DNA from: Nitrospirota bacterium | GTDB taxonomy: Bacteria; Nitrospirota; UBA9217 | DNA: 64,000 nucleotides | Direction of reading: 5' to 3' | Assembly: GCA_035516965.1 (NCBI GenBank) | Contig: DATIZR010000120.1 | Span: 967 to 64,966, forward strand | Shown: positions 1-64,000 of the stretch, in pieces | Position numbering within the stretch: the first letter of the stretch is position 1 | Layout of the letters: the number at the start of each line of letters is the position of its first letter | Made by a program: the position numbers and the translations under genes | Notes under the pieces: generated by a model | What the model was told of the DNA's origin: nothing | What the model saw: the letters and a program-made list of their open reading frames with translations, nothing else | The model's database searches: none

Positions 1-32
1 CATCTACACCTGGCCGAACAGGATCATGCTGG

Positions 33-965
33 ATGAATAGCGAACAGGAAACAGCCCTGGGGAGGGATCATAGGATGCATGCCATGAAATCCGCGGTTCT
101 CCTTATGCTCGTCATGGCCCTGTGCGGCTGTGTCTGGAAGTCCGATTACCAGGCACGGCTCGCGGACATTGACAATCTGAAAAAGGACGTTTCGACAGGC
201 CAAGGCAAGATCTCAGCGTTACAGGCTGAAAAGGCGGCTTTTGCAACAGAGCTTGCGAAGCAGAAGAAGGACCTTGAAGATCTCACGGTCCGGAACAAGG
301 TCCTCTCCGACGACAACGCCGGTCTGAGCGGGCTTCTCAAGGCAAAACGGGACGAACTGAGCGTGAAGATCGCGTCGCTGCGGGAGCAGATGCTGCAAAA
401 AGAGCTGATATTGAACGCCAGGAATGCCGAGATCCAGGCGCTCAAACAGGAAAAGGAGCGGTCCATCTCCGAGCTGAAAAAGACTTATAACAGCCTGGTC
501 GGGGAAATGAACGAAGAGATCAGGAAGGGGGATATCACGATCACCCAACTCAGGGACAAGCTGTCCGTCAACATGGTGGAGAAGATCCTCTTCGACTCCG
601 GAAGCGCCGAGATCAGGAAAGACGGCAAAAAGGTGATCGACCGCGTTGCGGAGATCCTGCTCAACGTGACCGACAAGCAGATACGGGTCGAGGGATATAC
701 CGACAATGTTCCGGTCAGCCCGAGGCTTGCCGTCAAGTTTCCGACCAACTGGGAGCTTTCAACGGCACGTGCGACAACCGTCGCGCGCCATCTCCAGGAC
801 AGGGGCATCGATCCCAGGCTCCTGAGCGCCTGCGGTTATTCCGAATACCGGCCTGTTGCGCAGAATGATTCCGACGAGGGACGGGCCAGGAACAGAAGGA
901 TCGAGATATCGCTTGTTCCGAAGGACGTGGAGGGAGCAACACAACAGACGAGCGATAAGAAGTAG
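33..965 (+). CDS. OmpA-family peptidoglycan-associated lipoprotein with long N-terminal coiled coil
   Basis: 310-aa ORF. Signal/lipobox-like 'LLMLVMALCGC', so the real start is probably the internal Met near 75. K/E/L-rich heptad segment. C-terminal OmpA_C signature 'RVEGYTDNVPVS...TNWELSTARATTVARHL...NRRIEISL'. Confidence 0.85.
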   Translation: MNSEQETALGRDHRMHAMKSAVLLMLVMALCGCVWKSDYQARLADIDNLKKDVSTGQGKISALQAEKAAFATELAKQKKDLEDLTVRNKVLSDDNAGLSGLLKAKRDELSVKIASLREQMLQKELILNARNAEIQALKQEKERSISELKKTYNSLVGEMNEEIRKGDITITQLRDKLSVNMVEKILFDSGSAEIRKDGKKVIDRVAEILLNVTDKQIRVEGYTDNVPVSPRLAVKFPTNWELSTARATTVARHLQDRGIDPRLLSACGYSEYRPVAQNDSDEGRARNRRIEISLVPKDVEGATQQTSDKK

Positions 966-973
966 CGAGACGG

Positions 974-2671
974 TTATCGCACGGATGTCAGCGCGAGGAT
1001 CGCGTTCAGACTGACCTCGAAGGCCGCGCAGGGCATGGTGATCTGTTTGATCTCGAGCACGTCGGGCCGCACCTCGCCGATCATCCCGATTGCTTCCCCG
1101 GCAGCGACCACCTTTCCGCACCGGCCCTGCAGGAACAGCGGATGTTCGGCAGGCTCGAGCTTGTATTCCAATCCCAGATAATAGAGCAGGACGTCAAGGT
1201 GAGAATGCATCTCTGAGAAGTTCGCGCCCGGATGGGAGACCACGGCACCCAGACGCAGCTCAGTTCGTGACCCCATGTTTTCCGTGGCGTCGTACAATGC
1301 CGCCTCTCCCACCTCAAAGATCCGATGCGGATAGAACGCCTTGGAGCTTGTCGCCTCGACGTTCAAGAGCGACGGGATGATCAGGTTCCTGAGCACCGAG
1401 TAGGCCAGGGACATGACATTGGCCACCTCGACCAGCTTTTCTCCCGCTGGCATGGCGTACGCCAGCTCCTCCCGAGAGCAGAGGATGTTGGACATGATCT
1501 CCTGAAAACCGGAGCCCACCAGGAATCCCCTCACCCGGTCCGACAGCAGTTCGAGCCCCGAGAGCGACCCGACCGTGGATTGCTGCGGAAGCACCGGCTC
1601 AAAGGAATCGTATCCCCTGCTGATCGCGTAATCCTCCACGAGGTCCATGGGATGCATGATATCATCGCGGTACGGCGGCACGACAACGGAAACCCTGCCG
1701 CGGCCCGCGTTCACCTCGTGGCCATAGGACCGGAGACGCTTCTTCACGTCCTCCGCCGTCACGTTCTCACCCAGCCCCTTCGCGAAGTAGGACAGCGGCA
1801 CCGTGAATTTCCCCGACGTATCATAGGGGAACGTTATGCTTCTTCCGAGCTCCGTGGCATAGGGGTAGGTCACGAGGACCGGCTCGATGCCGGCTCCGCG
1901 ATCATAGAGGCTCGTTGCCAGAATGTTGAGGGTCAGAACGGTCATCCGCATGTCCGTCCCGGTCACTTCGATGAGCACGCTCCTCGTTCTTGATTTCACT
2001 TCCCCGATTTCCCTGCTGTTGATGATCGGGGGGAACGACAGCACCCGCCCCATGCCGTCGGTCAGGATCGGATATTTCTTGAAGGGTTTGACGATGTGGC
2101 CGTATTCAATGCCCTTGGGATGCCTTTCCAGGATCTGCGCGAGATCGAGCTTCTCCTCCATGCCGAGCGGCGTGAACGAGACCGACGCAGGCTCCGCCAG
2201 CCGGTAGTCCACGGGAAACACGATCCGGTTCAGCTCGTAGATGCCGATCGAGACGGTCGTCCGTTTCCTGCCGAAGATCTCGGCAAGCTTGTCCTGGCTC
2301 TGGATCATCTGGGCCAGGACATCATCGGTCATGCGCACATCGGAAGCGGTGCAGGCGGCGATATAGGGCCGGACCGCCTTCATCTCCTTCGAGACGCGGA
2401 TCTCCCGTGTCGCTTTCCTGCCGTGCTCGAAGAAGGGATACTCTTCGGGTTTTCCCGAAAGGGCGATCCGGACCTGACGTGCAATGCCCTCCGCCGACCA
2501 GAGATCGGGCCGGTTGCTGTCGGAAAGCTCGACCTTCAGGTCATCGGTCTGGGCGATGTACTCCTTGAGCTCTGCTTTCGCGAGCATGAGCTTTTTCTCG
2601 AGCACGGGAAGCGCAAGCTTCCTGCCGATGAGGGTGTCGAGATCGTTCTTCTTAATATCGATTGTTGGCAT
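974..2671 (-). CDS. pheT: phenylalanine--tRNA ligase beta subunit, short archaeal/eukaryal-type
   Basis: ORF 974..2743 trimmed to the ATG at 2671 ('MPTIDIKKNDLDTLIG'), giving about 565 aa rather than the ~800 aa of bacterial PheT. Lies 73 nt downstream of pheS on the same strand. Confidence 0.85.
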   Translation of the reverse strand: MPTIDIKKNDLDTLIGRKLALPVLEKKLMLAKAELKEYIAQTDDLKVELSDSNRPDLWSAEGIARQVRIALSGKPEEYPFFEHGRKATREIRVSKEMKAVRPYIAACTASDVRMTDDVLAQMIQSQDKLAEIFGRKRTTVSIGIYELNRIVFPVDYRLAEPASVSFTPLGMEEKLDLAQILERHPKGIEYGHIVKPFKKYPILTDGMGRVLSFPPIINSREIGEVKSRTRSVLIEVTGTDMRMTVLTLNILATSLYDRGAGIEPVLVTYPYATELGRSITFPYDTSGKFTVPLSYFAKGLGENVTAEDVKKRLRSYGHEVNAGRGRVSVVVPPYRDDIMHPMDLVEDYAISRGYDSFEPVLPQQSTVGSLSGLELLSDRVRGFLVGSGFQEIMSNILCSREELAYAMPAGEKLVEVANVMSLAYSVLRNLIIPSLLNVEATSSKAFYPHRIFEVGEAALYDATENMGSRTELRLGAVVSHPGANFSEMHSHLDVLLYYLGLEYKLEPAEHPLFLQGRCGKVVAAGEAIGMIGEVRPDVLEIKQITMPCAAFEVSLNAILALTSVR

Positions 2672-2744
2672 GGTTAGCGATGCTATCGTCATTCCTGCAT
2701 AAGACCTCGACAAGCTCAGCCAAGTCGCAGGAATTGAGAGCACC

Positions 2745-4310
2745 TCATCCTATTTGGATCTTCTTCGTCCTGATGAAATCAAGGTCCTTCGAGAACAGAT
2801 CGCGGATATCCTGGATCCCGAGGGCCACCATCGCCATGCGGTCCAGACCGAGCCCCCAGGCGATGACTGGCACGTTCACGCCGAGAGGAGCGGTCACCTC
2901 AGGCCGGAACATGCCCGCGCCGCCGAGTTCCATCCACCCCAGGTCCGGATGCTTCACATGCAACTCCACGGACGGCTCCGTGAACGGGAAATAGGCGGGC
3001 CTGAACTGGAATTCCCCTGCCTTGGCGATCTCCTGGCCAAAGAGCTTCAAGAGGCCCAGGAGCGTCTTAAAGTTGATCTCTTCGCCGAGCACGATGCCCT
3101 CAACCTGGTAGAAATCGGGCGCATGCGTGGCGTCGACGGCATCGTAGCGGAAGCACCGGGCGATGGAAAAGTATTTACCCGGGACCTTGGGGCCGGATGC
3201 GAGAGTCCGCGCTGACACGGCCGTACCCTGGCTCCGCAGGATGAGCCGCTTTGCCCGCTCGATGTCAAAGGGGTACCGCCAGCCCGTGGATCCCGTCTTG
3301 CCTCCGTCCTTGTGGGCCGAGGCGACGCGCCTGGCAAAGGGTTCTTCGATCTTCCTGCACTTCCCCGGCTCTTTCACAAAATACACATCGTGGATGTTCC
3401 GGGCGGGATGGAACTGGGGCATGAACAGGGCGTCCATGTCCCAGAACTCGTTCTCCACGAGGGGTCCGCGCATCTCCTCGAACCCCATGCCGATGAACTT
3501 GTACTTCACGAAATCCAGGAACTCCCGGTACGGGTGCTTCCGGCCGATGCTCTGGCGGGGCGGATTGAGCGAGATGTTGTAGGCGCGGAACTTCTTGTTC
3601 TTCCAGCTGCCCTGCTTCAGCATCTCCGGCGTGAGCATCGAGGCCTCTTCGGTGACCGCCCCCCGCTCCCTGATCAGCCTGACCAGTTCCCAGCCATCAG
3701 GCGTGAGAGGGAAGGAGCGGTTCTTCTTCTCAATGATCCTGAAGATGCCCTTCGCTTTGCCCCGCTTGTGAAAGTTTGACTGGATTGCTTCCCGTTCCTG
3801 GTCGCTGAATGTCGACAGGCCGGCCTGATCGAACCCCGCAATTTTCTTGATGAGGCCCGTGAGGAATGCATAAGGAGCAAGCTCCGCCCCCGGTGCAAGA
3901 ACGAGGATGCCGCCCTGCGCTATCTGGATGGCCTTTGACTCCTTGAGCGCGCCCACGGCAGAGCTGACTTCCGTGGGGTCCATCCCCCAGGACTGTATGA
4001 CATCCTTGACGGTAAACTGCTTTCCTTCCCGCAGCGCATGGATAATGCGCATCTCGGGCGTTCCTTTTTCAAAGTATTCCCTGCCTGTTTCCGTGAGAGA
4101 AACGAAGGAATCGATTGATTCATCTTTCACCTCGAGCAGGCCCTTGGCCTGGAGCCACCCGGAGGCCATGTCGATGCGGGACCCGTCGAGGCCGGACGAT
4201 TTTTGGAGTTCAGAGGACGAAAGGGGTTCGGGGCGGTCCAGGCTGAGGAGCAGCTTATGCTCGAGCGGATGCAGGCTTTCTAGCAGTTTTTGAAGGTCTG
4301 ATGTCGCCAT
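2745..4310 (-). CDS. pheS: phenylalanine--tRNA ligase alpha subunit, long archaeal/eukaryal-type
   Basis: 521 aa. Class II aaRS core at the C-terminus ('FRPAYFPFTEPSVE', 'ELGGAGMFRPEV', 'AWGLGLDRMAM'). About 200-aa N-terminal extension that is absent from ~340-aa bacterial PheS. Confidence 0.9.
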   Translation of the reverse strand: MATSDLQKLLESLHPLEHKLLLSLDRPEPLSSSELQKSSGLDGSRIDMASGWLQAKGLLEVKDESIDSFVSLTETGREYFEKGTPEMRIIHALREGKQFTVKDVIQSWGMDPTEVSSAVGALKESKAIQIAQGGILVLAPGAELAPYAFLTGLIKKIAGFDQAGLSTFSDQEREAIQSNFHKRGKAKGIFRIIEKKNRSFPLTPDGWELVRLIRERGAVTEEASMLTPEMLKQGSWKNKKFRAYNISLNPPRQSIGRKHPYREFLDFVKYKFIGMGFEEMRGPLVENEFWDMDALFMPQFHPARNIHDVYFVKEPGKCRKIEEPFARRVASAHKDGGKTGSTGWRYPFDIERAKRLILRSQGTAVSARTLASGPKVPGKYFSIARCFRYDAVDATHAPDFYQVEGIVLGEEINFKTLLGLLKLFGQEIAKAGEFQFRPAYFPFTEPSVELHVKHPDLGWMELGGAGMFRPEVTAPLGVNVPVIAWGLGLDRMAMVALGIQDIRDLFSKDLDFIRTKKIQIG

Positions 4311-4397
4311 AAGATGCGGACAAGACTACGTTGAATGACGAAAATTGTCAAGAAAAAACAGATTGACGGGGCTTCTGGCGGTGTGATAAGGTGAGCC

Positions 4398-4817
4398 ATG
4401 ACAAACGCCAAGATCAAGCCGAGGCTCATCAGCACGCTTCTGTGCGATGACGTGCGCCACGAGGTAGGCGGCAAATTCAGCCTGATGGGTCTGTTCGAGA
4501 GCATTTATGCAAACGCTTTCCCGGCGATACATCACCGGTTCGCCATCATGAACGAATGGACCGGCGGTAAAGGCGAATTCCGGGCCCGGATCAGGCTCCT
4601 CTCGCCGAACCAGCAGCAGGTCCTGTCAGAGTCGGAATCGACCATGAGCCTGTTCAACGAAACCCAGCGCCACCGCGACATTTCCGTCCGTTTCAATACG
4701 CCTTTTGCTTCGCCCGGCACCTACTGGGTCGAGATGCTGATCGACAATGAACGTACGGCCCTCGTTCCCCTTCCCGTCCAGGTGATCTCCGACAAGAATG
4801 CCACGAATGTGCATTGA
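4398..4817 (+). CDS. hypothetical protein (small, soluble)
   Basis: 139-aa ORF with 'AAGGTGA' 4 nt upstream of the ATG. It is the only sizeable plus-strand ORF here not antisense to a recognisable gene. No family recognised by eye. Confidence 0.5.
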   Translation: MTNAKIKPRLISTLLCDDVRHEVGGKFSLMGLFESIYANAFPAIHHRFAIMNEWTGGKGEFRARIRLLSPNQQQVLSESESTMSLFNETQRHRDISVRFNTPFASPGTYWVEMLIDNERTALVPLPVQVISDKNATNVH

Positions 4818-4843
4818 ATGCCCACGGACAGCCGCTCTGAGCG

Positions 4844-5482
4844 CTACTCAAGCGTAATGAACGGTGTAATCCCCTCCTTGGTCTGGACCTCTTTCTGCAT
4901 CTTCTCCGCGGAAGCCTTGCTTGAGTAGCTTCCGAGCCTAACCCGGAACCACGTTCCCTTGCCCGTTACCTCCGACGCCACAATGAAAGCGGCATATCCG
5001 TGCTGCTTCATCTTCTTCACATCCGCTTCCGCCATCTCTTTTTCCTGGTATGACGCCAGCTGGAGCGTATACCGCATCTTCGGGTTCGACTCGCGGATCA
5101 CGACGTGTTCCTTCTTTGCGGTCGTCTCCCTGTTGGGTGACGTTTCTGTTTTGTCAGGTCTGATCTCGGCGCTGCTCTCTTTTTTTGAAGAGCCGGCCTT
5201 TTCCTTCACGCCGGGCGTCTCTCCCTCCTGCTTCGGTTTCAGTTCGATCGATACTGTTTTGTTCCCTTTGTCTGATAATGTTTTGAAAAAAGTGAAGTCC
5301 TTCTCCTTCGGCAGGCTCTCGGAAACGACTTCCGGCAGGGGGACCACGATTTCATTCCGGTTCGTCTTGCTCTGGTATTTCCCCACGTAGTATCCGAGAA
5401 AGAAAAAACCCGCCATCAGGCAGACGCCGATGGGTATGATGAAAAGCTTGGATATGATGCCGCCTCGCTGGTTGTTGATCAT
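4844..5482 (-). CDS. SPOR domain-containing membrane protein
   Basis: N-terminal TM helix 'LFIIPIGVCLMAGFFFLGYYV', a low-complexity K/E/T linker, and a C-terminal SPOR-like 'YTLQLASYQEKEMAEADVKKMKQHGYAAFIV...WFRVRLGSYSSKASAEKM'. Confidence 0.75.
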   Translation of the reverse strand: MINNQRGGIISKLFIIPIGVCLMAGFFFLGYYVGKYQSKTNRNEIVVPLPEVVSESLPKEKDFTFFKTLSDKGNKTVSIELKPKQEGETPGVKEKAGSSKKESSAEIRPDKTETSPNRETTAKKEHVVIRESNPKMRYTLQLASYQEKEMAEADVKKMKQHGYAAFIVASEVTGKGTWFRVRLGSYSSKASAEKMQKEVQTKEGITPFITLE

Positions 5483-5563
5483 GCTTATCTTCCCTCACCC
5501 GGGTCATCCTGGAGCGAATGGATCCAGGGTTTCTTGTTCTCGTTTTTTTTGTGCACACCAAAG

Positions 5564-6607
5564 TTACAGAATCAGCATCGCATCGCCATAACTATAAAAA
5601 CGATATTTCTCAGATATTGCGGTTTTGTACGCGGCGAGGACCTGCTCGCGCCCCGCAAATGCCGCCACCAGCATGAGCAGCGTTGATTTGGGAAGATGAA
5701 AATTAGTGATCATGCCGCGCGTGACCCTGAACCGGAACCCGGGATAAATGAAGAGTTCAGATTTTCCCGTGCCGGGATGTACCTGTCCGTCGTCTGCAAC
5801 CGCGCTCTCCATGGTTCGGACGCTCGTCGTCCCGACGGCGATCACTCGTCGTCCTTCGGCGCCGGCCCGGTTCATGGCGGACGCGGCGTCCTCCAAAATA
5901 ACATACTGCTCCGGATGCATGCGGTGTCCGGTGATCATCTCATTCTTGACGGGCTGGAAGGTGCCCGGCCCGACATGCAGCGTTATCGCTGTTTGCTGGA
6001 TTCCCTTTGCCTGAAGGTTTTCGAGCAGCCCGGGAGTGAAGTGGAGACCGGCGGTGGGAGCTGCCACTGCGCCCTCGTGCATCGCGTAGACCGTTTGATA
6101 GCGCTCTTTGTCCGCGCTCACGGGTTCCCTTTTTATGTAGGGCGGAAGCGGAGTCCTGCCGATCTCGGGAAGAAGCGTCCTGATGTCAGCAATCCCCCTG
6201 AACCGGACATCCCTCGTGCCGTCGTTCTTGTCTGCAATGATCTCGGCCTCGACTCCCGGCCGCAGGGTTACCGTCTTTCCTGTGGACAGGCCTCCCCTCA
6301 CGAGCGCATTCCAGATGTTGACGTCCCGTTCAGCGAGAAGAAATATCTCCGCCTTTCCGCCCCACTTTTTCTGGCCAAGCAGACGGCAGGGAAAGACCTT
6401 CGTATTGTTCAAGACGATAAGGTCCCCCGGGATGAGATACCGCCCGATGTCCGAAAAGAGACGATGTTCAATCCGGCCGCTCCTGCGGTCAAATACCATG
6501 AGGCGCGAACGGTCGCGCACACCGCAGGGTTCCTGAGCTATGAGCGCTTCCGGGAGGTCGTAATCAAAATCAGCAAGGCTCAGGTATTCTTTTTCAGCGG
6601 ACATCAT
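5564..6607 (-). CDS. queA: S-adenosylmethionine:tRNA ribosyltransferase-isomerase
   Basis: ORF trimmed to the ATG at 6607 ('MMSAEKEYLSLADFDYDLPEALIAQEP'). Contains 'SRLMVFDR', 'PLPPYIKR', 'AAPTAGLHFT' and 'AVGTTSVRTMES'. Confidence 0.92.
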   Translation of the reverse strand: MMSAEKEYLSLADFDYDLPEALIAQEPCGVRDRSRLMVFDRRSGRIEHRLFSDIGRYLIPGDLIVLNNTKVFPCRLLGQKKWGGKAEIFLLAERDVNIWNALVRGGLSTGKTVTLRPGVEAEIIADKNDGTRDVRFRGIADIRTLLPEIGRTPLPPYIKREPVSADKERYQTVYAMHEGAVAAPTAGLHFTPGLLENLQAKGIQQTAITLHVGPGTFQPVKNEMITGHRMHPEQYVILEDAASAMNRAGAEGRRVIAVGTTSVRTMESAVADDGQVHPGTGKSELFIYPGFRFRVTRGMITNFHLPKSTLLMLVAAFAGREQVLAAYKTAISEKYRFYSYGDAMLIL

Positions 6608-6722
6608 GGGGGGATAGTACCACAAGAGGATGGAAATTCCAAATGTGAACCGGACGTGGATCAAGGAACCGGGGGCACGTACGTCATGGGCAGCATCCGC
6701 AAGCGGTCAGGGGATATTGAGG

Positions 6723-7946
6723 TCACTCCAGTGAGCGCTTCCATCCCCGGTCGAATTCCTCGTAGGAGATCATCAGAGCCTTGTCGATCGCCTTTCCCGT
6801 ATCTGCGCCACTGCCCAGTTGCTCCAGCACCATCTTGACCCGGTACATCCCAAAGGTGTCGACCGCATAGCGGATCGAGGACAGGCTGAACAGATAGGCA
6901 TAGAACGCCTGATCGTTGTTCAGGCTCATAAAGGAGCCTTCGAGATCGGAAAGCGAGGGCAGTTTTCCCGACTGGGCCATCCTTCTCATTATTTCCCGCT
7001 GATGCGCATCGATCTCGCGTCCCTCGAAGTACTGCGCCAGCCCTTCATTGATCCAGGTGGGACAGCGGGGTACGATCGACCGGACCACCGCATGCGTGTA
7101 TTCGTGGAACAGGAGCTTCCTGAGACCCGGGGTCTCCTTCTCGATCCCTCCGATCGGGATCCGGATCTTGCCGTCAAAGATACCGCCGCTCCATCCCGGT
7201 GCGTCCGTCACCTCCTGAAACTGCTGGCTGGAGTAGAGGATCACCTGGATCTCACGATCGGGATAATAAGCGAGCCCTCTGCCGACCTCACCATACGCAT
7301 CTTCGAGGATACGGAGGACGATCTTTCCCGCTTCTATCTTTTCCCGTCCCTCATACTTGACGAGAAAGTGGCTGGTCACATCGCGGTTGAAGTCCTTTTC
7401 GGTCTGATGCTCACGGCGGATACGCTCGAGCCGCGCCCGCACCTCGCTCGATGAAGGGTTCAGCTCAGCGGCACGCTCCCAGTCCTGTGCCGCTTCCTCG
7501 AGGTTGTCCTGACGGTAATGCACTTCGCCGAGCCATTGGTAGGTTTCCCACGAGTTCGGCGAGATGCCCGCCGCCCTCGTCAGTTCCCGTTCCGCACCGG
7601 TATCGTCCCCGAGATGGAAATATGCCAGGCCAAGGCCGAGATGCGCCGCTGCGTCGTCATCGATGTACTGGAGCGCCTCCCTGAATGCGTCCCGTGCGGC
7701 CTGATAATCGCCGGCTTTCATCTGCTGATGACCGTTCTTGACGCACCGGATGTAGGTGTTCTGAGCCGCACTTTCAGGAAATGCCGGTTCAGGAGCAGCG
7801 AACAGCACGAATGATGCCGCCAGCAACGCAAGAAATCGATGGGTTCCCGTTCCTTCGCGCGGGGCGTCTGGTGAACCTGTTCTTCTTGCCATTCCGATCA
7901 TGTACCCCTGTCCTCGCCTCCCGGCAGCCATCCTGCCGTTCTCCAT
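6723..7946 (-). CDS. secreted TPR-repeat protein with HExxH (peptidase MA-like) C-terminal domain
   Basis: Signal-like 'FLALLAASFVLFAAPEPAFP'. TPR-like repeats ('GDYQAARDAFREAL', 'AAHLGLGLAYFHLGD', 'ETYQWLGEVHYRQDNLEEA'). Zinc motif 'LLFHEYTHAVV'. The start codon is uncertain. Confidence 0.6.
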   Translation of the reverse strand: MENGRMAAGRRGQGYMIGMARRTGSPDAPREGTGTHRFLALLAASFVLFAAPEPAFPESAAQNTYIRCVKNGHQQMKAGDYQAARDAFREALQYIDDDAAAHLGLGLAYFHLGDDTGAERELTRAAGISPNSWETYQWLGEVHYRQDNLEEAAQDWERAAELNPSSSEVRARLERIRREHQTEKDFNRDVTSHFLVKYEGREKIEAGKIVLRILEDAYGEVGRGLAYYPDREIQVILYSSQQFQEVTDAPGWSGGIFDGKIRIPIGGIEKETPGLRKLLFHEYTHAVVRSIVPRCPTWINEGLAQYFEGREIDAHQREIMRRMAQSGKLPSLSDLEGSFMSLNNDQAFYAYLFSLSSIRYAVDTFGMYRVKMVLEQLGSGADTGKAIDKALMISYEEFDRGWKRSLE

Positions 7947-7962
7947 CCGCTTTCCGATATCA

Positions 7963-8361
7963 TCAATCCCTCGTCACCTTTACCATCACCCGGCGGTCCC
8001 GCGGCCCGTCGAATTCGCAGAGGAAAACCGCCTGCCACGTACCGAGCGCGAGCCGCCCTTCCTCGACCATGACCGTTTGCGACACTCCGATAATGCTCGC
8101 CTTGATGTGTGCGGCAGAATTCCCTTCGCTGTGGCCGTAATGGTCCTCAAAGGGGATCACCTTGTTCAGTTCTTTCAGGATGTCTCGGCCGACGTTCGGG
8201 TCGGAATTTTCGTTGATCGTGACCGCGGAGGTCGTATGGGGCACATAGAGATGGCAGACGCCCGAGCGGACCCCGCTCTCTGCCACCAGCCGCTGGATGC
8301 CCGGGGTAATGTCGACCAGTTCGGTCCTCGAGTTCGTTTTTACGCGCAGCTGCTTGATCAT
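7963..8361 (-). CDS. yjbQ: YjbQ/UPF0047 family protein (secondary thiamine-phosphate synthase-like)
   Basis: 132 aa. Contains 'VDITPGIQRLV', 'HLYVPHTTSAVTINENSDPNV', 'GHSEGNSAAHIKASIIG' and 'LGTWQAVFLCEFDGPR'. Confidence 0.85.
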   Translation of the reverse strand: MIKQLRVKTNSRTELVDITPGIQRLVAESGVRSGVCHLYVPHTTSAVTINENSDPNVGRDILKELNKVIPFEDHYGHSEGNSAAHIKASIIGVSQTVMVEEGRLALGTWQAVFLCEFDGPRDRRVMVKVTRD

Positions 8362-8430
8362 GAAAATGCCTCCTGACGATAATCGGGATAGTGATAACGG
8401 GCCGGAGCGCGAATAGGGTCGTGCTCCCGC

Positions 8431-10071
8431 TTACAGGGCCTCTATGCCCACGTCCTCCCGGCCCCTGACACGCTTTTCCTCCACGATCGGGTAGATGATG
8501 TGAGTGATAAGTGAATTGATCCGCGCCAGGTTGCCGATCAGGTCCAGGTGAATGTGGCTGGTCTCGATGGATTCGCGAAACCCCTTTCGCAGGCGGTCGA
8601 GATGCGCCTGGACCAGTTCCCGCTCAAGCGCCCCCAGCTCCTCCTTGGCACGCAGCACGCGGTCCGCGAGATCCCGGTCGTTGCCCGAGAATGCCGTGAC
8701 GGCAATATCGAAGTTTTCCAGGACCTTTTTGTGGAACGCAATGATCTCGTCGAGCCCTTCCTGCGAGAAGGTGATCCCCTTCTTGATCCTCTTGAGCGCG
8801 AGCGGCATGACGTTGCGGTCGACGATGTCCCCGATGCTTTCGAGGTCGCGGCTTATTTCAAGCACGGTCATGGCACGCCGTGTCTGTGATTCCGTCAGGT
8901 GACCCGATGACAGCCGCGTGATATAGAGGCGAATGTGACGGTCGAGAAGATCGATCAGGTTGTCCTTGTCCTTGATGGCGCTGATCGTGGAGGGATCGTC
9001 CGTCTGGAAGACCGTGACCGAGTCCACGAGCATCTCCCGCACGATATCCGACGCTCGGAGCGCTTCGCGCGTCGCCTGGCCCAGCGCGATCGCCGGCGTT
9101 CCCAGAACGTGCTCGTCGAGATAGAGCGGCCCGAACTTCTTCTCTTCGGCCTTCTCGGGGACGAGATGGATGATCAGCTTCGCAAAGAGCCCGGTGAGCG
9201 GGAGGAACAGGACCGCGATGATCACGTTGAACAGCGTATGGGCGTTCGCGATCTGGCGCGGAAGGTCGGACGCCGTCGACGCCACGAGGGTCTCGTAGGG
9301 GCCGAGGAACGGCAGGAAAAGGATGACGCCGAATACTTTGAACAGGACGTGTGCCCAGGCCACGCGGCGGGCCTCCGCGGGCGACCGCAGGCTGGCGATG
9401 AGTGCCGTTGCGCAGGTTCCGATGTTCGCCCCCAGCACGATAGAGATCGCGGCAGGGAGCGGGATGAGGCCGCTTTTTGCGAGCGCCAGGGCGATCCCCA
9501 TGGTCGCCGCACTGCTGAGAATGAACGCTGTCAGAACGGCCGCAAGGACGATGCCGATGAACGGAGTCTCCGAGAGGACGGCGAACACCTGACGGAACAG
9601 CTCGTTCCCCTGAAGCGGCTCCATCGCCTCGATCATGATCTTGAGCGAGAGAAACACGAAACCGAACCCGAGCAGCCCGTCGCCTACGCTGAGGGAAAAG
9701 CGTTTTTTCGAAAATAAAACAAGCGCCAGGCCGGCGCCGATGATGAGGATCGCATAGTCGGTGATGTGGAATGCGATGAGCTGCACCGTGAGCGTGGCGC
9801 CGATGTCGGCGCCGAGGACCACGGCAAGCGTCTGGCGGAAGGTCATCAGGCCGGCGCTGACGAACCCCACGAGCATGACCGACGTCGCGCTGCTCGACTG
9901 GATGAGCCCCGTGAGGAATGCGCCCGCTCCGACGGCGGACAGGCGGTTGCTCGTCAGGGAACGCAGCAGAGAACGGATCTTCGATCCCGCGGCGTTTTGG
10001 AGGCCGTCATTCAGGAGCCTGATGCCGTAGAGGAGCAGGAGAACCCCTCCGAAGAGGCTTACGATGATCAT
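8431..10071 (-). CDS. Na/Pi cotransporter family protein with C-terminal PhoU-like domain
   Basis: 546 aa. Duplicated 'GA(D/N)IG(A/T)' transporter motifs ('VLGADIGATLT', 'VLGANIGTCATA') in a polytopic N-terminal half. Helical PhoU-like C-terminal half. Confidence 0.85.
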   Translation of the reverse strand: MIIVSLFGGVLLLLYGIRLLNDGLQNAAGSKIRSLLRSLTSNRLSAVGAGAFLTGLIQSSSATSVMLVGFVSAGLMTFRQTLAVVLGADIGATLTVQLIAFHITDYAILIIGAGLALVLFSKKRFSLSVGDGLLGFGFVFLSLKIMIEAMEPLQGNELFRQVFAVLSETPFIGIVLAAVLTAFILSSAATMGIALALAKSGLIPLPAAISIVLGANIGTCATALIASLRSPAEARRVAWAHVLFKVFGVILFLPFLGPYETLVASTASDLPRQIANAHTLFNVIIAVLFLPLTGLFAKLIIHLVPEKAEEKKFGPLYLDEHVLGTPAIALGQATREALRASDIVREMLVDSVTVFQTDDPSTISAIKDKDNLIDLLDRHIRLYITRLSSGHLTESQTRRAMTVLEISRDLESIGDIVDRNVMPLALKRIKKGITFSQEGLDEIIAFHKKVLENFDIAVTAFSGNDRDLADRVLRAKEELGALERELVQAHLDRLRKGFRESIETSHIHLDLIGNLARINSLITHIIYPIVEEKRVRGREDVGIEAL

Positions 10072-10091
10072 GGAAGCACTATGCCCATTTT

Positions 10092-12734
10092 TTAACGGTT
10101 CGTCAAGGGCGACGTGCCCTTTGACCTGGTTTTTATGAAATTGATTTCTTCATCGCGGGTCTTCACGAGTCCGTCGAGCCGTGCATCGAGCAGCTCGGCC
10201 AGGAGCCTGCGGTACCGGGGACCGGGAGGGATCCCGATCGCCTTGAGGTCGTCCCCGGTCAGCGTCACCTTTACCTCCCTCAGGCGGGTGAGATAGAGCG
10301 AGATGTACTTACGCGCTTCCTCCTGCTTGGCCTTGGCCATCATCAGGAGGAGTGCTTCGATGTCGAGCGGCGACAGGAGATGGTAGAGCGCGCTCGGCCG
10401 GAGATCCTGCTCCTTGTAAAACACATAGAGGACGTCCCGGTACTTCTCCCGGGCCTGGCGTACTCGCTCCCGGGTCCTGGCGGGAATCGACAGGCGATCC
10501 AGAATCTCGTCGGCAGTCGCGTCTTTGAGCCGGTCCAGGAGACCCAGAAAATAGACGAACCATTTATCCGCCCTCACCCCGTCAAGATACAGCATCCGGA
10601 ACCAGGTGAACGCCTCGCCGATCTGCCCGAAAAGGCGCTCGGTCTCCGCCGACGCCTTCAGGCCGGGGTGAATGAACTTCAGCAGGTCGAAATCGCTCAT
10701 TCGCTTGAGCACCCGGGCCGGGTCCGTTTCGGAGAAAAGCAGTTGCAGCTCGCTGGTGATGCGATCGCCGCTCAACCGGTGAAAGAGCTTCAGGTTCACG
10801 GCGCTCTTGATCAGGTTCTGCGTATGCTTGCTCAGCCGGAAATCGAAGCGCTGTTCGAAGCGGATCGCGCGGAGCACGCGGGTGGGGTCCTCTACGAACG
10901 AGAGGCTGTGCAGCACGCGAATGGTCTTGTCCTTGATGTCGCGCAGGCCGCTGAAAAAATCGATCAGTTCGCCGAAGCGCTTCCGGTTCAGCCGTACCGC
11001 AAGGGTATTGATGGTGAAATCGCGCCGGTACAGGTCTTTCTTGATGGATGACAGTTCCACGGTCGGCAGCGCGGCCGGCGAAGCGTAATACTCGAGCCGC
11101 GCCGTAGCAATGTCGATCTTGACGCCGTCGGGCAGAACGACCACGGCCGTGCCGAACTTGAGATGGGTCTTCATCCTGCCGCCCATCTTCGCGACCAGCA
11201 TGCCGGCGAAGGTTATGCCGTCGCCTTCCACGACGATGTCGATGTCCAGGTTGGCGACGTGCAGGAACAGATCGCGCACGATGCCGCCTACGAGATACAC
11301 GGGAAAGCCGGACGCGTCGGCCACTTCCCCCACGGCCCTCAGCACCCTGCCGACACCGGCCGGCAGCCGCTCCTCGATGAGATGCTTCACGTTCCGGACG
11401 GACCGGATATCCGTTTCGTCCGTCTCCCGCGCCCCGGACAGCCGCTCCTCGTGAAGAGAGCGGAGCAGGTCCGTGCGGGTGACGGCGCCGACCAGGCTCC
11501 CGCTGTGGTCCATCACGGGAAGAAAGCGCTGGTGCTCTTCGATCATGATGCGCTCGACCTGGCCCACCAGCATTTCCGGTGAAGCGACCGGACCGCCCGT
11601 AGTCATGAACTCTCCGACTTTCTGCCTCCCCAGGCCGTGGATAAGCGCCTTCTGGACGATCTCCCGCGTGATGATCCCCTGGTACTGTCCCTCCTGCAGC
11701 ACGGGAAGGACATTGACGCTGAACCTGGTCATTGCTCCCCCGGCCTCCTCCAGGGTGCTCTCTGCCGGGATCGTCTTGACCGGCGCGGTCATGATCTCCC
11801 TGACCATGGGGCCCGGCTGGATGTGATGCTTCAGGATGTCGATCAGACGCTCCCGCGCCTGCAGGTAGGTCATCTCCCGGGCGACGGCCGATGCGGCCGT
11901 GGCGTGTCCTCCTCCGCCCAGTTCCGACAGCGCCAGGCCGACGTTCACCTTCCCGATGCGCGACCGGCCGATCAGGTGTGTCTTATCGCCCATCTGGACG
12001 ACGAGGAACAGGACATCGAGGCTTTCGCGGTCCCGGATCTTGTGGGCGAGGTTGGCAAGGTCCGGTACGTAGGTCGAAGTCGCCATGGCGGCAATCACCA
12101 CGTGGACCCCGTTGATGTCATAGCTCGTGGCTGCACCCATGAGGTCCCTGAGGAGGGATAACTGCTCGCGGGGCAATTCGCGGCTGACGAAATCAGCAAC
12201 GATATTGAGCTGGGCTCCGAGGGAAATGAGGAGGCCCGCAGCCCGGGCGTCGCGCTCGGTCGTCGACGCATAGGTCAGGGAGCCCGTTTCCTCGTAAATG
12301 CCGAGCGCAAAAATTGTCGCTTCCAGCGGCTCGATCGGGAGGTTCTTCGCCTGGAGCAGTTCGACCATGATGGTAGTCGTCGCTCCGACGGCCTCAATAA
12401 CCTCCACCTCGCCGCGCAGGTCCCCTTCCGCCGCCGGATGATGATCATAGATATGGATGCTGATGCCAGGCCGCTTCAAGGCATCGGACAGCTTGCCCAG
12501 GCGGGCCGGGTTCCGGTTATCCACGACGATGAGCCTTGAGACCTGCCCGACATCCACGTTCCGGAGACGCTCCACTTCCATGGCATAGAACGCAGACTCC
12601 AGGAAAAAATCCCTCATGCTCTTCTCCTGCGAGCCGGGAAACACGAGCTTGGCCTCGGGATAAAGCTTCCTCGCGGCGACCATCGACGCCAGGGCGTCGA
12701 AATCCGCGTTAGTATGGCTGGTGATCACTTCCAT
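10092..12734 (-). CDS. DHH/DHHA1 - tandem CBS - PolyA polymerase/CCA-type nucleotidyltransferase fusion protein
   Basis: 880 aa. DHH motif 'IHIYDHHPA' and DHHA1 'GGGGHATAAS'. CBS pair ('VREIMTAPVKTIP...', 'VGEFMTTGGPVASP...'). Class II nucleotidyltransferase head 'VYLVGGIVRDLFL...LDIDIVVEGD' and 'RRDFTINTLA'. Confidence 0.8.
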   Translation of the reverse strand: MEVITSHTNADFDALASMVAARKLYPEAKLVFPGSQEKSMRDFFLESAFYAMEVERLRNVDVGQVSRLIVVDNRNPARLGKLSDALKRPGISIHIYDHHPAAEGDLRGEVEVIEAVGATTTIMVELLQAKNLPIEPLEATIFALGIYEETGSLTYASTTERDARAAGLLISLGAQLNIVADFVSRELPREQLSLLRDLMGAATSYDINGVHVVIAAMATSTYVPDLANLAHKIRDRESLDVLFLVVQMGDKTHLIGRSRIGKVNVGLALSELGGGGHATAASAVAREMTYLQARERLIDILKHHIQPGPMVREIMTAPVKTIPAESTLEEAGGAMTRFSVNVLPVLQEGQYQGIITREIVQKALIHGLGRQKVGEFMTTGGPVASPEMLVGQVERIMIEEHQRFLPVMDHSGSLVGAVTRTDLLRSLHEERLSGARETDETDIRSVRNVKHLIEERLPAGVGRVLRAVGEVADASGFPVYLVGGIVRDLFLHVANLDIDIVVEGDGITFAGMLVAKMGGRMKTHLKFGTAVVVLPDGVKIDIATARLEYYASPAALPTVELSSIKKDLYRRDFTINTLAVRLNRKRFGELIDFFSGLRDIKDKTIRVLHSLSFVEDPTRVLRAIRFEQRFDFRLSKHTQNLIKSAVNLKLFHRLSGDRITSELQLLFSETDPARVLKRMSDFDLLKFIHPGLKASAETERLFGQIGEAFTWFRMLYLDGVRADKWFVYFLGLLDRLKDATADEILDRLSIPARTRERVRQAREKYRDVLYVFYKEQDLRPSALYHLLSPLDIEALLLMMAKAKQEEARKYISLYLTRLREVKVTLTGDDLKAIGIPPGPRYRRLLAELLDARLDGLVKTRDEEINFIKTRSKGTSPLTNR

Positions 12735-12839
12735 AAGTATTGCAGGCCGCAGAAGCCGGACGTTCAGACGACGGGCAAGGCCGTATGCGTATGGCTATCT
12801 TTTGTCTGTTGTCCGCATCTGTTTCCTGTCCTCTGTCCT

Positions 12840-13721
12840 TTACCCTCTCGGATGATATTTTTCGTGAATCTTCCTGAGCCGGTCCCGGGAGACATGGGTA
12901 TAGATCTGCGTCGTTGAAATATCGGAGTGCCCCAGCATGGCCTGAACCGCGCGGAGATCGGCGCCATTGTCCAGCAGGTGCGTGGCAAACGAATGGCGGA
13001 GCGTATGGGGAGAGATGCTCGTGCGGATCCCCGCTTTCACGGCATAGAGCTTGATCCTCTCCCAGAACATCTGCCGGGTTATACCCCGGCGCCTCAGGCT
13101 GACGAACAACTCGCCTGCTTCCGAGCCCTTGAGCAGTGAGGCTCTGGCCCGGTCGAGGTATTCCCTGATCCAGCCGGCCGCGTGCTCACCCAGGGGCACT
13201 GCGCGCTCTTTCGATCCCTTGCCCATGACGATCAGAAAGCCGCGCTCCAGATTGATGTCCCCCCGTTTCAGCCCGACGAGTTCGCTCACGCGCAGGCCCG
13301 TTGCGTACAGAAGCTCCATCATCGCCTTGTCCCGGAGGCCGAGGGGAGTGTTCGGGTCGGGCTGGTTCAGAAGCGATTCCACATCGGCCATCGAGAGCGA
13401 CCCGGGGAGGCGTTTCCAGCCCCGCGGCGTTTCCAGGTTGATCGTCGGGTCGGTCGCAGCCAGCCCGTCTATCAGCAGATACTTGTGAAAGCCCCTGATC
13501 GCGGCAAGATTCCTTGCCGATGATGCCGGGGATATTCCCAGCGAGGACAGCGCAGCCAGATGCGAGAGGATGTCCGACTGCCGGATTTCGTCCGGCGGCT
13601 TGTCCTTCAGCCTGCCCAGATATCGCGTCAGGTCGTTCCGATAGGACTGGATGGTATTCCGGGAAAGGCCTTTTTCAACGGAAAGATAGGCCAGAAATTT
13701 TTTCAGGATTGCGGGATCCAT
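12840..13721 (-). CDS. xerD: site-specific tyrosine recombinase XerD
   Basis: ORF trimmed to the ATG at 13721 ('MDPAILKKFLAYLSVEKGLSRNTIQSYRNDL'). Catalytic region 'HTLRHSFATHLLDNGADLRAVQAMLGHSDISTTQIYTHV' fits the XerD pattern better than XerC. Confidence 0.85.
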   Translation of the reverse strand: MDPAILKKFLAYLSVEKGLSRNTIQSYRNDLTRYLGRLKDKPPDEIRQSDILSHLAALSSLGISPASSARNLAAIRGFHKYLLIDGLAATDPTINLETPRGWKRLPGSLSMADVESLLNQPDPNTPLGLRDKAMMELLYATGLRVSELVGLKRGDINLERGFLIVMGKGSKERAVPLGEHAAGWIREYLDRARASLLKGSEAGELFVSLRRRGITRQMFWERIKLYAVKAGIRTSISPHTLRHSFATHLLDNGADLRAVQAMLGHSDISTTQIYTHVSRDRLRKIHEKYHPRG

Positions 13722-13914
13722 AGGGTTTGCGGCGCTGCTCTGCTTCGATTGTATGTGAATACGAGCGGAATTGCAAGGGATGGACGAACAGGGACAGGCG
13801 CAATGGTTCCCGGCCGGAGGAGACACCCCGCAATGGATTCCCCGGGCACCTGTTGTTCAGTGTTTTTTCAACTATGGTAATGCAATAAGGCGGATAAACT
13901 CTATTCTTGAATGG

Positions 13915-15297
13915 CTACATCACCCCGAAACGCTTCATCCTTCTCCGGAAGGCATCCCGCGGCATCCTGAGCAAATTGGCTGCCTTGGTCTGATTGCCTC
14001 CGGACATTTCGAGCGCTTTCCTGACGAGTGCATTTTCCACGTCTTCAAGGGAAAGTCCGGACTCGGGAATAACGAAACCATCGAGCGAAACCGGCATGCT
14101 GGGCTGAGTATTGTTCAGGAAGGGAGACCGCTCCAGAACCTCCTGCGACAAATTCTCGGGCTCGATCTCCCCGTCGATGTCCAGGATCATTGCCCGCTCG
14201 ATCACATTTTTCAGCTCCCGGACGTTTCCCGGCCAGGGATAGTTCATCATGATCTGCTCCGCCTCCGGGGAAATCCTCGCGATGTTCTTATGGCATTCGC
14301 GGTTGAAATGCTCGAGAAAGTGGTTTGCCAGCAGTTGGATATCTTTTCCGCGGTCCCGCAGCGGCGGCAGATAGATCGGGACAACCTGGAGGCGGTAATA
14401 CAGGTCCTTCCGGAACCGGCCCTCGTTCATCGCCCTCGCAAGCTCCTGATTCGTTGCCGAGATGAGCCTCACATCCACCTTGATGTCCTTCACGCCGCCT
14501 ACGCGCTTGAAGGTCTTTTCCTCGAGCATGCGGAGCAGCTTGGCCTGCATGCTCATGTGCATGTCGCCGATCTCATCCAGGAACACCGTACCGCCGTCTG
14601 CCAGTTCGAACAGCCCCTTCTTGGCCGTTTTTGCGTCGGTGAACGCGCCTTTTTCATGTCCCATCAACTCGGTTTCGAGCAGGGTGACCGGGAGGGCGGC
14701 GCAATTGATAGCCATGAACGGCTTGTCGCTTCGCGCGCTGCCGTAGTGAATCGCCTTGGCAACCAGCTCTTTTCCCGTGCCGCTTTCGCCCTGGATCAGT
14801 ACCGTCGTCGCATCGCTCTTGGCGATCTTCAGGATCAGGCTCTTCACCTTGACCATCTCTTCGCTGTCCCCGATGAGCGTATCCACCTGCGCCAGCTGTT
14901 CCTTGCGCAGCTGTTTCACCTGGCTCCTGAGCGAGCCCGCTTCGAGCGCCTTCCTGATGACGAAGGTGATCTCATCAAGGTTGAAGGGCTTGCTGATATA
15001 GTCGTATGCCCCGAACTTCATGGCCTTGACCGCCGTTTCCACCATTCCGTAGGCGGTGATCATGATCACCATGAGCCCCCGATCCTGCACGTGCAGCTTC
15101 TCGAGGAGCTCAAGGCCGGTCATTTCCGGAAGCCTGTTATCGAGGAGGACCAGGTCGGGCGGATCATCGGCGATGATCTGCATGCCCTTTTCGGCCGAAT
15201 CCACAGTCGCCACCTCATAGCCCTCTTTCACCAGATGCTGTTCGAGCGTCCACCGGATCAGTTTTTCGTCGTCTATGACCAGTATCTTCTGCGCCAT
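13915..15297 (-). CDS. sigma-54-dependent Fis-family response regulator (NtrC/AtoC type)
   Basis: REC domain ('ILVIDDE...LVLLDNRLPEMTG'). AAA+ Walker A 'GESGTGKE', 'GAFTDA' sigma54-contact loop, 'RFRKDLYYRL'. C-terminal HTH 'GNQTKAANLLRMPRDAFRRRM'. Confidence 0.92.
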   Translation of the reverse strand: MAQKILVIDDEKLIRWTLEQHLVKEGYEVATVDSAEKGMQIIADDPPDLVLLDNRLPEMTGLELLEKLHVQDRGLMVIMITAYGMVETAVKAMKFGAYDYISKPFNLDEITFVIRKALEAGSLRSQVKQLRKEQLAQVDTLIGDSEEMVKVKSLILKIAKSDATTVLIQGESGTGKELVAKAIHYGSARSDKPFMAINCAALPVTLLETELMGHEKGAFTDAKTAKKGLFELADGGTVFLDEIGDMHMSMQAKLLRMLEEKTFKRVGGVKDIKVDVRLISATNQELARAMNEGRFRKDLYYRLQVVPIYLPPLRDRGKDIQLLANHFLEHFNRECHKNIARISPEAEQIMMNYPWPGNVRELKNVIERAMILDIDGEIEPENLSQEVLERSPFLNNTQPSMPVSLDGFVIPESGLSLEDVENALVRKALEMSGGNQTKAANLLRMPRDAFRRRMKRFGVM

Positions 15298-15311
15298 CGT
15301 GCTCGCTCCTC

Positions 15312-16790
15312 TTATGACTTGATGCCGGGAGGATAGGGAAAACGTATCAGGAAATTCGCTCCCTTTCCCGGAGCGCTGGTGACGGCTATTTCGCCGTTGT
15401 GCTGCTCGATGATGCGCTGGGTAATGGAGAGCCCGAGGCCCGTTCCCTGCTGCCGTGTGGTAAAGAAGGGATTGAAGATCCTGCTCAGGTTTTCCATGGA
15501 TATGCCTTTGCCTGAGTCGCTGAAAGACAGTTCTACAACGCCCGGCGTCTCTCCCGAGGGCTTGGTTGAACGGGTTTCCACAGTGAATTTCCCGCCCTCC
15601 GGCATAGCTTGGATCGCGTTCATTGCAATGTTGATCATCGCCTGCTGGACAAGATCGGGGTCGAGGGTGAGCCAGGGCAGTCCGGCGGCAAGCCTCCGTT
15701 CCGAGGTGATGGAATACTTGGCGAACTGCGGTGCGAGGAAGTCGAGGAGTTTACCGATAAGCTCATTGATATCCACAAGGGTCATCTTCGGCTCCGGAGG
15801 CCTGGCGAAGGAGAGCAGGTTCCGGACCGCCTTGTCCATCCGTTCCACCTGGGAGAGCACTTCATCGAGAACCGGACGCTTTGGGTCGGCGGCCAGCATG
15901 TCCTTTTTCAGGACCTGGATCACGCCTGCGATGCCCGCCAGGGGATTCTTGATCTCGTGGGCGATTCCCGCCGCCATCTCGCCGATGGAAGCGAGACGGT
16001 CGGCCCGCTTCATCTGTTCGTAATGGTACCGTTCAACGCGCCGGCGTGCACGTTCGAGCTTTGCCAGGAGCGAATTGAAGGCTTCGCCCAGCCTGCCGAT
16101 ATCGTCGGTGCTCCTCACATCCACCCGGGCTTCAAGGCCGCTTTCCGCCCGCTCCATCGTCGCGATCAGTTCCTGGATCGGGTCTGTCACGAAGCGGGTC
16201 AGGAACAGCGACAGGGAGATGGCGAGCACGGCGGTGACCCCAAGGGCCCAGAGGAACATGGTCTTGCTCAATTCACCGACCTTCTGCTGGGTCTGTTCCA
16301 TCGAGACGTCAACAGCAAGGATCCCGTTGAGCTTGACCTTTGAACCATGACAGTGAAAACAGCGCTCGTCGTTCACGATGGGGAAGAGGACCGAGAAGAT
16401 ACCCTCATCCCGCCTCTTGATGGGCTTCTTGAACAGGTCGGCCAGGAACCATTTCTGTGTCGCGGCTTCAACCTTCCTGCCGATCATCCACCGTTTCGAC
16501 GATTTGAGGATCACGCCGTTGGGGCTGAATATCTTCACCTCACGGATGTTGTGATACCCGCCGACGGCTTCCAGGATGTGCTGCACCTCTTTGCTCTTGC
16601 CCTCGAGCATGGCATTTGCCAGGCTGCGCTCAATGGTGTTGGATATGACCAGGACATTGTCTTCGAGAGCGTCTTCCATGTGGGCCTGCTGGTACTGGAT
16701 ATTGATCCACGTGCCGAGGCCGATGGTCACCGCGAGAATGGCCGAAACCCAGATGATGATCTTGCTTCTGAGGCTCGATACGATCCTCAC
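15312..16790 (-). CDS. sensor histidine kinase (2 TM, extracytoplasmic loop with CXXCH motif, HAMP, HisKA, HATPase)
   Basis: GTG start at 16790. TM1 'IIIWVSAILAVTIGLGTWI', a loop containing 'CFHCH' (16347..16361), and TM2 'MFLWALGVTAVLAISLSLFL'. H-box 'AAGIAHEIKNPL', 'DSGKGI', 'GTGLGLSI'. Confidence 0.88.
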   Translation of the reverse strand: MRIVSSLRSKIIIWVSAILAVTIGLGTWINIQYQQAHMEDALEDNVLVISNTIERSLANAMLEGKSKEVQHILEAVGGYHNIREVKIFSPNGVILKSSKRWMIGRKVEAATQKWFLADLFKKPIKRRDEGIFSVLFPIVNDERCFHCHGSKVKLNGILAVDVSMEQTQQKVGELSKTMFLWALGVTAVLAISLSLFLTRFVTDPIQELIATMERAESGLEARVDVRSTDDIGRLGEAFNSLLAKLERARRRVERYHYEQMKRADRLASIGEMAAGIAHEIKNPLAGIAGVIQVLKKDMLAADPKRPVLDEVLSQVERMDKAVRNLLSFARPPEPKMTLVDINELIGKLLDFLAPQFAKYSITSERRLAAGLPWLTLDPDLVQQAMINIAMNAIQAMPEGGKFTVETRSTKPSGETPGVVELSFSDSGKGISMENLSRIFNPFFTTRQQGTGLGLSITQRIIEQHNGEIAVTSAPGKGANFLIRFPYPPGIKS

Positions 16791-17725
16791 CCGACATTCA
16801 CCTTTCCGATGATATCCTTCACGTGGGAGACCCCCTGTTCGTGGAGGATCATCGCCATGCCTTCGATGACATCGAGCGTTGCCCGCGGGTTAACGAAGTT
16901 CGCCGTTCCCACCGCGACCGCTTTTGCGCCTGCGAGCATGAACTCAAGCGCGTCCTCGCCCGTGATGATGCCCCCCATTCCGATGATCGGAAGCGTCACC
17001 GACCGCGCCGTCTGCCATACCATCCGGACCGCGACCGGCCTGATGGCCGGGCCCGAGAGCCCCCCGGTGCAGTTCGCGAGCCGGGGCCTTCTGCAGCGCA
17101 CGTCGATCGCCATGCCCAAAAGCGTATTGATGAGCGAAAGCCCGTCACACCCCGCGTCCTGAGCAGCCTTTGCAAAGGTTGTCACGTCCGTCACGTTGGG
17201 CGACAGCTTTGCGATGAGCGGCAGCTTCGTTGCCCTGCGGATGGCGAAAAGCAGTTCCGACGTGGCCCGGAGGTCCGTTCCGAACGCCATCCCCCCGGCC
17301 TTGACATTCGGGCAGGAGATATTGACCTCGATGCCCGAGACCCCCGGGGCTTCGTCGAGGCGCTCTGCGACGGCGACGTACTCCTCGGGGCTGGAGCCGA
17401 ATATATTGACAATGACAGCCGTGTCGAATTTCCTGAGATAGGGCAGCTTCTCCGCCAGGAAAACGTCCACCCCCGGGTTCTCGAGACCGATGGCGTTCAG
17501 CATCCCGGCAGGCGTCTCCCATATCCGCGGAGGAGGGTTCCCCTTGATGGGCTTCAGAGATATGCCCTTGACGACCACGCCGCCGAGCAGATTCAGATCG
17601 ACGAAGTCCGAGAACTCCTCGCCGTAGCCGAACGTTCCCGAGGCCGTGAGCACGGGGTTCTTGAGCCTGATCCCGGCGAAGTCGACGGAGAGATCTATGG
17701 GGGGGGTCAACGCTATTTTTTTCAT
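16787..17725 (-). CDS. pyrD: dihydroorotate dehydrogenase B, catalytic subunit
   Basis: 312 aa. Contains 'LKNPVLTASGTFGYG', 'NISCPNVK', 'PLIAKLSPNV' and 'GGLSGPAIRPVAVRMV...IIGMGGI'. Follows pyrK. Confidence 0.93.
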   Translation of the reverse strand: MKKIALTPPIDLSVDFAGIRLKNPVLTASGTFGYGEEFSDFVDLNLLGGVVVKGISLKPIKGNPPPRIWETPAGMLNAIGLENPGVDVFLAEKLPYLRKFDTAVIVNIFGSSPEEYVAVAERLDEAPGVSGIEVNISCPNVKAGGMAFGTDLRATSELLFAIRRATKLPLIAKLSPNVTDVTTFAKAAQDAGCDGLSLINTLLGMAIDVRCRRPRLANCTGGLSGPAIRPVAVRMVWQTARSVTLPIIGMGGIITGEDALEFMLAGAKAVAVGTANFVNPRATLDVIEGMAMILHEQGVSHVKDIIGKVNVG

Positions 17726-17839
17726 GACAGCGATTCTTGATACTAAAGAGGCGGATTGATCTATGACTTTCCCTGGTTGAGACCATGGCCCTTTTGTGTC
17801 AACAACCAGGATGCGCTCTCGTACGTCGACGGGGTTACC

Positions 17840-18664
17840 CTATTTACGGTGCGGGACCGGCAGCACAATGCGTTCGCTCCAATCGATCTCTTTCGCATCG
17901 AACACAGGACCTTCCTTGCAGGCCCGTTTATAGCCGCCGGACTTCTGCGGGATCGAGCATCCCATGCAGGCGCCCAGGCCGCAGGCCATACGCTCCTCCA
18001 TGGACACATAACAGGGGATCGCATGTTCGGCTGCGATCCTGCTGACGGAGGCCAGCATCGCGTGGGGTCCGCAGGCATAGATCACGAGGGGGGACTTTTT
18101 TTCCGTCCGGGACAGGAAGGTCTCCAGGATGTGCGTTGACATTCCCTTCGCTCCCGCGCTTCCGTCCTCGGTGGCAACGTGCACCCGTTCCGTGACCTCC
18201 CGGAAACTCTTCATGATGGCGGCCGGGGGAAGACATTCGCGGTTTTTCGAACCGATGAAAAAGTGCGAACGGGAGCGTGTACGTTGTGCAAGAAAGTGAA
18301 GAGGAGGAAAACCGCTTCCGCCGCCGAGCAGGACCGGCACCGTGCCCCTGCCCGGCATCGGGAAGCCGTTCCCGAGAGGGCCCAGCATGCCGAGGGTGAA
18401 GCCGTCTTCGACGGCCGCGAGAAAACCGGTGCCCCGTCCAACTACGCGGTACACGATTTCGAGTCTTGATTTCGAGAGAACGGAGGAAATACCGAAAGGC
18501 CGGCCAAGGAGCGGGTCCCAGTTACCCGTGACCCTCAACATCACGAACTGGCCGGGCACCGCGACCGCCGCCGCATCCGGCGCTTTCAGAACAAGCCGGT
18601 AAAAACCTCTTCCTGCGGGACGGTTCGAAACGACCTGGGCCTGGTGAAGCCTATTCGAAGGCAA
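17840..18664 (-). CDS. pyrK: dihydroorotate dehydrogenase electron-transfer subunit
   Basis: FAD/NAD domain 'PGQFVMLRV' and C-terminal 2Fe-2S motif 'MACGLGACMGC'. Start reassigned to the TTG at 18664, which has 'AGGAG' 7 nt upstream. The ATG at 18724 would add an Arg-rich tail lying inside greA. Confidence 0.8.
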   Translation of the reverse strand: MPSNRLHQAQVVSNRPAGRGFYRLVLKAPDAAAVAVPGQFVMLRVTGNWDPLLGRPFGISSVLSKSRLEIVYRVVGRGTGFLAAVEDGFTLGMLGPLGNGFPMPGRGTVPVLLGGGSGFPPLHFLAQRTRSRSHFFIGSKNRECLPPAAIMKSFREVTERVHVATEDGSAGAKGMSTHILETFLSRTEKKSPLVIYACGPHAMLASVSRIAAEHAIPCYVSMEERMACGLGACMGCSIPQKSGGYKRACKEGPVFDAKEIDWSERIVLPVPHRK

Positions 18665-19129
18665 TCTGGATCTCCTGTATCTCGAACTCCACGGTCTTGG
18701 CCGGTGTCTTGATCGTGACCACATCGCCTACCTTATGCCCGATGAGCGCCTTGCCAACGGGGGACTGAATCGAAATCTTCCCTTGTTTCAGGTCCGCCTC
18801 CTCCTGGCCGACGAGGGTGTACTTTTTCAGATCGCCCGATTCCGTGTCCGACAGCGTTACCGTCGATCCGAATACGACCTTTTCATTGGTAAGCTTGGAC
18901 ACATCGATGATCTGCGCATGGGAGAGTTTATGCTCGAGCTCGCGCTTCTTTGCGTCGAGGTGCCCCTGCCGCTCCTTGGCCGCATGAAATTCGGCATTTT
19001 CAGACAGATCGCCGTGCGCCCGGGCTTCCTCGATGTCCCTGATGTTCTTTGGCCGCTCGACCTTGATGATGCGGTCGAGCTCCTGCTTGAGCTTGTCGTA
19101 GCCTCCTTTGGTCATGGGGATCTTCTGGG

Positions 19130-19133
<4 letters not shown>
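18651..19133 (-). CDS. greA: transcription elongation factor GreA
   Basis: 160 aa. Contains '[16 protein letters not shown]...[28 protein letters not shown]'. ATGA start/stop overlap with carB at 19130..19133. Confidence 0.95.
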
Positions 19134-22417
<3,284 letters not shown>

Positions 22418-22561
22418 GAAATCCTTCCTTAACAGAGACGACCTGAAGTCGAACAGTTGATTGTTGCGGAGGGCATGGAGTTCATTGCTCAATGGTCCAT
22501 GCATACAACGGGTCTTTCCCTATTTCTCCCCGGTCACCGTGTCCCCCTGTAGATCTTATTC

Positions 22562-23482
22562 TTACTCGAACTCCTGCACCCACCCGTTCTCGAGCCCATA
22601 CTTGTCCATGATCTGCCGCGCCTCCTCATATTCCCCGGCCGTGATCCTGCGAGACAGCTCCTTGATCTGGGTTGCCTTGTACGCCGGGAAGTACTGGGAC
22701 ATGAGGCTGATGTGGACATCCTTCGAAATCTCTTCGGCCAGGAACTTCATCACGCTCTCGGTGCCGGAGAGACCGCCCGGCAGGACGAGGTGGCGGATGA
22801 TGAGCCCTCGCTTTGCCAGGCCGGTTTCATCGACGACCAGGTTGCCCACTTGCCGGTACATCTCCCGGACGGCAGCCCGGTTGACTTCCGGATACTGGGA
22901 CGCCGCAGAATAGCGCCGTGCAACAGCCTCATCGGAATACCGCATGTCCGGCAGATAGATATCCACGATGCCATCAAGGAGCTTGAGCGATTCAACCGAA
23001 TCGTAGCCGCTCGTGTTGTACACGATGGGCAGGTCGAACCCTCGCTCCCGTGCTATGCCGAGCGCCTTCAGGATCTGCGGCATGAAATGGGTCGGCGTCA
23101 CCAGATTCAGGTTGTGGCACCCCTGCTCCTGCAGCCAGGTCATCTGGCAGGAGATCTCGCCCGGCGTACGCTCCGTGCCGGTCCCGAGCTGGCTGATAGG
23201 ATAGTTCTGGCAATAAACGCACCGCAGATTGCAGTTGGCGAAAAAAATGGTCCCCGAACCCTTCGCTCCCGAAAGAGGCGGTTCCTCGCCGAGATGGGGG
23301 CTCGCGCTCGAAACAACTGCCTTCAGGCCGGAACGGCAGAAGCCGAGTTTGTCGTCCTTCAGACGGTTCACCCCGCATTCCCGGGGGCAGACACGGCAGG
23401 ATTCGAGGAGATTGTAGGCAGCCTCGATGCGAATTTGTAATTCTGTTTGTGAAACTGAAACCATAATACCCGTTGAAACCAC
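22562..23482 (-). CDS. radical SAM protein, PflX-like (putative activating enzyme family)
   Basis: 306 aa. N-terminal Cys cluster 'CRVCPRECGVNRLKDDKLGFC' followed by radical SAM 'CNLRCVYCQN'. Sits between carA and carB. Confidence 0.75.
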   Translation of the reverse strand: MVSTGIMVSVSQTELQIRIEAAYNLLESCRVCPRECGVNRLKDDKLGFCRSGLKAVVSSASPHLGEEPPLSGAKGSGTIFFANCNLRCVYCQNYPISQLGTGTERTPGEISCQMTWLQEQGCHNLNLVTPTHFMPQILKALGIARERGFDLPIVYNTSGYDSVESLKLLDGIVDIYLPDMRYSDEAVARRYSAASQYPEVNRAAVREMYRQVGNLVVDETGLAKRGLIIRHLVLPGGLSGTESVMKFLAEEISKDVHISLMSQYFPAYKATQIKELSRRITAGEYEEARQIMDKYGLENGWVQEFE

Positions 23483-23587
23483 AGGTTAACACAGATGAAC
23501 ACCGGTAAAACAATCAGGATTTGATTTGCCGCAAATAAGCACACCCTTGTTGCCAAAACGCGGGCATAAAGAGATCACAATATGTTT

Positions 23588-24799
23588 TTAAATCAGCTCC
23601 TGCGCCTCTCGTGCCTTCTTGCGGCTGTCACTTCCCGCTGTTATCCGTGTCAATCCTTGTTCATCCGTTGTTGAACTTTTCTCTTTGCACTTCTCCATCA
23701 TGTCCGTGAACCGCTGGAACAGGTACCTGCTGTCGTGCGGGCCCGGTGATGCTTCGGGATGATATTGGACCGAAAAGGCCGGAAGAGTCTTGTGCCGGAA
23801 ACCCTCGCAGGTATTATCATTCAGGTTCACGTGCGTCATCACGACCTCGTCCTTCACGGTCTCCATGTCAACGGCGAACCCGTGGTTCTCCGCGGCAATC
23901 TCCACCTTGCGCGTCGTCAGGTCCATGATCGGCTGGTTCGCGCCATGATGCCCGAACTTGAGCTTGTAGGTCCTGCCGCCGAGGGCAAGGCCCAGCAGCT
24001 GCTGGCCCAGGCAGATGCCGAAGACCGGCTTCTTTCCCAGGATCTTCCTGATGTTCTCGATGGCATAAGTAACCGGTTCCGGATCGCCCGGCCCGTTCGA
24101 CAGGAATACGCCGTCGGGCTTCAGGGCGAGCACCTCTTCGGCCGGCATCGTTGCCGGGACCACGGTCACGTCGCAGCCGGCGCTCGTCAGGAGCCGCAGG
24201 ATGTTCCGCTTGATCCCGTAATCATAGGCCACGACCCGGTACCGCGATGCAGGCTTCCCGGCATAACCCCGCGCCAGGTCCCAGTCCCCCTGGTCCCAGG
24301 GGTACGGCTCCTTGCACGTCACGTCCTTGGCGAGATCGAGGCCGCTCATCTTCGGAAGTTTCTTTGCTTTCGCGACAAGACTTTCCGGGTTCAGGTCCTT
24401 TGAGGAGATGACTCCCGGCTGGGCCCCCTGATCCCGAAGGTGGCGGGTCAGCGCCCGCGTGTCGATCCCGTGGATGCCGACAATACGATTCTCGGCGAGA
24501 TACTCATGGAGGGATTTTTTCGACCGCCAGTTGCTGGCGGACTCGCAGTATTCCTTGACGATGAAGCCTTCGACATAGGGCCGGCCCGACTCCACGTCCT
24601 CGGGGTTCACGCCATAGTTGCCGATCTGCGTATAGGTCATGGTGACGATCTGCCCCTTGTACGACGGATCCGTCAGGATCTCCTGGTACCCGGTCATGCT
24701 CGTGTTGAACACGATCTCACCGCTCGTCTCTCCCTCCGCTCCGAAGGAGTATCCTTCGAACACCAGGCCGTCGGCCAATGCAAGGATCGCTTTTTTCAT
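23588..24799 (-). CDS. carA: carbamoyl-phosphate synthase small (glutaminase) subunit
   Basis: 403 aa. Contains '[21 protein letters not shown]', the GATase nucleophile 'GICLGQQLL' and '[15 protein letters not shown]'. Confidence 0.96.
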
Positions 24800-24853
24800 A
24801 CCCTGGTTTCCTTCCCCCTTTTCACGCTATGAAGCCGCACTCCGGGCTCAGCG

Positions 24854-25738
24854 CTAAAACCTGTCCCTCACCCTGTCGTTTATGTCGATCACTTCCGCGC
24901 TCACCCTGTCCCCGTCGACCGTCACCCGGACAAAGTGGTGAAACGCGCCCTCCTCGTTCTTGCCGTACAGCGGCGCGCCTCCGCCGCCGGTAATGACGTG
25001 CGCGATCCCATCGACGGTCTTTCGCCGGTACATATGCTCGTGTCCGGCAAAGACCGCCTGCACCCGGTATTTCACAAAGAGGGCCTCCAGCGCGTCCCGC
25101 TCTTTCGGGTATTTGTCCAGGCTGTCGCCTGCGTGATGGCCCGTGCCCGGGTCGGTGTACAGGGGATGGTGGAGAAACACGAACTTGTGTATCCTGTCCG
25201 AGCTCGAGAGGACCCCTTCAAGCCACTTCAGCTGCTCTCCGGCTATCCTCTTTTCCTGGTCTTCGATACAGGAGTCGAGAACGATGAACAGCGCATTGCC
25301 GGCGACAAAGGAGTAATACAGTTCGTTACCGGGAAGGTCGACCTGTTCCCGGTACATCTTTTCACTGAACGGTACCTTCGGGTGTGCGTCGTGATTGCCA
25401 ACGGCCAGAAAGTACGGCACGGTGATCGGTCTGGACAGGTCCCAGAACTTGGACCATTCCTCCTCGCTGCCCGGCGTAGCGATCATATCGCCCGTATTCA
25501 GGACGAAGCCGGGCTTCCGCTGCATGGCCAGGGAGACGATCTTCCGGTACGTTTCATCTCCGGAACGGTTGTCGCCGAGCACGATGAACGAGAACGCCCC
25601 CTGAATCTTCTCGAGCGCCGAAAGCCTTTGCTGGATCTGCTGGTCCTGGGCCGTGAAACCCGTGTGGACCCAGACGAGCAGCAGAAGGATCGTGAGGGCA
25701 AGCTGTTTCACCCGGGTTCTGAACTCCGAACTCAGCAC
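24854..25738 (-). CDS. secreted metallophosphoesterase (calcineurin-like)
   Basis: Signal-like 'LALTILLLLVWVHTGFTA'. Motifs 'VLGDNRSG', 'NTGDMI', 'AVGNHD', 'FLHHPLY' and 'FAGHEHMY'. Confidence 0.8.
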   Translation of the reverse strand: MLSSEFRTRVKQLALTILLLLVWVHTGFTAQDQQIQQRLSALEKIQGAFSFIVLGDNRSGDETYRKIVSLAMQRKPGFVLNTGDMIATPGSEEEWSKFWDLSRPITVPYFLAVGNHDAHPKVPFSEKMYREQVDLPGNELYYSFVAGNALFIVLDSCIEDQEKRIAGEQLKWLEGVLSSSDRIHKFVFLHHPLYTDPGTGHHAGDSLDKYPKERDALEALFVKYRVQAVFAGHEHMYRRKTVDGIAHVITGGGGAPLYGKNEEGAFHHFVRVTVDGDRVSAEVIDINDRVRDRF

Positions 25739-27001
25739 TTATACTCTTCCTCCCACGATCGTTTGAACTGCCCTCCCCTTCAGTTTCCATCCGGCAAAGG
25801 GCGTATTCTTTGAACGAGACTTGAACTGAGAGGGGTCGACGGTCCATTCCGCATTCGGATCGATGATCGTGACATCCGCATCAGCGCCGACGGCAAGGGT
25901 CCCCTTCCCCGCTTTGAGGATGGCTGCCGGATTCAGGCTTAACTTGCGCACCGCGTCTTCAAGGGAAAGGATGCCTTCACCTACGAGCCTGAGGGTGAGA
26001 CCCAGGGATGTCTCGAGCCCGACGACCCCGAACGGCGCATGATCGAACTCGACGTTCTTTTCATCCAGGGCGTGGGGCGCATGGTCGGTCGCGATCACAT
26101 CGAGGGTACCGTCGCGCAGGCCTCTTCTCACGGCCTCAACGTCCCCGGCGGTCCGGAGCGGGGGGTTCATCTTCGCCATGGTGTTGTACCCCCGCACAGC
26201 CTCGTCGGTCAAGGCAAAATAGTGAGGGCAGGTCTCCGCCGATACCTTCACGCCGCGCGCCTTTGCGGCTCGTACCAGCTCGACCGAGCCGGCGGTGCTC
26301 ACGTGGGCGATGTGCAGCCTGCATCCCGTCAGCTCGGCAAGCGCGATATCACGGGCGGTCATTACGTCCTCCGCCGCGCAGGGGATCCCGCGAAGGCCGA
26401 GCTCCGTTGAGACGGAGCCTTCGTTCATCACTCCCTTTGCGGACAGCGAACTGTCCTCGCAGTGGGAGATCACCAGAAGGTCGAATATCTTTGAATACTC
26501 CATGGCCCGGCGCATCATGCCCGCGTTCGCCACGGGTCTCCCGTCATCGGAAATGGCGAGGCAGCCAGCATCGTGCAGGTCGTTCATCTCGGCCAGTTCC
26601 TCGCCCTTTGACCCTTTCGTGATCGCGCCGATCGGGAACACGTTGGCAGCAGCGCCTTTCGCACGGGCCAGGATGAACTCCGTTACCGACCGGTTGTCGT
26701 TCACCGGGCTGGTGTTCGGCATGCAGCAGACCGAGGTGAACCCGCCTGCCTTTGCCGCATCCGTGCCCGTCGTTATCGTCTCCTTATACTCGAAGCCGGG
26801 CTCGCGCAGGTGGACATGCATATCGACGAGGCCGGGAACGACGAGCATGCCCGCTGAGTCGATGACCTTGGCACCGTTCTCAGAGATCGAGCCGGGCTGG
26901 CCGATCTTCGCGACCCTGCCGTCAGACAGAAGAATGTCGAGCTTACCATCCACCTTGTTGGCGGGATCGATCACATGGCCGTTCTTGATCACTATTTTCA
27001 T
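25739..27001 (-). CDS. pyrC: dihydroorotase
   Basis: 420 aa. Contains '[14 protein letters not shown]', 'HCED', 'HIAHVST' and 'ATDHAPH'. Confidence 0.93.
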
Positions 27002-27069
27002 GCGTACACCTTTTTACAGAAGAGGATGCCGTGGTAAATCAGTATCTATTCTGAGAAGATTTTGATTCT

Positions 27070-28035
27070 TCAGTTACTGACGTTCTTACGTCGCTCGCCG
27101 TGCGGCTCTGCTTCCGCTTTACCGCCACCAGACAGCAGGAACATCACGGCCATCCGCACGGCAACGCCGTTCGTCACCTGGTCCAGGATGACCGAGGAAT
27201 GATCGGCCACATCCGAAGCGATCTCAACCCCCCGGTTGATCGGGCCGGGATGCATGACGATCACATGTTTGCGGGCACGGGCCAGCCGGGTGCTGTTCAT
27301 GCCGTAGAGCCGCGCATATTCCCGGACGCCAGGGAACAGGCCGGCAGCCTGCCGCTCGAGTTGGAGCCGGAGCATCATGACCGCGTCGGCGCCGTCGATC
27401 GCCTCGTCCATGTCGCTGCAAACCTTCGCCCCCAGGCTCTCGATCCCGGGCGGCATCATGGTCGGCGGGCCGCAGACACGCACCTTCGCTCCCATGGTCG
27501 TGAGCCCGTAAATGTTGGATCGCGCCACCCTGCTGTGGGTAATGTCACCTACGATCGCGACATTCAGGCCGTCGAGCTTTCCCAGCTTTTCACGGATCGT
27601 GAACATATCGAGAAGCGCCTGCGTCGGATGTTCATGGAAACCGTCGCCTGCGTTGATGACCGAACTGGTGAGTCGCGTCGAGAGGAATTCTGGAGCTCCC
27701 GAGCAGGAGTGCCGGACAATGATGATGTTGCACTTCATCGCCTCGATGTTTCGAGCTGTATCGAGCAGCGTCTCGCCCTTGACCACGCTGCTCGTCGAGG
27801 TCGAGATGTTGATCACATCGGCCGACAGCCGCTTACCTGCCAGTTCGAAGGAGGTCCGCGTGCGCGTGCTCGCCTCATAGAACAGGTTGATCACGGTCTT
27901 GCCGCGGAGCGTCGGGACCTTCTTGATGTCCCGCTCGGAAACGTCCTTGAAGGTCGCGGCCGTATCGAGGATGAGATTGATCTCATCAGCGGCCATGCCT
28001 TTTATGCCGAGCAGGTCTTTTGAACTGAGAGCCAT
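27070..28035 (-). CDS. pyrB: aspartate carbamoyltransferase catalytic subunit
   Basis: 321 aa. Contains '[13 protein letters not shown]', '[10 protein letters not shown]', '[12 protein letters not shown]' and '[11 protein letters not shown]'. Confidence 0.96.
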
Positions 28036-28208
28036 GTCCTTCCTTCCGAAACCTTAAAACTTTGTCGCCACAGAGCTCGCAGGGAACTCAGAGGAAAAAC
28101 GAATACGGGAAAAATCAGTTTTATGCATTCATTGTCGGCGGTCTCCGTGTCCTCTGTGGCTAGTTTGTTTTATGTTTTTTATTCCGCACTCCGAATCCGC
28201 AAACGATT

Positions 28209-28751
28209 CTACTCTCCCAATATCACGACCTTTTCCTCCACCCCGTCCTCGGCAAGCATCACTTCCACTTTTTCCTTCGAGGATGTGGGCAGGTTTTTGC
28301 CTACGTAGTCGGCCCTGATGGGGAGCTCCCGGTGCCCCCGGTCGACCAGCACCGCGAGCTGGATCCGCTGCGGCCTGCCGTAGTCCATGATGCTGTTCAG
28401 GGCGGCCCGGATCGTCCTGCCGGTGAAGAGAACGTCGTCAACGAGAACCATGATCTTATCCTGGATATCGAAGGGAATGTTCGTCGTATGGGGAACGGGT
28501 TGCGACTTCCGTGTTGCCAGGTCATCCCGGTACATCGTGATGTCCAGGATCCCGACCGGGACCTCGACCTTCTCGATCTCGCGCACCTTGGCAGCCAGCC
28601 GCCTGGCAATATGCACGCCTCCCCGCTGGATCCCAACGAGCACCAGGTCCCTTGCGCCCCGGTTTTTTTCCAGGATCTCGTGGGCGATCCTCGTGACTGC
28701 CCGGTCGATCCCGGTTGTGTCAAGAATAAGTGCTTTTTCCTTCCCGTTCAT
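28209..28751 (-). CDS. pyrR: bifunctional pyr operon regulator / uracil phosphoribosyltransferase PyrR
   Basis: ORF trimmed to the ATG at 28751 ('[11 protein letters not shown]'), because the upstream part of the ORF overlaps the leader terminator U-tract. PRPP motif '[16 protein letters not shown]'. Confidence 0.92.
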
Positions 28752-28781
28752 TCCCGCTCCCGCAACCCTGTGAAAAGGCAC

Positions 28782-28813
28782 AAAAAAACCTTCATCCCTG
28801 AATAGGAAGAAGG
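28782..28813 (-). terminator. intrinsic terminator of the pyr leader (attenuator)
   Basis: Minus-strand RNA CCUUCUUCC-UAUUCAG-GGAUGAAGG forms a 9-position stem with one U-U mismatch. It is followed by UUUUUUU and ends about 30 nt before the pyrR ATG. Confidence 0.7.
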
Positions 28814-28864
28814 TCTCCGCGCGTGTTTAACGACGTTATTCCGCTCTCATAATTTTTCATTTCG

Positions 28865-28895
28865 AACCCTTCCTGGCCTCTCTGGACCAGACTTA
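28865..28895 (-). promoter_or_regulatory. PyrR-binding RNA box (anti-antiterminator hairpin)
   Basis: Minus-strand RNA 'UCUGG-UCCAGAGAGG-CCAGGA'. The core GGUCCAGAGAGGCC (28875..28888) matches the known PyrR recognition consensus ARUCCAGAGAGGCU. The 3' flank AGGAAG is complementary to CUUCCU in the 5' arm of the terminator. Confidence 0.7.
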
Positions 28896-28921
28896 AAGAG
28901 AATTTCCTGTCGTACATGCAC

Positions 28922-28949
28922 ATTACCTTAACACAGGGAACGCTGTCAA
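28922..28949 (-). promoter_or_regulatory. candidate sigma70-type promoter of the pyr operon
   Basis: Minus strand: perfect -35 TTGACA (28944..28949), a 16-nt spacer, then GGTAAT (28922..28927, 4/6 to TATAAT). It lies about 30 nt upstream of the PyrR box. Pattern match only. Confidence 0.35.
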
Positions 28950-29021
28950 GTAATTTCTTAGCGTGATGATACGCAGGAGAACAAAAGATCGAAAGAATGC
29001 GGAGCCTGCATCGGAGAATCG

Positions 29022-32000
29022 TCACGCGAAACTGGGCGCCCTCTCTACCCGCTCGAGAAGCGCAACGGGAAAGTCCGAAAAGACATCGGAAAGCGACAGC
29101 CCGGTCCTTCCCCTGCCTTGAAGGGCCGAAGAAAGGACCAAACCGGTGAAGACGTTGCGATATTCAGTTCCCGCTTCCCTCGGCAGGATCAGTGCGCTGC
29201 CTTCCCATACGGAAGCACCGAAGGGCAGTGCTCCAAGGCCGGAAGTGATACGGGTCAGGAACCGGGGCACCACGGTGATCGCCGCAGCCTGGCCGGACCA
29301 GCGTTCAAAGGCACATATGTTCCCGGACCGCGGGCCGTCCGCTTCTAGCGGAACATATTCCCCTTCCGAGAATAACTTCCGTTCGGACTTCCTGAAATTG
29401 AGGGCTTTCCAGGTAAGATACAGCTTGATCCTGCCGTCATCCATGTGTGTTGAAAGGTCACGGCAGAGAATCCTGGCCCCCGTCCTTCGCTCAAGGTCCT
29501 TCAGACCTGCCAGCATCCCCATTCGTTTGCCGTAATCGACGGGCCCCCGGTTATCGGGGTCCACGAGGCTGTAGTCCCACAGGTCGGTGCCCTGATAAAA
29601 GTCGGGCACCCCGGGAGAGGTGATCTTGAGGAGGGTCTGGGCAAGAGAGTTGAACATGCCGTACCAGGAGACCATCTGCTGAAAGGGCAGCAGTTCATTC
29701 AGGAAGGGATTGCCGCCCGGTGAGGTCAGGACAGCGTCGATGAAGGCCAGCAGCGCGTCTTCGTAGGCCTTGTTCGGGTTGATCCAGCTCGTGTTCACCT
29801 TTGCTTCTCGGGCTTCCTTGAGCATGTATTCCCTGATGCGCTGAACAAAACGGTCATAGGCTTCCTGCCCCGGCATTTCATTCGGCCAGACGCCGACGAG
29901 CGTCTGGTACAGCAGGTATTCGTCGTTCCGGTCAGGCATATTTTCGCCATCAATTACGCTTTTCTTTTTCCTGTTCAGTTCAGCCCATCTCCTGCTCCGG
30001 TCCCCCCACTCATGGGGAATTTCCGACAGAACGTTGATACGCGCCCGGACGTCCTCGCTTCGTTTGGTATCGTGCGTCGATGTGGTAATGAGAGAGTGCG
30101 GCCAATTTTTTATCCGCTCGATATTCAGACCGTGGAACGTCTCGGGGGTCATGCCGAATCGTTCGGGCATGCCCCCCACTTCATTCAGCGAAACGAGGCG
30201 GTTGTAGACGCTTAGGGCCGTGTCTTCGACGCCCTTCGCCATGACCGGCCCGGTCTGCTGCTGGAACCTCATCACGAAGTCCAACCATTCTGCCTTATCC
30301 TTGTCGCTCGAGTCCTCCGGGAACCGGAGCAGGAGCACGTCCTCGAGGAAGTCGAAAATGGATCCATTGACTGCCGGATTTCTCCGTTTGGCGCGCGACG
30401 CCGCCTGTTCGATGTACTGTGCATCGCGGTCGCTCACGTGCCAGGTGTTGATGTAGGTCCGGTAAACGGGGAAAGACGCGATCACCTCCACGATCGCGCT
30501 CTTGAGGCTGTTCAGGGTAAAATCGCGGGTGTGGCGGTTCTTTTCCGAGAGTTCATCCAGGTACCGTGCGAGCGTGTTCAGCTCACTTGCCATGGCGAGT
30601 TGCATCACGAGTTTCTTCTTTTCATACATGAGCTCCGTGAATTCGGTTTTTTGGTGAATGAACTTATCGTAGATCCCGTCAAAAGCCTTCGCATTTTCGC
30701 CGTCGACAAAGATGCCGTTCACTGAATTCAGAAAGACATAACCGGTCGATCCGGAGACCGGCCAGTCCGCGGGCATTCGTTCGCTTTTTGTCAGGATCTT
30801 TTCCACCACGATGTAGAAAGGCTTGTACCCGGGGTCTTCCAGGACAGCCTTGTTATAGCCGTCGCCCAGTTCCCGTTCCGCCTCGATCAGGTGGTCCGCC
30901 GGAAGCGGCTCATTTGCCCCTCTGGATCGCCTCGCCAGGACCTGATGGATCAAACAGCCGCGCTGCAGCCAGTGAAGGTATTCGACCGGGTTATAAAGGC
31001 CGTCGGCATGGTCTACCCGGAGACCGGTGACGCTGCCGCTTCCGACCATCCGGAAGATCAGAGCGTGGGCGGCTGCGAAGACGGCCGGATCCTCCATACG
31101 GATCGCTGCCAGGCCGTTGACATCGAAGAACCTCCGGTAATTGATCTCGTCCGTTGCAACACGCCAGTGGGAAAGGCGGTAGATCTGCTGGTTCATCAGT
31201 TCGTCGAGAAGATCAAAGCTCTTCGGGTCTCCTTTCGTACCGTTGAAGGCCCTGAGATTCCCGTCGATATGCACCCTGATCTCCGAAGATCCCTGATAAA
31301 GCGCGTCCAGACGCCGTTTGATGACCTCCTTCTCACGATTGCGTTCTTCGATGGTTGCCGACCCGGTCTCCAGAGAGGACGGAAGGTGTTTTGACGCGGT
31401 CATGATGCTCAATAACTCGGCGACATGGGGATCGTCCTGTGTCAAACGATCCTGCAATTCCTGCAGATGCTGCTTCAGGACAAAATCGTATGTCGTGGGC
31501 TGCAGAGGGAACTTATATTCCAAATAGCGTACGAAAAAGGTCCCTTCCGCGAAAGCGACCGAGAGCTGTTGGTCCTCGAGAACCTTGCCGTACTGGTCGC
31601 CGAGAACGGGTATCAGGATCCTGTTCAGGAGCTCTTTTTTTACCGGGAACCAGTCGACATCGAAGTAGCGTGCATACGTCGAAGCACGTCCGTTCTCAAG
31701 CACATCGGACCACCATCGGTTTCCCGGGCTTTCGATGCACATGTGGTTGGGAACGATGTCCAGCACCTGGCCCATGCCGTGCCGCCGCAGTTCGTCGATC
31801 ATGGCGGCGTGGTCGGACTCGGTGCCGATCTCGGGATTCAGTTGATTATGGTCAACGATGTCATAGCCGTGAGGGCTTCCCTGTTTCGCTTTAAAATAGG
31901 GAGATGCATAGATGTCCGTGATGCCGAGGTCATGGAGATAGGCGATGACGCGCGACGCATCACGGAATGTGAATGATTGATTGAACTGAAGGCGGTATGT

Positions 32001-32039
32001 GGAGCCGGGTATTATCGGCCCGGGAAGGTCCGGCATCAT
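29022..32039 (-). CDS. treY: malto-oligosyltrehalose synthase
   Basis: ORF trimmed to the ATG at 32039 ('MMPDLPGPIIPGSTYRLQFN'), which makes an ATGA overlap with the treZ stop. Contains 'GITDIYASPYFKA...GSPHGYD', 'VLDIVPNHM' and 'GLRVDHADGL'. Confidence 0.9.
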   Translation of the reverse strand: MMPDLPGPIIPGSTYRLQFNQSFTFRDASRVIAYLHDLGITDIYASPYFKAKQGSPHGYDIVDHNQLNPEIGTESDHAAMIDELRRHGMGQVLDIVPNHMCIESPGNRWWSDVLENGRASTYARYFDVDWFPVKKELLNRILIPVLGDQYGKVLEDQQLSVAFAEGTFFVRYLEYKFPLQPTTYDFVLKQHLQELQDRLTQDDPHVAELLSIMTASKHLPSSLETGSATIEERNREKEVIKRRLDALYQGSSEIRVHIDGNLRAFNGTKGDPKSFDLLDELMNQQIYRLSHWRVATDEINYRRFFDVNGLAAIRMEDPAVFAAAHALIFRMVGSGSVTGLRVDHADGLYNPVEYLHWLQRGCLIHQVLARRSRGANEPLPADHLIEAERELGDGYNKAVLEDPGYKPFYIVVEKILTKSERMPADWPVSGSTGYVFLNSVNGIFVDGENAKAFDGIYDKFIHQKTEFTELMYEKKKLVMQLAMASELNTLARYLDELSEKNRHTRDFTLNSLKSAIVEVIASFPVYRTYINTWHVSDRDAQYIEQAASRAKRRNPAVNGSIFDFLEDVLLLRFPEDSSDKDKAEWLDFVMRFQQQTGPVMAKGVEDTALSVYNRLVSLNEVGGMPERFGMTPETFHGLNIERIKNWPHSLITTSTHDTKRSEDVRARINVLSEIPHEWGDRSRRWAELNRKKKSVIDGENMPDRNDEYLLYQTLVGVWPNEMPGQEAYDRFVQRIREYMLKEAREAKVNTSWINPNKAYEDALLAFIDAVLTSPGGNPFLNELLPFQQMVSWYGMFNSLAQTLLKITSPGVPDFYQGTDLWDYSLVDPDNRGPVDYGKRMGMLAGLKDLERRTGARILCRDLSTHMDDGRIKLYLTWKALNFRKSERKLFSEGEYVPLEADGPRSGNICAFERWSGQAAAITVVPRFLTRITSGLGALPFGASVWEGSALILPREAGTEYRNVFTGLVLSSALQGRGRTGLSLSDVFSDFPVALLERVERAPSFA

Positions 32040-33925
32040 GGCCCCTCCTCCTGACGAGCATAGAGGACGGCGCTGTGCGGGTTCATCTGAAGAAGTACCT
32101 CTCCGCCGTTCGGCGTTACCGTTTGTTCGGCGCGTTCCGATGTTCCGCCCCATTCGCTCGAGGAGGAATCGATCAGTTTATGCCATGCCCCCCCCGGCAG
32201 GACCGCCGAAACGGCCACCGGATCGTCGTTGAAAGAAAATAGAATGAGGACCTGGTTACCTTCCTGATAGCCCCGGATGAGAAGCACACGTTCCGGTTCA
32301 TAGCCCGTGACTTCCATGACTTCCTTCCTGAGGTTCGAGAGTGCGGGAAGGAACCTTCTCAGGTGCAGCAGCGCTCTGTAATATTCGAACAGGATCTTGT
32401 GCTTGCCCGAACTTCGGAGGCCCGGGTCGATCTTGGACCGGTGGAAGGTGTTTTCGTCCTGAGGGTCCGGGACCGTTCCCTTTTCTGAAAGAGGGGCTAG
32501 CTCCGATGACCGTCCCTCCCTCACCGCCCTGACGAGGGTCTCGTCGGTGTGATGTACGAAATACTGGAACGGCGACGGCTCACCGTATTCCTCACCCATG
32601 AACAGGAACGGCACAAAGGGTGAAAGGATGACGCAGCTTGCCGCCAGCTTGAGTTGTTCGAATGTTGCGATCGAGGAAAGCCGCTCTCCCAGCACCCTGT
32701 TCCCGACCTGATCGTGGTTCTGGGAAAAGACGATGAACCGGATCGCCGCTGCGTCTTTTGAGGAGTTCCCGTGCTTCCGTTTCCGGTATTGGGAATACTC
32801 GCCCGAGTAGACAAAGCCTTCCCGGAACGCCTTTGCCAGATGTTCGATCATTCCGAAGTCCTGGTAGTAGCCGTTTCGCTCACCGGTCACCAGTGCGTGC
32901 AGGGCGTGATGAAAGTCATCGTTCCATTGCGCGTCGATGCCGTATCCGCCCAGTCCCACCGGGTTGATGACCCTGACATCGTTCAAATCGCTCTCGGCAA
33001 TGAGGAAGATCTGCCGCCCCAGTTCATCCGCCCTCCGGTGCACGGCTGCTGCCAGTTGAGCCAGGAAATGCCTGGCCCCGAAATCATACATCCGGTCGAT
33101 GGTATCGAGACGAAGACCGTCGAAGTGGTATTCGGTGACCCAGTAGAGCGCGTTCTCGATGAAGTACGTACGCACCTCATCGCTGTACGGGCCGTCGAAA
33201 TTGACCGCTTCGCCCCAGGGCGTCCGGTATTTCGCGGTGAAATACGGGCCGAATGCACCGAGATAATTGCCCTCCGGTCCCAGGTGGTTGTAGACCACGT
33301 CGAGGATGACTGCGATCCCCTGCCGGTGGCAGGCGTCCACGAGCGCCTTCAATCCCGGCGGCCCGCCATAGGTGTTCTGGGGTGCGAAAGGATACACGCC
33401 GTCGTAGCCCCAGTTTCTGCTGCCGGGGAACTGGGCAACGGGCATGATCTCGATCGCCGTGACGCCCAGGTCCTTCAGGTGATCAAGGCGGGAAACAGCG
33501 GCCTCAAAGGTGCCGGCCGGCGTAAAAGCGCCGATATGCACCTCGTAGATCACGAGATCGCGAAAAGGCATGCCCTGCCAGTCATCGTCATTCCAATCGA
33601 ATTCGGCGGGATCGACCAGCTGCGATGGGCCATGGACTCCTTCGGGCTGGAACCGGGACGCGGGGTCGGGCCTGTCTTTTTCATCATTGAGCCGGTAAAC
33701 ATACTTGGCCCCGGGAACGAGGCCGTGCGCAACGGCATGCCAATAGCCGCGGCTGTTCTGCACCATGGGAATGACGCGCGTTTCAGGAAAAACAATCCTT
33801 ACGGCAACGCTTCTTGCAAAAGGCGCCCAGACCGTGAACCGACCGGTCACCTTCTCGTGGAACCGGGCGCCGAGCAAGCCTTCCCGGACCCTGCGCGCCC
33901 GACCCATAGTTCTTCCCTCAGGCAT
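32036..33925 (-). CDS. treZ: malto-oligosyltrehalose trehalohydrolase
   Basis: 629 aa GH13 protein. Contains 'GVTAIEIMPVAQFPGSRNWGYDGV', 'VILDVVYNHLGPEGNY', 'GLRLDTID', 'LIAESDLND' and 'FSQNHDQVGNR'. Confidence 0.9.
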   Translation of the reverse strand: MPEGRTMGRARRVREGLLGARFHEKVTGRFTVWAPFARSVAVRIVFPETRVIPMVQNSRGYWHAVAHGLVPGAKYVYRLNDEKDRPDPASRFQPEGVHGPSQLVDPAEFDWNDDDWQGMPFRDLVIYEVHIGAFTPAGTFEAAVSRLDHLKDLGVTAIEIMPVAQFPGSRNWGYDGVYPFAPQNTYGGPPGLKALVDACHRQGIAVILDVVYNHLGPEGNYLGAFGPYFTAKYRTPWGEAVNFDGPYSDEVRTYFIENALYWVTEYHFDGLRLDTIDRMYDFGARHFLAQLAAAVHRRADELGRQIFLIAESDLNDVRVINPVGLGGYGIDAQWNDDFHHALHALVTGERNGYYQDFGMIEHLAKAFREGFVYSGEYSQYRKRKHGNSSKDAAAIRFIVFSQNHDQVGNRVLGERLSSIATFEQLKLAASCVILSPFVPFLFMGEEYGEPSPFQYFVHHTDETLVRAVREGRSSELAPLSEKGTVPDPQDENTFHRSKIDPGLRSSGKHKILFEYYRALLHLRRFLPALSNLRKEVMEVTGYEPERVLLIRGYQEGNQVLILFSFNDDPVAVSAVLPGGAWHKLIDSSSSEWGGTSERAEQTVTPNGGEVLLQMNPHSAVLYARQEEGP

Positions 33926-33964
33926 AGTAACCTTCCGTTCTCCGTTCCGGCGATTTGCCCGGGG

Positions 33965-35176
33965 TCACAGTTCCAGGGTCCGCAGGCCGTCGTTCTCGAG
34001 GGAATACCAGATCGAGAGATAATCCCGCATCTGCCTCGTGATCAGGAAATTGTTCCGGACAAACTCCCTGGCCTGCTCGCCCATTTTCTTTCCCATGTCC
34101 GGGTTGTTCAGGAGCTGACGTATCCTGAACGCAGTCCCCTCAATGGAGTGGACAAGGAAGCCGGTAACGCTGTGCATGATCTGGAGCGGAATGCCGCCTA
34201 CGGCGCCGCCGATGACCGGTTTTCCCTTCCACATCGCCTCGGACACGGTCAGACCAAACCCTTCTTTCAGGGACTTCTGGAGCACGACCGTCGCCATCCG
34301 TTGCAGGGCATTGATGTCTCTGTCGCTGAACGGAGGAAGCATCAGGATGCGGATATCGGGATCATCGGCCGCATTCTGTTTTACTTCGTCAAGGACCTTC
34401 TCCCCTTCCGGGTCGTCCGAGGCCGGGCTGCCGGCAAGAACGAGCACGCAATCGTTGTATTTTTTCGCCATGCGGTACGCCTTGATCACGCCGATGGGGT
34501 CCTTGAACCGGTCGAACCGCGAGACCTGGAGGATGACCGGGCGGTCGAGGGGGATGTCGAACCTGTTCACCGAATCCTGGATCTCTTCCGGCGAAAGCTC
34601 GCGGTTCTTCTCGCTGACCGGATCGATCGAAGGCGGAACAATGAACTCGTGCATGCGCATGGCCTTCGCGAACTTCGATACGGAAAAGACGGCGGCGTCG
34701 TATTGCTCGCAGTACCGCCTGAGGGCGTCCCAGGTATCCCTGCGGGGATTGGAAACATCGATGTGGCATCTCCAGATCCAGGCGCCGCTCTTCCTGAAGA
34801 GGATCAGGGGCGCCGGTTGCGGGTCATGGATCAATACGGCGTCCGCTTCAAGGTCCAGGGTCTCGGCATTCCTTCTGTTGACCTCGAGATGGTAATCCCA
34901 CATGTCTTTTGTGAAGAACTCCGGTTCGCCCTGCAGCGAATTATGGATCTTCTTCGTCATGTCGTAAAAGGCCGCGTCGCCCTTGATGACCTCCCACCGG
35001 GCATCGATGCCGAACTCCTGGAGCATGGGTATCATGCGATGCAGGATCTCGGCGACACCGCCCCCCTCCCGGGTCGAGTTGATATGGAGGAACTTCCTCT
35101 TTTGAAACCGGCCGCTGAGCTTCTGCAGAAGAAGAAGGTCGCCTTTCGGCGCTATCCCATAGTATTGACTAATCAT
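33965..35176 (-). CDS. GT4 glycosyltransferase, TreT-like (trehalose glycosyltransferring synthase family)
   Basis: 403 aa. 'FLHINSTREGGGVAEILHRMIPML', 'IHDPQPAPL', 'WIWRCHIDVS', 'PPSIDPVSEKN', 'ILQVSRFDRFKDP' and 'SLKEGFGLTVSEAMWKGKPVIGGAVGGI' run closely parallel to archaeal TreT as I remember it. Confidence 0.7.
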   Translation of the reverse strand: MISQYYGIAPKGDLLLLQKLSGRFQKRKFLHINSTREGGGVAEILHRMIPMLQEFGIDARWEVIKGDAAFYDMTKKIHNSLQGEPEFFTKDMWDYHLEVNRRNAETLDLEADAVLIHDPQPAPLILFRKSGAWIWRCHIDVSNPRRDTWDALRRYCEQYDAAVFSVSKFAKAMRMHEFIVPPSIDPVSEKNRELSPEEIQDSVNRFDIPLDRPVILQVSRFDRFKDPIGVIKAYRMAKKYNDCVLVLAGSPASDDPEGEKVLDEVKQNAADDPDIRILMLPPFSDRDINALQRMATVVLQKSLKEGFGLTVSEAMWKGKPVIGGAVGGIPLQIMHSVTGFLVHSIEGTAFRIRQLLNNPDMGKKMGEQAREFVRNNFLITRQMRDYLSIWYSLENDGLRTLEL

Positions 35177-35891
35177 GACGACCTCCCGCGGTTGTCATCT
35201 CCTCTGTCACCTCGTCCCGGACAGCATGATGGACCCCGGCCGCTTCCATATCGACCTTCACTTCCGCCTCGAGGGCCTCGACGATCCGCTCCCGTATCCC
35301 TTCCAGCGAATGGACGAAGGGATCTATGGCCATCAGCTTGTCGGCGAGTTCTTTCTTCCCGAGGGCGTCGACGATCCATTGCGAAAAATCGTTCATCGCT
35401 CCGCCGAGGCGCAGCCGGGCATCGTAAAAATGATAGTACAGACAGCTTCGGTCCACGTACTTGATGGCGAGAAGGAATTCGGCGAGGTTCTTGGCACGGA
35501 CTCCCGCTGGAAAAACGAGCGTTACCGTCTCGTTGAAGTAGAACTCCTCGCCAACCCTGGTCTCCCTCGGCTCCGGGAACCGCTCGAGGTAGACCTGGAT
35601 CACACGCATCAATTCGACGCGCAATGCGTTCATATCGGGGAAATCATAGGGGTCCACATTAGAAAGCTCCTCCGCCAGTTCGCGCTCCTCCAGGTCCTGT
35701 CCCGCCCACTCGGCGAAGTCATTGGTATATTCCAGGATATGGCCTTTCAGAAAATACTGGTACGTATGGTGATACAGGGACCGGTCGCTTATCGTTGCCA
35801 GCCGGTTACGAAGTTCGGCAAGCGTTTTTGCCGTACTGCCTGTCGCTTTCAGCAGGGTTATGCATTGCTTGAATTCAAATGGCTCACGCAT
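35169..35891 (-). CDS. conserved hypothetical protein co-transcribed with the TreT-like GT (possibly DUF5752-type)
   Basis: ORF trimmed to the ATG at 35891 ('MREPFEFKQC'). 8-nt overlap with the TreT-like gene. The family name is a recollection and was not verified. Confidence 0.5.
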   Translation of the reverse strand: MREPFEFKQCITLLKATGSTAKTLAELRNRLATISDRSLYHHTYQYFLKGHILEYTNDFAEWAGQDLEERELAEELSNVDPYDFPDMNALRVELMRVIQVYLERFPEPRETRVGEEFYFNETVTLVFPAGVRAKNLAEFLLAIKYVDRSCLYYHFYDARLRLGGAMNDFSQWIVDALGKKELADKLMAIDPFVHSLEGIRERIVEALEAEVKVDMEAAGVHHAVRDEVTEEMTTAGGRHD

Positions 35892-36168
35892 AGGCTTTGC
35901 CCCTTTACGGTCTGCGCTGATGACCAAACAAGTGCGAACAGAACGGGCGAACAAAATATTGCAACAGCAGTTGGTCTCAGCGTCGAACCGCAATACCTCT
36001 CATGACAGGCCCCGCTAGGGAGCTTGCCACATAGAGATAATTAAAATATAGATATCGAGATAGGTTTTGTCAAAAAGCCGACAAAGGGAAGCGATACTAA
36101 AGACTGAGGAAATATTCTGGGAATGATTATGTGAAGGGTTATGTTAACGATAGGATGCCATGCCGTTC

Positions 36169-37602
36169 TTATTCTTTTCCCTTCGGTTCAAAATCGTCCT
36201 TGATCCTGAGGAACGTCGGGAGACTCCTGATCATCCTGAGGGCGCTGTGGGGCGACTTGAACATGAGCGGCACGAACTTGCGGGTCCAGTTCCTGCCTGT
36301 GTAGAACTGTTTCACGAACTGCTTGTATAATTCATCGAGCCGCTCCTTGGACGAAATTCCTTTCGGTACGAACACGAAATTGAGGCAGTTCATGAGGTCC
36401 CATTTCTCCTCGAAAACGCCTTCTTCCCGGATGGTCTGGTAGATCGGCGAGCCGGGGAAGGGCGTGAACTTGGTCATGTTCATGTCATCGAGCTCGAGGC
36501 CGTTGATAAAGTCCGTCGTGACCTTGACGGTCTCTTCGGTCTCGCCCGGGAGCCCCATCATGAACAGTCCCTTTGCGCGGAGCCCGGCCTTTTGAATGCG
36601 CCGGACCGTCGAGCGCATCTCGGGGAAATCTATTTTGGTCTTGTGCCTCGCGAGAATCTCCGGCGCGCCGGACTCGATGCCGACGCTGACCATCCAGCAG
36701 CCGGAGGCCTTGAGCATCCTGAGCATTTCGTCATCGGCGTGGCCCACGCGTACGGCGCAATTGAACGTCATCTTGAGCGGTTTCTCCCGCAGGAGATTGC
36801 AAAACTTCTCGATCCGTTCGCGGTTGAAGGTGAACAGGTCATCGTAGAAGAACACGTGCCGGATGTGGAACCGCTTCTTGAGGAACGCCATGTGCTCGTA
36901 AAGATACTCGGCCGAATTGAACCGGAAGCTCCTGCGGTATACGGAGCGGTCGCAGTAGGAGCACTGGTAGGGGCAGCCGCGGCTCGAGATTACCGTTGCG
37001 GTCGGCGTTTTCGGATAGTTGAACAGTGCTGCCTCGAAGCTTCCGGGAAATCCGTCGAGTTTATGGTAGGCGGGAAAAGGAAGCGAGTCAAGCTCGCAGA
37101 GATCGGTCCTGATCCCGTTGTCTCTGATCGTGCCCCCATCGCGAAAGACAAGCCCCTGGACTGTCTCCGGCTTCGCACCCGCAGCCAGCTCAGCCATGGC
37201 CTTCTCGCCTTCTCCCGTCACGAGGAGGTCAATGGCGGGAAATCGCTCCAGGATACTGCCGCGCAGCGCCGACACATGCACACCGCCAACAACGATCTTG
37301 ACACCGGGCCAGGACTCCTTGATCGCCTCTGCCTGATGGTAAGCGTTCAGGAAGCTCGACGTGACGGCCGTAAAGCCGACCATGTCGGGCCTGAAATCGG
37401 AAACGCGGGCAAGGACATCGGCCGTTCCGACGCGCGTCACCGGCCCCCGGCAGTCATGGATGGCGGTTTCGATCCCGCGCTGCTCCAGGTAGGCGGCGAT
37501 CGAGAGGAGACCGTTCGGCGCCATGCGGATGGCAGTCTCGCTCTTGTCATCACTCCCCTCGACCCAGTTCGAGCCGAAGGGGTTCACGAGCAGGACCCTC
37601 AT
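36169..37602 (-). CDS. B12-binding-domain radical SAM protein (class B)
   Basis: 477 aa. N-terminal Rossmann-like 'MRVLLVNP...NGLLSIAAYLEQRG...DMVGFTAVTS...IVVGGVH'. Radical SAM 'CPYQCSYC'. ATGA overlap with the upstream ligase gene (37599..37602). Confidence 0.8.
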   Translation of the reverse strand: MRVLLVNPFGSNWVEGSDDKSETAIRMAPNGLLSIAAYLEQRGIETAIHDCRGPVTRVGTADVLARVSDFRPDMVGFTAVTSSFLNAYHQAEAIKESWPGVKIVVGGVHVSALRGSILERFPAIDLLVTGEGEKAMAELAAGAKPETVQGLVFRDGGTIRDNGIRTDLCELDSLPFPAYHKLDGFPGSFEAALFNYPKTPTATVISSRGCPYQCSYCDRSVYRRSFRFNSAEYLYEHMAFLKKRFHIRHVFFYDDLFTFNRERIEKFCNLLREKPLKMTFNCAVRVGHADDEMLRMLKASGCWMVSVGIESGAPEILARHKTKIDFPEMRSTVRRIQKAGLRAKGLFMMGLPGETEETVKVTTDFINGLELDDMNMTKFTPFPGSPIYQTIREEGVFEEKWDLMNCLNFVFVPKGISSKERLDELYKQFVKQFYTGRNWTRKFVPLMFKSPHSALRMIRSLPTFLRIKDDFEPKGKE

Positions 37603-39053
37603 CGCTTCAACTTCCCGCTAGCGGTTTTCGGCAGCCGGTCCGTGAACTCGAAGTCCTTCGGCACCTTGTACTGGGCCAGGTGCTGATAGCAGAACTTCCG
37701 CAGGTCATTGATGTCCGGCTTCTCGGTACCATCGCGAAGCACTATCTTGGCCATCGGCAGTTGGCCGTATACAGCGTGGGGTGCGCCGTATACCAGCGAC
37801 TCCCGCACGTGCGGATGCCGGTTCAGAACGTCCTCTACTTCCTGGGCGAAGATCTTCATGCCCACGAAATTGATAACGTCCTTTTCCCTGCCGGCAATGA
37901 ACAGGTCTCCGTCGTCGTCCCTCCGGCCGAGATCGCCGGTCCTGAACCATCCGTCCGCAAGGATATCGTCCCTTCCCTGCCAGGGAGAATAGTAGGCATC
38001 GAGCATTCCCTTGCCCCTGACGAGGATCTCACCGACGCCGTTCTCGTTCCTGTTGTCGAGCTTGATCTCGAAATCCGGGAGCGGTTTACCGACGGAGCCC
38101 CTCTTTTCCCTGTTGCCGCCGAGCCTGACAAAGGGCAGGCCGACCTCGATGATGCCATAGGCCTCGGTCAGTTCGAACCCGAACTTCGCGGAGAACTCTT
38201 CTGCAACCTGTTCGGGAAGCCTGATCGCGGTCGAAACGGCCATGCGGACATTCCGGAGCGAATCCTTGGTCAAAAGACCGGAGCGGGAAAGGAGACTGTA
38301 ATGAAAGGGTGAAGCATAGATGAAGGTCCCCTTGCTCCTCGTGATGCCTTCGATCAGGGACTCCGGAAAGCGATGGCCGCACAGAACGATGGTGGCGCCC
38401 CGCCGGAGAAAGAGCAGGATGGTGACCACGAAGTGATAGCTCATGGAGAGGACCCAGAGCACCGTGTCCGCGGACGTGATCTGCAGGCCCTTGTCAGCAG
38501 CATCGGTCCGGTCGAGAATCGCCTCATGGGACAGCACTACACCCTTGCTCGTACCGGTCGTGCCGGAGCTGAAGCGGATAAAGGCCGGGTTGATGCGGAA
38601 ATATTCGGATGGCGGCCGCGCCCGCACCGTCCGTTTAACCAGGATCAATTCTTTCTGAGAGAGACCTTCAGAGGGCAGCGGTTCACCGTACCCTTCGGGT
38701 CTCAGCCGCGGCTCCGCAATGAGGTAATCCACGTCGATCCGGTCGATGACCGTCTCGATCTCATCGGCGGTCTGCTCCGGGGAAACCGGCGTAACGGCGG
38801 CGGAAAGAGACAGGATGGCGAGGCTGGCAATGATGTAGTCGATGCCGTCATCACACAGGAGCCCGACGCGGTGGGTCCGGGAGACACCCTTCCGCCGCAG
38901 CGTTTCCGCAAACATCCCGGCCGAAGCGATCAGCTGACCGTAGGTTATGCTTGAATCACCCTGGATGACTGCCGCCTTCCCGGCGAACGGCTCAGTTTCA
39001 CGCTTAATGATGTCGAAAATATTCATGAAAGGAAAATTCCGGTCGAGCAGCAC
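37599..39053 (-). CDS. AMP-dependent synthetase/ligase (acyl-CoA or acyl-ACP ligase-like)
   Basis: 484 aa. Adenylation cores 'FSSGTTGTSKGV', 'TEAYGIIE', 'GWFRTGDLG' and 'PKTASGKLKR'. Confidence 0.85.
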   Translation of the reverse strand: MLLDRNFPFMNIFDIIKRETEPFAGKAAVIQGDSSITYGQLIASAGMFAETLRRKGVSRTHRVGLLCDDGIDYIIASLAILSLSAAVTPVSPEQTADEIETVIDRIDVDYLIAEPRLRPEGYGEPLPSEGLSQKELILVKRTVRARPPSEYFRINPAFIRFSSGTTGTSKGVVLSHEAILDRTDAADKGLQITSADTVLWVLSMSYHFVVTILLFLRRGATIVLCGHRFPESLIEGITRSKGTFIYASPFHYSLLSRSGLLTKDSLRNVRMAVSTAIRLPEQVAEEFSAKFGFELTEAYGIIEVGLPFVRLGGNREKRGSVGKPLPDFEIKLDNRNENGVGEILVRGKGMLDAYYSPWQGRDDILADGWFRTGDLGRRDDDGDLFIAGREKDVINFVGMKIFAQEVEDVLNRHPHVRESLVYGAPHAVYGQLPMAKIVLRDGTEKPDINDLRKFCYQHLAQYKVPKDFEFTDRLPKTASGKLKR

Positions 39054-39138
39054 GGGAGGCGCAGAATTCGTGAAGAATCATGGCCAGAAAATACTGTGTG
39101 CCGTTGAGCCTTCCCGCGGCAACGCCGCTCTGTTCGTC

Positions 39139-40632
39139 TTACATTTTCTTGGGCAGATAGTCCTTATAGATATTCCGCATCGCGATGACGTACTTCGTGC
39201 CGTTCTTGATGCTCCGCACGATCTCACGGAAGGGAACCTTCGTCTTGTTCAGCCGGAGCGGATTGTGGCGCCAGCCGATGCTGTAGAGCCGGGCGAAGTG
39301 CGCGTAGAACTTTTTCATGTCCATCTTTGTCGGCAGCACGGTGTGCATGCAGTCGTAGTAGAGGTACGAATCGATGATGTAGTCGTTCTGGTGTTTGTGC
39401 CACAGTTCGGTTCCCGGCGAAGGGGAAAAGACCGTGAACGAAACCTCGGACGGGATGAGTTCGATAATGACCCTTTCGAGCCTCCGGAAATCCTCGACCG
39501 TGAACCCGGGATCCACCATCAGCGAGCCGTGCAGCAGGATGCCCGCCTCCCGCAGAATCTGCACTGCTTTCCTGTTCGTCTCCACCGAGGTTCGTTTTTT
39601 GTAATCCTTGAGGCGTTCCTCGTCCATGGCCTCCAGCCCTACGTAGACGATGTGGAGGCCGACCTCTTTCCAGAGCTTGAATAGTTCGGGATGATGGACG
39701 ATAGTGTCGGCGCGGGCCCAGCTCACGAACTTTTTCTTTATGCCGCGTGCTTTCAGCAGGTTCGCGATATCCGTGAGCCGCTTTGGGTTCAGGAAGGTCT
39801 CGTCGTCAACGAAGTAGATGTAATCTTCCTGGATGCCCGCGATCTCGTCCACCACGTCCTCGGGGCTTCGCTGAAGGTATTTGCCGCTCATCATGTGATG
39901 GACCACGCAGAACGCGCAACTGTAGGCGCACCCCGTCGAGGTCCTGATCGTGGCAATGGAGGGGTACATGGTCTCCAGCCGGTTGTTACCGTCCGGCGAG
40001 GTCCAGACCGAGAAATACCGCTTGCGGTCGACGAGCTCGCGACGGGGCCTTGGGATCGCTTCGACAGCCGGAAAGAGAGGCGGCTTCGCGCCCGCCTTCC
40101 GGGTGAACTCGATGTCCTGTACCGCGAGGACCGCATCTCCGTCCGCAAGGGTTTCACCTTTCTTATAGCGGTGGATAATGCCTTCGAATGCCGTGCCGCC
40201 TTCCCCGCGAACGACCAGGTCCATGTCCGAACCGGCGTAGTCCGCAGGAATGATCGTGGCGTGGATGCCGCCGGCCACGGTCAGGACGCCGGGCACCAGC
40301 ATTTTCGCCCGTTTGGCAAGGTCTTTTACGATGGCCGACTGGTTGCTGTAAGCCGTGAACCCGATGATGTCCGGCTGGAGCTCCCGCACGCGTTGTTCGA
40401 AAAAGGCCACCGGGTCTTTTTCCAGTGCGATGTCCTCGATCAGCACCCGGTCCTCCTTCGGGACCCCTCCCGCCACGATTTCGAGCTCCAGGGGCTCGAG
40501 GTGAAGGAAGTCCTGGAGCCTCCTTGCCACGAGAAGGTGCGAGTGCGGTTTGATGAGAAGGATGGTGAGGGGCTTGTTCTTTCCAAAGGCCTTCCCAGGC
40601 CTGGCGTCTACCGATGTCGTCGTCTGTGTCAT
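39139..40632 (-). CDS. B12-binding-domain radical SAM protein (class B)
   Basis: 497 aa. Contains 'ILLIKPH...DIIGFTAYSNQ...LTVAGGIHATI' followed by 'CAYSCAFC'. Confidence 0.8.
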   Translation of the reverse strand: MTQTTTSVDARPGKAFGKNKPLTILLIKPHSHLLVARRLQDFLHLEPLELEIVAGGVPKEDRVLIEDIALEKDPVAFFEQRVRELQPDIIGFTAYSNQSAIVKDLAKRAKMLVPGVLTVAGGIHATIIPADYAGSDMDLVVRGEGGTAFEGIIHRYKKGETLADGDAVLAVQDIEFTRKAGAKPPLFPAVEAIPRPRRELVDRKRYFSVWTSPDGNNRLETMYPSIATIRTSTGCAYSCAFCVVHHMMSGKYLQRSPEDVVDEIAGIQEDYIYFVDDETFLNPKRLTDIANLLKARGIKKKFVSWARADTIVHHPELFKLWKEVGLHIVYVGLEAMDEERLKDYKKRTSVETNRKAVQILREAGILLHGSLMVDPGFTVEDFRRLERVIIELIPSEVSFTVFSPSPGTELWHKHQNDYIIDSYLYYDCMHTVLPTKMDMKKFYAHFARLYSIGWRHNPLRLNKTKVPFREIVRSIKNGTKYVIAMRNIYKDYLPKKM

Positions 40633-40737
40633 GCTGTAACTCCCTTTCGTGATTGAACAAAGATAACAAAGATTTCAAAAAAAGGCCTGTTAACCGTTCA
40701 CGCCAAACCGGTCGGGCAGTTCCTCATTCACAGGGGA

Positions 40738-41964
40738 TCATTTCCCGAAAGCCGGGTACTGACCGGACCTGACCAACTCGGCTGCGGCCCGGCCCGCCGC
40801 TTCCCCCAGGGCGATGCACGCGCCCATCACCCGAACGGAGCCGAGTGCCTGATGCGATACGGAAATGCAGCGTCCGGCAGTGAGGAGATTATGAAACCCT
40901 TTGACCTTCAGGCAGCGGAACGGTATTTCGTAGTAATCGTTCTGGGGCACGTACCGATACACGGGCCCCTTGGTCCGGTCCCAGAGCTCAATGGGCCACG
41001 AATTCTTTACAACGCCATCGGAGAACTTCTTTGCCGAAAGCACGTCCTCTTCGCTCAGGACGTACTCGCCGCGGATCCTTCTGCCCTCCCGGTCCAGAAC
41101 TCCGGAGGCTTCCCGGATCACGGCTTCGCGAAAAGAAGGGAGCCTTGCCGCGAGGATGGCCATTGCCCGGCTGACTTCCCCCCGCACCCGCGTTTCGCGA
41201 TCAGGGTGTTCCTGCTCCTCGGTGCTGAACTTGAGATAACCTTCCTCCGGAGCATCACCGGGGTGGAACGCCGTGAAACGCATGCTGGAAGAGAGCTGCC
41301 CGTGCTCCACAGCCTGTGCCAGCACGAAGGGTACCTTGATTGAAAGCGCCTGGTCCTGGCCCTGGAGGCCGCTGACCCGGACCGTGTAGCCGGCCATCTG
41401 GATCTCGTTGGGAGGCGCACAGTCGAACTCGGCCCCTGCCAGAAACCCGATCTCGCCGCTTCCTGTGCAGTCGATCACGGCCGATGTTCGGAGCGTCACG
41501 TGCATGCCCTTTTGATCGACGAGGATCCCGTCGATTGTGCCGCAGTCTGCGGTGACCGCGATCGCAACACTCTCACGAATCACCTCTATTCCCTGCTCGT
41601 TCCGGCAGAGTTCTCCCAGGACCTGTTCAAGGTCCGCTGACTCGTAGGGCAGGACAAAGACCTTCCCTGCCTTCTGGACGGTCCGCCGGGGAGACTTTTT
41701 CAAGAGCGCGGCAGCAATCTCCCGCGTTACTCCGGGGTTCAGTGTTTCCCCGGGTTCAGAACTCCCGCCGGCATAGAGCCCGCAGATCGTCCGAAGCATG
41801 CCGTGCGTACCGGTCCCGCCCAGCCGGCCCGATCTTTCAACCAGGATGACGCGGCACCCTTTCCGGGCTGCGCTGATTGCCGCTGCAACGCCGGCGACTC
41901 CCCCTCCTGCGACCAGAACTTCACCAACGATCGTTCCTTCCCTCCTGTCGATCAGAGACTGCAT
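40738..41964 (-). CDS. FAD-dependent oxidoreductase
   Basis: 408 aa. N-terminal dinucleotide fold 'VLVAGGGVAGVAAAISAARKGCRVILVER' and 'GGTGTHG'. Overlaps the upstream gene by 13 nt. Confidence 0.75.
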   Translation of the reverse strand: MQSLIDRREGTIVGEVLVAGGGVAGVAAAISAARKGCRVILVERSGRLGGTGTHGMLRTICGLYAGGSSEPGETLNPGVTREIAAALLKKSPRRTVQKAGKVFVLPYESADLEQVLGELCRNEQGIEVIRESVAIAVTADCGTIDGILVDQKGMHVTLRTSAVIDCTGSGEIGFLAGAEFDCAPPNEIQMAGYTVRVSGLQGQDQALSIKVPFVLAQAVEHGQLSSSMRFTAFHPGDAPEEGYLKFSTEEQEHPDRETRVRGEVSRAMAILAARLPSFREAVIREASGVLDREGRRIRGEYVLSEEDVLSAKKFSDGVVKNSWPIELWDRTKGPVYRYVPQNDYYEIPFRCLKVKGFHNLLTAGRCISVSHQALGSVRVMGACIALGEAAGRAAAELVRSGQYPAFGK

Positions 41965-43277
41965 CGGAGGTCACGCTCCAGGGTCTCCAGTTCTTCGTCA
42001 CCAAACAAGCCGTCGAGACAGGAGATCGTCGCGTTCAGCCGCCTGCTGTACGAATTAAAGAAGACGCCTATCCCCGGCGGCACGGGTGTTCTCGGCATGT
42101 GGAACAGGTTTACGATCTTCGCGCCAAGCAGGTCCGCGGACACAAAGGCGTCCTTGCTCACGTGCGAGAAGCAGAACGAAGCTATCTTTCCCTCCATGGG
42201 AAGATGAAAGATACGTTCCAGCAGCGGGAGGGGGGCGATTCGAGTCAGGGCGCCGGCAGCAGCGAGCTTTTCCGGGAAGCGGTTCTGCGTCTGCTCGTAA
42301 AGCTGGCTGCGGATCACGGTGATCAGCCGTTTTCGATCGCCCACGTCCTCCGGCTTTATCTGAAAGAAGAACATCGAGTTCTGGTTGAAGAACAGCTCTT
42401 CCCTGATGTCCTTTGCGCGGCGCATGTCTGTCGAAACGGGCACCACATAGGCCCCGGGAGCCGCCCCCCTGCCCTCGAACAGGCGGTGAAGACCCTGGAT
42501 CACGCGGCTGAACAGGTAGGGCATGATCATCAGGTACCCGGCCTCATCATAGGCGTTGTTCGTGATCCGCTTCGTCTCTTCCTCGTTGAAGGCGATGATC
42601 CGGAACCGGAAACCCCGGCTGCTGCTGCTCAGGCTGACCGGCACGGCACGCACCGGCTCCCCGGAGAGCGACCGGACCTTGCGGTTCACGACCTGTCCGG
42701 CGAGGAACTTGTTCTTCCAACCGGACAGGTCATAGTCCTGGATCAGCCGGATGTTGCCGACGACATCGTCCGAGTTTGCGGCGAGATAGCGCTGGAGCAG
42801 CCCCACGAAAGCCTCGGCTCCCCTCGCATCAAAGAGTCGGTGATCGAAGGTCATGGCGAAGCACTGCTCGCTCATTCCGTAGACCAGGTGGAACGCCAGG
42901 TGTTCGTCGCTTCCGGTGAATGGCGTATTGATGGATCGCGTCAGGACCGACAGGAGGTCCCGGTCGCGGGACGCTCCGTCCAGCCGGGTGACCGTGAGCG
43001 GCAGGGGATGTTCCCTGGGCCCGTTCGGTATCTTCCAGTAGGGAGTGAGCGTCCAGTGCCGGGACACGCGGCCGTTGATGACCGGGAAAAAACGGAGGAA
43101 GCGCCGCAGCGATTCGCGGACGAAGGCCTCGTCGGGCGGAGCATCGAGCATGAAGACGATCTGCGAGGAGTTCCCTGCGCAGGTGGCGTTCTTCATGATG
43201 AGGTCGATGGTCCCCATCACCCAGTCGAAGCCGCTGAGGTAGTATTTGTTCTTGACTGATAGGTACTCGGAGATCAT
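41952..43277 (-). CDS. condensation/acyltransferase-like protein (HxxxD motif)
   Basis: 441 aa. 'MTFDHRLFDARGAEAF' resembles the HHxxxDG catalytic motif of the condensation / WS-DGAT / PapA5-type acyltransferase superfamily. The assignment rests on this motif and on context only. Confidence 0.45.
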   Translation of the reverse strand: MISEYLSVKNKYYLSGFDWVMGTIDLIMKNATCAGNSSQIVFMLDAPPDEAFVRESLRRFLRFFPVINGRVSRHWTLTPYWKIPNGPREHPLPLTVTRLDGASRDRDLLSVLTRSINTPFTGSDEHLAFHLVYGMSEQCFAMTFDHRLFDARGAEAFVGLLQRYLAANSDDVVGNIRLIQDYDLSGWKNKFLAGQVVNRKVRSLSGEPVRAVPVSLSSSSRGFRFRIIAFNEEETKRITNNAYDEAGYLMIMPYLFSRVIQGLHRLFEGRGAAPGAYVVPVSTDMRRAKDIREELFFNQNSMFFFQIKPEDVGDRKRLITVIRSQLYEQTQNRFPEKLAAAGALTRIAPLPLLERIFHLPMEGKIASFCFSHVSKDAFVSADLLGAKIVNLFHMPRTPVPPGIGVFFNSYSRRLNATISCLDGLFGDEELETLERDLRCSL

Positions 43278-43278
43278 G

Positions 43279-43548
43279 CTACAGGTTCTTGTGGATGAAG
43301 GACGCCAGGGACCGGATTGTCTCGAAGTCTTGTCGTGTAAGGTCCGAGTGGATCAGTTGGAGTTTAAAGGTCTTCTCGATGAATACCAGGATCTCGACGA
43401 GGCCGAGTGAGTCGATCCCGAGTTCGTGGAACGGCTGGTCGCCTCCGAGAGATGCCTTGTCAGCCGCCAGTATGGCGGCTACGCCTTCCGTCAGCGTGCT
43501 TTCGATTTCCTGCACCGTGAACTTCTTGCCCGTTTCCTGAACCGCCAT
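43279..43548 (-). CDS. acyl carrier protein
   Basis: ORF trimmed to the ATG at 43548 ('MAVQETGKKF'). Phosphopantetheine site 'LGIDSLGLVEI'. Confidence 0.8.
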   Translation of the reverse strand: MAVQETGKKFTVQEIESTLTEGVAAILAADKASLGGDQPFHELGIDSLGLVEILVFIEKTFKLQLIHSDLTRQDFETIRSLASFIHKNL

Positions 43549-43658
43549 ATCCCGAAAAAATCCTTTCAGCTGGAGTGGTCTGCCTTGGCGCTTGAAGATC
43601 GATGGATGGATCGAGGGACCGGCCCGCTCGCGCAGCAGCATGGTACGTGATGATTAGA

Positions 43659-44717
43659 CTACGGTTTCATCAAATGAATCGTGCTTGATTCGTTTGCGCA
43701 ATTATACCGGATGCATCGCATGAAATCAACAGAAGAATCAGCGTGTTCCTTCACAACAGGAAGGTTTTGCGCTCCGTCCAGAACGGGGTTTGCATAACAG
43801 AAACCGGCCTTGAGCATCAGGGCACCTGCAGCCATGGAGAATGCCGTCCCCGTCATCATGCTTCCGTAGAGCGGCGAGTAAGCGGCGATCCGGGCCCCTG
43901 GACTCGTTTCAAAGGCCTGCCACGTTACCTCTGACGTCATCCCGTCAATGTCGAGAATATTGAGACCTGAACCCTGTGGTGTGTTGGCGCTGGTTCCAAA
44001 CTGTACGCCGGACACCCTGCAGTAAAACCTCTCATCCTCCTTGTTGCCGAGAAGGAAAAAAGCGGCCCCTTCACCGGGAACTGCTCCGGGTGACTTCTGG
44101 AAAGGCCTGATCTTCCCGTCGGCGGCCAGGGCAAGTCTGGAGTCCGCGATATACCCCAGAACGTCTCCGAATTGATCGATTGCGCCGACAAGAACGTGGT
44201 CCAGTCGCCCCTCATGAAGCCATGCGTCGGCAAGCTGCAGCGCCGACTGGAACGAAAAGAAGAACTGCGTCACGGTCAGCGTCGGGCCCTGTATCCCGAG
44301 TGCCGTAGAAATATAAGATGCCGCCGCGTTGTGCACCGAATTGGAAAAGGCCGTTGGGGAGACCGCCGCCTCGCCGAAGTCGAGGATGCCGTCCAGAAAT
44401 TCAAAGGTCGTTCCATGGGCCCCCAAAGCCGTGGCCACGATCACGCCCAGCCTCCTGACCTCCTCAGGACGAAGTCCGCTGTCCGTCACCGCGTCCGTTG
44501 CCGCGAGCACCGCCATCTTGCTCAGCTTGTCCGCACGCCTCATTTTTTTGAGAACGCTCTTGTCCTGCACGTGCTCCAGGTCCACGGTATGGACCGGCAC
44601 CTGCCTGTCCTTGATCGTCAAGCGCGCGGGTTCGCGCCATCCTTCGAGCAGGGCCTGTTGGAATGCATGGATCCCCCTGCCCCGCGAACAGAGAAGGCCA
44701 ATGCCCTGTACGTTCAT
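43659..44717 (-). CDS. beta-ketoacyl synthase-like protein lacking the active-site Cys (chain-length-factor-like partner)
   Basis: 352 aa with a thiolase-fold-like N-terminus 'MNVQGIGLLCSRGRG'. It has 'TVTQFFFSFQSAL' where KS enzymes carry 'xACSSG'. ATGA overlap with the upstream complete KS (44714..44717). Confidence 0.7.
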   Translation of the reverse strand: MNVQGIGLLCSRGRGIHAFQQALLEGWREPARLTIKDRQVPVHTVDLEHVQDKSVLKKMRRADKLSKMAVLAATDAVTDSGLRPEEVRRLGVIVATALGAHGTTFEFLDGILDFGEAAVSPTAFSNSVHNAAASYISTALGIQGPTLTVTQFFFSFQSALQLADAWLHEGRLDHVLVGAIDQFGDVLGYIADSRLALAADGKIRPFQKSPGAVPGEGAAFFLLGNKEDERFYCRVSGVQFGTSANTPQGSGLNILDIDGMTSEVTWQAFETSPGARIAAYSPLYGSMMTGTAFSMAAGALMLKAGFCYANPVLDGAQNLPVVKEHADSSVDFMRCIRYNCANESSTIHLMKP

Positions 44718-45895
44718 GGCGCTGACCTCCGTCCCATCACGATGGCAGCGTTGTTGCCCCCGAAGGCGAGCGACGTGGAAACGGCGTATTTGCCCGCGAT
44801 GCGTGTTATTTCACGGACCGGCGCAAGGGGAATGTTCGGGTCCTGGTTCACGAACCCAGGGCTTGCCGGGATCCATCCCGCTCTCAGCCCCAGGGCGGTG
44901 AACACAGCCTCCAACCCGCCTGCTGCGCCGAGCGTGTGCCCTGTGAACCCCTTTGTCGAGAGCATGGCGAGCCCGGGACCGAACATCCTGGCAAGGAGCT
45001 TCCCCTCGGCCTGATCGTTATCCGGGGTCGCCGTCCCATGGGCGTTCACGAAGCTGACTGTCTCCGGCCCGACGTCCGCCTGTCGCAAGGCAGCGACCAG
45101 CGACGCCTCAAGGCCGACTCCCTCGGGATGGGGCGCCGTGAGATGGTAGGCGTCGGCGCATGCCCCAAACCCCGCAAGAAACAGGTCTGTCGAGACGCGG
45201 CGCCGTTTGGCGAACTCCCGCCGCTCGAGAACGACCACGCCCGCCCCTTCACCAAGATTCAGCCCCTTCCGGTCCCGGTCAAAGGGCGCGCACAGCTCCT
45301 TGCTCACGATGCCGAGCGATCCGAAACCGCAGTACGGGATGCGCGACAGCTCGTCCGCGCCGCCGGCTATGGCAATGTCGCACATGCCGCTCCGGAGCCA
45401 TGACGAAGCCGCGCCGATCGCATCGGTGCCCGATGAACAGGCATTCACGACCGTGAGGCAGGGCCCGTTTGCCTTGACGGAGCGTGCGACGTACTCGGCC
45501 AGGTTCCCCTTCAAGTAACGGTCCACGGGCTCCATGGGCGCCGAGCCCGTCTCGCGATAGGAGCGATAGAATTCCAGATCGTTCAACTGGCTGGCCACGG
45601 TTGTGCCGAGACAGACGCCGACTCGATGCTTCGAAAGATCATGGCCGAGGCCGGACTCGCGCAATGCCTCATCCACGGCAACAAGGGCCAGGCTTATCGT
45701 CCTCAGTCCCTTCCGGCGAAATGCCTCGGGAATGCTTTTCACTTCGAACACCGGATACTCAAGCCGCGTTTCGAAGAGCGTTACAGGCCCGCCGTTTCGC
45801 CGGCCGTCCTTGAAGCACGTCAGCGTCTCAGGCACCGAAGAGCCGGCCGCGGAGATCGCGCCTAGTCCGGTGATAAGGATATCGTTGTTCTGCAT
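44714..45895 (-). CDS. beta-ketoacyl-ACP synthase (FabF-like)
   Basis: Start set at the ATG at 45895 ('MQNNDILITGLG'); the ORF could extend to 45955. Cys-His-His triad contexts 'NACSSGTDAIG', 'NAHGTATPDND' and 'FTGHTLGAAG'. Confidence 0.85.
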   Translation of the reverse strand: MQNNDILITGLGAISAAGSSVPETLTCFKDGRRNGGPVTLFETRLEYPVFEVKSIPEAFRRKGLRTISLALVAVDEALRESGLGHDLSKHRVGVCLGTTVASQLNDLEFYRSYRETGSAPMEPVDRYLKGNLAEYVARSVKANGPCLTVVNACSSGTDAIGAASSWLRSGMCDIAIAGGADELSRIPYCGFGSLGIVSKELCAPFDRDRKGLNLGEGAGVVVLERREFAKRRRVSTDLFLAGFGACADAYHLTAPHPEGVGLEASLVAALRQADVGPETVSFVNAHGTATPDNDQAEGKLLARMFGPGLAMLSTKGFTGHTLGAAGGLEAVFTALGLRAGWIPASPGFVNQDPNIPLAPVREITRIAGKYAVSTSLAFGGNNAAIVMGRRSAP

Positions 45896-45954
45896 AGGCC
45901 GGTTATTGTACACTCCCCTTTGTTCTTTGTCCATGGGTTTGGCCATCAAGGCCA

Positions 45955-47718
45955 TCAGAAGCGCGGACAGGTCCTGCAGGCCTCGGGAGGGTCATCACCT
46001 GTCATCCGCTGACGATGGTCTCTGAACACATCTCCATTCCATATCGCGGAGAGGGGCTGGGCAAGGAGATTTCCCGCCTTGATGCCGGGTTGGCAATCGC
46101 ACAGCGTTGCCTCGCCCTGGACATTGATGGGGATGGTCTGCCACGGCGAAGCGCACCAGGAGCGGCGTGATGACCGCATGTACAGCTGATCAGGAGGAAG
46201 CAGCAGGAACTTATTGTACCTCTTCCAGAGACCGAACTCCTCCAGCCCCCTCACGGAAAGAACGGGCAGGTTCTTCCGGAAAGCGCTGGATACGGCTGTC
46301 CGCAACATCGAGGCTGCATGTACGCTGCCGTTCTTCCAGAGCGTCCGCCCGATGTTTTCCCCGAAATTCAGGTCCGTCAGCATCATCACGTGAACGCCCA
46401 GGCCGGAGACGAGTTCCATGAGCAGGTCGAGCGAATCGATGGTTTCCGTCGAGACCGCGGAAAAGACGGCAATCGATATTTCCCTCGTGGAACGCGAGAT
46501 ATCGACGAACCGCCTTATGTTAGCAACCACTCGGGCAAGGTCCGTTCCGGGCCGTACCGCTGCGGCAAGGTCCTGAGTACCCGCGTCGATGCTGAATGCG
46601 ATCGATTCGAGACCCGCGTCAAGAAGACTGCGAGAGAGCCCTTCGTCCAGGAGCATCGCGTTCGTCACCAGCGCTGTTCTTCTTCCCCGGGATGATGCCT
46701 CCCGGACAAGATCCGCCACCTGCGGATGCATCAGCGTTTCGCCGAGGCCAACCAGTGTTACCCGATACGCATGCGGAAGCAGGTCGAGTATGGCGGAGAA
46801 GACTCCTTTCGGCATGTCCCTGGGATCGACGCCCCTCAGGGTGCGGGCGCAATGGACGCAGCGCATGGTGCACCGTGTGGTGATCTCGATGTTAGCGATA
46901 ACCGGCTCAGTCGGAACGATCGGACTGAGCCGGGACTGCTGACCGGCCGCGCTTTGTCCGCTGGGGCTCAGGGCAAGATGATGCGCGGAAAACGGCGACA
47001 CGTCAAGAAAACGGCCCGCTTCGGGTTCGACGGACAGGATGCGTTCTAGTACGGCCCTATCCTCGCGCGACGGCACCCGCACGACATCATCGATGGCCCT
47101 CGCAACAAGATCAACAGCAAGCGTGCAGTTCGGACCCTGCAAGACATCGTGTCCCGCGCCGGGGACGGTCGCCGCACGAACGGGTCCCCGGAAGTAGTCA
47201 CGCGACCAGTCTGCTGTATCGGCGCCAGGGACGAGCGCATCCCGCTCTCCCTGCAGGACAAATACCGGGAATGAACCCTTGAACCGGGATTTCCCGACTT
47301 TCTTGATCATTGAGACCATGGCCGCAACCGAGGTGAACGAAATCTGGCTCTTGCCTTTGCGGTGGTCCGACCATCGAGCGAAAGAGTTTGTGTCGATTTT
47401 TTTTGGAACGGAAGCAAGCACGAGCAGCAAGGGTTCTGCGCCCGTCTCCGCCAGCGCGTTCAGGGCAATGATGCCGCCGGTCGAGTGTCCGAAGAGCACG
47501 ATGTCCAGGCCCCGCTGCTGGGCGTCTCTGACTGCTTCGACCACGGACCCGGTAAAGGACCTCATATCGAAGGCGGGCACCCCGCGCGATGCATGACCCG
47601 GAAGCCGCACGGTTCGCACGGAATCCAGTCCTTTGCGCCCGCGAAGCGCATCGGCAAGGAGGGTAAGGTCGTCCGGGGACCCCGAGTAACCGTGGACAAG
47701 AATAACAGTGGCGGGCAC
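45955..47718 (-). CDS. fusion protein: alpha/beta hydrolase (N) + radical SAM/SPASM-like domain (C)
   Basis: 587 aa. N-terminal 'ILVHGYSGSPDD' with nucleophile elbow 'GHSTGG'. Residues ~283-290 'CTMRCVHC' (46849..46872). C-terminal Cys-rich 'CASPW...LCDCQP...EACRTCPRF'. Confidence 0.75.
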   Translation of the reverse strand: MPATVILVHGYSGSPDDLTLLADALRGRKGLDSVRTVRLPGHASRGVPAFDMRSFTGSVVEAVRDAQQRGLDIVLFGHSTGGIIALNALAETGAEPLLLVLASVPKKIDTNSFARWSDHRKGKSQISFTSVAAMVSMIKKVGKSRFKGSFPVFVLQGERDALVPGADTADWSRDYFRGPVRAATVPGAGHDVLQGPNCTLAVDLVARAIDDVVRVPSREDRAVLERILSVEPEAGRFLDVSPFSAHHLALSPSGQSAAGQQSRLSPIVPTEPVIANIEITTRCTMRCVHCARTLRGVDPRDMPKGVFSAILDLLPHAYRVTLVGLGETLMHPQVADLVREASSRGRRTALVTNAMLLDEGLSRSLLDAGLESIAFSIDAGTQDLAAAVRPGTDLARVVANIRRFVDISRSTREISIAVFSAVSTETIDSLDLLMELVSGLGVHVMMLTDLNFGENIGRTLWKNGSVHAASMLRTAVSSAFRKNLPVLSVRGLEEFGLWKRYNKFLLLPPDQLYMRSSRRSWCASPWQTIPINVQGEATLCDCQPGIKAGNLLAQPLSAIWNGDVFRDHRQRMTGDDPPEACRTCPRF

Positions 47719-47720
47719 GA

Positions 47721-48944
47721 CTAAGACTCCGTAAGAGCGGTCGCAAGGGCGGTCACGCCGCCGTAGCGCGCCAAGGTGGTCTGGGCCTGCAGAAGCTGTC
47801 CTGAAAGACCGGACTTCACCAGCAGGCTGCTGATCCTCACGTGGACCTCATCGTCAGACATCCGTTCGAGGGCCTCCATGTAGATCTGCGGATTTCCCTG
47901 AAAAGGCTGGGGTGGTATCAGCCGTAGACCGCACCCCATCCTCTCGAGACAGACGCCGCTGTGGGCCTGCTCGGGCTGAAACGGCATGACGATCACGGGG
48001 ATCCGGTTCTGGAGCGATTCAAACACCGTAAGCTGTCCGCCGTGGGTGACCACGAGCGAGGCATGGGGCAGGATTGCTGCGAGCGGTGCAAAGGTCATGG
48101 AGACGACCCGGGGATCAGCAGGCACGCAGCCGAGGAATTCCTTCTGGCCGCCGCCTGCGAGCAGGACCGTATACCCTCTGTCGAGCAGCAGTTGGACGAT
48201 CCGCAGCACGGGAGTGAAGGAGACTGTGCAGGTGCCGAAGGCGACGACTGCAAGCGGTTGTCCGCCCGCCAGCAGCAAGTCGATATCAACAGGGTCGGCA
48301 GGCCATCGGTTCCAGGAAATCGGACCGACGTGAAGGAGGTCCTTCCGCTGACGCAGCGGAGCGAACTCGGGAAAGTCCCAGAGAAAGGTGCGCTCCCCCA
48401 GCAGGCTGTTCCGGATGTCTCCGTTGCTCTTCGGCAGTCCGAAAGCAGTGATCGACGCTCCGAGCTTTGATCCGGCGTACCGGAAGAAGCCGTCGAGGAT
48501 GATGCGCTGCATGTCGCGCCCGGGTTCGTCTTCCGCGAACCCGAGGACGTCCTCGGAAACCGGAGTCATGCAGCCGCAGATCAGGGAGTCAACGGGCACG
48601 CCCGCAATGGCCGCAGAGGCCTTGAGCGTGAACCGGAATACACCGAGCACGCGGTCCGGCCGGTATTCCCTCAGGAGAGAGACTTCGGCATGGATGCAGG
48701 CAGCAATCCTGCGGGGGTCCCGGAACCATTCCACGGAAGGGAAGCCCGAATCGTCATTTTCCTGGATATCAGGCAGAACGAAATGCTCGATCGAAAGACG
48801 CGTCAGGAACGCTGAATGTTTCCTGCTCACCGCTATCCGCGCTTCATGGCCTCTCTCGATGAGCGCCTCGCTCAGGGCGAGGCATTTCGCCACGTGGGAA
48901 AGCGCGTTGTTGCCCGGAACGAGGAGATATTTTTTTCGGTTCAT
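47721..48944 (-). CDS. glycosyltransferase family 1 (MGT/UDP-glycosyltransferase-like)
   Basis: 407 aa. C-terminal nucleotide-sugar motif 'VTHGGQLTVFESLQNRIPVIVMPFQPEQ'. Confidence 0.75.
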   Translation of the reverse strand: MNRKKYLLVPGNNALSHVAKCLALSEALIERGHEARIAVSRKHSAFLTRLSIEHFVLPDIQENDDSGFPSVEWFRDPRRIAACIHAEVSLLREYRPDRVLGVFRFTLKASAAIAGVPVDSLICGCMTPVSEDVLGFAEDEPGRDMQRIILDGFFRYAGSKLGASITAFGLPKSNGDIRNSLLGERTFLWDFPEFAPLRQRKDLLHVGPISWNRWPADPVDIDLLLAGGQPLAVVAFGTCTVSFTPVLRIVQLLLDRGYTVLLAGGGQKEFLGCVPADPRVVSMTFAPLAAILPHASLVVTHGGQLTVFESLQNRIPVIVMPFQPEQAHSGVCLERMGCGLRLIPPQPFQGNPQIYMEALERMSDDEVHVRISSLLVKSGLSGQLLQAQTTLARYGGVTALATALTES

Positions 48945-49029
48945 GTAGGCTTCCGGATCTTGTTCAGGGCTTCTTTCTGTTCCCGTAAACGTAGCTGGGC
49001 TGGCTATCGTGTCTGACGGTCCCGGGCGA

Positions 49030-50421
49030 TCACGATGTACCTGGACTCGTGAGCCGGGAAGAGGTTCCGCCCTCGGAATGTGGCGCCCGTATCAGATGAT
49101 CCGATTCCTCGGTCAATACCGAGTCGATGATGTAGTCGCAAACGTCTTCCACGAAAAACGCGCCGTATTTCGATAAACGAACGAACCCATTCTCCTGCAG
49201 GAGACACCCAAAACCTCCGAGCTCCGAAAAGAGCCGGGAGAAGACATCCCGGGGGTCTGCGGCAAACCTGCCGTGAAACCGGCGGATATCGACGCCTTCA
49301 GCCAGCTGCAGGCTCAGCAAGAGCGTCCGGAACATCTGTTCCCGTCTGGTCAGGTCGATATATCTGCCGATCGGAAGCCCGCCTTTTCTGATGATGTTCG
49401 TATACGAGGAAAGCTCTTCATACTTATCATAGCAGATCGTTTTGGTATACGACCGCGCCCGCGAACCGAATGCGATGATCGGTATCTCTTTCAACCAGTA
49501 ATAGCGATAGGGCCATTGCGCGTCATTCGTAAAACTGCCATTCTGCTCGTATCCGTTCGCGCTCATCCATTCCTGCGTCCTGAACACGATGTCAAAAAGA
49601 GTGTCATTGCTCACGACCAGGCCGGGGTGTTCTTTGTAGAGCTTGACGATCAAGGGGTTCACGATCTCGTGCCTGATATACTCGACCGAATCAGGACGGA
49701 TTCCCTCAAGGATGGCCAGGTCAGCTTCCACACTGTCCATGGTCTGTCCGGGAAGTCCGGTCATCATGTCGATGTTGATCGATATCCCGGCATCCTGCAC
49801 GGCCCTCACGACGTCTGCGACCTGTCCCCGGGTGTTCTTTCTGTTGCAGCGAGCGAGGATCTCCTGGTCAAAGGTCTGGCAACCGATACTGAGCCTGTTG
49901 ATGCCGATATTCCGCAGTTCCCGTACCCGCTTTGCATCCGAGAGCGTGGCGGGATGCGCTTCCGACGTTACGTTGCACGCATGACTGAATCCGATGATAG
50001 AGGAAAGCTTTTCCAGTATACGGTTGATGTCGCGGCTGGGAAATGACGTGGGGGTTCCGCCGCCGAAATAGATGCATCGCGCCTTCTTGCCAGAGAATAC
50101 TCCGCGGCCCGCCACCAATTCTATCTCTTTCAGCAAATTCTCCAGATAATCATCCTGGGCTTCCCTGCTCACGGGATGAGGGAAGGAATTGCAGAACAGA
50201 CATTCGGAGAAACAGAACGGAAGGTGGACATAGAGCAAGAGCTCTTCTGCTACCAGGCTCTCTCTTACCCGCTCCAGAAAGCAGTCGGTCTGCGACGGGG
50301 CCAGTATCTTGAAGTGGTGAGGAATGAACAGGTCCGGCTGGCTCTTGGTGTAATCTACGGAGCCGTAGAAGAGTTTCTCTCGTATGATAGTCAGCGCTTC
50401 ATTGTGTATCATACTTCCCAT
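49030..50421 (-). CDS. HemN-like (oxygen-independent coproporphyrinogen oxidase family) radical SAM protein
   Basis: Start set at the ATG at 50421 (or 50412). Contains 'YVHLPFCFSECLFCNSF', 'IYFGGGTPT', 'RLSIGCQTFD' and a HemN_C-like tail. Confidence 0.8.
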   Translation of the reverse strand: MGSMIHNEALTIIREKLFYGSVDYTKSQPDLFIPHHFKILAPSQTDCFLERVRESLVAEELLLYVHLPFCFSECLFCNSFPHPVSREAQDDYLENLLKEIELVAGRGVFSGKKARCIYFGGGTPTSFPSRDINRILEKLSSIIGFSHACNVTSEAHPATLSDAKRVRELRNIGINRLSIGCQTFDQEILARCNRKNTRGQVADVVRAVQDAGISINIDMMTGLPGQTMDSVEADLAILEGIRPDSVEYIRHEIVNPLIVKLYKEHPGLVVSNDTLFDIVFRTQEWMSANGYEQNGSFTNDAQWPYRYYWLKEIPIIAFGSRARSYTKTICYDKYEELSSYTNIIRKGGLPIGRYIDLTRREQMFRTLLLSLQLAEGVDIRRFHGRFAADPRDVFSRLFSELGGFGCLLQENGFVRLSKYGAFFVEDVCDYIIDSVLTEESDHLIRAPHSEGGTSSRLTSPGTS

Positions 50422-50606
50422 TTCTCGAACGCCTACATGGACTTCCCTTGAAGACGCTGATCGTGGTCGACCTTCTTGACCGGAGCATTCGCACAGGACA
50501 GCGAGCCCCGGCCCCGGGAGCGGCGCCACGAATCAGCTGAACGGGGACCCCTGTGTACATACCCCGGCGCGCTTTCCGGATCGTCGCACCCTTCTCCCGG
50601 AGCTCT

Positions 50607-50885
50607 TTACTTCTTGTTATCGTAGATGAAGTTGGCGATGGTATTGATGGAGTGGAATATCTCCTTGCCCTGATCCATGTTCTTGACTTCGACGCCGAAG
50701 TTCCGCTGCAGCAGCACGACGATCTCCACGGCGTCCAGAGAGTCGAGCCCGAGCCCTTCCCCGAAGAGAACCTCATCGTCCTTGATGTCCGCCGGTTTGA
50801 CATCCTCGAGCGAAAGATCGCGGACGATCATTTCCTTGAGGTCCTTGCGGATTTGCACCAGTTCCTGTTCCTTTGCTTCTGCCAT
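50607..50885 (-). CDS. acyl carrier protein
   Basis: 92 aa. Contains 'LGLDSLDAVEIVVLLQRNFGV'. Confidence 0.88.
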   Translation of the reverse strand: MAEAKEQELVQIRKDLKEMIVRDLSLEDVKPADIKDDEVLFGEGLGLDSLDAVEIVVLLQRNFGVEVKNMDQGKEIFHSINTIANFIYDNKK

Positions 50886-50969
50886 ACTTTCTCTCCTTCT
50901 TCACCGGTTGAATGATCTCGTTTGACAACGCATGCAGCGGCTGCACATGCGGCCAGGCCAGCAGCACCG

Positions 50970-51869
50970 TCACTCATTGGAACGCCACATGTCGCGGAAC
51001 ACGAACCACTGGTATGGATAACGATCCGCGTAGTCTTCCAGGACGCGGGCATATTCCTGGACACAGGCCCTGATCTGTTCCTGCTTCTCCCTCGCTCTCC
51101 CGCGCGGCGGTTCGATCACGTGGGTGACGTCGGTCAGGTACTTCCTGCGCCCGACCTTCGCCGAGAGCAGTACGACTACGGGGCACTGGGCCGCGCCCGC
51201 GATCGTGAACGCTCCGTAGGGAAAGGAAACGGGTCCGCCCAGAAGCATGGCTTCCTGGGAACTGTACCCGTACGTCCGGTCCCCCATGATCGAAACAAGT
51301 TCGCCGCGGCTGATCGCCTTCATGGCTTCGACCACACCGCCCAGCGTGTCATCGGTGTGCAGGATGCGTATCGCACTCTGGTCCCGGTCGATGCCCAGCG
51401 ACTCCCGGACCGCGGCGTTGTCCTCTGGCCGCATCAGCAGGTGGACGGTCTTTCCCAGCCTCCGCAGAACGGTCATGGCCACCTGCCAGTTTCCAACGTG
51501 GGCCGTCAGCAGGACCAGTCCCTTCTCGCCTGAAAGGAGGCCCTTCAGCCGTTCCAGGCCCTGGATGTCGATCTCGATGCTTGTTCCGCCGGCAATCACG
51601 TAATACCGGTCGAGGAGGCTTTTGCCCTGGCTGACGAACAGCAGGTAAACATCGAGCAGCCGCCGGAGCCGGCCGTGGCCCGGGAACCGGCGGTTCACAT
51701 AAGCCAGGCTCGCCCTGACTGCAGGGCGGTCGAATGCCAGGTAGTAGAGCCCCACCAGGTACAGCAGGCCGTAGGCCCCGGCGAGTCCGGAGACGCGGAC
51801 CGCCGTTCTGAAGAACCAGAACCCGATCCTGTTCCCCCGCTTCCGGTCAGTTGCCCTTGCCTGCGACAT
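50970..51869 (-). CDS. lysophospholipid/lipid A-type acyltransferase (LPLAT, LpxL/HtrB-like)
   Basis: Start set at the ATG at 51869 ('MSQARATD'). N-terminal TM segment. 'LLTAHVGNWQVA' corresponds to the HxxxxD/E box of the family, with Q at the acidic position. Confidence 0.7.
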   Translation of the reverse strand: MSQARATDRKRGNRIGFWFFRTAVRVSGLAGAYGLLYLVGLYYLAFDRPAVRASLAYVNRRFPGHGRLRRLLDVYLLFVSQGKSLLDRYYVIAGGTSIEIDIQGLERLKGLLSGEKGLVLLTAHVGNWQVAMTVLRRLGKTVHLLMRPEDNAAVRESLGIDRDQSAIRILHTDDTLGGVVEAMKAISRGELVSIMGDRTYGYSSQEAMLLGGPVSFPYGAFTIAGAAQCPVVVLLSAKVGRRKYLTDVTHVIEPPRGRAREKQEQIRACVQEYARVLEDYADRYPYQWFVFRDMWRSNE

Positions 51870-53046
51870 AGACGTACCTTGCCTTCCGGATCGCAAGCGC
51901 GGCAAAGAAGACGATCGCGCCGGTCAGGAGGGCGAGGAGCGGCGCGATGACCAGCGAACCGAGAAGCCATTCATAGAGCCGTGCGGAGAACTGCTCGAAC
52001 ACTGTCTGGAACGAGAGATCGGTGAGCCATTGCCCGTGGCGCATATAGTATCCGACCTCGATGCAGAGCGCCGGCACCACGGGCGGCATCGCGATATGCT
52101 GGACGTTCAGGGACACGATCTTGTTCAGGTTCAGCCGCAGGGACACGTAGAGGATGACGAGCGAATGCACGAACAGAAGCGGCAGGACCGCCAGAAAGAC
52201 GCCAACTGCCGCGGACAGGGCAAGCCCCTCCGGAGTGGCGTTCTCCCTGATCAGCATCTTCAGCGCCTTCCCCGGGTGTCGCAGGAGGGAGAGGTTGAGT
52301 GCCGTTGCGGGCTTCACCAGTTTGTGATGCGGCACCGGCAGCAGTCGCCTGCCTACCAACATGGAATGGATGCCCGTGAGGCGAAGATTGTCCAGGAACG
52401 GCCGGAAGCTCGATACGCGCTCCCCGGGCTTCGGATAGCATACGGAGACGGGAACCGTTTTCAGCGTCAGTCCCGCCCAAGACGCCTTGGCAAGGACCTC
52501 GGCCTCGAAGTCGTAGCGGCTGCCCTTGAAGGTGAGCTGGTTCAGATAGCGGACCGGATAGGCGCGGAAGCCGCTCTGGCAATCATCAACCGTCACCCCG
52601 GTCTCCACCTTGAGCCAGAAGTTCGCGAAGGCCCTGCCGAACCTGCTCGAAGCCGGCACGTTCCCGGTATTGAAGTCCCGGGATCCGATGATGACGCTCC
52701 TGTCGTCCTCTTCGATTACCGGGAAAAACCGCCGGACATCGCTCGGGTCGTGCTGCCCATCAGCGTCGATGGTGATCATGAAGACGCCGCCGCGCTCCTC
52801 GATAGAGCGCGAGGCCGTGAGGATCGCCTGTCCTTTGCCGAGGTTCTTTTCGTGCTTCAGCATCACAACAGCAAGGCCGCCCAGCAGTGATGAGACGTCG
52901 GCATCCGTGCTGCCGTCGTCAACCACGATCACGTTTGAGAGCATGGCGAGGCATTGTTCCACGACGGTCCTGATGGTGGCCGCATTGTTATAGACCGGGA
53001 CCGCGATCCAGACGCGGCCGTCCGTGGCGTGCTTACTTAGGTGCAT
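51847..53046 (-). CDS. glycosyltransferase family 2 fused to a C-terminal polytopic (DUF2062-like) membrane domain
   Basis: ORF trimmed to the ATG at 53046 ('MHLSKHATDGRVWIAVPVYNN'). Contains 'VVDDGSTD' and 'TIDADGQHDP'. The C-terminal ~130 aa is hydrophobic. Confidence 0.75.
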   Translation of the reverse strand: MHLSKHATDGRVWIAVPVYNNAATIRTVVEQCLAMLSNVIVVDDGSTDADVSSLLGGLAVVMLKHEKNLGKGQAILTASRSIEERGGVFMITIDADGQHDPSDVRRFFPVIEEDDRSVIIGSRDFNTGNVPASSRFGRAFANFWLKVETGVTVDDCQSGFRAYPVRYLNQLTFKGSRYDFEAEVLAKASWAGLTLKTVPVSVCYPKPGERVSSFRPFLDNLRLTGIHSMLVGRRLLPVPHHKLVKPATALNLSLLRHPGKALKMLIRENATPEGLALSAAVGVFLAVLPLLFVHSLVILYVSLRLNLNKIVSLNVQHIAMPPVVPALCIEVGYYMRHGQWLTDLSFQTVFEQFSARLYEWLLGSLVIAPLLALLTGAIVFFAALAIRKARYVYVAGKGN

Positions 53047-54400
53047 GCCGCGCCCTCTCCTTGTTCTTCCCGGGAAGGAGCAGGTCCCACATCGGGCCCG
53101 TGTACCCGAGCTTGTGCAGGATCTGCAGGCTGTTGTCGTACGCGTCAGGCGGGAACACGCAGTGCCGCACACCTTCGAATGCCCTTGTCAGCCGTTCCTC
53201 AAGCTGCTTTTTGTCCACAGCGGGAGACAGATAGTAGACCGGATGGAGCATTCCTTCATCGGGCTTGATGAGGTTCTCCTTGACCGCGAGTCGGGCGAGC
53301 GGCGTGTCCGGGAGGATCCGGATCCCCATGAAGATGAACACGACGCATTTCTGCAGGGACAGGATGTTCCGAATGCCCTCCTCCACGGTCTCGGGCGTCT
53401 CGCCGGGCCCCCCGAACATAAAAAAGTGGGAAGTGGAGATTCCGTGGCGCGCGAACAGGTCATTGCATTCGATGACGTCCCGGAAGGTGAAGTTCTTGCC
53501 CATCTTCTTGAGCGTGGTGTCGCACGCGGCGTCGGCGCCTACTTCTGCAGCCGCGAAACCGGTCTTTTTCATGCGCTCCACGATCTCGTCGGTCAGCCCC
53601 CGGGGCTTGAAAAAACCCGTCCAGGGAATGGAGACGCTCCTGCGCTGCATCTCGTCGATCACCTCAAGGTAGGCACCCTCGTCATCATTGAAGACCGAGT
53701 CGACGAAGAAGAGGTATTTGGTCTTGAACCTGTCCCTGAGCAGCTCGATGTCGTCGACCACGGCCCGGGGCTCGCGCCGCCTGAGCTGCGAGCCTTCGAG
53801 CACGGGATAGGTGCAGTACACGCACTTATATGCGCAGCCGCGCTTCGTCTGAACGGACGCGATGTTGCCGCTGTGCAGATAGAACTCGAGCAGCCGTTCG
53901 TCGTACAGCGCCGACCCGATCCTGTCGCCGGCGATCCGCGCCGAGGGCCCGATGATAGGGTCGCGGGGATAGACACCCCGTGCCGCATTGTCCGCGAACT
54001 CGACGGCCAGGACCTCTCCCTCGCCGACGATGCCGTAATCCGCACCGGTCTCCTGCAGAATCAGCTCGGGGACCAGCGAGAAGCCGGCGCCGCCGAGCAA
54101 CACCTTTGCGGTCGATACCTTTTTCACCGTGGACACGATGTTCTTCACGTTCTGGATATAGTACTGCTCGCTCACGAGGTTCACATTGTCGATGTTGCGG
54201 ACCGAGATGCCGACGAGATCGGGCGCGTACTGCTTTACCTCGCTCCCGATGGCTTCGAGGGACGTCTTCTGCTGCAGAAAATCCGCCTGCAGGACCTCGT
54301 GGCCGGCATGGGTGAGGGCCGCCGCGATCATGCTCACGCCAAGCGGGTAGATCGGATAGGGAGACGTGGTCACATTCGCCGATATAAGAAGGATCTTCAT
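53033..54400 (-). CDS. B12-binding-domain radical SAM protein (lipid-cluster type)
   Basis: ORF trimmed to the ATG at 54400 ('MKILLISANVTTSPYPIYPLGVSMIAAALTHAGHEV'), which forms ATGA with the upstream stop. Radical SAM 'CAYKCVYC'. Confidence 0.8.
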   Translation of the reverse strand: MKILLISANVTTSPYPIYPLGVSMIAAALTHAGHEVLQADFLQQKTSLEAIGSEVKQYAPDLVGISVRNIDNVNLVSEQYYIQNVKNIVSTVKKVSTAKVLLGGAGFSLVPELILQETGADYGIVGEGEVLAVEFADNAARGVYPRDPIIGPSARIAGDRIGSALYDERLLEFYLHSGNIASVQTKRGCAYKCVYCTYPVLEGSQLRRREPRAVVDDIELLRDRFKTKYLFFVDSVFNDDEGAYLEVIDEMQRRSVSIPWTGFFKPRGLTDEIVERMKKTGFAAAEVGADAACDTTLKKMGKNFTFRDVIECNDLFARHGISTSHFFMFGGPGETPETVEEGIRNILSLQKCVVFIFMGIRILPDTPLARLAVKENLIKPDEGMLHPVYYLSPAVDKKQLEERLTRAFEGVRHCVFPPDAYDNSLQILHKLGYTGPMWDLLLPGKNKERARHAPK

Positions 54401-55668
54401 CGCGAGGTCCCCGTTACCATGTCCTTTTGCCACTTCCGCCGCCGCAGACGCGCCCCCTGGTAGGTGCCGTCCGCCTTTTCCTTCTCGATGACCTTCAGGA
54501 ACAGCTTCGCCATCCTGAGGTTCTGGCTGCTTTCCTGGTAAAAGGTGTCCCAGGCGTAGTAATAGAGGTCCTGAAGCCTGGACGGCGTCATCCTGGCCGG
54601 CTGATAGACCACCTTTCCTCCGGTGTAGTTCCGCCAGTCGTTCGACAGGATCCTTCCCTCCTTCGTCAGCGTTTCCCGGATCGGTGTGTGGGGGAACGGG
54701 GTCAGGATCGTGAACTCGGCAAGGTCGAGGTTGATCTCGAGCAGGAAATCCACAAGCCGCCTGATGTAGTCCTCGTCCTGTTCGTCGGTCCCCAGGATGA
54801 TCGTGCCCTCGACGCCGATGCCCCGCTCCTGCAGCCGCTTGACGCGGTTCCGGATGTAATCCGACGTGTCGAAGATCGCCTGGTACACGTACCAGCAGCC
54901 TGCCTGCGCCGCGAGATCCAGGATCTCGTCATTGTCCTTGATGGGATGGCAGACCCACTTCTTCTTGAGCGGGATCAGCGCCCGGAAGAGGTCTTTCTCC
55001 CACTGGTCGTTCTGCGCCATGGAGTTGTCCACGAAGAAGAGCCGGTTGTTGTCGATGGCCGCGACCTCGCGCACGACGTCGTCGATCGGCCTCGGACGGA
55101 ATTCACGTCCGCCGAGGAACGGCGTGCAGCACGGGAAACAGTTGAACCGGCAGCCGCGCGAGGCATGGATGAGGTCCACCATCTGGACGCCCCGGTAGTT
55201 GTACCGGTCGCGTTTGAGGATGTTCCGCCGGGCAGGGCCGACCAGCTTCATGTCCGGAAAATTCCACTGGTAGTCGTAGACCTTCCTGAGTTGTCCCCTC
55301 TTCAGGTCATCGATGACCTGGCCGAAACGGCCCTCTGCCTCGCCCAGGAACACGGCATCGGCGTGCGTCTTTGTCTCCTCGGCATGCAGCATGGTCCCGA
55401 TGCCGCCGAAGATGACCGGAACGCCTCTGCTCCGATAGCGGTCGGCGATCTCCCACCCCCTGGGGATCTGGCAAGTAAGCATGCAGGAGATGGCGACGAA
55501 GTCGACGGGTTCGTCGAAATCGATGTTTTCCACGTGCTCGTCGATAAAGCCCAGTTCGCAGTCGTCCGGCACAGTCGACGCAAAACAGATCGGCCCGTGC
55601 GGGGGGAGGTGAAATTCCGTCTGCCGTTCCAGTTTCGGCCATTGGGGGTATATCAGTTTAATCTTCAC
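54397..55668 (-). CDS. B12-binding-domain radical SAM protein
   Basis: 423 aa with a GTG start (GTGA overlap with the upstream gene). Contains 'VDFVAISCMLTCQ...VPVIFGGIG' followed by 'CRFNCFPC'. Confidence 0.75.
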   Translation of the reverse strand: MKIKLIYPQWPKLERQTEFHLPPHGPICFASTVPDDCELGFIDEHVENIDFDEPVDFVAISCMLTCQIPRGWEIADRYRSRGVPVIFGGIGTMLHAEETKTHADAVFLGEAEGRFGQVIDDLKRGQLRKVYDYQWNFPDMKLVGPARRNILKRDRYNYRGVQMVDLIHASRGCRFNCFPCCTPFLGGREFRPRPIDDVVREVAAIDNNRLFFVDNSMAQNDQWEKDLFRALIPLKKKWVCHPIKDNDEILDLAAQAGCWYVYQAIFDTSDYIRNRVKRLQERGIGVEGTIILGTDEQDEDYIRRLVDFLLEINLDLAEFTILTPFPHTPIRETLTKEGRILSNDWRNYTGGKVVYQPARMTPSRLQDLYYYAWDTFYQESSQNLRMAKLFLKVIEKEKADGTYQGARLRRRKWQKDMVTGTSR

Positions 55669-56336
55669 GCGAAACCTTTCCTGCTGCTCACGAAAGAGAA
55701 TTTCTGAATGATCCCCGTTACTTCCGGGGCTGACTGAACGATTGCCTGTGCAACGGGGAAACTGCAGAGATCGTCTGTTCGGCCGGTTCCCTCCGTTCCC
55801 ATGACCAGAAAGAGCGCTTCTTCTTCCCCGGCCGTTCCGGCAATCATGAAGGAAGCCTCCCGGTTCTCGATCATTTCAGCGGCCAGGTCGAGGAGCGGTG
55901 CCAGGGAATGGCCGCGGTCCGCGACATAGAACAGGGGGCCGAGGAGTCCGAACTGGATGGCCGCCTCGCCGAGCGGGCTCGAGGGCAGCGTGTAGATAAA
56001 AAGGTTCCCCCGGGACAGCGTCCTGCCGCCTTTTATGTAGTCCCTGAAATAGTCCAGGTCCGTGCGGAGCGATCCTTCCCGACTCGTGCCGATGAGGCCG
56101 ATGTCCCGTTTCTGCGGATCCTCGAACCCCGCGTCCCGGAGCGCGAGCGCCACGCCGGAGCATGCCATCCGCGAGAGGCGGTCGAAGCGTCCGAAGTTCT
56201 TGACGGGCCGGGGGAAAAGCTGGTCTCTCAACGAATCAGGGCCGGGTCCGCCGTCATAGATCGACCGCTCTTTCCGAACGATGCATCCGTACGCATCCTT
56301 CGTAAGCCAGCCTATGCCCTGTACGCTTATCGTCAT
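55665..56336 (-). CDS. half-size beta-ketoacyl synthase N-terminal-like protein (no catalytic Cys)
   Basis: 223 aa. 'MTISVQGIGWLTKDAYG' and 'MACSGVALALRDAG' resemble a KS N-terminal domain. No 'ACSS'-type nucleophile and no His-His region. Confidence 0.55.
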   Translation of the reverse strand: MTISVQGIGWLTKDAYGCIVRKERSIYDGGPGPDSLRDQLFPRPVKNFGRFDRLSRMACSGVALALRDAGFEDPQKRDIGLIGTSREGSLRTDLDYFRDYIKGGRTLSRGNLFIYTLPSSPLGEAAIQFGLLGPLFYVADRGHSLAPLLDLAAEMIENREASFMIAGTAGEEEALFLVMGTEGTGRTDDLCSFPVAQAIVQSAPEVTGIIQKFSFVSSRKGFA

Positions 56337-56387
56337 GCTCGAATAATCTTCTTTGACATTAGTCAGCCTGGCGCATGAGAAGCCGTC

Positions 56388-57509
56388 TCATGCCAGTACG
56401 ATCGCTGAATTGATGCCGCTGAACCCGGCATTCGTCACCAACGCATGCATACCCGTACTGACCGGTCTCAATCGGTCCGATACCCATCCCGCCGCATCAT
56501 CGTCGGGTGTGGTCAGGTTCACCGTTGGGGGGACGATCCCTTCCCGCAGCGCCCGCAGCGCCATGATCATCTCGACCAGCCCGGCAGCCCCCATGGTATG
56601 ACCGATGCCGCCTTTGATCGAGTATGCCGGGACTGCCGCGCCCGGGAAGACCTCCCGGAACGCCCGCATTTCCATGGCGTCGTTGTACACGGTCCCGGTG
56701 CCGTGGGCGCTGATGAACCCGATCTGTTCCCGGCCGACGCCGGCAGATGCCAATGCCTTTTTCAGGGCAAGGATCAGGCCTTCGCTCTCCCGCGACGGTC
56801 CGGTCATGTGATTGGCATCGTCGCTCAGTCCCCACCCGGCAATCTCGCCGAGCACCGGCATTCCCTCTCGCCGCGCCCGTTCCTCGCTCATGACAAGAGC
56901 GTATGCCGCGGCCTCGCCCACGCTCAAACCGGCCCTGCTCCGGTCAAAGGGCCTGGCCGGTGCCCGGTCGAGCGCCATGAGCGACGAGAAGCCGGAAAAA
57001 ATGAATTCCGTCACGCTGTCGCAGGCAACAACGAGCACCGCATCAGCGCGGCCGTTTTTGATCAGAGAGGCGGCCCGCGCTGCAGCGGCAGAGGATGAAG
57101 TGCAGGCTGCCGACATAACCATGCCCCCGCCGCGCGCCCCGCAGAGGTCTTCGACCTTGGTCAGGAGCCGGTCCAGGGTGCTGTCTTCCGGGTCTCCCCG
57201 GCCTTCGAGAACGAACCGCTCCAGGAGATCGATCTCTCCCTTGGTCGAAGCAAGCAGCAGCCTCGCATCAGCGGGGATCGCAGTCCCAGCATCCCTGAAG
57301 AGCATCCGGAGCATCTGCAGGACGAGCGAGCCGTCCCCGTTGTACTGCAGGCCCTGGACAATCCCCGCGCAGCCGGACTGGAAGGCCTCAGTCCTGAAGC
57401 GGGTGACCTGACCGATAGCCGTCCTGTTGTCAGTGACGCCTCTCCAGCAGGTATCCACACCAAGGCCGTAGGAGGTTACCATATCATGCGCGACAATGAC
57501 CGGTTTCAT
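56388..57509 (-). CDS. beta-ketoacyl-ACP synthase
   Basis: ORF trimmed to the ATG at 57509 ('MKPVIVAHDM'), ATGA with the thioesterase stop. Contains 'SAACTSSSAA', 'SAHGTGTVYND' and 'GIGHTMGAAG'. Confidence 0.82.
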   Translation of the reverse strand: MKPVIVAHDMVTSYGLGVDTCWRGVTDNRTAIGQVTRFRTEAFQSGCAGIVQGLQYNGDGSLVLQMLRMLFRDAGTAIPADARLLLASTKGEIDLLERFVLEGRGDPEDSTLDRLLTKVEDLCGARGGGMVMSAACTSSSAAAARAASLIKNGRADAVLVVACDSVTEFIFSGFSSLMALDRAPARPFDRSRAGLSVGEAAAYALVMSEERARREGMPVLGEIAGWGLSDDANHMTGPSRESEGLILALKKALASAGVGREQIGFISAHGTGTVYNDAMEMRAFREVFPGAAVPAYSIKGGIGHTMGAAGLVEMIMALRALREGIVPPTVNLTTPDDDAAGWVSDRLRPVSTGMHALVTNAGFSGINSAIVLA

Positions 57510-57991
57510 GGATGCTGGTGGAACTCTCCCGACTTCCATCTTTTCCTGACCCGCTCGATCAGTTCCGGAGATATGATGCAGGCCTCGCCGGTCCGGTGAT
57601 CCGTAAAGAGCTGGACCGTGTAGCCACTGGTGGCCACCGTGCCATCCCCTTTGAGCAGCTGGAATTCGGTGTTCAGCTTCGCTCCTTCATGCCAGATCAG
57701 AGATGCCCTGATCGTGAACTCCTCGTCCAGGAAGATCGGCCGGTAGTAGTCGATATGGAGGTCCACAATGGGCGCGCGGAGGCCCGCTTCGAAGAAGTCC
57801 CTGTAGGACAGTCCACACCGTCTTCCAAGCTCCTCGGATGCTTCCTCGAAGTAGAGCGGGTACCTGCCGTGCCACGCGATCGCCATCGGGTCGGCCTCAT
57901 TGAAGCGCACGCGACGTCTGATATCAACGACGATGGGAGCCGGCGCTCCGGCAATCCGCTCAAAATAGGTTGTCTTCCTCCGTGGTATCAT
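57506..57991 (-). CDS. 4HBT/YbgC-type acyl-CoA (or acyl-ACP) thioesterase
   Basis: 161 aa hotdog protein with 'VRFNEADPMAIAWHGRYPLYFEEA'. Confidence 0.75.
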   Translation of the reverse strand: MIPRRKTTYFERIAGAPAPIVVDIRRRVRFNEADPMAIAWHGRYPLYFEEASEELGRRCGLSYRDFFEAGLRAPIVDLHIDYYRPIFLDEEFTIRASLIWHEGAKLNTEFQLLKGDGTVATSGYTVQLFTDHRTGEACIISPELIERVRKRWKSGEFHQHP

Positions 57992-58000
57992 CGTCTCGTC

Positions 58001-58372
58001 TCAGTCGGTGAAGGCGACCCGCAATTTCAGTTCCGCAATCTTGGTGTCTCCCCGCGTGATCATCGTCTTGAACGTGAATTCGCCTGCATCGAGGACGTCA
58101 CTGCATGAGCAGGTGATCTCCTCGCCCGGGGCGACCGGCGCGAAGTATTTGGCAAGGACGACTTCCCGGAGCGCGGCATGCCGGTGCTTCGCCTGTTCCA
58201 GCGATGAGAGCGCGCATTGGATCTGGCATACACCGGGCAGGACCTTGTTGTCCGGGAAATGCCCCTGGAACCCGACGAAATCCGCGGGAAAGCGGAACCG
58301 GGACGTGACCGTCCGCTCCCGCGATTCCAAGGCGCTCATGCAGCGCACGATCTCAGCCTTCACCTTTGTCAC
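58001..58372 (-). CDS. FabZ/FabA-like 3-hydroxyacyl-ACP dehydratase
   Basis: 123 aa with a GTG start. Catalytic-His context 'FQGHFPDNKVLPGV'. Confidence 0.75.
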   Translation of the reverse strand: MTKVKAEIVRCMSALESRERTVTSRFRFPADFVGFQGHFPDNKVLPGVCQIQCALSSLEQAKHRHAALREVVLAKYFAPVAPGEEITCSCSDVLDAGEFTFKTMITRGDTKIAELKLRVAFTD

Positions 58373-59076
58373 TCGCGAATCTCCTTCTGCCGCACGATCA
58401 AGCGGTATCCGTTCCGGTAGTTCGAGAGAACAATGCCCATGGGATAGAGCCTGCCGTTCCTGCTCCGGTGCTCGTAATAAGATACCCTCCAGACAGCGCG
58501 GTGGTCTTCCCGGTACGTCTTGCTGGTCAGAGGCAGCCCCTCGCCGGAGAACTCATACTCCAGGGCCCCGTCGCCGGACCGCTGCCGGAACAGGATAGCC
58601 TGTCTCCTCTTCACCACACGTGCATCGAGCGAGGGTACGAGGTCCAGATAGATCCGCTTGATGTCCTCTGCGACCACTGACGCGATGTCCCCCTGTCGGG
58701 CCAGCGGTTCTATCATGTACTTGTGGGTCAGGCCGTTCCGGTCGCCTTCGAACTCTAAGATCTTGACGCCGAGGTAGTTCATGCAAACGACCTTGTATCG
58801 CCCGGCAGTGGTGTCTACATCGAGGTATCCGATCCCGGAAACGGAGAACCAATTATACTCAAAAACAATGGAGCTGAGCAAATGAAAATCATCGGGAACA
58901 GCTCTTCCGAACCGCTCCGCCACTGCCACAGGATCGGCATCGTCCACGGCGACTGGCGCCGCAGCGCGGAAGGGAACGGGCGAAGCGCAGCCAAACAGCA
59001 ATCCCGCAAGAAGCGCCGCCGGAACAATCGTTTTCACAGCGCCTGCTCCCGGTTTGCCGGCGTCAGGATGCTGCAC
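58369..59076 (-). CDS. lipoprotein (possibly DUF3261-like, as in aryl-polyene-type clusters)
   Basis: Lipobox 'LLAGLLFGC'. No enzymatic motif seen. The start is uncertain because the ORF overlaps the MMPL gene by 43 nt. The family name is a recollection. Confidence 0.5.
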   Translation of the reverse strand: MQHPDAGKPGAGAVKTIVPAALLAGLLFGCASPVPFRAAAPVAVDDADPVAVAERFGRAVPDDFHLLSSIVFEYNWFSVSGIGYLDVDTTAGRYKVVCMNYLGVKILEFEGDRNGLTHKYMIEPLARQGDIASVVAEDIKRIYLDLVPSLDARVVKRRQAILFRQRSGDGALEYEFSGEGLPLTSKTYREDHRAVWRVSYYEHRSRNGRLYPMGIVLSNYRNGYRLIVRQKEIRE

Positions 59077-61424
59077 AGCGACGGGACGACAATGACCGAG
59101 GAGAGGTAGCCCGTTGTCATGCAGATCACCATGGCGATGCTCGTCGAGTAGAACGCTGGATGCTTGGCAAAGAGGAGGACTCCAGCCCCGATGATGTTCG
59201 TCGCGGCCGACAGCGTCACGGCGACTACCGTTCCGATCCTGAGGTTGTACCGGTACTCATAGGTCATGCCGAGGCCGTAATCCACGATGACGCCGGTCGT
59301 CACGATCGCGGCGACGATATTCACCACGTTCAGGGGTATCTTGAAGATCGCCATGAAACCGATGAGCCACGTCACGCCCGTGATGACCGGGACCAGGGAG
59401 ATGAAGGCCTCCCGCCAATTCCGGAAGAAGAACCACGCCAGCACCACGTTGAACAGGAACGCGAGCGGTGCCAGGATCTTCGCTTCCCGGATCGTGAACG
59501 CCGATATGGAATCTGACAGCTTCCTGCCCGAAACGATGAAGGAGCCTGGATGGTCCCGTGCGATCGCGCTGAGAGCATCGACAGAGGACGGCTCGTCCGG
59601 AAAAAAGGAAAGGACCCTGCATGAATCGTCCCGGCGCACAACAAAGCGCTCCTGGATCCGCGCCACCATGCCGTTCGCATTATTATTTCCCGCGACCCGA
59701 TGGCTGTACAGCCCGCTGAAAAAGGGAGCGAAGGCCCGGTCCGAAAAACCGTATTGCGCCGAGGCCCGGCTGATCATGATCCGGAGCTTCGCTTCCCTGC
59801 CGGTCCGCCAAAAACTGTCCCAGCGCTGCGCATTCTCCCGTCTGGTCCTTTCCGACGCCCAGAACATCCCGATGTTCGTGAAATTCTCCGGGCCGACCAC
59901 CGCTGACGCTTCGCGGTACACGCGGTCATTCAGTTCCATCGCCTCTTCATAGGTCTTCGCCTGAACGACGAAGATCGCCTGGTTGCTCTTGCCTCCCCAG
60001 GTGTCGTGGAAGTTCTGCTCCGCCTTGAGGACCGACGGTTCGCTCCCGTCGAGTTTCTTCACGTCGCTGTCGAACTTAACCTGGAACGAGAATACGAGTG
60101 CCGCGGCGGTCAGGAGCGACCAGACGACAACGATCGTCCGGGCCGGCCAGCGGACCTTTTTCATCCGGTTGCCGATCGTCGGGTCCGACGCGAGGGAGTA
60201 CCGGTCCCAGGACAGGACGAGAGGAAGGACCGCGAGGGAGAGCCCCAGGCAGAGAAGCACGCAGAGCATCGAGAACAGCGACAGCTGATGGTATCCCCGG
60301 ATCACCGAGAAATAAAGCACGAAAAAGCTGAATACTGTGGTGATTGCGTCGATAGACACGAGCTTCGCGAGCTTCACCATCTGGGATGCGTCGGCTCCCC
60401 GCTTCATGGCTATGTAGACCAGAAGGCCGTAGTCGATCGAGATGCCGGCGATCGCCGTTCCGAACCCGATGACCAGGTAGGACAGCGTCCCCTCCGCAGC
60501 GCTCGTCAGGATGATCGACCAGAGTACAGCGATGATCGGGATGACGTAGACGAAGAAGACCCTCAGGTCACGAAAGACGACCAGGAAGAGAACCATGAAC
60601 GCGATCGAAGCGATCGCCGATGCGGTCTTGATGTCGCGGGTGATCACTTTTTCATTGCTCACCGTATGCAGGTGGCCGCCGATGACATCCGCGGTAACAC
60701 TCTCAGGCAAGCGCCCGAGCTCCCCTTCCAGCACCCGGAGGAGCTCTTTGCTCCGCTGGCTGTCCGTCATGGGAACAGAGGTCTGGGCGATCACCATCGC
60801 GTGGCGGCCGTCGCGGCTCACGAAGTGGCCGTCCTCGACGGCGACGTCGTAACCCATGGATGCGGGAAGGGCCTTTAGCTTTCCGTAGAGCAGCGACTTA
60901 ATCCCGAGCGGGTCCGTTCGGGAGAAGGATGCCGTGAAGATGCTCTCGGGCCGGAAGGACTGGAGATAGATCTGCTTGAGTTTTGCGGCAACGGCCGGCG
61001 GCGTGATCTCGTGGTCCAGCGCCGCCAGTTCATCCCCCGTCAGAACTTGCGGCGCATACTGGAGCACCGAAAACTCATCCATCGCGTCGGCCACGGAGAT
61101 GCCGGACATGACCTTGGTGAACAGCGGCGGCGTGAGCGCGGCGGACAGCTGGTCGACGGCGGAGAAGAGCTCTTTCTTTCCCTTTTCCGGGTCGTTCAAT
61201 GCAAGAGAAATGATGATCTTGTCGGACAGGTTCGATTCGCGCAGGAACTGCAGGCTCCTCGTGACTTCCGGGTCAGGGGGGAGCATGAGGTCGATGTTTC
61301 CTTCGTAGCGGATTAGGGTCAGCCCGGCAACGGCTGCCGCCGTGAAACACGCGATGATCAGCAGGACAAGCCGCTTGTGCGCCCGCGAGAGCTCAAAAAG
61401 GCGCGAAAAAAAGCGATCACCCAT
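59034..61424 (-). CDS. MMPL/RND-superfamily lipid exporter
   Basis: 796 aa. Two repeats, each made of a large soluble loop plus a hydrophobic bundle (for example 'IASIAFMVLFLVVF...', 'LAFLFNVVLAWFFF...'). Confidence 0.8.
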   Translation of the reverse strand: MGDRFFSRLFELSRAHKRLVLLIIACFTAAAVAGLTLIRYEGNIDLMLPPDPEVTRSLQFLRESNLSDKIIISLALNDPEKGKKELFSAVDQLSAALTPPLFTKVMSGISVADAMDEFSVLQYAPQVLTGDELAALDHEITPPAVAAKLKQIYLQSFRPESIFTASFSRTDPLGIKSLLYGKLKALPASMGYDVAVEDGHFVSRDGRHAMVIAQTSVPMTDSQRSKELLRVLEGELGRLPESVTADVIGGHLHTVSNEKVITRDIKTASAIASIAFMVLFLVVFRDLRVFFVYVIPIIAVLWSIILTSAAEGTLSYLVIGFGTAIAGISIDYGLLVYIAMKRGADASQMVKLAKLVSIDAITTVFSFFVLYFSVIRGYHQLSLFSMLCVLLCLGLSLAVLPLVLSWDRYSLASDPTIGNRMKKVRWPARTIVVVWSLLTAAALVFSFQVKFDSDVKKLDGSEPSVLKAEQNFHDTWGGKSNQAIFVVQAKTYEEAMELNDRVYREASAVVGPENFTNIGMFWASERTRRENAQRWDSFWRTGREAKLRIMISRASAQYGFSDRAFAPFFSGLYSHRVAGNNNANGMVARIQERFVVRRDDSCRVLSFFPDEPSSVDALSAIARDHPGSFIVSGRKLSDSISAFTIREAKILAPLAFLFNVVLAWFFFRNWREAFISLVPVITGVTWLIGFMAIFKIPLNVVNIVAAIVTTGVIVDYGLGMTYEYRYNLRIGTVVAVTLSAATNIIGAGVLLFAKHPAFYSTSIAMVICMTTGYLSSVIVVPSLCSILTPANREQAL

Positions 61425-62094
61425 GTCCTTTTACCTCGAAGCTGGAACTGTCCAGGGGAACGTTCAGGAGGGTGTTGAGGAAGATGATGGTCGTGACATC
61501 CCCGCTCACCTCCTTGATCCGTATCTGCTTGAGGTACTTCCCATCGTCCCGGAACGTGATCGTGATGCTTTTGATGACCTTCCTGGCCACGTTCTTCTCC
61601 TGCGGGACGAACTCGAGCACGAGGGGATCGTTCTGCACCTGCCGGATATCATTTACCGCGAGAAGCGACGAGTAGTCGCCGGAGAACCAGACCGTGATCT
61701 GGTTCAGCACATTCTGAAAGATTGGATTCTTCGCAAGAGATATTTCCTGCACCCTGTTCGTGTCCTCGTCCCACTGCCGTATGACCCTGTCCGTGATCAG
61801 GACCGAATAGCGTACCGGGGAATCGACATGCCAGGCGACCTTGTTCGGTTTTTGCAGATAGATCCGGCCTTTCATGACGAGCTTCTCCTTGAACATGGCC
61901 ATCTCTTTTTCCTGCAAAAAATCCGTCTTCAGCGTGGAGAAGTCGGAAACCCTCTTCCCCAGCTCGGCCAGGAACACCGCCATGTCGGGTTGCCCCCCGG
62001 CAGGTTTCTCGGATGCAATCAGCGTCACGGGAAGGTTGACGAACACCAGGAGGAGGATCGGCGCACAAAACTTCATCAGTTTTCGCAGGAGCAT
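61417..62094 (-). CDS. LolA-like periplasmic lipid/lipoprotein carrier protein
   Basis: Signal peptide 'FCAPILLLVFVNLPVTLIAS'. 'FLQEKEMAMFKEKLVMKGRIYLQKPNKVAWHV...IRQWDEDTN' is LolA-like. Confidence 0.62.
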   Translation of the reverse strand: MLLRKLMKFCAPILLLVFVNLPVTLIASEKPAGGQPDMAVFLAELGKRVSDFSTLKTDFLQEKEMAMFKEKLVMKGRIYLQKPNKVAWHVDSPVRYSVLITDRVIRQWDEDTNRVQEISLAKNPIFQNVLNQITVWFSGDYSSLLAVNDIRQVQNDPLVLEFVPQEKNVARKVIKSITITFRDDGKYLKQIRIKEVSGDVTTIIFLNTLLNVPLDSSSFEVKGHG

Positions 62095-63584
62095 TACTTG
62101 TTCACCGTTTCCACGCCGCTCTGATAGACCTTGACCTCGCCGCGGGCGACCAGTTCAGCGCCGTGGTGTATCTCGCCGTGCACGATCCCGAAATCGCCGT
62201 ACTTCGCGGTCTTCACGACGGAGATGCGGAGTGTGTCGCCGGCCCTCGCGGACCCAAGGACCTCGAGCTTCTTGATGCCGAGCAGGAAACCTTCCGGCTG
62301 CGAGTCCCGGCTGCCGAGCTTGCGGAACCCCTCCTGCGCGGCGATCGCCTGGGAAATGATTTCCGGATAGGAGGCCTCGTCCAGGGTCCCGCTGCCGTTC
62401 ATGAAGATAGAGTCAGCCTTCACGGTCATTTCCGAGACAGAGGCGCGCTCTTTCATCTCGATCAGCCGGTCGATCTGAAGCATCGGGGGCTTATGCGGCA
62501 CGAGGAGGGCCGCGTCAACGGGGAGGTAGAGGATCTCCTCTTTTTTGTCCAGGTTCTTCCAGCAGAGCGGATCAGAGGCAAGATAATCACCGGTCAATTG
62601 ATAGGCCGCACCGCGGCAGCCGTAACACTCGTTCAGGTGTTCGCAGGAACCGCAGGGACCCTTGATCATGTGCCGGTAACGCTTCAGGTCCTGGACGACC
62701 TCGCTATCCCCCAGGATGTCCTTGAGCTTTTTTTCCCGCACATTGCCGATCGGGATCGTGACACCCACGCAGGGCTGTACGTTGCCTTCGGAGCTGACGG
62801 CGCAGGAGAACTGGTGCCTGAGGCAGACCCCGCCCACGAGCGGCGGCCTGGGGTCCCAGTGATTCCCGTACTTCCTGCGGTCGAGCTCGGCGATCTTGTG
62901 AAAAAACTCTTCCGCCTGGCTGGTGGTGATGTCGAGGGCGGCATTGTCCTTTGCCCCGCCCTGGGGCGTGATCATCTCGAAATAGGGCGCGATGTTCTGG
63001 TCCCGCAGCCATTCCCACAGCCGGGGAAGCTCTTCGATGTTCTGCTGACAGATGATGGTGCTGACGCCCATGAACCGGTCTTCCGACGGATAGCCGGCCT
63101 TCTTCAGATTGTTGAAGGCGTCACGGATCTGCGTGTAGGCTCCCTTTTTCCCGGACAGCGTGTCCTGCAGTTTTTCATCGAAGGTGTTCATCTTGAGCAC
63201 GACCCTCACCTTCAGGTCATAGAGCGTGGCGGCCATGTCCGGCGTGATGCCCGTCCCGTTCGTGAACAGCTCGATCTCCAGGGAAAGGCCCCGGATGAAC
63301 CGGATCATCTCCAAAATGGGGGGATAGAGCATGGGCTCGCCGCCGAGCACGATGATCTTGCGCGCTCCCAGGTCCTTTGCCTGGGTGATGACCTCCTGGA
63401 ACTGTTCCTTCGTGAGCTCGTTCCGCTTCCGGCCGTTCTCGAAGGCATAGCAGTAGACGCAGCGGAAATTGCAGACGCTGTTGAACTCGATTTCCATCGA
63501 CAGCAGCCTGCCGTTTTGGACCGCTTCTGCGATTTCTGCGGCGGAGAATTCCGCCGCGTAGATGCGTGTCTGACAAGTATTCAT
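62094..63584 (-). CDS. fusion protein: radical SAM/SPASM domain (N) + hotdog dehydratase-like domain (C)
   Basis: 496 aa. 'CNFRCVYC' (63450..63473). SPASM-like 'CLRHQFSC...VQPCVG...GPCGSCEHLNECYGCRG'. C-terminal ~140 aa 'LLVPHKPPMLQIDRL...' resembles the hotdog dehydratases of aryl-polyene clusters. Confidence 0.75.
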   Translation of the reverse strand: MNTCQTRIYAAEFSAAEIAEAVQNGRLLSMEIEFNSVCNFRCVYCYAFENGRKRNELTKEQFQEVITQAKDLGARKIIVLGGEPMLYPPILEMIRFIRGLSLEIELFTNGTGITPDMAATLYDLKVRVVLKMNTFDEKLQDTLSGKKGAYTQIRDAFNNLKKAGYPSEDRFMGVSTIICQQNIEELPRLWEWLRDQNIAPYFEMITPQGGAKDNAALDITTSQAEEFFHKIAELDRRKYGNHWDPRPPLVGGVCLRHQFSCAVSSEGNVQPCVGVTIPIGNVREKKLKDILGDSEVVQDLKRYRHMIKGPCGSCEHLNECYGCRGAAYQLTGDYLASDPLCWKNLDKKEEILYLPVDAALLVPHKPPMLQIDRLIEMKERASVSEMTVKADSIFMNGSGTLDEASYPEIISQAIAAQEGFRKLGSRDSQPEGFLLGIKKLEVLGSARAGDTLRISVVKTAKYGDFGIVHGEIHHGAELVARGEVKVYQSGVETVNK

Positions 63585-64000
63585 GGGCTCTTTCTCTTAT
63601 CGACGAACCTGGTTAATTTCCGGGCATTCCCGGTGTAGACCTGTTTTCGCACTTCATCCTCGCTCGTGACGATCACTTCCGGCCTGACCCGCAGATGGAC
63701 CTGGAGCCTGTCCATGATCATCGCGGCAGTGCAGTCCTTGTCCTTCACCGCCACCGTGACCGTGATCCTGTCGGAAAGGTCGTAGTCGCTCGTCGCCGTA
63801 ACGTAGTATTCGCTGACTCCCGGGAAAGAATCGAGGACAGCATAGAGCGAGTTCGGGTAGAGCGTCGTCCCCCGGAACTTGATCATCTGCTTCTTTCTGC
63901 CAAGGATGGGACCGAGCCGGGGCGAGAACCTTCCGCAGGAGCATGGCTCGCCGGTCAGGAAACTGACATCGCCCGTCCGGAACCTGAACAGCGGCATTCC
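63581..64000 (-). CDS. phenylacetate-CoA ligase (PaaK)/F390-synthetase-family adenylating enzyme, C-terminal part only (gene runs off the window)
   Basis: 'FRFRTGDVSFLTGEPCSCGR...LGRKKQMIKFRGTTLYPNSL' is typical of the PaaK-family C-terminal region. ATGA overlap with the next gene (63581..63584). Confidence 0.7.
   Translation of the reverse strand, partial: GMPLFRFRTGDVSFLTGEPCSCGRFSPRLGPILGRKKQMIKFRGTTLYPNSLYAVLDSFPGVSEYYVTATSDYDLSDRITVTVAVKDKDCTAAMIMDRLQVHLRVRPEVIVTSEDEVRKQVYTGNARKLTRFVDKRKSP

Follow-up and report, generated by a model that had tools for sequence, protein, structure and literature searches.

A conserved putative operon combining an aryl-polyene-type polyketide backbone with radical SAM enzymes in a Nitrospirota bacterium

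The window analyzed here, a stretch of 64,000 nucleotides of Nitrospirota DNA, carries 25 credible open reading frames (g01 to g25) between positions 36169 and 64000. All lie on the minus strand, as the first-pass annotation had described, and the final one (g25, 63581-64000) is truncated by the window edge. Co-direction is not a cluster-specific trait: the minus strand carries all genes between 974 and 64000, among them pheST, the pyr operon and the trehalose genes. The seven 4-nt overlaps quoted earlier are all present in the sequence (ATGA at 63581, 57506, 54397, 44714 and 37599; GTGA at 58369 and 55665). The accompanying count of 13 overlapping junctions out of 24 becomes 14 when the longest ORFs are taken, a number that depends on start-codon choice; homologues favor later starts for g08, g11, g13 and g14, for example.

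Following the sequence past position 64000, as had been proposed, brings in further cluster genes. Three identical metagenome contigs carry the full g25 and five to six additional genes, ending at a KR gene at about window-equivalent position 69561:

beyond 64000 (identical contigs): PlsC acyltransferase, ACP, ApeR-like KS, CrtD-like amine oxidase, ApeQ/FlxB-like KR

Because the window cuts the cluster and the identical contigs supply the rest, the whole comprises ∼30 genes over ∼33 kb. Promoter-like sites, each agreeing with the consensus at 11 of 12 positions, closely flank the cluster, ahead of its first gene and past its last. The cluster is one copy of a conserved putative operon of this size. 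Its backbone genes within the window are as follows:

63581..64000, minus strand: g25, C-terminal 139 aa of a 436-aa PaaK/FlxY-type aryl-acid ligase
58001..58372, minus strand: g20, small hot-dog dehydratase subunit, ApeI type
57506..57991, minus strand: g19, 4HBT-fold thioesterase, ApeK type
56388..57539, minus strand: g18, ketosynthase (KS), probable start at 57509
55665..56336, minus strand: g17, 223-aa Cys-less KS-like partner, ApeC type
50607..50885, minus strand: g12, acyl carrier protein (ACP), ApeE type
44714..45955, minus strand: g08, ketosynthase, ApeO homologue
43659..44717, minus strand: g07, Cys-less KS-like (chain-length-factor type) partner of g08
43279..43641, minus strand: g06, ACP accompanying the second KS/CLF pair

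Two complete ketosynthases and two Cys-less partners had been proposed, and alignment bears this out. Both g18 and g08 have N- and C-terminal KS domains in Pfam, with the catalytic Cys and the His motif (GHTMGAAG and GHTLGAAG, respectively) aligned; HGTAT is also visible in the g08 translation. By BLASTP, g18 is 31-34% identical to ApeO and ApeR, and its PDB sequence matches include FabF, 9s5h_B and 6qsp_A (ApeO); the best PDB match of g08 is 9s5h_B (208 bits). In g17 (ketoacyl-synt, 24.6 bits) the catalytic Cys is replaced by Gly, and the protein is short, like the 240-aa ApeC of E. coli. In g07, which has only the N-terminal ketoacyl-synt domain (65 bits), the replacement is Phe, with no GH..GA motif. 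Both carrier proteins have a PP-binding domain (39 bits in g06). The g12 ACP scores 72 bits with PRK09184, over the cut-off of 70, and g06 shows a DSLG serine motif in its translation; the true start of g06 is probably later, since its homologues are ∼80 aa long. The g19 thioesterase matches 4HBT_2 (63 bits), and g25 has an AMP-binding_C_2 domain and scores 460 bits with the NCBIfam model FlxY versus a cut-off of 520. What had been called a FabZ-like dehydratase, g20, stands as a dehydratase-type match to E. coli ApeI (BLASTP, E 3e-5), with a precomputed ApeI-like match on the identical contigs; its Pfam ApeI-like score of 20 bits is under the gathering score of 28.5.

In total, the backbone consists of a FlxY-like ligase, an ApeR-like KS, two KS/CLF pairs, a KR, an ApeI:ApeP-type dehydratase, three ACPs and a thioesterase. 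This is a type-II PKS of the aryl-polyene/flexirubin type. The cluster has no enoyl reductase and no TAL or chorismate-lyase type gene. The genes that could anchor and export a lipid product are interspersed with the backbone:

61417..62094, minus strand: g23, LolA-like periplasmic carrier
59034..61424, minus strand: g22, MMPL/RND-type exporter, ApeM type
58369..59076, minus strand: g21, probable lipoprotein
51847..53172, minus strand: g14, GT2 glycosyltransferase with DUF2062 membrane domain, probable start at 53046
50970..51905, minus strand: g13, lysophospholipid/lipid-A-type acyltransferase

PlsC, the LPLAT g13 (Lip_A_acyltrans, 55 bits) and g14 (Glycos_transf_2, 69 bits; DUF2062, 44.5 bits; annotated as 399 aa on an identical contig) make up the lipid-anchoring set, and LolA, MMPL and lipoprotein the putative export set. 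The g23 carrier matches LolA in Pfam (68 bits) and the flexirubin LolA2 model in NCBIfam (115 bits versus a cut-off of 125); g22 scores 23.7 bits with MMPL versus a gathering score of 20.5 and ∼70 bits with HpnN/HAE3, under the NCBIfam cut-off. The earlier lipoprotein call for g21 remains plausible from a signal-peptide-like N-terminus ending in an LFGC lipobox. The protein has no family match in Pfam or NCBIfam and no BLAST match to ApeN; it occupies the position held by ApeN/DUF3261 in E. coli, and its mature part is conserved in 34 loci.

The aryl-polyene-type chassis recognized in the first-pass annotation is supported by BLASTP comparison with the ape cluster of E. coli CFT073 and by PDB matches to ApeO and ApeP. 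Identities reach 42% for ApeR, 41% for ApeQ, 44% for ApeF, 36% for ApeE (g12), 35% for ApeO (g08, full length) and 33% for ApeK (g19). E. coli ApeJ is split here, its N-terminal half corresponding to g14 (31% identity) and its C-terminal half, residues 235-553, to g13 (27%). Matches to ApeI, ApeM (g22, 25% identity in two segments) and ApeP are weak, and ApeH, ApeL, ApeN and ApeC have no BLAST match in the cluster. By type of function, ApeC/D/E/F/I/J/K/M/O/P/Q/R are represented. The starter ligase, KR and LolA resemble those of flexirubin clusters. NCBIfam scores for the three flexirubin models (FlxY, FlxB, LolA2) are all slightly under the cut-offs, and the ApeI-like and ApeP-like Pfam scores are also under curated cut-offs.

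The radical SAM enzymes had been counted as seven. That number is correct, with CxxxCxxC present in all seven, but they do not form one set: g24, g16 and g15 are core, g03 and g01 are frequent, and g09 and g11 are rare accessories. The core enzymes are as follows:

62094..63584, minus strand: g24, radical SAM-SPASM fused to an ApeP-type dehydratase
54397..55668, minus strand: g16, divergent radical SAM with a B12-binding-like domain
53033..54400, minus strand: g15, B12-binding radical SAM, TIGR04072 'lipid biosynthesis B12-binding/radical SAM protein'

Of 42 loci, 41 encode the full-length g24 fusion. Its Radical_SAM (89 bits) and SPASM (31 bits) domains precede a C-terminus that matches the ApeP structure 6qsr_B (E 6e-6) and E. 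coli ApeP (BLASTP, E 2e-8), with an ApeP-like Pfam score of 23 bits versus a gathering score of 27. The invariant adjacent pair g16 and g15 follows. Four B12-binding radical SAM proteins had been proposed; three are confirmed by Pfam, and the fourth, g16, is sub-threshold there (B12-binding 31.1 and Radical_SAM 28.1 bits versus gathering scores of 32.1 and 29.5). C173, C177 and C180 of g16 are invariant, and its AlphaFold2 model (pLDDT 80) has the predicted fold of a B12-domain radical SAM, with Foldseek matches to AprD4 (TM 0.75), MgmA, TsrM and CysS. AprD4, the best structural match, binds no cobalamin, and non-methylating chemistry is also known among B12-domain radical SAM enzymes. The g15 protein, with more than 7000 homologues, is a full-length member of TIGR04072 (rSAM_ladder_B12; 624 bits versus a cut-off of 360). 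Among other NCBIfam models it scores best with BzaD (203 bits), then with the TsrM family (141 bits), and TsrM (6wte) is the solved structure nearest to it in sequence.

The remaining genes comprise the rest of the tail and the accessory genes:

49030..50529, minus strand: g11, HemN-like (class C type) radical SAM, rare accessory, probable start near 50421
47721..48944, minus strand: g10, GT1-family (MGT/EryCIII-like) glycosyltransferase, accessory
45955..47718, minus strand: g09, alpha/beta-hydrolase (GHSTG) fused to radical SAM-SPASM, accessory
41952..43277, minus strand: g05, predicted stand-alone acyltransferase with a condensation-domain (CAT-superfamily) fold
40738..41964, minus strand: g04, FAD-dependent oxidoreductase
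39139..40632, minus strand: g03, B12-binding radical SAM nearest the hopanoid C-3 methylase HpnR
37599..39053, minus strand: g02, acyl-AMP/CoA ligase, FadD/MenE type, overlapping g01 by ATGA
36169..37602, minus strand: g01, B12-binding radical SAM nearest HpnJ/BchE, last cluster gene

Only 2 of 55 genome loci have g11, a protein with Radical_SAM (80 bits) and HemN_C (37 bits) domains and a GGGTP motif; its homologues align from residue 36 on, and its best NCBIfam match is ChuW/HutW (176 bits versus a cut-off of 400). The g10 glycosyltransferase exceeds the gathering score for Glyco_tran_28_C (28.6 bits) and UDPGT (23.7 bits), is slightly under it for EryCIII-like_C (30.8 bits), and scores 46 bits with MGT, under the NCBIfam cut-off. 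It adjoins g09 in each of the only 5-6 related loci that have g09, in which N-terminal Abhydrolase_6 and Thioesterase matches are followed by Radical_SAM (64 bits) and SPASM (43 bits).

The g05 protein has no Pfam, NCBIfam or PDB sequence match, and a few of its 595 homologues are labelled 'NRPS condensation-like'. The earlier reading of g05 as an HxxxD condensation-like protein is upheld by invariant H146, D150 and G153 (H146-x3-D150) and by an AlphaFold2 model (pLDDT 84, pTM 0.87) whose best Foldseek matches are the CDA C1 domain (an NRPS C domain, E 2e-17), WS/DGAT and TRI3. The g04 oxidoreductase (PF12831, 267 bits) has counterparts in 22 related loci (median identity 51%), and g03 (Radical_SAM 78 bits, B12-binding 59 bits) in 16 (median identity 64%). 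As an HpnR equivalog g03 is ruled out, at 236 bits versus a cut-off of 650. The g02 ligase has AMP-binding (185 bits) and AMP-binding_C (77 bits) domains, and its best NCBIfam match is a long-chain fatty-acid-CoA ligase (259 bits, under cut-off). Likewise, g01 (Radical_SAM 88 bits, B12-binding 79 bits) has HpnJ as its best NCBIfam match, at 185 bits far under the cut-off of 578.

Nearly all of the first-pass domain calls are thus confirmed by Pfam and NCBIfam models, structure prediction and BLAST. Over Pfam gathering scores are two ACPs, the two full KS and their two partners, 4HBT, two adenylating enzymes, LPLAT, GT2-DUF2062, GT1, LolA, MMPL, the FAD oxidoreductase, the HemN-like radical SAM and both SPASM radical SAM fusions, one with an alpha/beta-hydrolase and one with the ApeP-type dehydratase.

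The cluster is not a rarity. More than 50 loci of uncultured Nitrospirota and Geobacterales share its gene order, as does the cultured isolate Pelobacter propionicus DSM 2379. The order g25 to g03 is kept in ∼40 of 55 genome loci, and the upstream block g30 to g25 in all seven metagenome loci that reach that far. The most conserved proteins, by median identity across loci, are g12 (83%), g16 (82%) and g15 (74%); g16, the best-conserved enzyme, is 81% identical to its P. propionicus counterpart. One related locus (L063) carries the same tail, g05 to g01, with g01 in the same position at 82% identity. Many relatives lack g01, and P. propionicus DSM 2379 lacks the block g04-g01, which may be a functionally separate module.

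An orphan cluster type common to anammox Kuenenia, Desulfotalea, Geobacter and Pelobacter was described by Rattray et al. 2009 (PMC2649909), and parallel gene content is documented for Kuenenia kuste3335-3352 (PMC4790861 Table 2; PMC2649909). Compared by gene content only, the present cluster matches the Kuenenia kuste3335-3352, Desulfotalea and Geobacter loci and is of the same orphan type. The suggested kinship with anammox candidate loci therefore holds, both in this parallel and in the TIGR04072 membership of g15. Non-anammox phyla, too, have yielded antiSMASH 'ladderane' calls (PMC9902471). The literature on this cluster type ties no member to an observed product.

All of the chemical steps are therefore our inference. 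On ACP, the PKS would build a polyene acyl chain that is conjugated and probably aryl-primed. The core radical SAM enzymes would act on intermediates still bound to ACP, either as the chain grows or directly afterwards. The TsrM/BzaD-like g15, which may replace the missing ApeB methyltransferase, would most likely catalyze C-methylation of sp2 carbons; the AprD4-like g16 and the SPASM domain of g24 could perform a radical dehydration or dehydrogenation type step. Transfer of the chain to a glyco- or lysolipid anchor and transport to the outer membrane would follow. The tail module g06-g01 (ACP, condensation-fold acyltransferase, FAD oxidoreductase, fatty-acid-type ligase and two B12-binding radical SAM enzymes) would attach and modify a second acyl substituent, and the HemN-like enzyme, the GT1 and the hydrolase-radical SAM fusion may be strain-level tailoring options. 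The earlier suggestion of a methylated, cyclised or cross-linked chain with a lipid anchor and outer-membrane export is reasonable as a reading of the gene content. We view the locus, with moderate confidence, as a putative orphan PKS/radical SAM operon whose product is best read as a polyene acyl chain that is modified by radical SAM enzymes, attached to a lipid and exported to the outer membrane. Clusters of this type have been known since 2009, and the present copy is another member of a family that is widespread in anaerobic bacteria (Nitrospirota, Geobacterales/Desulfuromonadia) and carries five to seven radical SAM enzymes.

ORF listing and translation uphold the first-pass annotation in that the stretch 36169–64000 carries 25 credible genes, all on the minus strand and the last of them truncated by the window edge; we number them g01 to g25 against the direction of transcription. 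All seven of the 4-nt start/stop overlaps quoted there are present. Overlapping junctions had been counted at 13 of 24, and the longest ORFs give 14 of 24; the exact count is approximate because several real starts lie inside the longest ORFs. For several genes the true start is later than that of the longest ORF, as with g18 (57509), g15 (54400), g14 (near 53046) and g11 (near 50421). An Arg/Ser-rich ORF of 134 aa at 50399–50803 (−), which overlaps the g11 start region and the g11–g12 gap, is unsupported and was judged spurious. The shared direction of the genes is weak evidence for an operon and no proof of one, since the strand bias is chromosome-wide: all genes over 974–64000 (63 kb) are on the minus strand, housekeeping genes included, and cumulative GC skew declines steadily. 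Terminator-like sites are likewise uninformative on operon structure: their number, 16, is about what shuffled sequence yields (16.4 expected).

The cluster, which had been seen to be cut by the window edge, continues past 64000. The exact g24 protein was recovered from metagenome contigs of 35–126 kb whose overlap with the window is identical at 1999 of 2000 bases, and these identical contigs supply the rest of g25 plus further cluster genes (g26–g30). Beyond g30 lie an FMN reductase and then a divergent MacB/FtsX ABC transporter; we rejected both as members because neither is conserved beside the cluster in any relative, where the first conserved gene is always the ketoreductase (KR). A sigma-70-like promoter match (11/12 positions) lies ∼85 nt upstream of the KR. 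At the other end, a 175-bp gap after g01 contains a second promoter match (11/12), and past this gap lie genes for DUF5752, TreT and amylases, with the pyr operon beyond them. With the conserved KR at one end and g01 at the other, the cluster comprises about 30 genes, from 36169 to a window-equivalent position of ∼69561. The only Rfam match in the window is a PyrR element; nothing was found upstream of the cluster, a cobalamin riboswitch included.

Four features outside the cluster are recorded here in their own right. The DUF5752 protein may belong to trehalose or glycogen metabolism, and the fusion at 10092–12734 is unusual for a tRNA nucleotidyltransferase.

33965–35993 (−): DUF5752 protein (208 bits), immediately upstream of genes for a TreT-type trehalose synthase and two members of the alpha-amylase family
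28780–28903 (−): PyrR-binding RNA element RF00515 (54.6 bits, gathering score 54), directly upstream of pyrR-pyrB-pyrC, downstream of which are carA, carB and a PyrK/PyrD type-1B dihydroorotate dehydrogenase
22562–23482 (−): radical SAM protein of 306 aa with no other domain, between carA and carB in the pyrimidine gene run
10092–12734 (−): protein of 880 aa with DHH/DHHA1 phosphoesterase, CBS and poly(A)-polymerase/CCA-adding head domains

Cluster proteins were compared by BLASTP with those of the aryl-polyene (APE) cluster of E. coli CFT073 (ape; locus L062:33727–48748). Species-representative genomes were scanned with g15, which gave 55 loci, and all cluster proteins were searched against these loci by tblastn. 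The genes are listed below in the direction of transcription.

Cluster genes with domain content (Pfam for g01–g25), E. coli Ape homologue (BLASTP identity) and distribution in related loci. KS, ketosynthase.
g30, past 64000: SDR ketoreductase; ApeQ, 41%
g29, past 64000: CrtD-like amine oxidase
g28, past 64000: KS; ApeR, 42%
g27, past 64000: ACP; ApeF, 44%
g26, past 64000: PlsC-type acyltransferase
g25, 63581–64000 (−), remainder past 64000 (436 aa complete): AMP-binding enzyme
g24: Radical_SAM + SPASM + ApeP-like (ApeP-like below gathering score); C-terminus, ApeP, 26% (E 2e-8); core, fusion full length in 41/42 loci
g23: LolA
g22: MMPL; ApeM, 25%
g21: putative lipoprotein
g20: ApeI-like, weak, below gathering score; ApeI, 24% (E 3e-5)
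g19: 4HBT; ApeK, 33%
g18: full KS; ApeR/ApeO, 31–34%
g17: KS N-terminal domain only
g16, 54397–55668 (−): B12-binding + Radical_SAM, both just under gathering score; core as a pair with g15, in almost every locus covering that stretch
g15: B12-binding + Radical_SAM; core (see g16)
g14: GT2 + DUF2062; ApeJ N-terminal half, 31%
g13: LPLAT; ApeJ C-terminal half, 27%
g12: ACP; ApeE, 36%
g11: Radical_SAM + HemN_C; rare accessory, 2/55 loci
g10: GT1; accessory, travels with g09, 5–6 loci, positions vary
g09: alpha/beta-hydrolase fused to Radical_SAM + SPASM; accessory (see g10)
g08: full KS; ApeO, 35%
g07: KS N-terminal domain only
g06: ACP
g05: no Pfam match
g04: FAD_oxidored (PF12831)
g03: B12-binding + Radical_SAM; frequent, 16 loci
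g02: AMP-binding enzyme; seen solely in loci reaching that far, absent in P. propionicus
g01, 36169–37602 (−): B12-binding + Radical_SAM; distribution as g02

When the radical SAM (rSAM) and B12 assignments and the rest of the earlier parts list were checked with HMMs, Pfam bore them out nearly item for item, LPLAT, GT2-DUF2062, LolA and MMPL among them. Of the four proteins that had been called B12-binding rSAM enzymes, g01, g03 and g15 pass for both domains, whereas g16 falls just under both gathering scores and owes its confirmation to its fold. The CxxxCxxC motif is present in all seven rSAM proteins. The best family match of g11 is ChuW/HutW (176 bits, under cut-off). Aligned by MAFFT to E. 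coli ApeR, ApeO and ApeC, g08, g18 and the off-window KS retain the catalytic Cys and a GHTxGA His motif; at the Cys position g07 has Phe, g17 has Gly and ApeC has Arg. Like ApeC, g17 (223 aa) is shortened. No cluster gene has an enoyl reductase-type domain.

The assembly line that these genes would form resembles that of APE biosynthesis. By sequence, the cluster holds the KS arrangement of an APE cluster, with an ApeO-type KS, a Cys-less partner (CLF) of the ApeC type and a separate ApeR-type KS, and also its beta-carbon processing set, with an ApeI:ApeP-type dehydratase, an ApeQ-type KR and no enoyl reductase. In common with ape it has homologues of ApeR, ApeO, ApeQ, ApeE, ApeF, ApeK, a split ApeJ, ApeI, ApeP and ApeM, a short Cys-less CLF and a putative export trio of LolA, MMPL and lipoprotein. 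A sequence search of the PDB agrees, placing the g24 C-terminus with ApeP (6qsr_B, E 6e-6) and g18 and g08 with ApeO (6qsp_A) among FabF-like structures. BLASTP gave no match to ApeH, ApeL, ApeN or ApeC: neither g17 nor g07 matches ApeC, g23 and g21 do not match ApeL and ApeN (g21 also has no DUF3261 match), and g25, a PaaK/FlxY-type ligase, has no match to ApeH at E 1e-3. The starter ligase is thus of a different type from that of ape. Unlike ape, the cluster has no ApeA, ApeB (methyltransferase) or ApeG; it has instead an extra KS/CLF/ACP set, an ApeP domain fused to rSAM-SPASM, four to six more rSAM enzymes, an amine oxidase, an FAD oxidoreductase and a condensation-fold enzyme. As a side observation, ApeJ (558 aa, L062:41212–42888) aligns in its N-terminal half to g14 and in its C-terminal half to g13 (window 50970–53172), and from its alignment to two separate genes here ApeJ looks like a glycosyltransferase–acyltransferase fusion.

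Flexirubin families are the best named NCBIfam matches for three of the proteins, and none of the three reaches the equivalog cut-off (ligase, FlxY, 460 vs 520 bits; KR, FlxB, 291.5 vs 340; LolA, LolA2_flexi, 115 vs 125). The flexirubin pattern, in which a polyene acid forms an ester with another lipid part, would fit the tail module (g06–g01). No flexirubin-type tyrosine ammonia-lyase and no DarA/DarB genes were seen here, and flexirubin clusters are not known to contain rSAM enzymes.

Among the rSAM enzymes, g15 belongs to TIGR04072 (NCBIfam), scoring 624 bits against a cut-off of 360 with model positions 1–442 of 443 aligned. The family carries the short name rSAM_ladder_B12 and the full name 'lipid biosynthesis B12-binding/radical SAM protein', and more than 7000 proteins are homologous to g15 at E ≤ 1e-20. 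Its nearest characterised relatives, by NCBIfam and by a structure sequence search, are BzaD and TsrM, both sp2-carbon methylases. With an N-terminal B12-binding Rossmann domain and a CxxxCxxC core, g01, g03 and g15 would be class B rSAM enzymes by domain content. None of g01, g03, g15 and g16 reaches the cut-off of a characterised equivalog (HpnR, HpnJ, BchE, TsrM or BzaD). HpnR/HpnJ-like matches had raised brGDGT, membrane-spanning lipid and hopanoid tailoring as candidates; these were rejected because the scores are far under the equivalog cut-offs and because the context is PKS/ACP, not isoprenoid.

No curated family covers g16, the best-conserved enzyme of the cluster. Its AF2 model (pLDDT 80) is matched best by Foldseek to AprD4 (TM 0.75), followed by MgmA, TsrM, MiaB and CysS, and these structural matches bear out the Rossmann-plus-rSAM architecture. 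Cobalamin binding by g16 is putative, since AprD4, its top structural match, is a cobalamin-free diol dehydratase. A predicted structure also accounts for g05, which had been described as an HxxxD condensation-like protein. Pfam, NCBIfam and PDB sequence searches with g05 were empty, and a profile search gave marginal matches to the DHRxxDG motif of E2 acyltransferases. The majority of its 595 homologues are annotated 'hypothetical', and H146-x3-D150-x2-G153 is invariant. The AF2 model (pLDDT 84, pTM 0.87) has its best Foldseek matches in NRPS condensation domains (CDA C1, E 2e-17), WS/DGAT and TRI3, so that g05 is, by predicted structure alone, a stand-alone condensation-fold acyltransferase.

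The nearest of the 55 loci are in uncultured Nitrospirota (78–82% identity in the g15 scan), followed by Geobacterales, Pelobacteraceae, Desulfuromonadales and Thermodesulfovibrionia, with single loci in Elusimicrobia, Nitrospinota and Deferribacteres; scanning metagenomes with g24 brought in another 36. About 40 of the 55 keep the order g25-g24-g23-g22-g21-g20-g19-g18-g17-g16-g15-g14-g13-g12-(variable slot)-g08-g07-g06-g05-g04-g03, and the order g18 (KS), g17 (Cys-less), g16 (rSAM), g15 (rSAM) is kept in every sufficiently long locus. The upstream block of KR, oxidase, KS, ACP, PlsC and ligase is equally conserved in the metagenome loci that reach that far. In the complete genome of an isolate, Pelobacter propionicus DSM 2379 (CP000482.1, about 959.9–981.1 kb), gene order is unchanged from PlsC through g05 and the g16 homologue is 81% identical, and a Nitrospiraceae MAG has the same tail, g05-g04-g03-g02-g01. 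Median identity to the window is highest for g12 (the ApeE-type ACP, 83%), g16 (82%), g15 (74%), g25 (72%) and g24 (69%), and lowest for g05, g21 and g17 (45–48%). The high values of g16, g15 and g24 place the rSAM enzymes among the most constrained parts of the cluster; they are not decoration. The slot between g12 and g08 is filled by a polysaccharide-deacetylase gene (Polysacc_deac_1) in 33 related loci, P. propionicus among them (e.g. 6154–7143 of the related locus L063). This gene, of the Kuste3351 type, is absent from the window, where the slot is held by g11-g10-g09 (stretches compared: 50886–50969, 49030–50529 and 44714–48944); locus L013 is a similar gene-rich variant with g09–g11, and the window is only one more gene-rich variant of the cluster type. 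In an Elusimicrobia MAG (L042:10001–11326 and flanks) the g16/g15 pair is arranged otherwise, its FAS-like genes lying on the other strand; different lipid clusters may exchange the two genes as one unit.

This distribution bears on whether the region is one cluster or at least two separate, adjoining ones, an APE-like core (g30 to about g12) and an acyl/lipopeptide-like module (g08–g01). The g08–g01 stretch would be self-sufficient in KS/CLF, ACP, condensation enzyme, ligase and rSAM enzymes; g04–g01 are missing in P. propionicus and variable elsewhere; and accessory genes come and go in the g12–g08 slot. The gaps of 77–105 bp fall at these points, and with the likely g11 start near 50421 the g11–g12 gap, the longest in the cluster, becomes ∼185 bp. 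However, g08-g07-g06-g05 follow g12 in every sufficiently long locus, P. propionicus included, the APE set would be incomplete without g08, which is the best ApeO homologue, and there is no excess of terminator-like sites to mark a division. We therefore regard a division into separate clusters as unlikely.

A gene set of this kind has been described before. Kuenenia kuste3335–3352 encodes a glycosyltransferase, phytoene desaturase, FabZ, ACPs and FabG, and also two adjacent rSAM enzymes, a phenylacetyl-CoA ligase, FabFs including a non-canonical one and a deacetylase-like protein (PMC4790861 Table 2), and synteny with loci of Desulfotalea, Geobacter and Pelobacter carbinolicus was reported by Rattray et al. 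(PMC2649909). By the published gene tables (Rattray 2009; Javidpour 2016), the inventories agree. Both include FabF paralogues, a non-canonical one among them, as well as ACPs, FabG, a FabZ-type dehydratase, an adjacent rSAM pair, an enzyme labelled 'phenylacetyl-CoA ligase', an oxidase resembling phytoene desaturase, a glycosyltransferase and a membrane protein, the corresponding roles here being filled by g25 (ligase), g29 (oxidase), g30 (FabG), g27/g12/g06 (ACPs) and g14 (glycosyltransferase). The deacetylase-like Kuste3351 has its counterpart in relatives of the window and not in the window itself, the SAM methylases kuste3338 and kuste3347 of the published tables were not seen here, and the window adds the HemN-like rSAM enzyme, GT1 and the hydrolase–rSAM fusion. 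The cluster carries the TIGR04072 marker, whose name refers to this gene context, the adjacent rSAM pair amid FabF paralogues including a Cys-less one, and the ligase/oxidase/FabG/ACP/GT set. It very probably belongs to the conserved orphan type of Rattray 2009. We found no published product for this gene set in the literature on TIGR04072, on APE/ladderane in Geobacter, Pelobacter, Nitrospirota and Desulfobacterota, on rSAM enzymes and LolA in Geobacter, or on APE in connection with cobalamin and rSAM enzymes; the G. bemidjiensis genome paper gives no characterised product for the cluster, and PMC12758564 mentions ladderanes in passing only.

Taken as a whole, the explanation that we prefer, which joins membership of this orphan type to a product, is somewhat better than an even bet; the product class by itself, an rSAM-modified polyene acyl lipid, is at even odds or slightly below, and we offer it tentatively. 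The cluster has a complete APE-type type-II PKS with a PaaK/FlxY-type starter ligase and without an enoyl reductase, predicted lipid-anchoring enzymes, a putative outer-membrane export set, and rSAM enzymes embedded among the chain-building genes, one of them fused to a dehydratase. A conjugated polyene acyl-ACP, probably aryl-primed, would be made by the PKS, with g24 tying radical chemistry to the dehydration step. From its kinship to BzaD and TsrM, g15 may add a methyl group to an sp2 carbon, in the ring or in the polyene, perhaps standing in for the missing ApeB; g16, with its AprD4-like fold, may carry out a non-methylating radical step or act as a partner of g15. The thioesterase, acyltransferases and GT2 would join the chain to a lipid anchor, and LolA, MMPL and the lipoprotein would carry the product to the outer membrane. 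In the tail module a second acyl group could be loaded by g02 onto g06, coupled by g05 and modified by g04, g03 and g01; g11, g10 and g09 would provide strain-level tailoring. A more doubtful proposal is that g24, g16 and g15 act on polyene intermediates tethered to ACP and there create new C–C bonds, whether through methylation or through ring closure.

The same genes could instead produce polyunsaturated fatty acids or hydrocarbons anaerobically (Rattray et al.), by a route in which the FAS-II paralogues, a phytoene-desaturase-like oxidase and the rSAM enzymes insert double bonds and the product feeds membrane lipids or Ole-type hydrocarbons, not a pigment-like outer-membrane lipid. Desulfotalea psychrophila has the syntenic cluster (DP1853–DP1860 region) and makes polyunsaturated hydrocarbons without pfa genes (PMC2649909), and the CrtD-like amine oxidase and the FAD oxidoreductase are conserved in the cluster. 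The link to hydrocarbons is, however, a mere correlation in one organism. The cluster has no enoyl reductase, its backbone is the Ape/flexirubin set, including the PaaK/FlxY-type aryl ligase and the ApeI:ApeP dehydratase, and bulk synthesis of fatty acids has no use for a dedicated LolA/MMPL/lipoprotein export set. We consider such a route quite improbable.

Ladderane-like lipids with cyclobutane or other rings, made outside the anammox bacteria, are a further candidate. The short name of the g15 family and the parallel in gene content with kuste3335–3352 (PMC4790861) point this way, antiSMASH labels such loci 'ladderane' in many phyla, calls that have been reported for non-anammox phyla and left unexplained (PMC9902471), and the HemN-like rSAM enzymes, represented here by g11, are a class that includes the cyclopropanase Jaw5 (PMC13459092). 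Yet no ladderanes were found in D. psychrophila despite its syntenic cluster (PMC2649909), the carriers are Nitrospirota and Geobacterales and not the anammox class Ca. [quoted passage not shown] Cluster I and the present cluster both set a KS plus dead-KS heterodimer beside a B12-type rSAM enzyme and a desaturase-like flavoenzyme, but Cluster I lacks the APE export set. The top solved structure for g08 is 9s5h_B, by a slight margin (208 bits; ordinary FabF, 203). We take 9s5h_B to be amxFabF2 because the entry is heterodimeric. This is in keeping with the preprint (10.64898/2026.05.19.726425). The jawsamycin system (HemN-like Jaw5 with an iterative PKS), compared by domain class alone, likewise has a HemN-like rSAM enzyme in a polyketide/fatty-acid-type cluster, but here the gene is present in just 2/55 loci. 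A ladderane-like product is in our estimation very improbable. That the cluster is an ordinary APE/flexirubin pigment cluster with unrelated rSAM genes as neighbours is less credible still: the chassis by itself would suffice for an APE-type pigment, but the rSAM genes are interleaved among the PKS genes, the rSAM–dehydratase fusion is found in 41 of 42 loci and the g16/g15 pair is conserved above the KS genes across phyla.

The cluster type that we assign here has been known since 2009 and is very common; a curated protein family marks it, and antiSMASH flags it. Its interest rests on little-explored chemistry, since rSAM modification of ketoacyl lipids is almost unexplored (PMC13459092), on the extreme conservation of the core rSAM enzymes (g24, g16 and g15) and on a cultured carrier that makes the question testable. 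Ladderane research has stalled because anammox bacteria have no genetics and the rSAM enzymes have failed to express (PMC10139942, PMC4790861). This cluster type, common in environmental anaerobes and present in unchanged gene order in a cultured isolate, sets three to seven rSAM enzymes in a well-understood APE-type assembly and export line. A solved product would reveal a new class of lipid in bacteria that abound in soil and sediment, give a function to TIGR04072 and to the highly conserved g16 family, and test whether the genes in common with Kuenenia concern ladderanes. Should the core rSAM enzymes indeed form new C–C bonds, anaerobic Nitrospirota and Geobacterales would make unseen rSAM-modified ketoacyl/polyene outer-membrane lipids, the enzyme set in common with Kuenenia would be the toolkit behind ladderane synthesis, and a carrier that is cultured and not an anammox bacterium, for example Pelobacter propionicus, could serve to solve its chemistry.

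Follow-up and report, generated by a model that had tools for sequence, protein, structure and literature searches.

An adenylate-forming ligase and two cobalamin-type radical SAM proteins close a lipid-biosynthesis cluster of an uncultured wetland Nitrospirota bacterium

Organization of the locus

The stretch of DNA analysed here (64,000 nt, hereafter the window) carries a large lipid-biosynthesis cluster of an uncultured wetland Nitrospirota bacterium, closed by three minus-strand genes that encode a cobalamin-type radical SAM protein (rsamB), a class I adenylate-forming (ANL) ligase and a second cobalamin-type radical SAM protein (rsamA). The three genes are real: the open reading frame listing holds them as minus-strand frames with the order, coordinates and motifs given by an earlier sequence-only reading of this DNA, including 'SSGTTGTSKGV', 'GWFRTGDLG' and 'PKTASGKLKR' in the ligase translation. 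That reading also described the ligase and rsamA as ATGA-coupled and the trio as the 3′ end of a KS/ACP cluster. Both descriptions are borne out, as the TGA of the ligase overlaps the ATG of rsamA by 4 nt and the best sigma-70-like match in the region falls past the rsamA stop, ahead of the next gene. The features discussed below are the following.

36045..36073, minus strand: sigma-70-like promoter site TTGACA-17-TATATT (11/12), by consensus match only
36169..37602, minus strand: rsamA, cobalamin-type radical SAM protein; 477 aa, CPYQCSYC at residue 210
37599..39026, minus strand: class I adenylate-forming (ANL) ligase; 475 aa from the ATG at 39026
39139..40632, minus strand: rsamB, cobalamin-type radical SAM protein; 497 aa, CAYSCAFC at residue 235
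40738..41964, minus strand: FAD-dependent oxidoreductase (FADox), core of the module; PF12831 full length, 266.7 bits
41952..43277, minus strand: C441, stand-alone condensation-domain-fold acyltransferase by fold search; invariant DHxxxDARG
43279..43641, minus strand: ACP2, the module's own carrier protein; PP-binding, GIDSL
43659..44717, minus strand: CLF2, ketosynthase-like, chain-length-factor type; without the Cys/His/His residues
44714..45955, minus strand: KS2, FabF-type ketosynthase; active-site Cys, HGTAT, GHTLGAAG
53033..54433, minus strand: rsamC, TIGR04072 'lipid biosynthesis B12-binding/radical SAM protein' (ladderane-type marker); 624.1 bits against a cut-off of 360
54397..55668, minus strand: rsamD, fourth B12-like radical SAM protein; CRFNCFPC, weak domain scores just below the Pfam cut-offs

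Neighbouring genes in the window are closely packed (overlaps of 1, 4, 13 and 4 nt), and rsamB is flanked by gaps of 105 nt and ~112 nt. The promoter site sits in the 175-nt gap after rsamA and marks the end of the cluster, where DUF5752/TreT genes begin; no intrinsic terminator was found after rsamA. The downstream trehalose genes (TreT/TreY/TreZ) were considered as a supply of acceptor and set aside as a link. They lie immediately beside the cluster, but only one close relative (L006) has the same neighbourhood, and we read it as lineage synteny.

The upstream half of the cluster contains a PaaK-type ligase fragment, ApeP-like and ApeI-like dehydratase domains (both with Pfam matches below the gathering scores), a 4HBT thioesterase, a KS with a truncated KS partner, GT2-DUF2062, an LpxL-type acyltransferase, MMPL and LolA. 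The annotated part of the window (27–64 kb) yielded no ketoreductase (ApeQ), and the cluster runs past the window end at 64000.

Conservation of the module

A profile of the ligase recovered loci from 80 GTDB species, all in metagenome assemblies of uncultured organisms. The architecture is found in at least 206 GTDB species, which does not support the earlier suggestion that four class-B-type radical SAM genes are out of the ordinary for a fatty-acid-like locus. The ligase has FADox and C441 upstream of it in 53 of 55 loci, and KS2, CLF2 and the ACP stand beside it in 43 of the 48 species loci with enough flanking sequence. Orthologues usually found apart from KS/ACP genes, which the sequence-only reading had named as evidence against itself, are therefore not the pattern; only three or four ligase orthologues are so placed (L026, L045, L076 and possibly L049). 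Co-occurrence with the radical SAM genes, which that reading had proposed to check, is partial: 25 of 55 loci carry both, 22 carry rsamB only and 5 carry neither. rsamB is directly upstream of the ligase in 46 of 71 species loci. The 4-nt overlap between the rsamA start and the ligase stop is kept in 23 of 31 loci, rsamA orthologues are confined to the module even where its gene order is permuted, and there are other genomes in which 4-nt coupling links FADox, the ligase and rsamA alike. Five Geobacterales-type loci have a class I SAM methyltransferase in the place of rsamA, likewise 4-nt-coupled to the ligase.

The ligase is part of a conserved, putative acyl-activation and transfer module in more than 200 anaerobe species. 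The obligate core of this module consists of the ligase, ACP2, C441 and the flavoenzyme, and rsamB and rsamA are optional, lineage-variable tailoring partners. Because its constant partners are ACP2, C441 and FADox, the ligase is not mainly there to serve rsamA and rsamB. The earlier idea that it re-activates a free acid for modification by these two enzymes fits, as far as thioester activation of an acid goes, the conserved ATGA coupling and the pantetheinylated substrates of TokK and CysS (see below).

The gaps around rsamB, the first three of the detached ligase orthologues and the small acids used by the nearest solved relatives of the ligase would suit a unit of its own that happens to lie next to the lipid cluster and serves, for instance, the salvage or degradation of an aromatic or dicarboxylic acid. 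Such a unit is very improbable, however, and is largely refuted by the ACP2–C441–FADox synteny, which extends over Nitrospirota, Geobacterales, Desulfobacterales and Omnitrophota, as well as by the coupling of FADox, ligase and rsamA in other genomes. We instead propose, with about even confidence, that the trio is the tail of an eight-gene module (KS2, CLF2, ACP2, C441, FADox, rsamB, ligase and rsamA) for a load–tailor–extend–transfer lipid route.

Radical SAM proteins

Both rsamA and rsamB have the features of class B radical SAM enzymes, namely CxxxCxxC within the Radical_SAM domain and an N-terminal Rossmann-type B12-binding domain. Their Pfam scores are 79.3 and 59.1 bits, respectively, for B12-binding (PF02310, gathering score 32.1) and 88.2 and 77.8 bits for Radical_SAM (PF04055, gathering score 29.5). 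The cluster contains seven radical SAM genes: four B12-type, two SPASM-type and one HemN-type. An earlier count of four class B genes is upheld insofar as all four products have an N-terminal B12-type domain and CxxxCxxC, with the fourth just below the Pfam cut-offs. The description of rsamA and rsamB as a pair of paralogs is not supported, as they share only 24% identity over 394 residues. The four B12-type proteins are 23–27% identical to one another, and their best curated models differ: one is HpnR-like, one HpnJ/BchE-like, one TIGR04072, and one protein has none. By sequence comparison, they fall into four distinct subfamilies with no recent duplicates.

HpnR, a lipid C-methylase, is the closest curated model to rsamB, 100 bits above the next, yet the score of 236.5 bits against a cut-off of 650 rejects rsamB as an HpnR hopanoid C-3 methylase (TIGR04367); rsamA scores 72.7 bits on this model. 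rsamA is in turn rejected as HpnJ (TIGR03471; 185.5 bits, cut-off 577.6) and as BchE (TIGR02026; 146.5 bits, cut-off 481.35), for which rsamB reaches 78.7 and 136.6 bits, respectively. As these cut-offs are not reached, the JGI 'BchE' labels on orthologues are over-annotations. Membership of TIGR04072 is also rejected (104.3 bits for rsamA and 46.8 bits for rsamB, cut-off 360), and a scan of the 50%-cluster representatives closest to rsamB, 100 in number, assigned no representative to any NCBIfam family at E ≤ 1e-120. Two rsamB relatives are fusion proteins, one carrying a class I methyltransferase and the other NMO (nitronate monooxygenase) and FabD-type domains.

The AF2 model of rsamA matches all solved cobalamin radical SAM enzymes, with matches over its own full length to TsrM, TokK, CysS, OxsB and MgmA, including TokK and CysS (TM 0.65–0.67), both of which were crystallised with pantetheinylated substrates. 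AprD4 is also a top match, and it is the sole entry of the cobalamin type whose title lacks cobalamin, so the cofactor cannot be assumed from the fold.

We regard C-methylation as the most likely activity, because HpnR is the best model for rsamB, a class I methyltransferase replaces rsamA in five loci and a relative of rsamB is fused to such an enzyme; the methyltransferase in the place of rsamA may nevertheless have a different job. Methylation is not the sole option, since the nearest models of rsamA are the ring-contraction enzyme HpnJ, the cyclase BchE, P-methylases and the dehydratase AprD4. It is possible, if rather unlikely, that rsamA and rsamB are no methylases and carry out radical carbon-skeleton chemistry (ring formation, C–C coupling, rearrangement or dehydration) that leads to a carbocyclic or cross-linked lipid. 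The reactions known for cobalamin radical SAM enzymes include ring contractions, oxidations and cyclisations (PMC13459092). Parallels are offered by the roles proposed for the B12 radical SAM protein of the anammox ladderane cluster and for the archaeal Grs ring synthases. The top curated or solved matches of rsamA include the non-methylases HpnJ, BchE, AprD4 and OxsB, and a 'ladderane-type' TIGR04072 protein is among the seven radical SAM genes of the cluster. However, characterised cobalamin radical SAM enzymes are mostly methylases (PMC13459092), the best model for rsamB is clearly HpnR, five loci have a class I methyltransferase at the rsamA position, and ladderanes are reported from anammox Planctomycetota only (PMC9902471).

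The ligase and its core partners

The longest open reading frame of the ligase (37599–39053, 484 aa) begins with GTG. Judged from the sequence, the true start is most likely the ATG at 39026, which gives 475 aa; the ~120 closest homologues are all 474–484 aa long with the N-terminus MNIF. The protein belongs to the ANL superfamily, with N- and C-domains (AMP-binding PF00501, 184.8 bits; AMP-binding_C PF13193, 77.1 bits) and the A3 (SSGTTGxxKG), A8 and A10 (PKTxSGK) motifs, and its own family is marked by the signatures WVLSMS[YF]H and EAYGIIEV. Among sequencing runs, the ligase gene is found only in wetland and peat DNA metagenomes and in no RNA run.

Three familiar assignments are excluded. 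A grouping with housekeeping FadD, which the sequence-only reading had also listed as counting against it, is contradicted by a score of 174 bits against the NF006523 equivalog cut-off of 884; the best NCBIfam model is PRK06187 (258.8 bits, below the cut-off of 476). The hallmark of FAALs is a specific insertion in the N-terminal domain (PMC11837247), and an end-to-end alignment with the 503-aa MatB reveals no insertion of more than 4 residues in the ligase, whose 60 best PDB matches contain no FAAL structures. As an amino-acid-activating A domain the ligase scores 157 bits against the AA-adenyl-dom cut-off of 317, and its A4 region (SMSYHFVVT) has His, as in acyl/aryl-CoA ligases and MatB, where amino-acid A domains have the Asp that binds the α-amino group. 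The nearest solved relatives are CoA ligases (MatB, oxalyl-CoA, benzoate-CoA, MenE; ~27% identity, E about 1e-40), and the acids used by the nearest solved relatives are too varied for a substrate prediction: malonate, oxalate, benzoate, o-succinylbenzoate and fatty acids. Sequence alone cannot separate ACP loading from CoA ligation by such an enzyme.

Searches of Pfam, NCBIfam and the PDB with the C441 sequence gave only a 14-bit match, to the DHRLLDG motif of E2 succinyltransferase, so a fold search was needed. With Foldseek, the AF2 model (pLDDT 84, pTM 0.86) matches the CDA C1 (lipo-initiation C) domain at E 3.5e-18, and NRPS C domains, TRI3 and WS/DGAT at TM 0.62–0.69. The motif D145-H146-x3-D150-A-R-G153 is invariant in 26 homologues, and PF00668 has been recorded for just two homologues. 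On this predicted structure, C441 (441 aa) is a condensation-domain-fold acyltransferase, with the two-lobed C-domain fold and the catalytic HxxxD(G) motif of the Condensation/CAT-type superfamily; CoA-dependent acyltransferases (TRI3, WS/DGAT, BAHD) match it structurally at similar scores. For the remaining core proteins, the real start of ACP2 is probably near 43548, as its orthologues are 80 aa long, and the PDB matches of FADox are limited to the FAD/dinucleotide-binding N-terminus. The top PDB match of KS2 (9s5h, 2026, FabF-type) is barely above ordinary FabF, which gives no specific link to a known cluster.

These data also bear on a doubtful alternative, in which the ligase is an acyl-CoA synthetase for a released or imported acid, C441 takes acyl-CoA as its donor like the WS/DGAT, PapA5 or BAHD enzymes, and ACP2 serves only KS2/CLF2. 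It would agree with the CoA ligases among the solved relatives, the lack of the FAAL-specific insertion, the upstream 4HBT thioesterase, which could free an acid, and the CoA-dependent acyltransferases among the structural matches of C441. Yet the identity to CoA ligases is only ~27%, insertion-free ANL enzymes such as ApeH load carriers, a dedicated ACP accompanies the ligase in ~90% of loci, and the best structural matches of C441 are carrier-protein-dependent NRPS C domains.

Proposed route and significance

What the analysis establishes is which genes are present, their synteny, the fold of C441 and the protein families that are excluded; the chemical steps of the load–tailor–extend–transfer route, given next, are inferred. 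First, the ligase would adenylate a carboxylic acid and thioesterify it onto ACP2 or, less likely, CoA; the acid would be no amino acid and probably no long fatty acid handled in the FAAL manner. ApeH, a benzoyl-ACP synthetase, is a precedent for ANL-to-ACP loading in this type of cluster (PMC12624758). Second, the cobalamin radical SAM proteins would tailor the pantetheine-tethered acyl group, most likely by C-methylation at an unactivated carbon, and FADox could supply or remove a double bond. Third, KS2/CLF2 would lengthen the chain by malonyl units. Finally, C441 may off-load the acyl chain onto a hydroxyl or amine acceptor, such as whatever the upstream half of the cluster makes.

According to a 2026 review, nearly all known cases of radical SAM modification of lipids concern isoprenoid lipids, and for ketoacyl lipids it has been proposed only for Jaw5 and the still-unsolved ladderanes (PMC13459092). 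"Ladderane-like" clusters in non-anammox anaerobes have been detected and are expressed in nature, with a function that is not known (PMC9902471). Tentatively, and with less confidence than we place in the route itself, the module might make an undescribed class of bacterial acyl lipid. Its chain would be built on a carrier protein, and cobalamin radical SAM enzymes would then, in the absence of oxygen, methylate it several times or carbocyclise it. If true, this would be the first demonstrated B12 radical SAM chemistry on a fatty-acid-type (ketoacyl) lipid and a candidate biological source of those branched or cyclic alkyl biomarkers of anoxic sediments and wetlands that are still orphans. 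Within such clusters, a sub-module is now defined that is compact, recurrent and testable (ligase, ACP, C-fold acyltransferase and flavoenzyme, with or without the two B12 radical SAM proteins), and its natural variants, with rsamA, without rsamA or with a class I methyltransferase instead, lead directly to biochemical and comparative-lipidomic experiments.

Comparison with known systems

The cluster appears to be a variant of the "ladderane-like" or aryl-polyene-like lipid clusters. In aryl polyene (APE) clusters, ApeH loads the ACP ApeE (PMC12624758), and the set further includes the ApeO/ApeC KS-CLF, ApeI/P, ApeK, ApeD, ApeJ and MMPL/LolA-type export; a full set also has the ketoreductase ApeQ and tandem ACPs. 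Most Ape-like families are represented in the upstream half of the cluster (domains and MMPL/LolA, with ApeI/ApeP below the gathering scores), and the trio module repeats the logic of ligase, dedicated ACP and KS/CLF. In contrast to the APE set, the trio ligase is a second ANL enzyme with AMP-binding and AMP-binding_C domains rather than a PaaK-type C-terminal domain, and the published set is without radical SAM proteins, a condensation-fold acyltransferase or a PF12831 flavoenzyme.

The candidate ladderane cluster of anammox bacteria comprises amxACP, amxFabZ, a FabF2/FabFmut KS-CLF heterodimer, a phytoene-dehydrogenase-like enzyme and a B12 radical SAM protein. Like our locus, it combines an active KS and a catalytically dead partner with an ACP of its own, a flavoenzyme and cobalamin-type radical SAM protein(s) in a FAS-like setting, and the window's rsamC is a true TIGR04072 member. 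The same synteny of PCL-type ligase, MMPL-type membrane protein, GT and radical SAM protein was described for the Kuenenia/Desulfotalea lipid clusters (Rattray et al. 2009). However, the window module is without FabZ, its flavoenzyme is PF12831 rather than of the phytoene-desaturase type, it adds the ANL ligase and the C-fold acyltransferase, rsamA and rsamB lie outside TIGR04072, and its hosts (Nitrospirota, Desulfobacterota) are not known ladderane makers.

For the radical SAM step, the closest known systems are the lipid C-methylase HpnR and the cobalamin radical SAM methylases of pantetheine- or carrier-tethered substrates (TokK/ThnK, CysS). The rsamA model superposes on TokK and CysS (TM 0.65–0.67), and an adenylating enzyme next to a B12 radical SAM protein fits a 'tether first, then methylate' order. 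Sequence identity is only 17–22%, rsamA and rsamB score far below the family cut-offs, and TokK and CysS are ~150–200 residues longer.

Mycobacteria have FadD–PKS–Pap acyltransferase–MmpL lipid assembly lines, which resemble the cluster by protein families only: an ANL ligase, KS and carrier, a stand-alone condensation-fold acyltransferase, MMPL and a LolA-like carrier together in one locus. The ligase of the window differs in being without the FAAL insertion, the KS/CLF pair is type II rather than a type I PKS, and any branching here would come from radical SAM chemistry rather than from methylmalonyl units.

Architecture of the cluster

Scanned against Pfam and NCBIfam, the neighboring ORFs form a single long co-directional array of closely packed genes, and the minus strand carries every gene of the region.

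Genes of the cluster in the direction of transcription, from the window edge at 64000; rSAM, radical SAM
1: PaaK-type ligase fragment
2: 62094-63584, minus, 496 aa, rSAM/SPASM protein fused at its C terminus to an ApeP-like dehydratase domain (Pfam 23.4 bits, below GA)
3-5: LolA, MMPL and a 235-aa unknown
6-7: ApeI-like dehydratase and 4HBT thioesterase
8-9: KS1 and a truncated KS partner
10: rsamD, weak B12-type rSAM
11: rsamC, a family member of TIGR04072 ('lipid biosynthesis B12-binding/radical SAM protein') at 624 bits, cut-off 360
12-13: GT2-DUF2062 and LpxL-type acyltransferase
14: 50607-50885, minus, 92-aa ACP (LGLDSLDAVEIV), flanked by the LpxL-type acyltransferase and HemN-like genes
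15: 49030-50529, minus, HemN/HutW(ChuW)-like class C rSAM (HutW model 175.9 bits, below cut-off)
16: GT1-like protein
17: 45955-47718, minus, single 587-aa ORF, N-terminal alpha/beta-hydrolase/thioesterase fused to rSAM and SPASM
18-22: KS2 (ketosynthase), CLF2 (its partner), ACP2 (carrier protein), C441 (441 aa, no family match) and FADox (PF12831 FAD oxidoreductase)
23: 39139-40632, minus, rsamB, 497 aa, B12-binding and Radical_SAM (Pfam, above gathering scores)
24: 37599-39053, minus, ligase, 484 aa from a GTG as the longest ORF, AMP-binding and AMP-binding_C (Pfam)
25: 36169-37602, minus, rsamA, 477 aa, B12-binding and Radical_SAM (Pfam, above gathering scores)

The ORF listing and Pfam confirm the last three genes, including all motifs quoted for them in the sequence-only reading, as well as the translational coupling it described: the ligase TGA and rsamA ATG overlap as ATGA. 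The true ligase start is almost certainly the ATG at 39026, giving 475 aa, because some 120 close homologues are 474–484 aa long and all begin with MNIF. The 92-aa ACP falls below a 100-aa ORF threshold and is easily overlooked; it brings the carrier proteins of the cluster to two. Each of the seven radical SAM proteins has a CxxxCxxC motif. Orthologues of the HemN/HutW-like protein, a class C enzyme encoded here within a FAS-like cluster, are present in several related loci, and those of the hydrolase-rSAM/SPASM fusion shift position within the module together with the GT1-like gene (L007, L014, L015).

Downstream of rsamA, a 175-nt gap holds the region's best sigma-70-like site (11/12, a consensus match only), followed by trehalose-related genes (DUF5752, TreT, TreZ-like and TreY-like). 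This places the trio of rsamB, ligase and rsamA at the 3′ end of the cluster, as had been proposed. At 33965-35993 (minus), DUF5752 overlaps the start of the TreT-type trehalose synthase gene, with the TreZ-like and TreY-like genes next, and the DUF5752-TreT pairing is kept in L006, a ligase-orthologue locus. An 897-aa plus-strand ORF (32771-35464) antisense to TreZ/TreT/DUF5752 was rejected as a high-G+C artefact, since its codon-position pattern (GC1 0.75, GC3 0.59) is that of a shadow frame. The window's sequence turns up again in DNA metagenomes from wetlands and peat; the closest genomes among the best 80 of 206 ligase relatives are Nitrospirota MAGs (ligase 76% identical), and the ligase-rsamA-DUF5752-TreT order is common to the window and Nitrospirae bacterium GWC2_57_9.

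A conserved module around the ligase

A profile of 12 ligase homologues retrieved 206 relatives from the GTDB species genomes. The best 80 (55–76% identity) all come from metagenome-derived assemblies of Nitrospirota/Thermodesulfovibrionia, Geobacterales, Desulfobacterales and a few other groups. We compared these loci with the window's 28 cluster proteins by tblastn, counting loci with enough flank; the figures describe the ligase orthologous group (at least 55% identity), outside which distant ANL relatives fall. FADox and C441 lie upstream of the ligase in 53 of 55 loci, and KS2, CLF2 and an ACP in 43 of 48. Ligase orthologues are thus not commonly found away from KS/ACP genes, and only three or four of those examined are detached (L026, L045, L076, possibly L049).

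The rSAM genes are more loosely tied. Directly 5′ of the ligase stands rsamB in 46 of 71 loci and FADox in 17; directly 3′ stands rsamA in 30 of 67 and an rsamB-type gene in six. The suggested ligase-rSAM pairing holds in part: 25 of 55 loci have both rSAMs and 22 have rsamB without rsamA, three have rsamA without rsamB, and five have neither. Among Nitrospirota, 32 of 40 loci have rsamB before the ligase and 27 of 39 have rsamA after it. The 4-nt ligase/rsamA overlap is kept in 23 of the 31 loci having rsamA downstream, and a search from rsamA orthologues returns to the same module. One JGI contig carries KS-CLF-ACP-C441-FADox-ligase-rsamA with 4-nt overlaps in succession, and a Candidatus Omnitrophota contig (L085, 55-6829) extends the module to another phylum in the permuted order C441-FADox-rsamA-like-second B12-rSAM-ligase. 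In five Geobacterales-type loci (L017, L019, L023, L024, L026), the position that rsamA has in Nitrospirota is taken by a class I SAM methyltransferase of 241 aa (e.g., L024 11428-12153), which is coupled to the ligase by 4 nt and matches none of the curated families. A YceI-like gene follows it in L024 and L026.

The ligase and C441

The ligase is a generic ANL enzyme whose best NCBIfam model, PRK06187, scores 258.8 bits (cut-off 476). It does not group with housekeeping FadD, scoring 174 bits on the E. coli-type equivalog against a cut-off of 884. In the A4 region the residue is His, as in acyl/aryl ligases, where amino-acid-activating domains have Asp, and a domain of the latter type was rejected. 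Fatty acyl-AMP ligases (FAALs) are defined by a specific insertion (PMC11837247); the ligase matches the 503-aa MatB over the full length, and as the printed alignment shows no insertion above 4 residues, the ligase lacks this feature and was ruled out as a FAAL. Among solved proteins, those nearest to it are MenE and the malonyl-, oxalyl- and benzoate-CoA ligases (E ~1e-40, ~27% identity), and it may make acyl-CoA rather than load an ACP. For loading of ACP2, the benzoyl-ACP synthetase ApeH of aryl polyene (APE) clusters offers a direct precedent (PMC12624758).

C441 has 595 detectable homologues, almost all labeled 'hypothetical'; two carry a stored PF00668 match, and a few are labeled 'NRPS condensation-like' by JGI. 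D145-H146-x3-D150-A-R-G153 is invariant across a 26-sequence alignment, and against the PDB the C441 profile matched only the DHRLLDG catalytic motif of E2 succinyltransferases. The AlphaFold model (pLDDT 84, pTM 0.86) matches NRPS condensation domains, led by the CDA lipo-initiation C1 domain (E 3.5e-18), along with TRI3, a BAHD transferase and WS/DGAT (TM 0.55–0.69), which identifies C441 as a stand-alone condensation-fold acyltransferase.

Four divergent B12 radical SAM proteins

The four B12-type rSAMs are not recent paralogs, as all-vs-all BLASTP aligned them over partial lengths at 23–27% identity (rsamA and rsamB, 24% over 394 residues). Their best NCBIfam models differ, and scores are far below family cut-offs except for rsamC with TIGR04072, a family ruled out for rsamA and rsamB. 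The best model is HpnR for rsamB (236.5 bits; next BchE, 136.6) and HpnJ for rsamA (185.5; then ApyD, 159, BchE, 146.5, and P-methylases, ~142), and no model exceeds 56 bits for rsamD. HMMER, run over the whole of a 1.84-billion-protein representative library, gave 361 rsamB representatives at E ≤ 1e-30, the nearest foreign clusters being 46%, 38% and 37% identical, which places rsamB in a large uncharacterized clade. Because none of its top 100 representatives has an NCBIfam family match at E ≤ 1e-120, 'HpnR-like' denotes resemblance, not membership. Three rsamB relatives (P0367, P0467, P0493; 31–37% identity) are natural fusions, with NMO (nitronate monooxygenase) and FabD-helical-insert, class I/II aminotransferase, and class I methyltransferase domains among the partners. 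The rsamA AlphaFold model (pLDDT 75.5) matches all solved cobalamin rSAMs (TsrM, AprD4, MgmA, OxsB, TokK and CysS; TM 0.56–0.68).

Proposed function

The invariant core is most likely a dissociated A-T-C unit (ligase, ACP2, C441) with a flavoenzyme, built on a type II KS/CLF. The ligase would thioesterify an acid onto ACP2, where the tethered acyl group would be tailored; KS2/CLF2 would then extend it, and C441 would pass it on to an acceptor with a hydroxyl or amine group. The earlier proposal that an acid is activated for rSAM modification survives as tether first, then modify, in keeping with the pantetheinylated substrates of TokK and CysS; rsamA and rsamB themselves would be lineage-variable tailoring enzymes.

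The rSAMs may perform non-methylating radical chemistry, such as cyclization, coupling or dehydration. Jaw5 is a HemN-type enzyme. This radical SAM enzyme cyclopropanates the jawsamycin polyketide lipid, and the majority of cobalamin rSAMs are annotated as methylases (review, PMC13459092). We favor C-methylation because of that majority, the 100-bit lead of HpnR for rsamB, the conventional methyltransferase in the coupled position of rsamA in some genomes, the fusion of rsamB relatives to class I methyltransferase and to NMO-/FabD-type domains, and the action of TokK and CysS, both matched by the rsamA model, on pantetheinylated substrates.

Relation to known systems

Being widespread and clearly bounded, the module would be a good place to look for radical SAM chemistry on fatty-acid-type lipids, and no description of a ligase-ACP-C441-FADox(-rSAM) module was found in the literature searched. 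By type, the locus would fall among the 'ladderane'/'arylpolyene' clusters, which exist and are expressed in non-anammox anaerobes, with unknown function (PMC9902471). Its upstream half is aryl-polyene-like/'ladderane-like' and agrees with the Kuenenia-Desulfotalea synteny of Rattray et al., which comprises a phenylacetyl-CoA-ligase-like enzyme, an MMPL-like membrane protein, rSAMs and a GT (PMC2649909). Cys/His/His is retained in KS2 and lost in CLF2; APE systems have KS/CLF pairs of this kind, and the anammox FabF heterodimer likewise agrees. The KS/CLF-ACP-flavoenzyme-B12-rSAM theme also occurs in the anammox candidate cluster (PMC10139942), which, unlike the module, has FabZ and a phytoene-desaturase-type enzyme, whereas the ligase and condensation-fold acyltransferase are present in the module only.

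Follow-up and report, generated by a model that had tools for sequence, protein, structure and literature searches.

The gene at 45955-47718 on the minus strand of the 64,000-nucleotide stretch of Nitrospirota DNA analysed here (the window) encodes a real hydrolase–radical SAM (rSAM) fusion protein, and together with the GT1-family glycosyltransferase gene directly upstream (GT1) it forms an obligate reciprocal two-gene module, the members of which are functionally linked, with their order of action left unshown by co-location. We propose, at roughly an even chance of being right, that the fusion and GT1 are a bifunctional tailoring module that would act on the glycoside made by GT1, for an exported lipid or polyene of an aryl-polyene-type pathway, by a chemistry that we infer.

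Reading Frame and Domain Layout of the Fusion

The fusion is encoded by one open reading frame (ORF) of 587 aa, as an earlier note made from the DNA letters had described it, with a GTG start in the ORF list (Table 1). The GTG is preceded by a GGAG Shine-Dalgarno sequence, and the N-terminus agrees with the homologues in the alignment. The claimed joining of a hydrolase to a radical SAM domain is genuine, both domains scoring above the Pfam gathering thresholds. AlphaFold2 (AF2) folds the protein as a whole (pLDDT 89.6, pTM 0.90), and the structure prediction shows that the Ser/Pro/Gln-rich linker noted earlier between the domains is not a flexible one: aa 218-257 are helical and aa 258-273 form an ordered coil, with a pLDDT of about 90, and the connector residues E231, P232, F237, S244, H247, and P252 are conserved in the family alignment. 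The connector is shorter in Holophaga foetida and absent in a second clade of fusions (described below), hence it is partly dispensable. Residue invariance was judged throughout on a family alignment of 32 homologues with 46–62% identity.

Table 1. Features of the fusion gene and its surroundings (window positions)
Feature	Position	Strand	Basis
Enclosing aryl-polyene/'ladderane-like' type II PKS–lipid operon	36169..63584	-	Pfam/NCBIfam scans, same families around homologues
Acyl carrier protein, DSL motif	43279..43641	-	Translation 'LGIDSLGLVEI'
KS-like, N-terminal KS domain only (chain-length-factor-like), 352 aa	43659..44717	-	Pfam
β-ketoacyl synthase, 413 aa	44714..45955	-	Pfam; start overlaps fusion stop (TGATG)
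Whole fusion gene, α/β-hydrolase–twitch radical SAM	45955..47718	-	ORF list, Pfam, >120 full-length homologues, AF2
Twitch-type auxiliary Fe-S domain (predicted), aa 512-587	45958..46185	-	Family profile vs PDB (BtrN)
Radical SAM core, aa 273-490	46249..46902	-	Pfam Radical_SAM 3e-17, invariant columns, Foldseek BlsE/DesII/CteB/SuiB
Inter-domain connector, aa 214-272	46903..47079	-	AF2 secondary structure, pLDDT, conserved residues
α/β-hydrolase domain, aa 1-213	47080..47718	-	Pfam Abhydrolase_6/Hydrolase_4/Thioesterase, invariant residues, Foldseek
His190 in GAGHD	47149-47151	-	Invariant
Asp160 in GERD	47239-47241	-	Invariant
Ser79 in GHSTGG	47482-47484	-	Invariant
GT1-family (GT-B, macrolide-GT-like) glycosyltransferase, 407 aa	47721..48944	-	Pfam/NCBIfam MGT, PDB CalG1/YjiC/OleD
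Second acyl carrier protein, DSL motif	50607..50885	-	Translation; same family in 18 related loci

Distribution of the Fusion

Both domains stand in one frame in more than 120 full-length homologues (583-604 aa, 46-63% identity), and the fusion was found in the genomes of 67 species, mostly anaerobic bacteria, that belong to at least 10 phyla, among them the cultured Holophaga foetida DSM 6591 and Propionivibrio soli SG131. These loci come from a profile-based scan, a search with the single protein having given only 5 loci. With this distribution, an assembly or sequencing artefact, in which a frameshift or a missed stop would have joined two genes, has next to no probability: nothing was found in its favor, whereas the same single-frame architecture recurs in >120 independent clusters, whose sequences differ in assembler and source, isolate genomes carry it too, and the connector is conserved and confidently folded. 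The absence of a frameshift, for which reads had been thought necessary, is supported, without reads, by the >120 single-frame homologues. Broken copies of the fusion occur in a few loci from metagenome-assembled genomes (L065, L071, and L203), where the breakage runs in the opposite direction to that of an artefactual joining.

All orthologue-level representatives at ≥224 bits have the fusion architecture, and a second clade of 526-529 aa proteins with 32-35% identity has the same fusion. A split form also exists, in which a hydrolase gene and an rSAM gene are adjacent. The second clade and the split form both speak for a functional link between the hydrolase and rSAM halves. Multi-domain rSAM relatives were also considered as a Rosetta-stone clue to function; they are mostly tandem rSAM–rSAM proteins and uninformative, and the only suggestive one is a close relative, P0207, which is a GT2–rSAM fusion.

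No entry with both folds was found in the PDB by Foldseek and profile searches, no specific model for the fusion was found in NCBIfam, and the sources name the homologues only 'alpha/beta fold hydrolase'. The literature on radical SAM enzymes and on aryl polyene, ladderane, and glycolipid biosynthesis yielded genome-mining surveys and background, and no characterization of the fusion. The earlier note knew of no characterized enzyme with such an architecture, and none was found in these three sources.

The Hydrolase Half

The N-terminal half matches Pfam Abhydrolase_6 over aa 5-193 (39.6 bits, above the gathering threshold), and its α/β-hydrolase fold is supported by AF2 and Foldseek. The H9-G10 oxyanion motif, G77-H-S79-T-G81, D160, and H190 are all invariant and stand in canonical order (n = 32); the nucleophile elbow GHSTGG, the aspartate of GERD, and the histidine of GAGHD had been placed correctly from the outset. 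The half is hence predicted to be a catalytically competent Ser-Asp-His enzyme, namely an esterase, thioesterase, or acyltransferase. In a different reading, the domain would be a docking module or scaffold that binds an ACP or GT1, with only the rSAM half catalytic; AF2 predicts that the two domains pack tightly (pTM 0.90), and some α/β-hydrolase folds have evolved non-catalytic roles. We regard this as very improbable, because Ser79, Asp160, His190, and the HG motif are invariant in 32 sequences down to 46% identity, which is the pattern expected under selection for catalysis, and because the same residues recur in the Holophaga protein, at 41% identity, and in the hydrolase of the split form (GYSLGG, GGRD, LDH).

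As to the type of substrate, Foldseek retrieves both type II/NRPS thioesterases and bacterial monoacylglycerol lipases or carboxylesterases (E 1e-9 to 1e-8, TM 0.55-0.73 normalised to target, identity 17-24%). The match to Pfam Thioesterase PF00975 (31.0 bits against a cut-off of 26.4) overlaps stronger generic matches to Abhydrolase_6 and Hydrolase_4 and hence does not discriminate, and against NCBIfam the hydrolase half alone matches no specific family, only generic BioH, MenH, and esterase models. The hydrolase half is as thioesterase-like as it is esterase-like, so that a role on an ACP thioester is as compatible with it as a role on a sugar ester.

The Radical SAM Half and Its C-Terminal Fe-S Domain

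Pfam Radical_SAM PF04055 matches aa 277-409 (63.7 bits against a cut-off of 29.5, 3e-17). The motif that had been read as CTMRCVHC at nt 46849-46872 is real, its cysteines C283-x3-C287-x2-C290 (CX3CX2C) being invariant in 32 sequences, as is G324-L-G-E327, a GGE-type SAM-binding motif. The β/α core of the AF2 model matches BlsE, DesII, viperin, and MoaA in Foldseek, with CteB, SuiB, and SkfB also among the matches.

The C-terminus holds only five invariant cysteines (C522, C540, C542, C581, and C584; n = 32). Four of them lie in the LCDCQP (C540/C542) and CRTCPRF (C581/C584) segments, which the earlier note had seen and which are real and invariant, while C522 had been missed. The CX2CX5CX3C stretch, which is part of the seven- to eight-Cys SPASM motif, was sought in the family alignment and is absent. 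In the family profile, C522, C540, C581, and C584 align with the four twitch cysteines of BtrN residues 159-235, C542 being extra; BtrN is the best match of this profile in the PDB (6.9e-13), with a second matched stretch at 512-584, and the NCBIfam N_Twi_rSAM model matches aa 520-584. The Pfam SPASM HMM nevertheless matches aa 522-585 above its gathering threshold (42.9 bits, 6e-11), since this twitch-type region can be aligned to its profile. These comparisons assign the C-terminus to the twitch type, as in BtrN, with one predicted auxiliary [4Fe-4S] cluster, so that of the SPASM-like domain with auxiliary clusters suggested before, the Cys-rich Fe-S C-terminus holds and a full SPASM domain with several clusters does not. 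BtrN came up only with the family profile, as a single-sequence PDB search gave weak matches, with BlsE and DesII on top.

The best NCBIfam matches are TIGR04311 (rSAM_Geo_metal; 98.7 bits against a cut-off of 400) and TIGR04317 (tungsten-enzyme maturase; 85.8 bits against a cut-off of 380), and TIGR04466, the BlsE model, reaches 35.3 bits against a cut-off of 400. The fusion is accordingly, on its scores far below every NCBIfam equivalog cut-off, not an equivalog of BlsE, DesII, or BtrN. With TIGR04311 and TIGR04317 as the best models and with the Foldseek matches to CteB, SuiB, and SkfB, the rSAM half could be read as a maturase of a protein, peptide, or cofactor, like anSME, rSAM_Geo_metal, the tungsten-enzyme maturases, or the sactisynthases, with the hydrolase processing the target. 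This appears very unlikely, as the two scores are 4-5 fold under the cut-offs and cover the core barrel only (aa 276-451), no conserved precursor-peptide gene or target metalloenzyme emerged in the neighbor analysis, there is no RRE domain, and the sole invariant partner is a small-molecule-type GT1.

The Partner Glycosyltransferase

The GT1 stop codon lies 2 nt ahead of the fusion start codon, and the GT1–fusion junctions in the loci examined are 2-nt or overlapping. In Holophaga foetida (locus L067), GT1 occupies 8670-9992 and the fusion 9989-11602, and in Propionivibrio soli (locus L064) the two genes occupy 8742-9968 and 9965-11788. GT1 is found directly upstream on the same strand in 57 of the 59 fusion loci and, reciprocally, the fusion lies downstream in 66 of the 66 GT1 loci; the pairing is also kept in the second clade (GT1 30% identity, 4e-42). 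Four loci that looked like exceptions to the pairing (L065, L071, L178, and L203) carry copies with frameshifts, decay, or deletions, and none of them is an alternative architecture. In an alignment of 29 sequences, the N-terminal catalytic histidine (S16-H17) and the C-terminal nucleotide-sugar motif (H301-G-G303, E309, and P324-E-Q326) vary little or not at all. With 46 bits against a cut-off of 260, GT1 is not a member of the NCBIfam MGT subfamily, and a 'rhamnosyltransferase' (9KE2) is among its PDB matches. A co-travelling NDP-sugar pathway or aminotransferase was sought among the neighbors, and none recurs.

The Surrounding Operon

The enclosing operon, which probably continues past the window end, contains four B12-rSAMs, an AMP-ligase, an FAD oxidoreductase, an HxxxD acyltransferase-like gene, KS/CLF pairs, a HemN/ChuW-like rSAM, an LpxL-like acyltransferase, a GT2-DUF2062 protein, a 4HBT thioesterase, MMPL and LolA proteins, and an rSAM-SPASM-ApeP-like fusion, of which the ApeP-like match is weak (5e-5, below threshold). 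Of the genes looked for to provide a KR, dehydratases (ApeI/ApeP), and an aryl starter unit, the window shows just this weak match and the AMP-ligase. Two ACPs, two KS/CLF pairs, and a 4HBT thioesterase in one operon bear out the thiotemplated pathway that the earlier note had proposed. The aryl polyene (APE)-type set of KS/CLF, ACP, 4HBT, LpxL-like, GT2-DUF2062, MMPL, and LolA-like genes all falls within 50607-62094, and APE-type genes, including ApeP/ApeI-like genes, FabG, and an aromatic ammonia-lyase, surround the module in related loci of other phyla. To our knowledge, the module of GT1 and hydrolase–rSAM fusion is not part of the canonical E. coli or Vibrio APE clusters. Two candidate links were dropped: the adjacent HemN-like gene was considered as a cyclopropanase, as in the Jaw5 pathway, but co-occurs in 1 of 37 loci and hence lies outside the module, and a 97-aa ORF after the second-clade fusion, considered as an ACP, is a lipoprotein.

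The operon gives room to a rival account of the chemistry, in which the hydrolase would be a thioesterase or off-loading acyltransferase for an ACP-bound chain, the rSAM half would act on the hydrocarbon chain by C–C bond formation, cyclisation, desaturation, or epimerisation, and GT1 would work before or after on the released product. The earlier note had leaned toward such acyl-chain radical chemistry with thioester release, and we hold it to be possible though on balance doubtful. It draws on the PF00975 match above threshold, on the Foldseek matches to SulM TE, RifR, BorB, and TesA, on a weak NCBIfam match to BioH, an ACP-ester esterase, on the translational coupling of the fusion to a KS/CLF pair with two ACPs near in the window, and on GDGT-MAS, a lipid C–C-forming rSAM, among the PDB profile matches (5e-10); GDGT-MAS and the SPASM peptide maturases score nearly as well as BtrN, BlsE, and DesII. 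However, no more than about two-thirds of the loci have KS, CLF, and ACP within 10 kb, in varying positions around the fusion, whereas GT1 essentially always adjoins; the clusters already hold a dedicated 4HBT thioesterase and several B12-rSAMs for work on the chain; and the rSAM relatives that rank highest are twitch enzymes that modify sugars. The acyl-chain account is hence still live, since the hydrolase half is as type II/NRPS thioesterase-like as it is lipase-like, but weaker, because it leaves the strongest signal, the reciprocal GT1 pairing, unexplained while KS, ACP, and other neighbors vary.

Proposed Function

For the tailoring of a glycoside by the fusion and GT1, we infer the following substrate, step order, and exact chemistry. 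The hydrolase, in the AF2 model, would be rigidly packed against the twitch radical SAM half, which would hold the SAM-cleaving and the auxiliary [4Fe-4S] clusters. GT1 would add a sugar from a common nucleotide-sugar to a lipid or polyene acceptor. The rSAM half would then cleave SAM reductively, and the 5'-deoxyadenosyl radical would take a hydrogen from a carbinol carbon of the sugar, as in BtrN, DesII, and BlsE, with oxidation, elimination, decarboxylation, or rearrangement of the sugar as the outcome and with the auxiliary cluster handling the electron. On the same intermediate, the hydrolase would make or break an ester, either by moving an ACP-bound acyl or polyenoyl chain onto the sugar, or by removing an acyl group and so exposing or releasing the product, and the final product would be exported to the outer membrane. 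Each of the best solved rSAM relatives, BtrN, BlsE, and DesII, has a sugar or cyclitol as its substrate, at 13-21% identity, which is a superfamily-level likeness; the GT2–rSAM fusion of the close relative P0207 points the same way.

A bolder version, which we consider unlikely, is that the module builds an undescribed lipid head group on aryl-polyene-like outer-membrane lipids of anaerobes. For example, a lipid-linked hexose may be turned into a carbocycle of the cyclitol type, or a radical C–C link may be formed between the sugar and the polyene or acyl chain. If so, the domain fusion would channel an unstable acyl-glycoside intermediate between two active sites, the module would join HpnJ and calditol synthase as a third, independent way in which radical SAM enzymes remodel glycolipid head groups, and the fusion would become the first hydrolase–rSAM bifunctional enzyme to be characterized.

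Significance

Aryl-polyene and "ladderane-type" clusters are among the commonest classes of biosynthetic gene clusters (BGCs) in genome-mining surveys, and their products in anaerobes are essentially uncharted. GT1 and the hydrolase–rSAM fusion are a conserved two-gene module that recurs in such clusters in at least 10 phyla, and the two cultured carriers make it testable. Its characterization would show how APE- or ladderane-type lipids get decorated, would extend the radical SAM superfamily by a new domain architecture and probably by a new reaction, and would give a marker gene pair with which to sub-classify a large, poorly resolved BGC family. The module bears on no long-standing open question, and its chemistry may be familiar sugar oxidation and ester hydrolysis, hence its importance is moderate.

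Comparison With Known Systems

BtrN, the 2-deoxy-scyllo-inosamine dehydrogenase of butirosin biosynthesis (PDB 4M7T/4M7S), is the archetypal twitch radical SAM enzyme and acts on the carbinol C–H of a sugar-like ring, and both its core and its C-terminal domain match the family profile. In contrast to the fusion, BtrN is a stand-alone protein of 250 aa without a hydrolase, and identity is low; the fusion, for its part, has the extra invariant C542, a much longer barrel-to-twitch segment, and no aminoglycoside genes nearby. BlsE (cytosylglucuronate decarboxylase, PDB 7VOB) is the top Foldseek match of the rSAM half (3e-11, TM 0.67 normalised to BlsE), and DesII (TDP-4-amino-4,6-dideoxyglucose deaminase, PDB 8HZV) matches it at 3e-10. 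Both are sugar-modifying rSAMs that occur alongside glycosyltransferases in natural-product pathways, but their sugars are nucleoside- or nucleotide-linked, whereas that of the fusion is presumably lipid-linked, and neither is joined to a hydrolase.

On the hydrolase side, RifR, BorB, SulM-TE, and TesA as well as bMGL and Est30 share with the fusion a compact α/β-hydrolase fold, a small cap, and a Ser-Asp-His triad, but none of them is joined to an rSAM domain. In RhlA/RhlB, an acyl-ACP-using acyltransferase of the α/β-hydrolase fold adjoins a GT1-type glycosyltransferase that glycosylates the resulting lipid; compared with GT1 and the fusion, the two genes stand in the opposite order and no rSAM enzyme takes part, and RhlA is not among the top structural or sequence matches of the hydrolase half.

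At the level of the operon, the window resembles APE clusters in its KS/CLF, ACPs, 4HBT, LpxL-like, GT2-DUF2062, MMPL, and LolA genes and in a weak ApeP-like match. It also resembles the 'ladderane-like' FAS II loci of Kuenenia and Desulfotalea in their SAM-radical, CoA-ligase, oxidoreductase, and GT content (PMC2649909). No anammox or Desulfotalea genome is among the 67 carriers.

A parallel in overall logic is offered by HpnI/HpnK/HpnJ and the calditol synthase Cds, where sugar transfer by a glycosyltransferase, deacylation by a hydrolase, and remodelling of the sugar ring by a radical SAM enzyme take place on a membrane lipid (PMC13459092). GT1 and the fusion would follow the same three-activity logic by analogy only, as HpnJ is an rSAM of the B12-binding-domain class, whose model is not among the best 25 of the 43 NCBIfam matches of the fusion, HpnK is not an α/β-hydrolase, and HpnI, HpnK, and HpnJ are separate proteins. 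The lipids differ likewise, being hopanoid or GDGT for HpnI/HpnK/HpnJ and Cds, and PKS/FAS-derived for the fusion.

A Single Polypeptide with Two Predicted Active Sites

The α/β-hydrolase–radical SAM (rSAM) fusion is encoded on the minus strand by one uninterrupted 587-aa ORF, as the earlier note had proposed, and every motif quoted there was recovered where claimed, with CTMRCVHC lying exactly at nt 46849-46872. The GTG start is preceded by a GGAG Shine-Dalgarno and lies 2 nt behind the TAG stop of the upstream gene, while at the other end the downstream gene's ATG shares nucleotides with the TGA stop. Pfam matches, counted only above gathering thresholds, cover both halves (Table). In an alignment of 32 homologues with 46-62% identity to the window protein, the H9-G10 oxyanion hole and the full catalytic triad (the G77-x-S79-x-G81 nucleophile elbow, D160 and H190) are invariant, as are the radical SAM cluster ligands C283/C287/C290, the G324-L-G-E327 SAM-binding motif and five C-terminal cysteines (C522, C540, C542, C581 and C584). 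It is unlikely that the hydrolase domain, with its complete triad, is non-catalytic.

A search of 5.8 billion proteins retrieved 299 relatives. Among the best 120, which derive from JGI, ENA, NCBI and Logan assemblies, almost all are 583-604 aa long with 97-100% query coverage, and both domains are recorded for nearly all; the clear exception, a 453-aa protein with 77% coverage and rSAM/SPASM only, looks truncated. That the fusion is an assembly artefact is unlikely, a shared artefact being excluded by the several assembly sources and a frameshift by the many full-length homologues; the fusion is real and forms one polypeptide. When the rSAM half by itself was searched exhaustively, the scores showed a clean step between orthologues and remoter relatives. 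All representatives at orthologue level (at least 224 bits) are ~575-625 aa long with a match beginning near residue 260, or are obvious fragments, so that fusion is the rule for orthologues, but not for the remoter relatives. Below the step lie a second clade of fusions (P0175 and P0177; 526-529 aa, 32-35% identity in the rSAM half), which carry Abhydrolase_6, Radical_SAM and SPASM, stand-alone rSAMs of ~350 aa and, as a third kind, a GT2–rSAM fusion (P0207). The best stand-alone rSAM (P0168, 36% identity) has a separate α/β-hydrolase gene immediately upstream, whose product is homologous to the N-terminal half of the fusion (28% identity over 160 aa) and retains GYSLGG, GGRD and LDH, and the two activities are therefore linked, fused or not.

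Connector and Auxiliary Cluster Domain

An AlphaFold2 model built on the family alignment reached a pLDDT of 89.6 and a pTM of 0.90, which for a two-domain protein means that the relative domain placement is confidently predicted. The region between the domains, formerly read as a flexible Ser/Pro/Gln-rich linker, is instead modelled as a structured connector of four helices (aa 218-257) and an ordered coil (aa 258-273, pLDDT ~90), with E231, P232, F237, S244, H247 and P252 conserved among the 32 homologues. This connector is partly dispensable, since the Holophaga foetida orthologue lacks ~25 of its residues and the second clade lacks it altogether. Two intact predicted active sites are present on one rigid polypeptide.

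The C-terminus had been described as SPASM-like with auxiliary clusters, of which the Cys-rich auxiliary Fe-S domain stands and the full two-cluster SPASM does not: with five conserved cysteines and no CX2CX5CX3C motif in the 32-homologue alignment, the domain cannot bind two auxiliary clusters as a true SPASM does. The best PDB match to the family profile is BtrN (6.9e-13, in two stretches), whose four twitch-domain cysteines align in the second stretch with C522, C540, C581 and C584, C542 being an extra invariant cysteine specific to the fusion family. Cysteine count and alignment point to a twitch-type rSAM with a single predicted auxiliary [4Fe-4S] cluster.

Structural Neighbors and Family Assignment

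In Foldseek searches against the PDB, no chain was found to hold both folds. The rSAM half matched BlsE best (3e-11, TM 0.67 normalised to target, 21% identity), followed by DesII, CteB, SuiB, SkfB, viperin and MoaA, and the hydrolase half resembled, at 1e-9 to 1e-8, both NRPS/PKS thioesterases (SulM-TE, RifR, BorB, TesA) and compact bacterial monoacylglycerol lipases/carboxylesterases (bMGL, Est30, EstD). NCBIfam holds no specific family for the fusion: the best match, rSAM_Geo_metal, scored 98.7 bits against a cut-off of 400 and a tungsten-enzyme maturase model 85.8 bits against 380, and a maturase role of the rSAM half is considered unlikely; the hydrolase half alone gave only generic BioH, MenH and esterase matches. 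Source databases label the protein just 'alpha/beta fold hydrolase' or with a composite COG-style name, and no characterisation of a hydrolase–twitch-rSAM fusion was found in the literature, in agreement with the earlier view that no characterised enzyme has this architecture.

An Obligate Glycosyltransferase Partner

The gene directly upstream (GT1) encodes a glycosyltransferase with CalG1, YjiC, SnogD, OleD and a rhamnosyltransferase as PDB relatives, which falls below the cut-off of the NCBIfam macrolide-GT subfamily model and in which the catalytic S-H dyad and the HGG/PEQ nucleotide-sugar motifs are invariant. By tblastn of the window cluster proteins, GT1 was found in all 37 fusion loci flanked by 8 kb or more on each side, and in 57 of the 59 loci with sufficient upstream sequence it is the immediate upstream neighbor, in the same orientation. 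The two exceptions (L065, L071) were rejected as alternative architectures without GT1, their copies being frameshifted or degraded. In the second clade, a 406-aa gene with 30% identity to the window GT1 (4e-42) overlaps the fusion start. Conversely, a scan with the GT1 profile gave 67 loci, and a fusion homologue follows directly in 66/66 with downstream sequence, two of them broken by deletion (L178) or frameshift (L203). This near-absolute two-way pairing and the invariant GT1 motifs establish the pair as a two-gene module that is fixed, reciprocal and coupled in translation, with the glycosyltransferase as the obligate partner.

In the Brevinematia MAG locus L178 (5207-6910), a chimeric ORF without the rSAM half runs from hydrolase residues 1-158 straight into the N-terminal end of an FtsX/LolC-type ABC permease; it reflects either a deletion or a chimeric assembly. 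The second-clade locus L072 adjoins restriction/defence-like genes (SMC-like ATPase, N6/N4 methylase, ResIII helicase).

A profile-based scan of 185,579 species, with one genome each, found 67 fusion loci, with carriers that include Nitrospirota/Thermodesulfovibrionia, many Desulfobacterota including Geobacteraceae, Elusimicrobia, Bacillota MAGs, Spirochaetota, Leptospirales, Brevinematia, Acidobacteriota (Holophagaceae), Planctomycetota, Methylomirabilia, Beta- and Gammaproteobacteria (Propionivibrio, Accumulibacter, Lysobacterales) and Anaeromyxobacter. The family is rare yet spread very widely across the bacterial phylogeny, mostly among anaerobes; two carriers, Holophaga foetida DSM 6591 and Propionivibrio soli SG131, are cultured isolates with an intact locus. 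The scanned genomes do not contain the window's own organism, whose CarB shares 69-72% identity with those of Nitrospirota/Thermodesulfovibrionales MAGs, which points to a probable uncultured Nitrospirota bacterium.

Genomic Setting

Features of the fusion, its partner and the enclosing operon (window positions unless stated otherwise)
Feature	Position	Strand	Remarks
Fusion ORF	45955..47718	-	single 587-aa ORF, GTG start
Abhydrolase_6 + Hydrolase_4	aa 5-193 of fusion		Pfam
Thioesterase	aa 4-107 of fusion		Pfam
Radical_SAM	aa 277-409 of fusion		Pfam, 3e-17
SPASM	aa 522-585 of fusion		Pfam, 6e-11
GT1-family GT-B glycosyltransferase	47721-48944	-	Pfam EryCIII-like_C, Glyco_tran_28_C
Enclosing operon	36169 to beyond 63584	-	>27 kb, contains GT1 + fusion module
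Four B12-binding rSAMs	36169-37602, 39139-40632, 53033-54433, 54397-55668	-
HxxxD acyltransferase-like protein	41952-43277	-	441 aa, motif FDHRLFDARG
HemN/ChuW-like class C rSAM	49030-50529	-	HutW model 176 bits, cut-off 400
rSAM-SPASM + ApeP-like fusion	62094-63584	-	496 aa, second unusual fusion of operon
AMP-ligase; PF12831 FAD oxidoreductase	within operon	-
Two KS/CLF-like pairs; two ACPs	within operon	-
LpxL-like acyltransferase; GT2-DUF2062	within operon	-
4HBT thioesterase; MMPL; LolA	within operon	-
Second-clade fusion, locus L072	8001-9590 of L072		GT1 homologue upstream; lipoprotein gene, then B12-rSAM downstream

By its gene content, the operon is predicted to be an aryl polyene (APE) gene set with extra radical SAM enzymes, of the same kind as the Kuenenia and Desulfotalea loci described in a ladderane comparative study (PMC2649909). 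The module sits, by the same reading, in a thiotemplated lipid pathway of APE type that includes genes for export to the outer membrane, and the B12-binding rSAMs may perform C-methylation or other chain chemistry. Related loci contain ApeP/ApeI-like dehydratases, an aromatic ammonia-lyase, DUF3261 and FabG. The HemN/ChuW-like rSAM, between GT1 and an ACP, appears to be a lineage-specific addition, since it co-occurs in only 1/37 related loci. The 496-aa fusion combines Radical_SAM (aa 33-191) and a full SPASM (aa 254-314) with an ApeP-like hotdog dehydratase (aa 358-490; 5e-5, under the Pfam threshold); its rSAM part is similar to AhbD/NirJ-type enzymes (142 bits, cut-off 500), and 5/37 related loci have homologues within 10 kb. 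The HxxxD motif is typical of condensation/WS-DGAT-type acyltransferases; neither Pfam nor NCBIfam matches the 441-aa protein, homologues of which recur in ~6 related loci (e.g., L010 12185-13513).

Unbiased clustering of all neighbors in 52 loci found KS/CLF (β-ketoacyl synthase/chain-length factor) genes in 35, B12-rSAMs in 34, LpxL-like acyltransferases in 26, GT2-DUF2062 and 4HBT thioesterases in 19 each, acyl carrier proteins (ACPs) in 18 and MMPL in 13; GT1 excepted, none is universal or fixed in position. The main rival reading, the earlier proposal that thioesterase-type release is coupled to radical chemistry on the chain, is supported by the thioesterase-like fold matches and by the coupling of the fusion to KS genes in the window, but it is weakened by KS, ACP and thioesterase neighbors that vary while GT1 is constant, and we regard it as rather doubtful.

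No recurrent dedicated nucleotide-sugar pathway was found among the module neighbors. Some relatives have, next after the fusion, a gene for an 887-aa multi-domain protein (in an Elusimicrobia MAG, L008 11903-14566) that combines CE4 polysaccharide deacetylase, methyltransferase, GT2 and DUF2062 domains, and stand-alone CE4 deacetylases recur in ~9 loci; this is a hint that a sugar of the N-acetyl-hexosamine type occurs at some point of these pathways.

Directly downstream of the operon lies a trehalose/α-glucan block (29022-35993, minus strand) of two α-amylase-family proteins (1043 and 629 aa), a TreT-type trehalose synthase and a DUF5752 protein, which accompanies the module in 0/37 other loci. 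Next comes a pyrimidine-biosynthesis run (16787-28035, minus strand; pyrD, pyrK-like, carB, carA, pyrC-like, pyrB), with a small radical SAM gene (22562-23482) and a calcineurin-like metallophosphoesterase (24854-25738) in its midst, and then (12840-16790, minus strand) a XerC/D-type tyrosine recombinase beside a sigma-54-dependent two-component system (HAMP histidine kinase and NtrC-type response regulator).

Proposed Function and Comparison with Known Systems

We give about an even chance to the fusion being a tailoring enzyme, in which the rSAM domain remodels a sugar and the hydrolase forms or cleaves an ester on that same intermediate. GT1 would install the sugar, which the rSAM domain would oxidise to a keto-sugar or alter by elimination, decarboxylation or rearrangement, with the auxiliary cluster as electron conduit, and the Ser-Asp-His domain could transfer an ACP-bound acyl/polyenoyl chain to a sugar hydroxyl or, alternatively, remove an acyl group. 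Sugar remodeling is the most economical reading because the sole invariant partner is a small-molecule-type glycosyltransferase and because the closest characterised twitch enzymes to the rSAM half, BtrN, DesII and BlsE, all take a hydrogen from the carbinol carbon of a sugar or cyclitol.

The superfamilies of both domains and the cluster type were already known; the novelty lies in the conserved hydrolase–twitch-rSAM architecture, its second clade and split form, and the obligate partnership with GT1. The two-gene module, with its cultured hosts, is a solid testable lead. Its likely chemistry, sugar C–H abstraction together with ester chemistry, has precedents, which makes the fusion somewhat less exotic than the earlier note implied. 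By analogy rather than membership, as they are not homologous to the module proteins at the family level, HpnI/HpnK/HpnJ and also calditol synthase (PMC13459092) offer a precedent for the order of glycosyltransferase, hydrolase and rSAM on a lipid head group.
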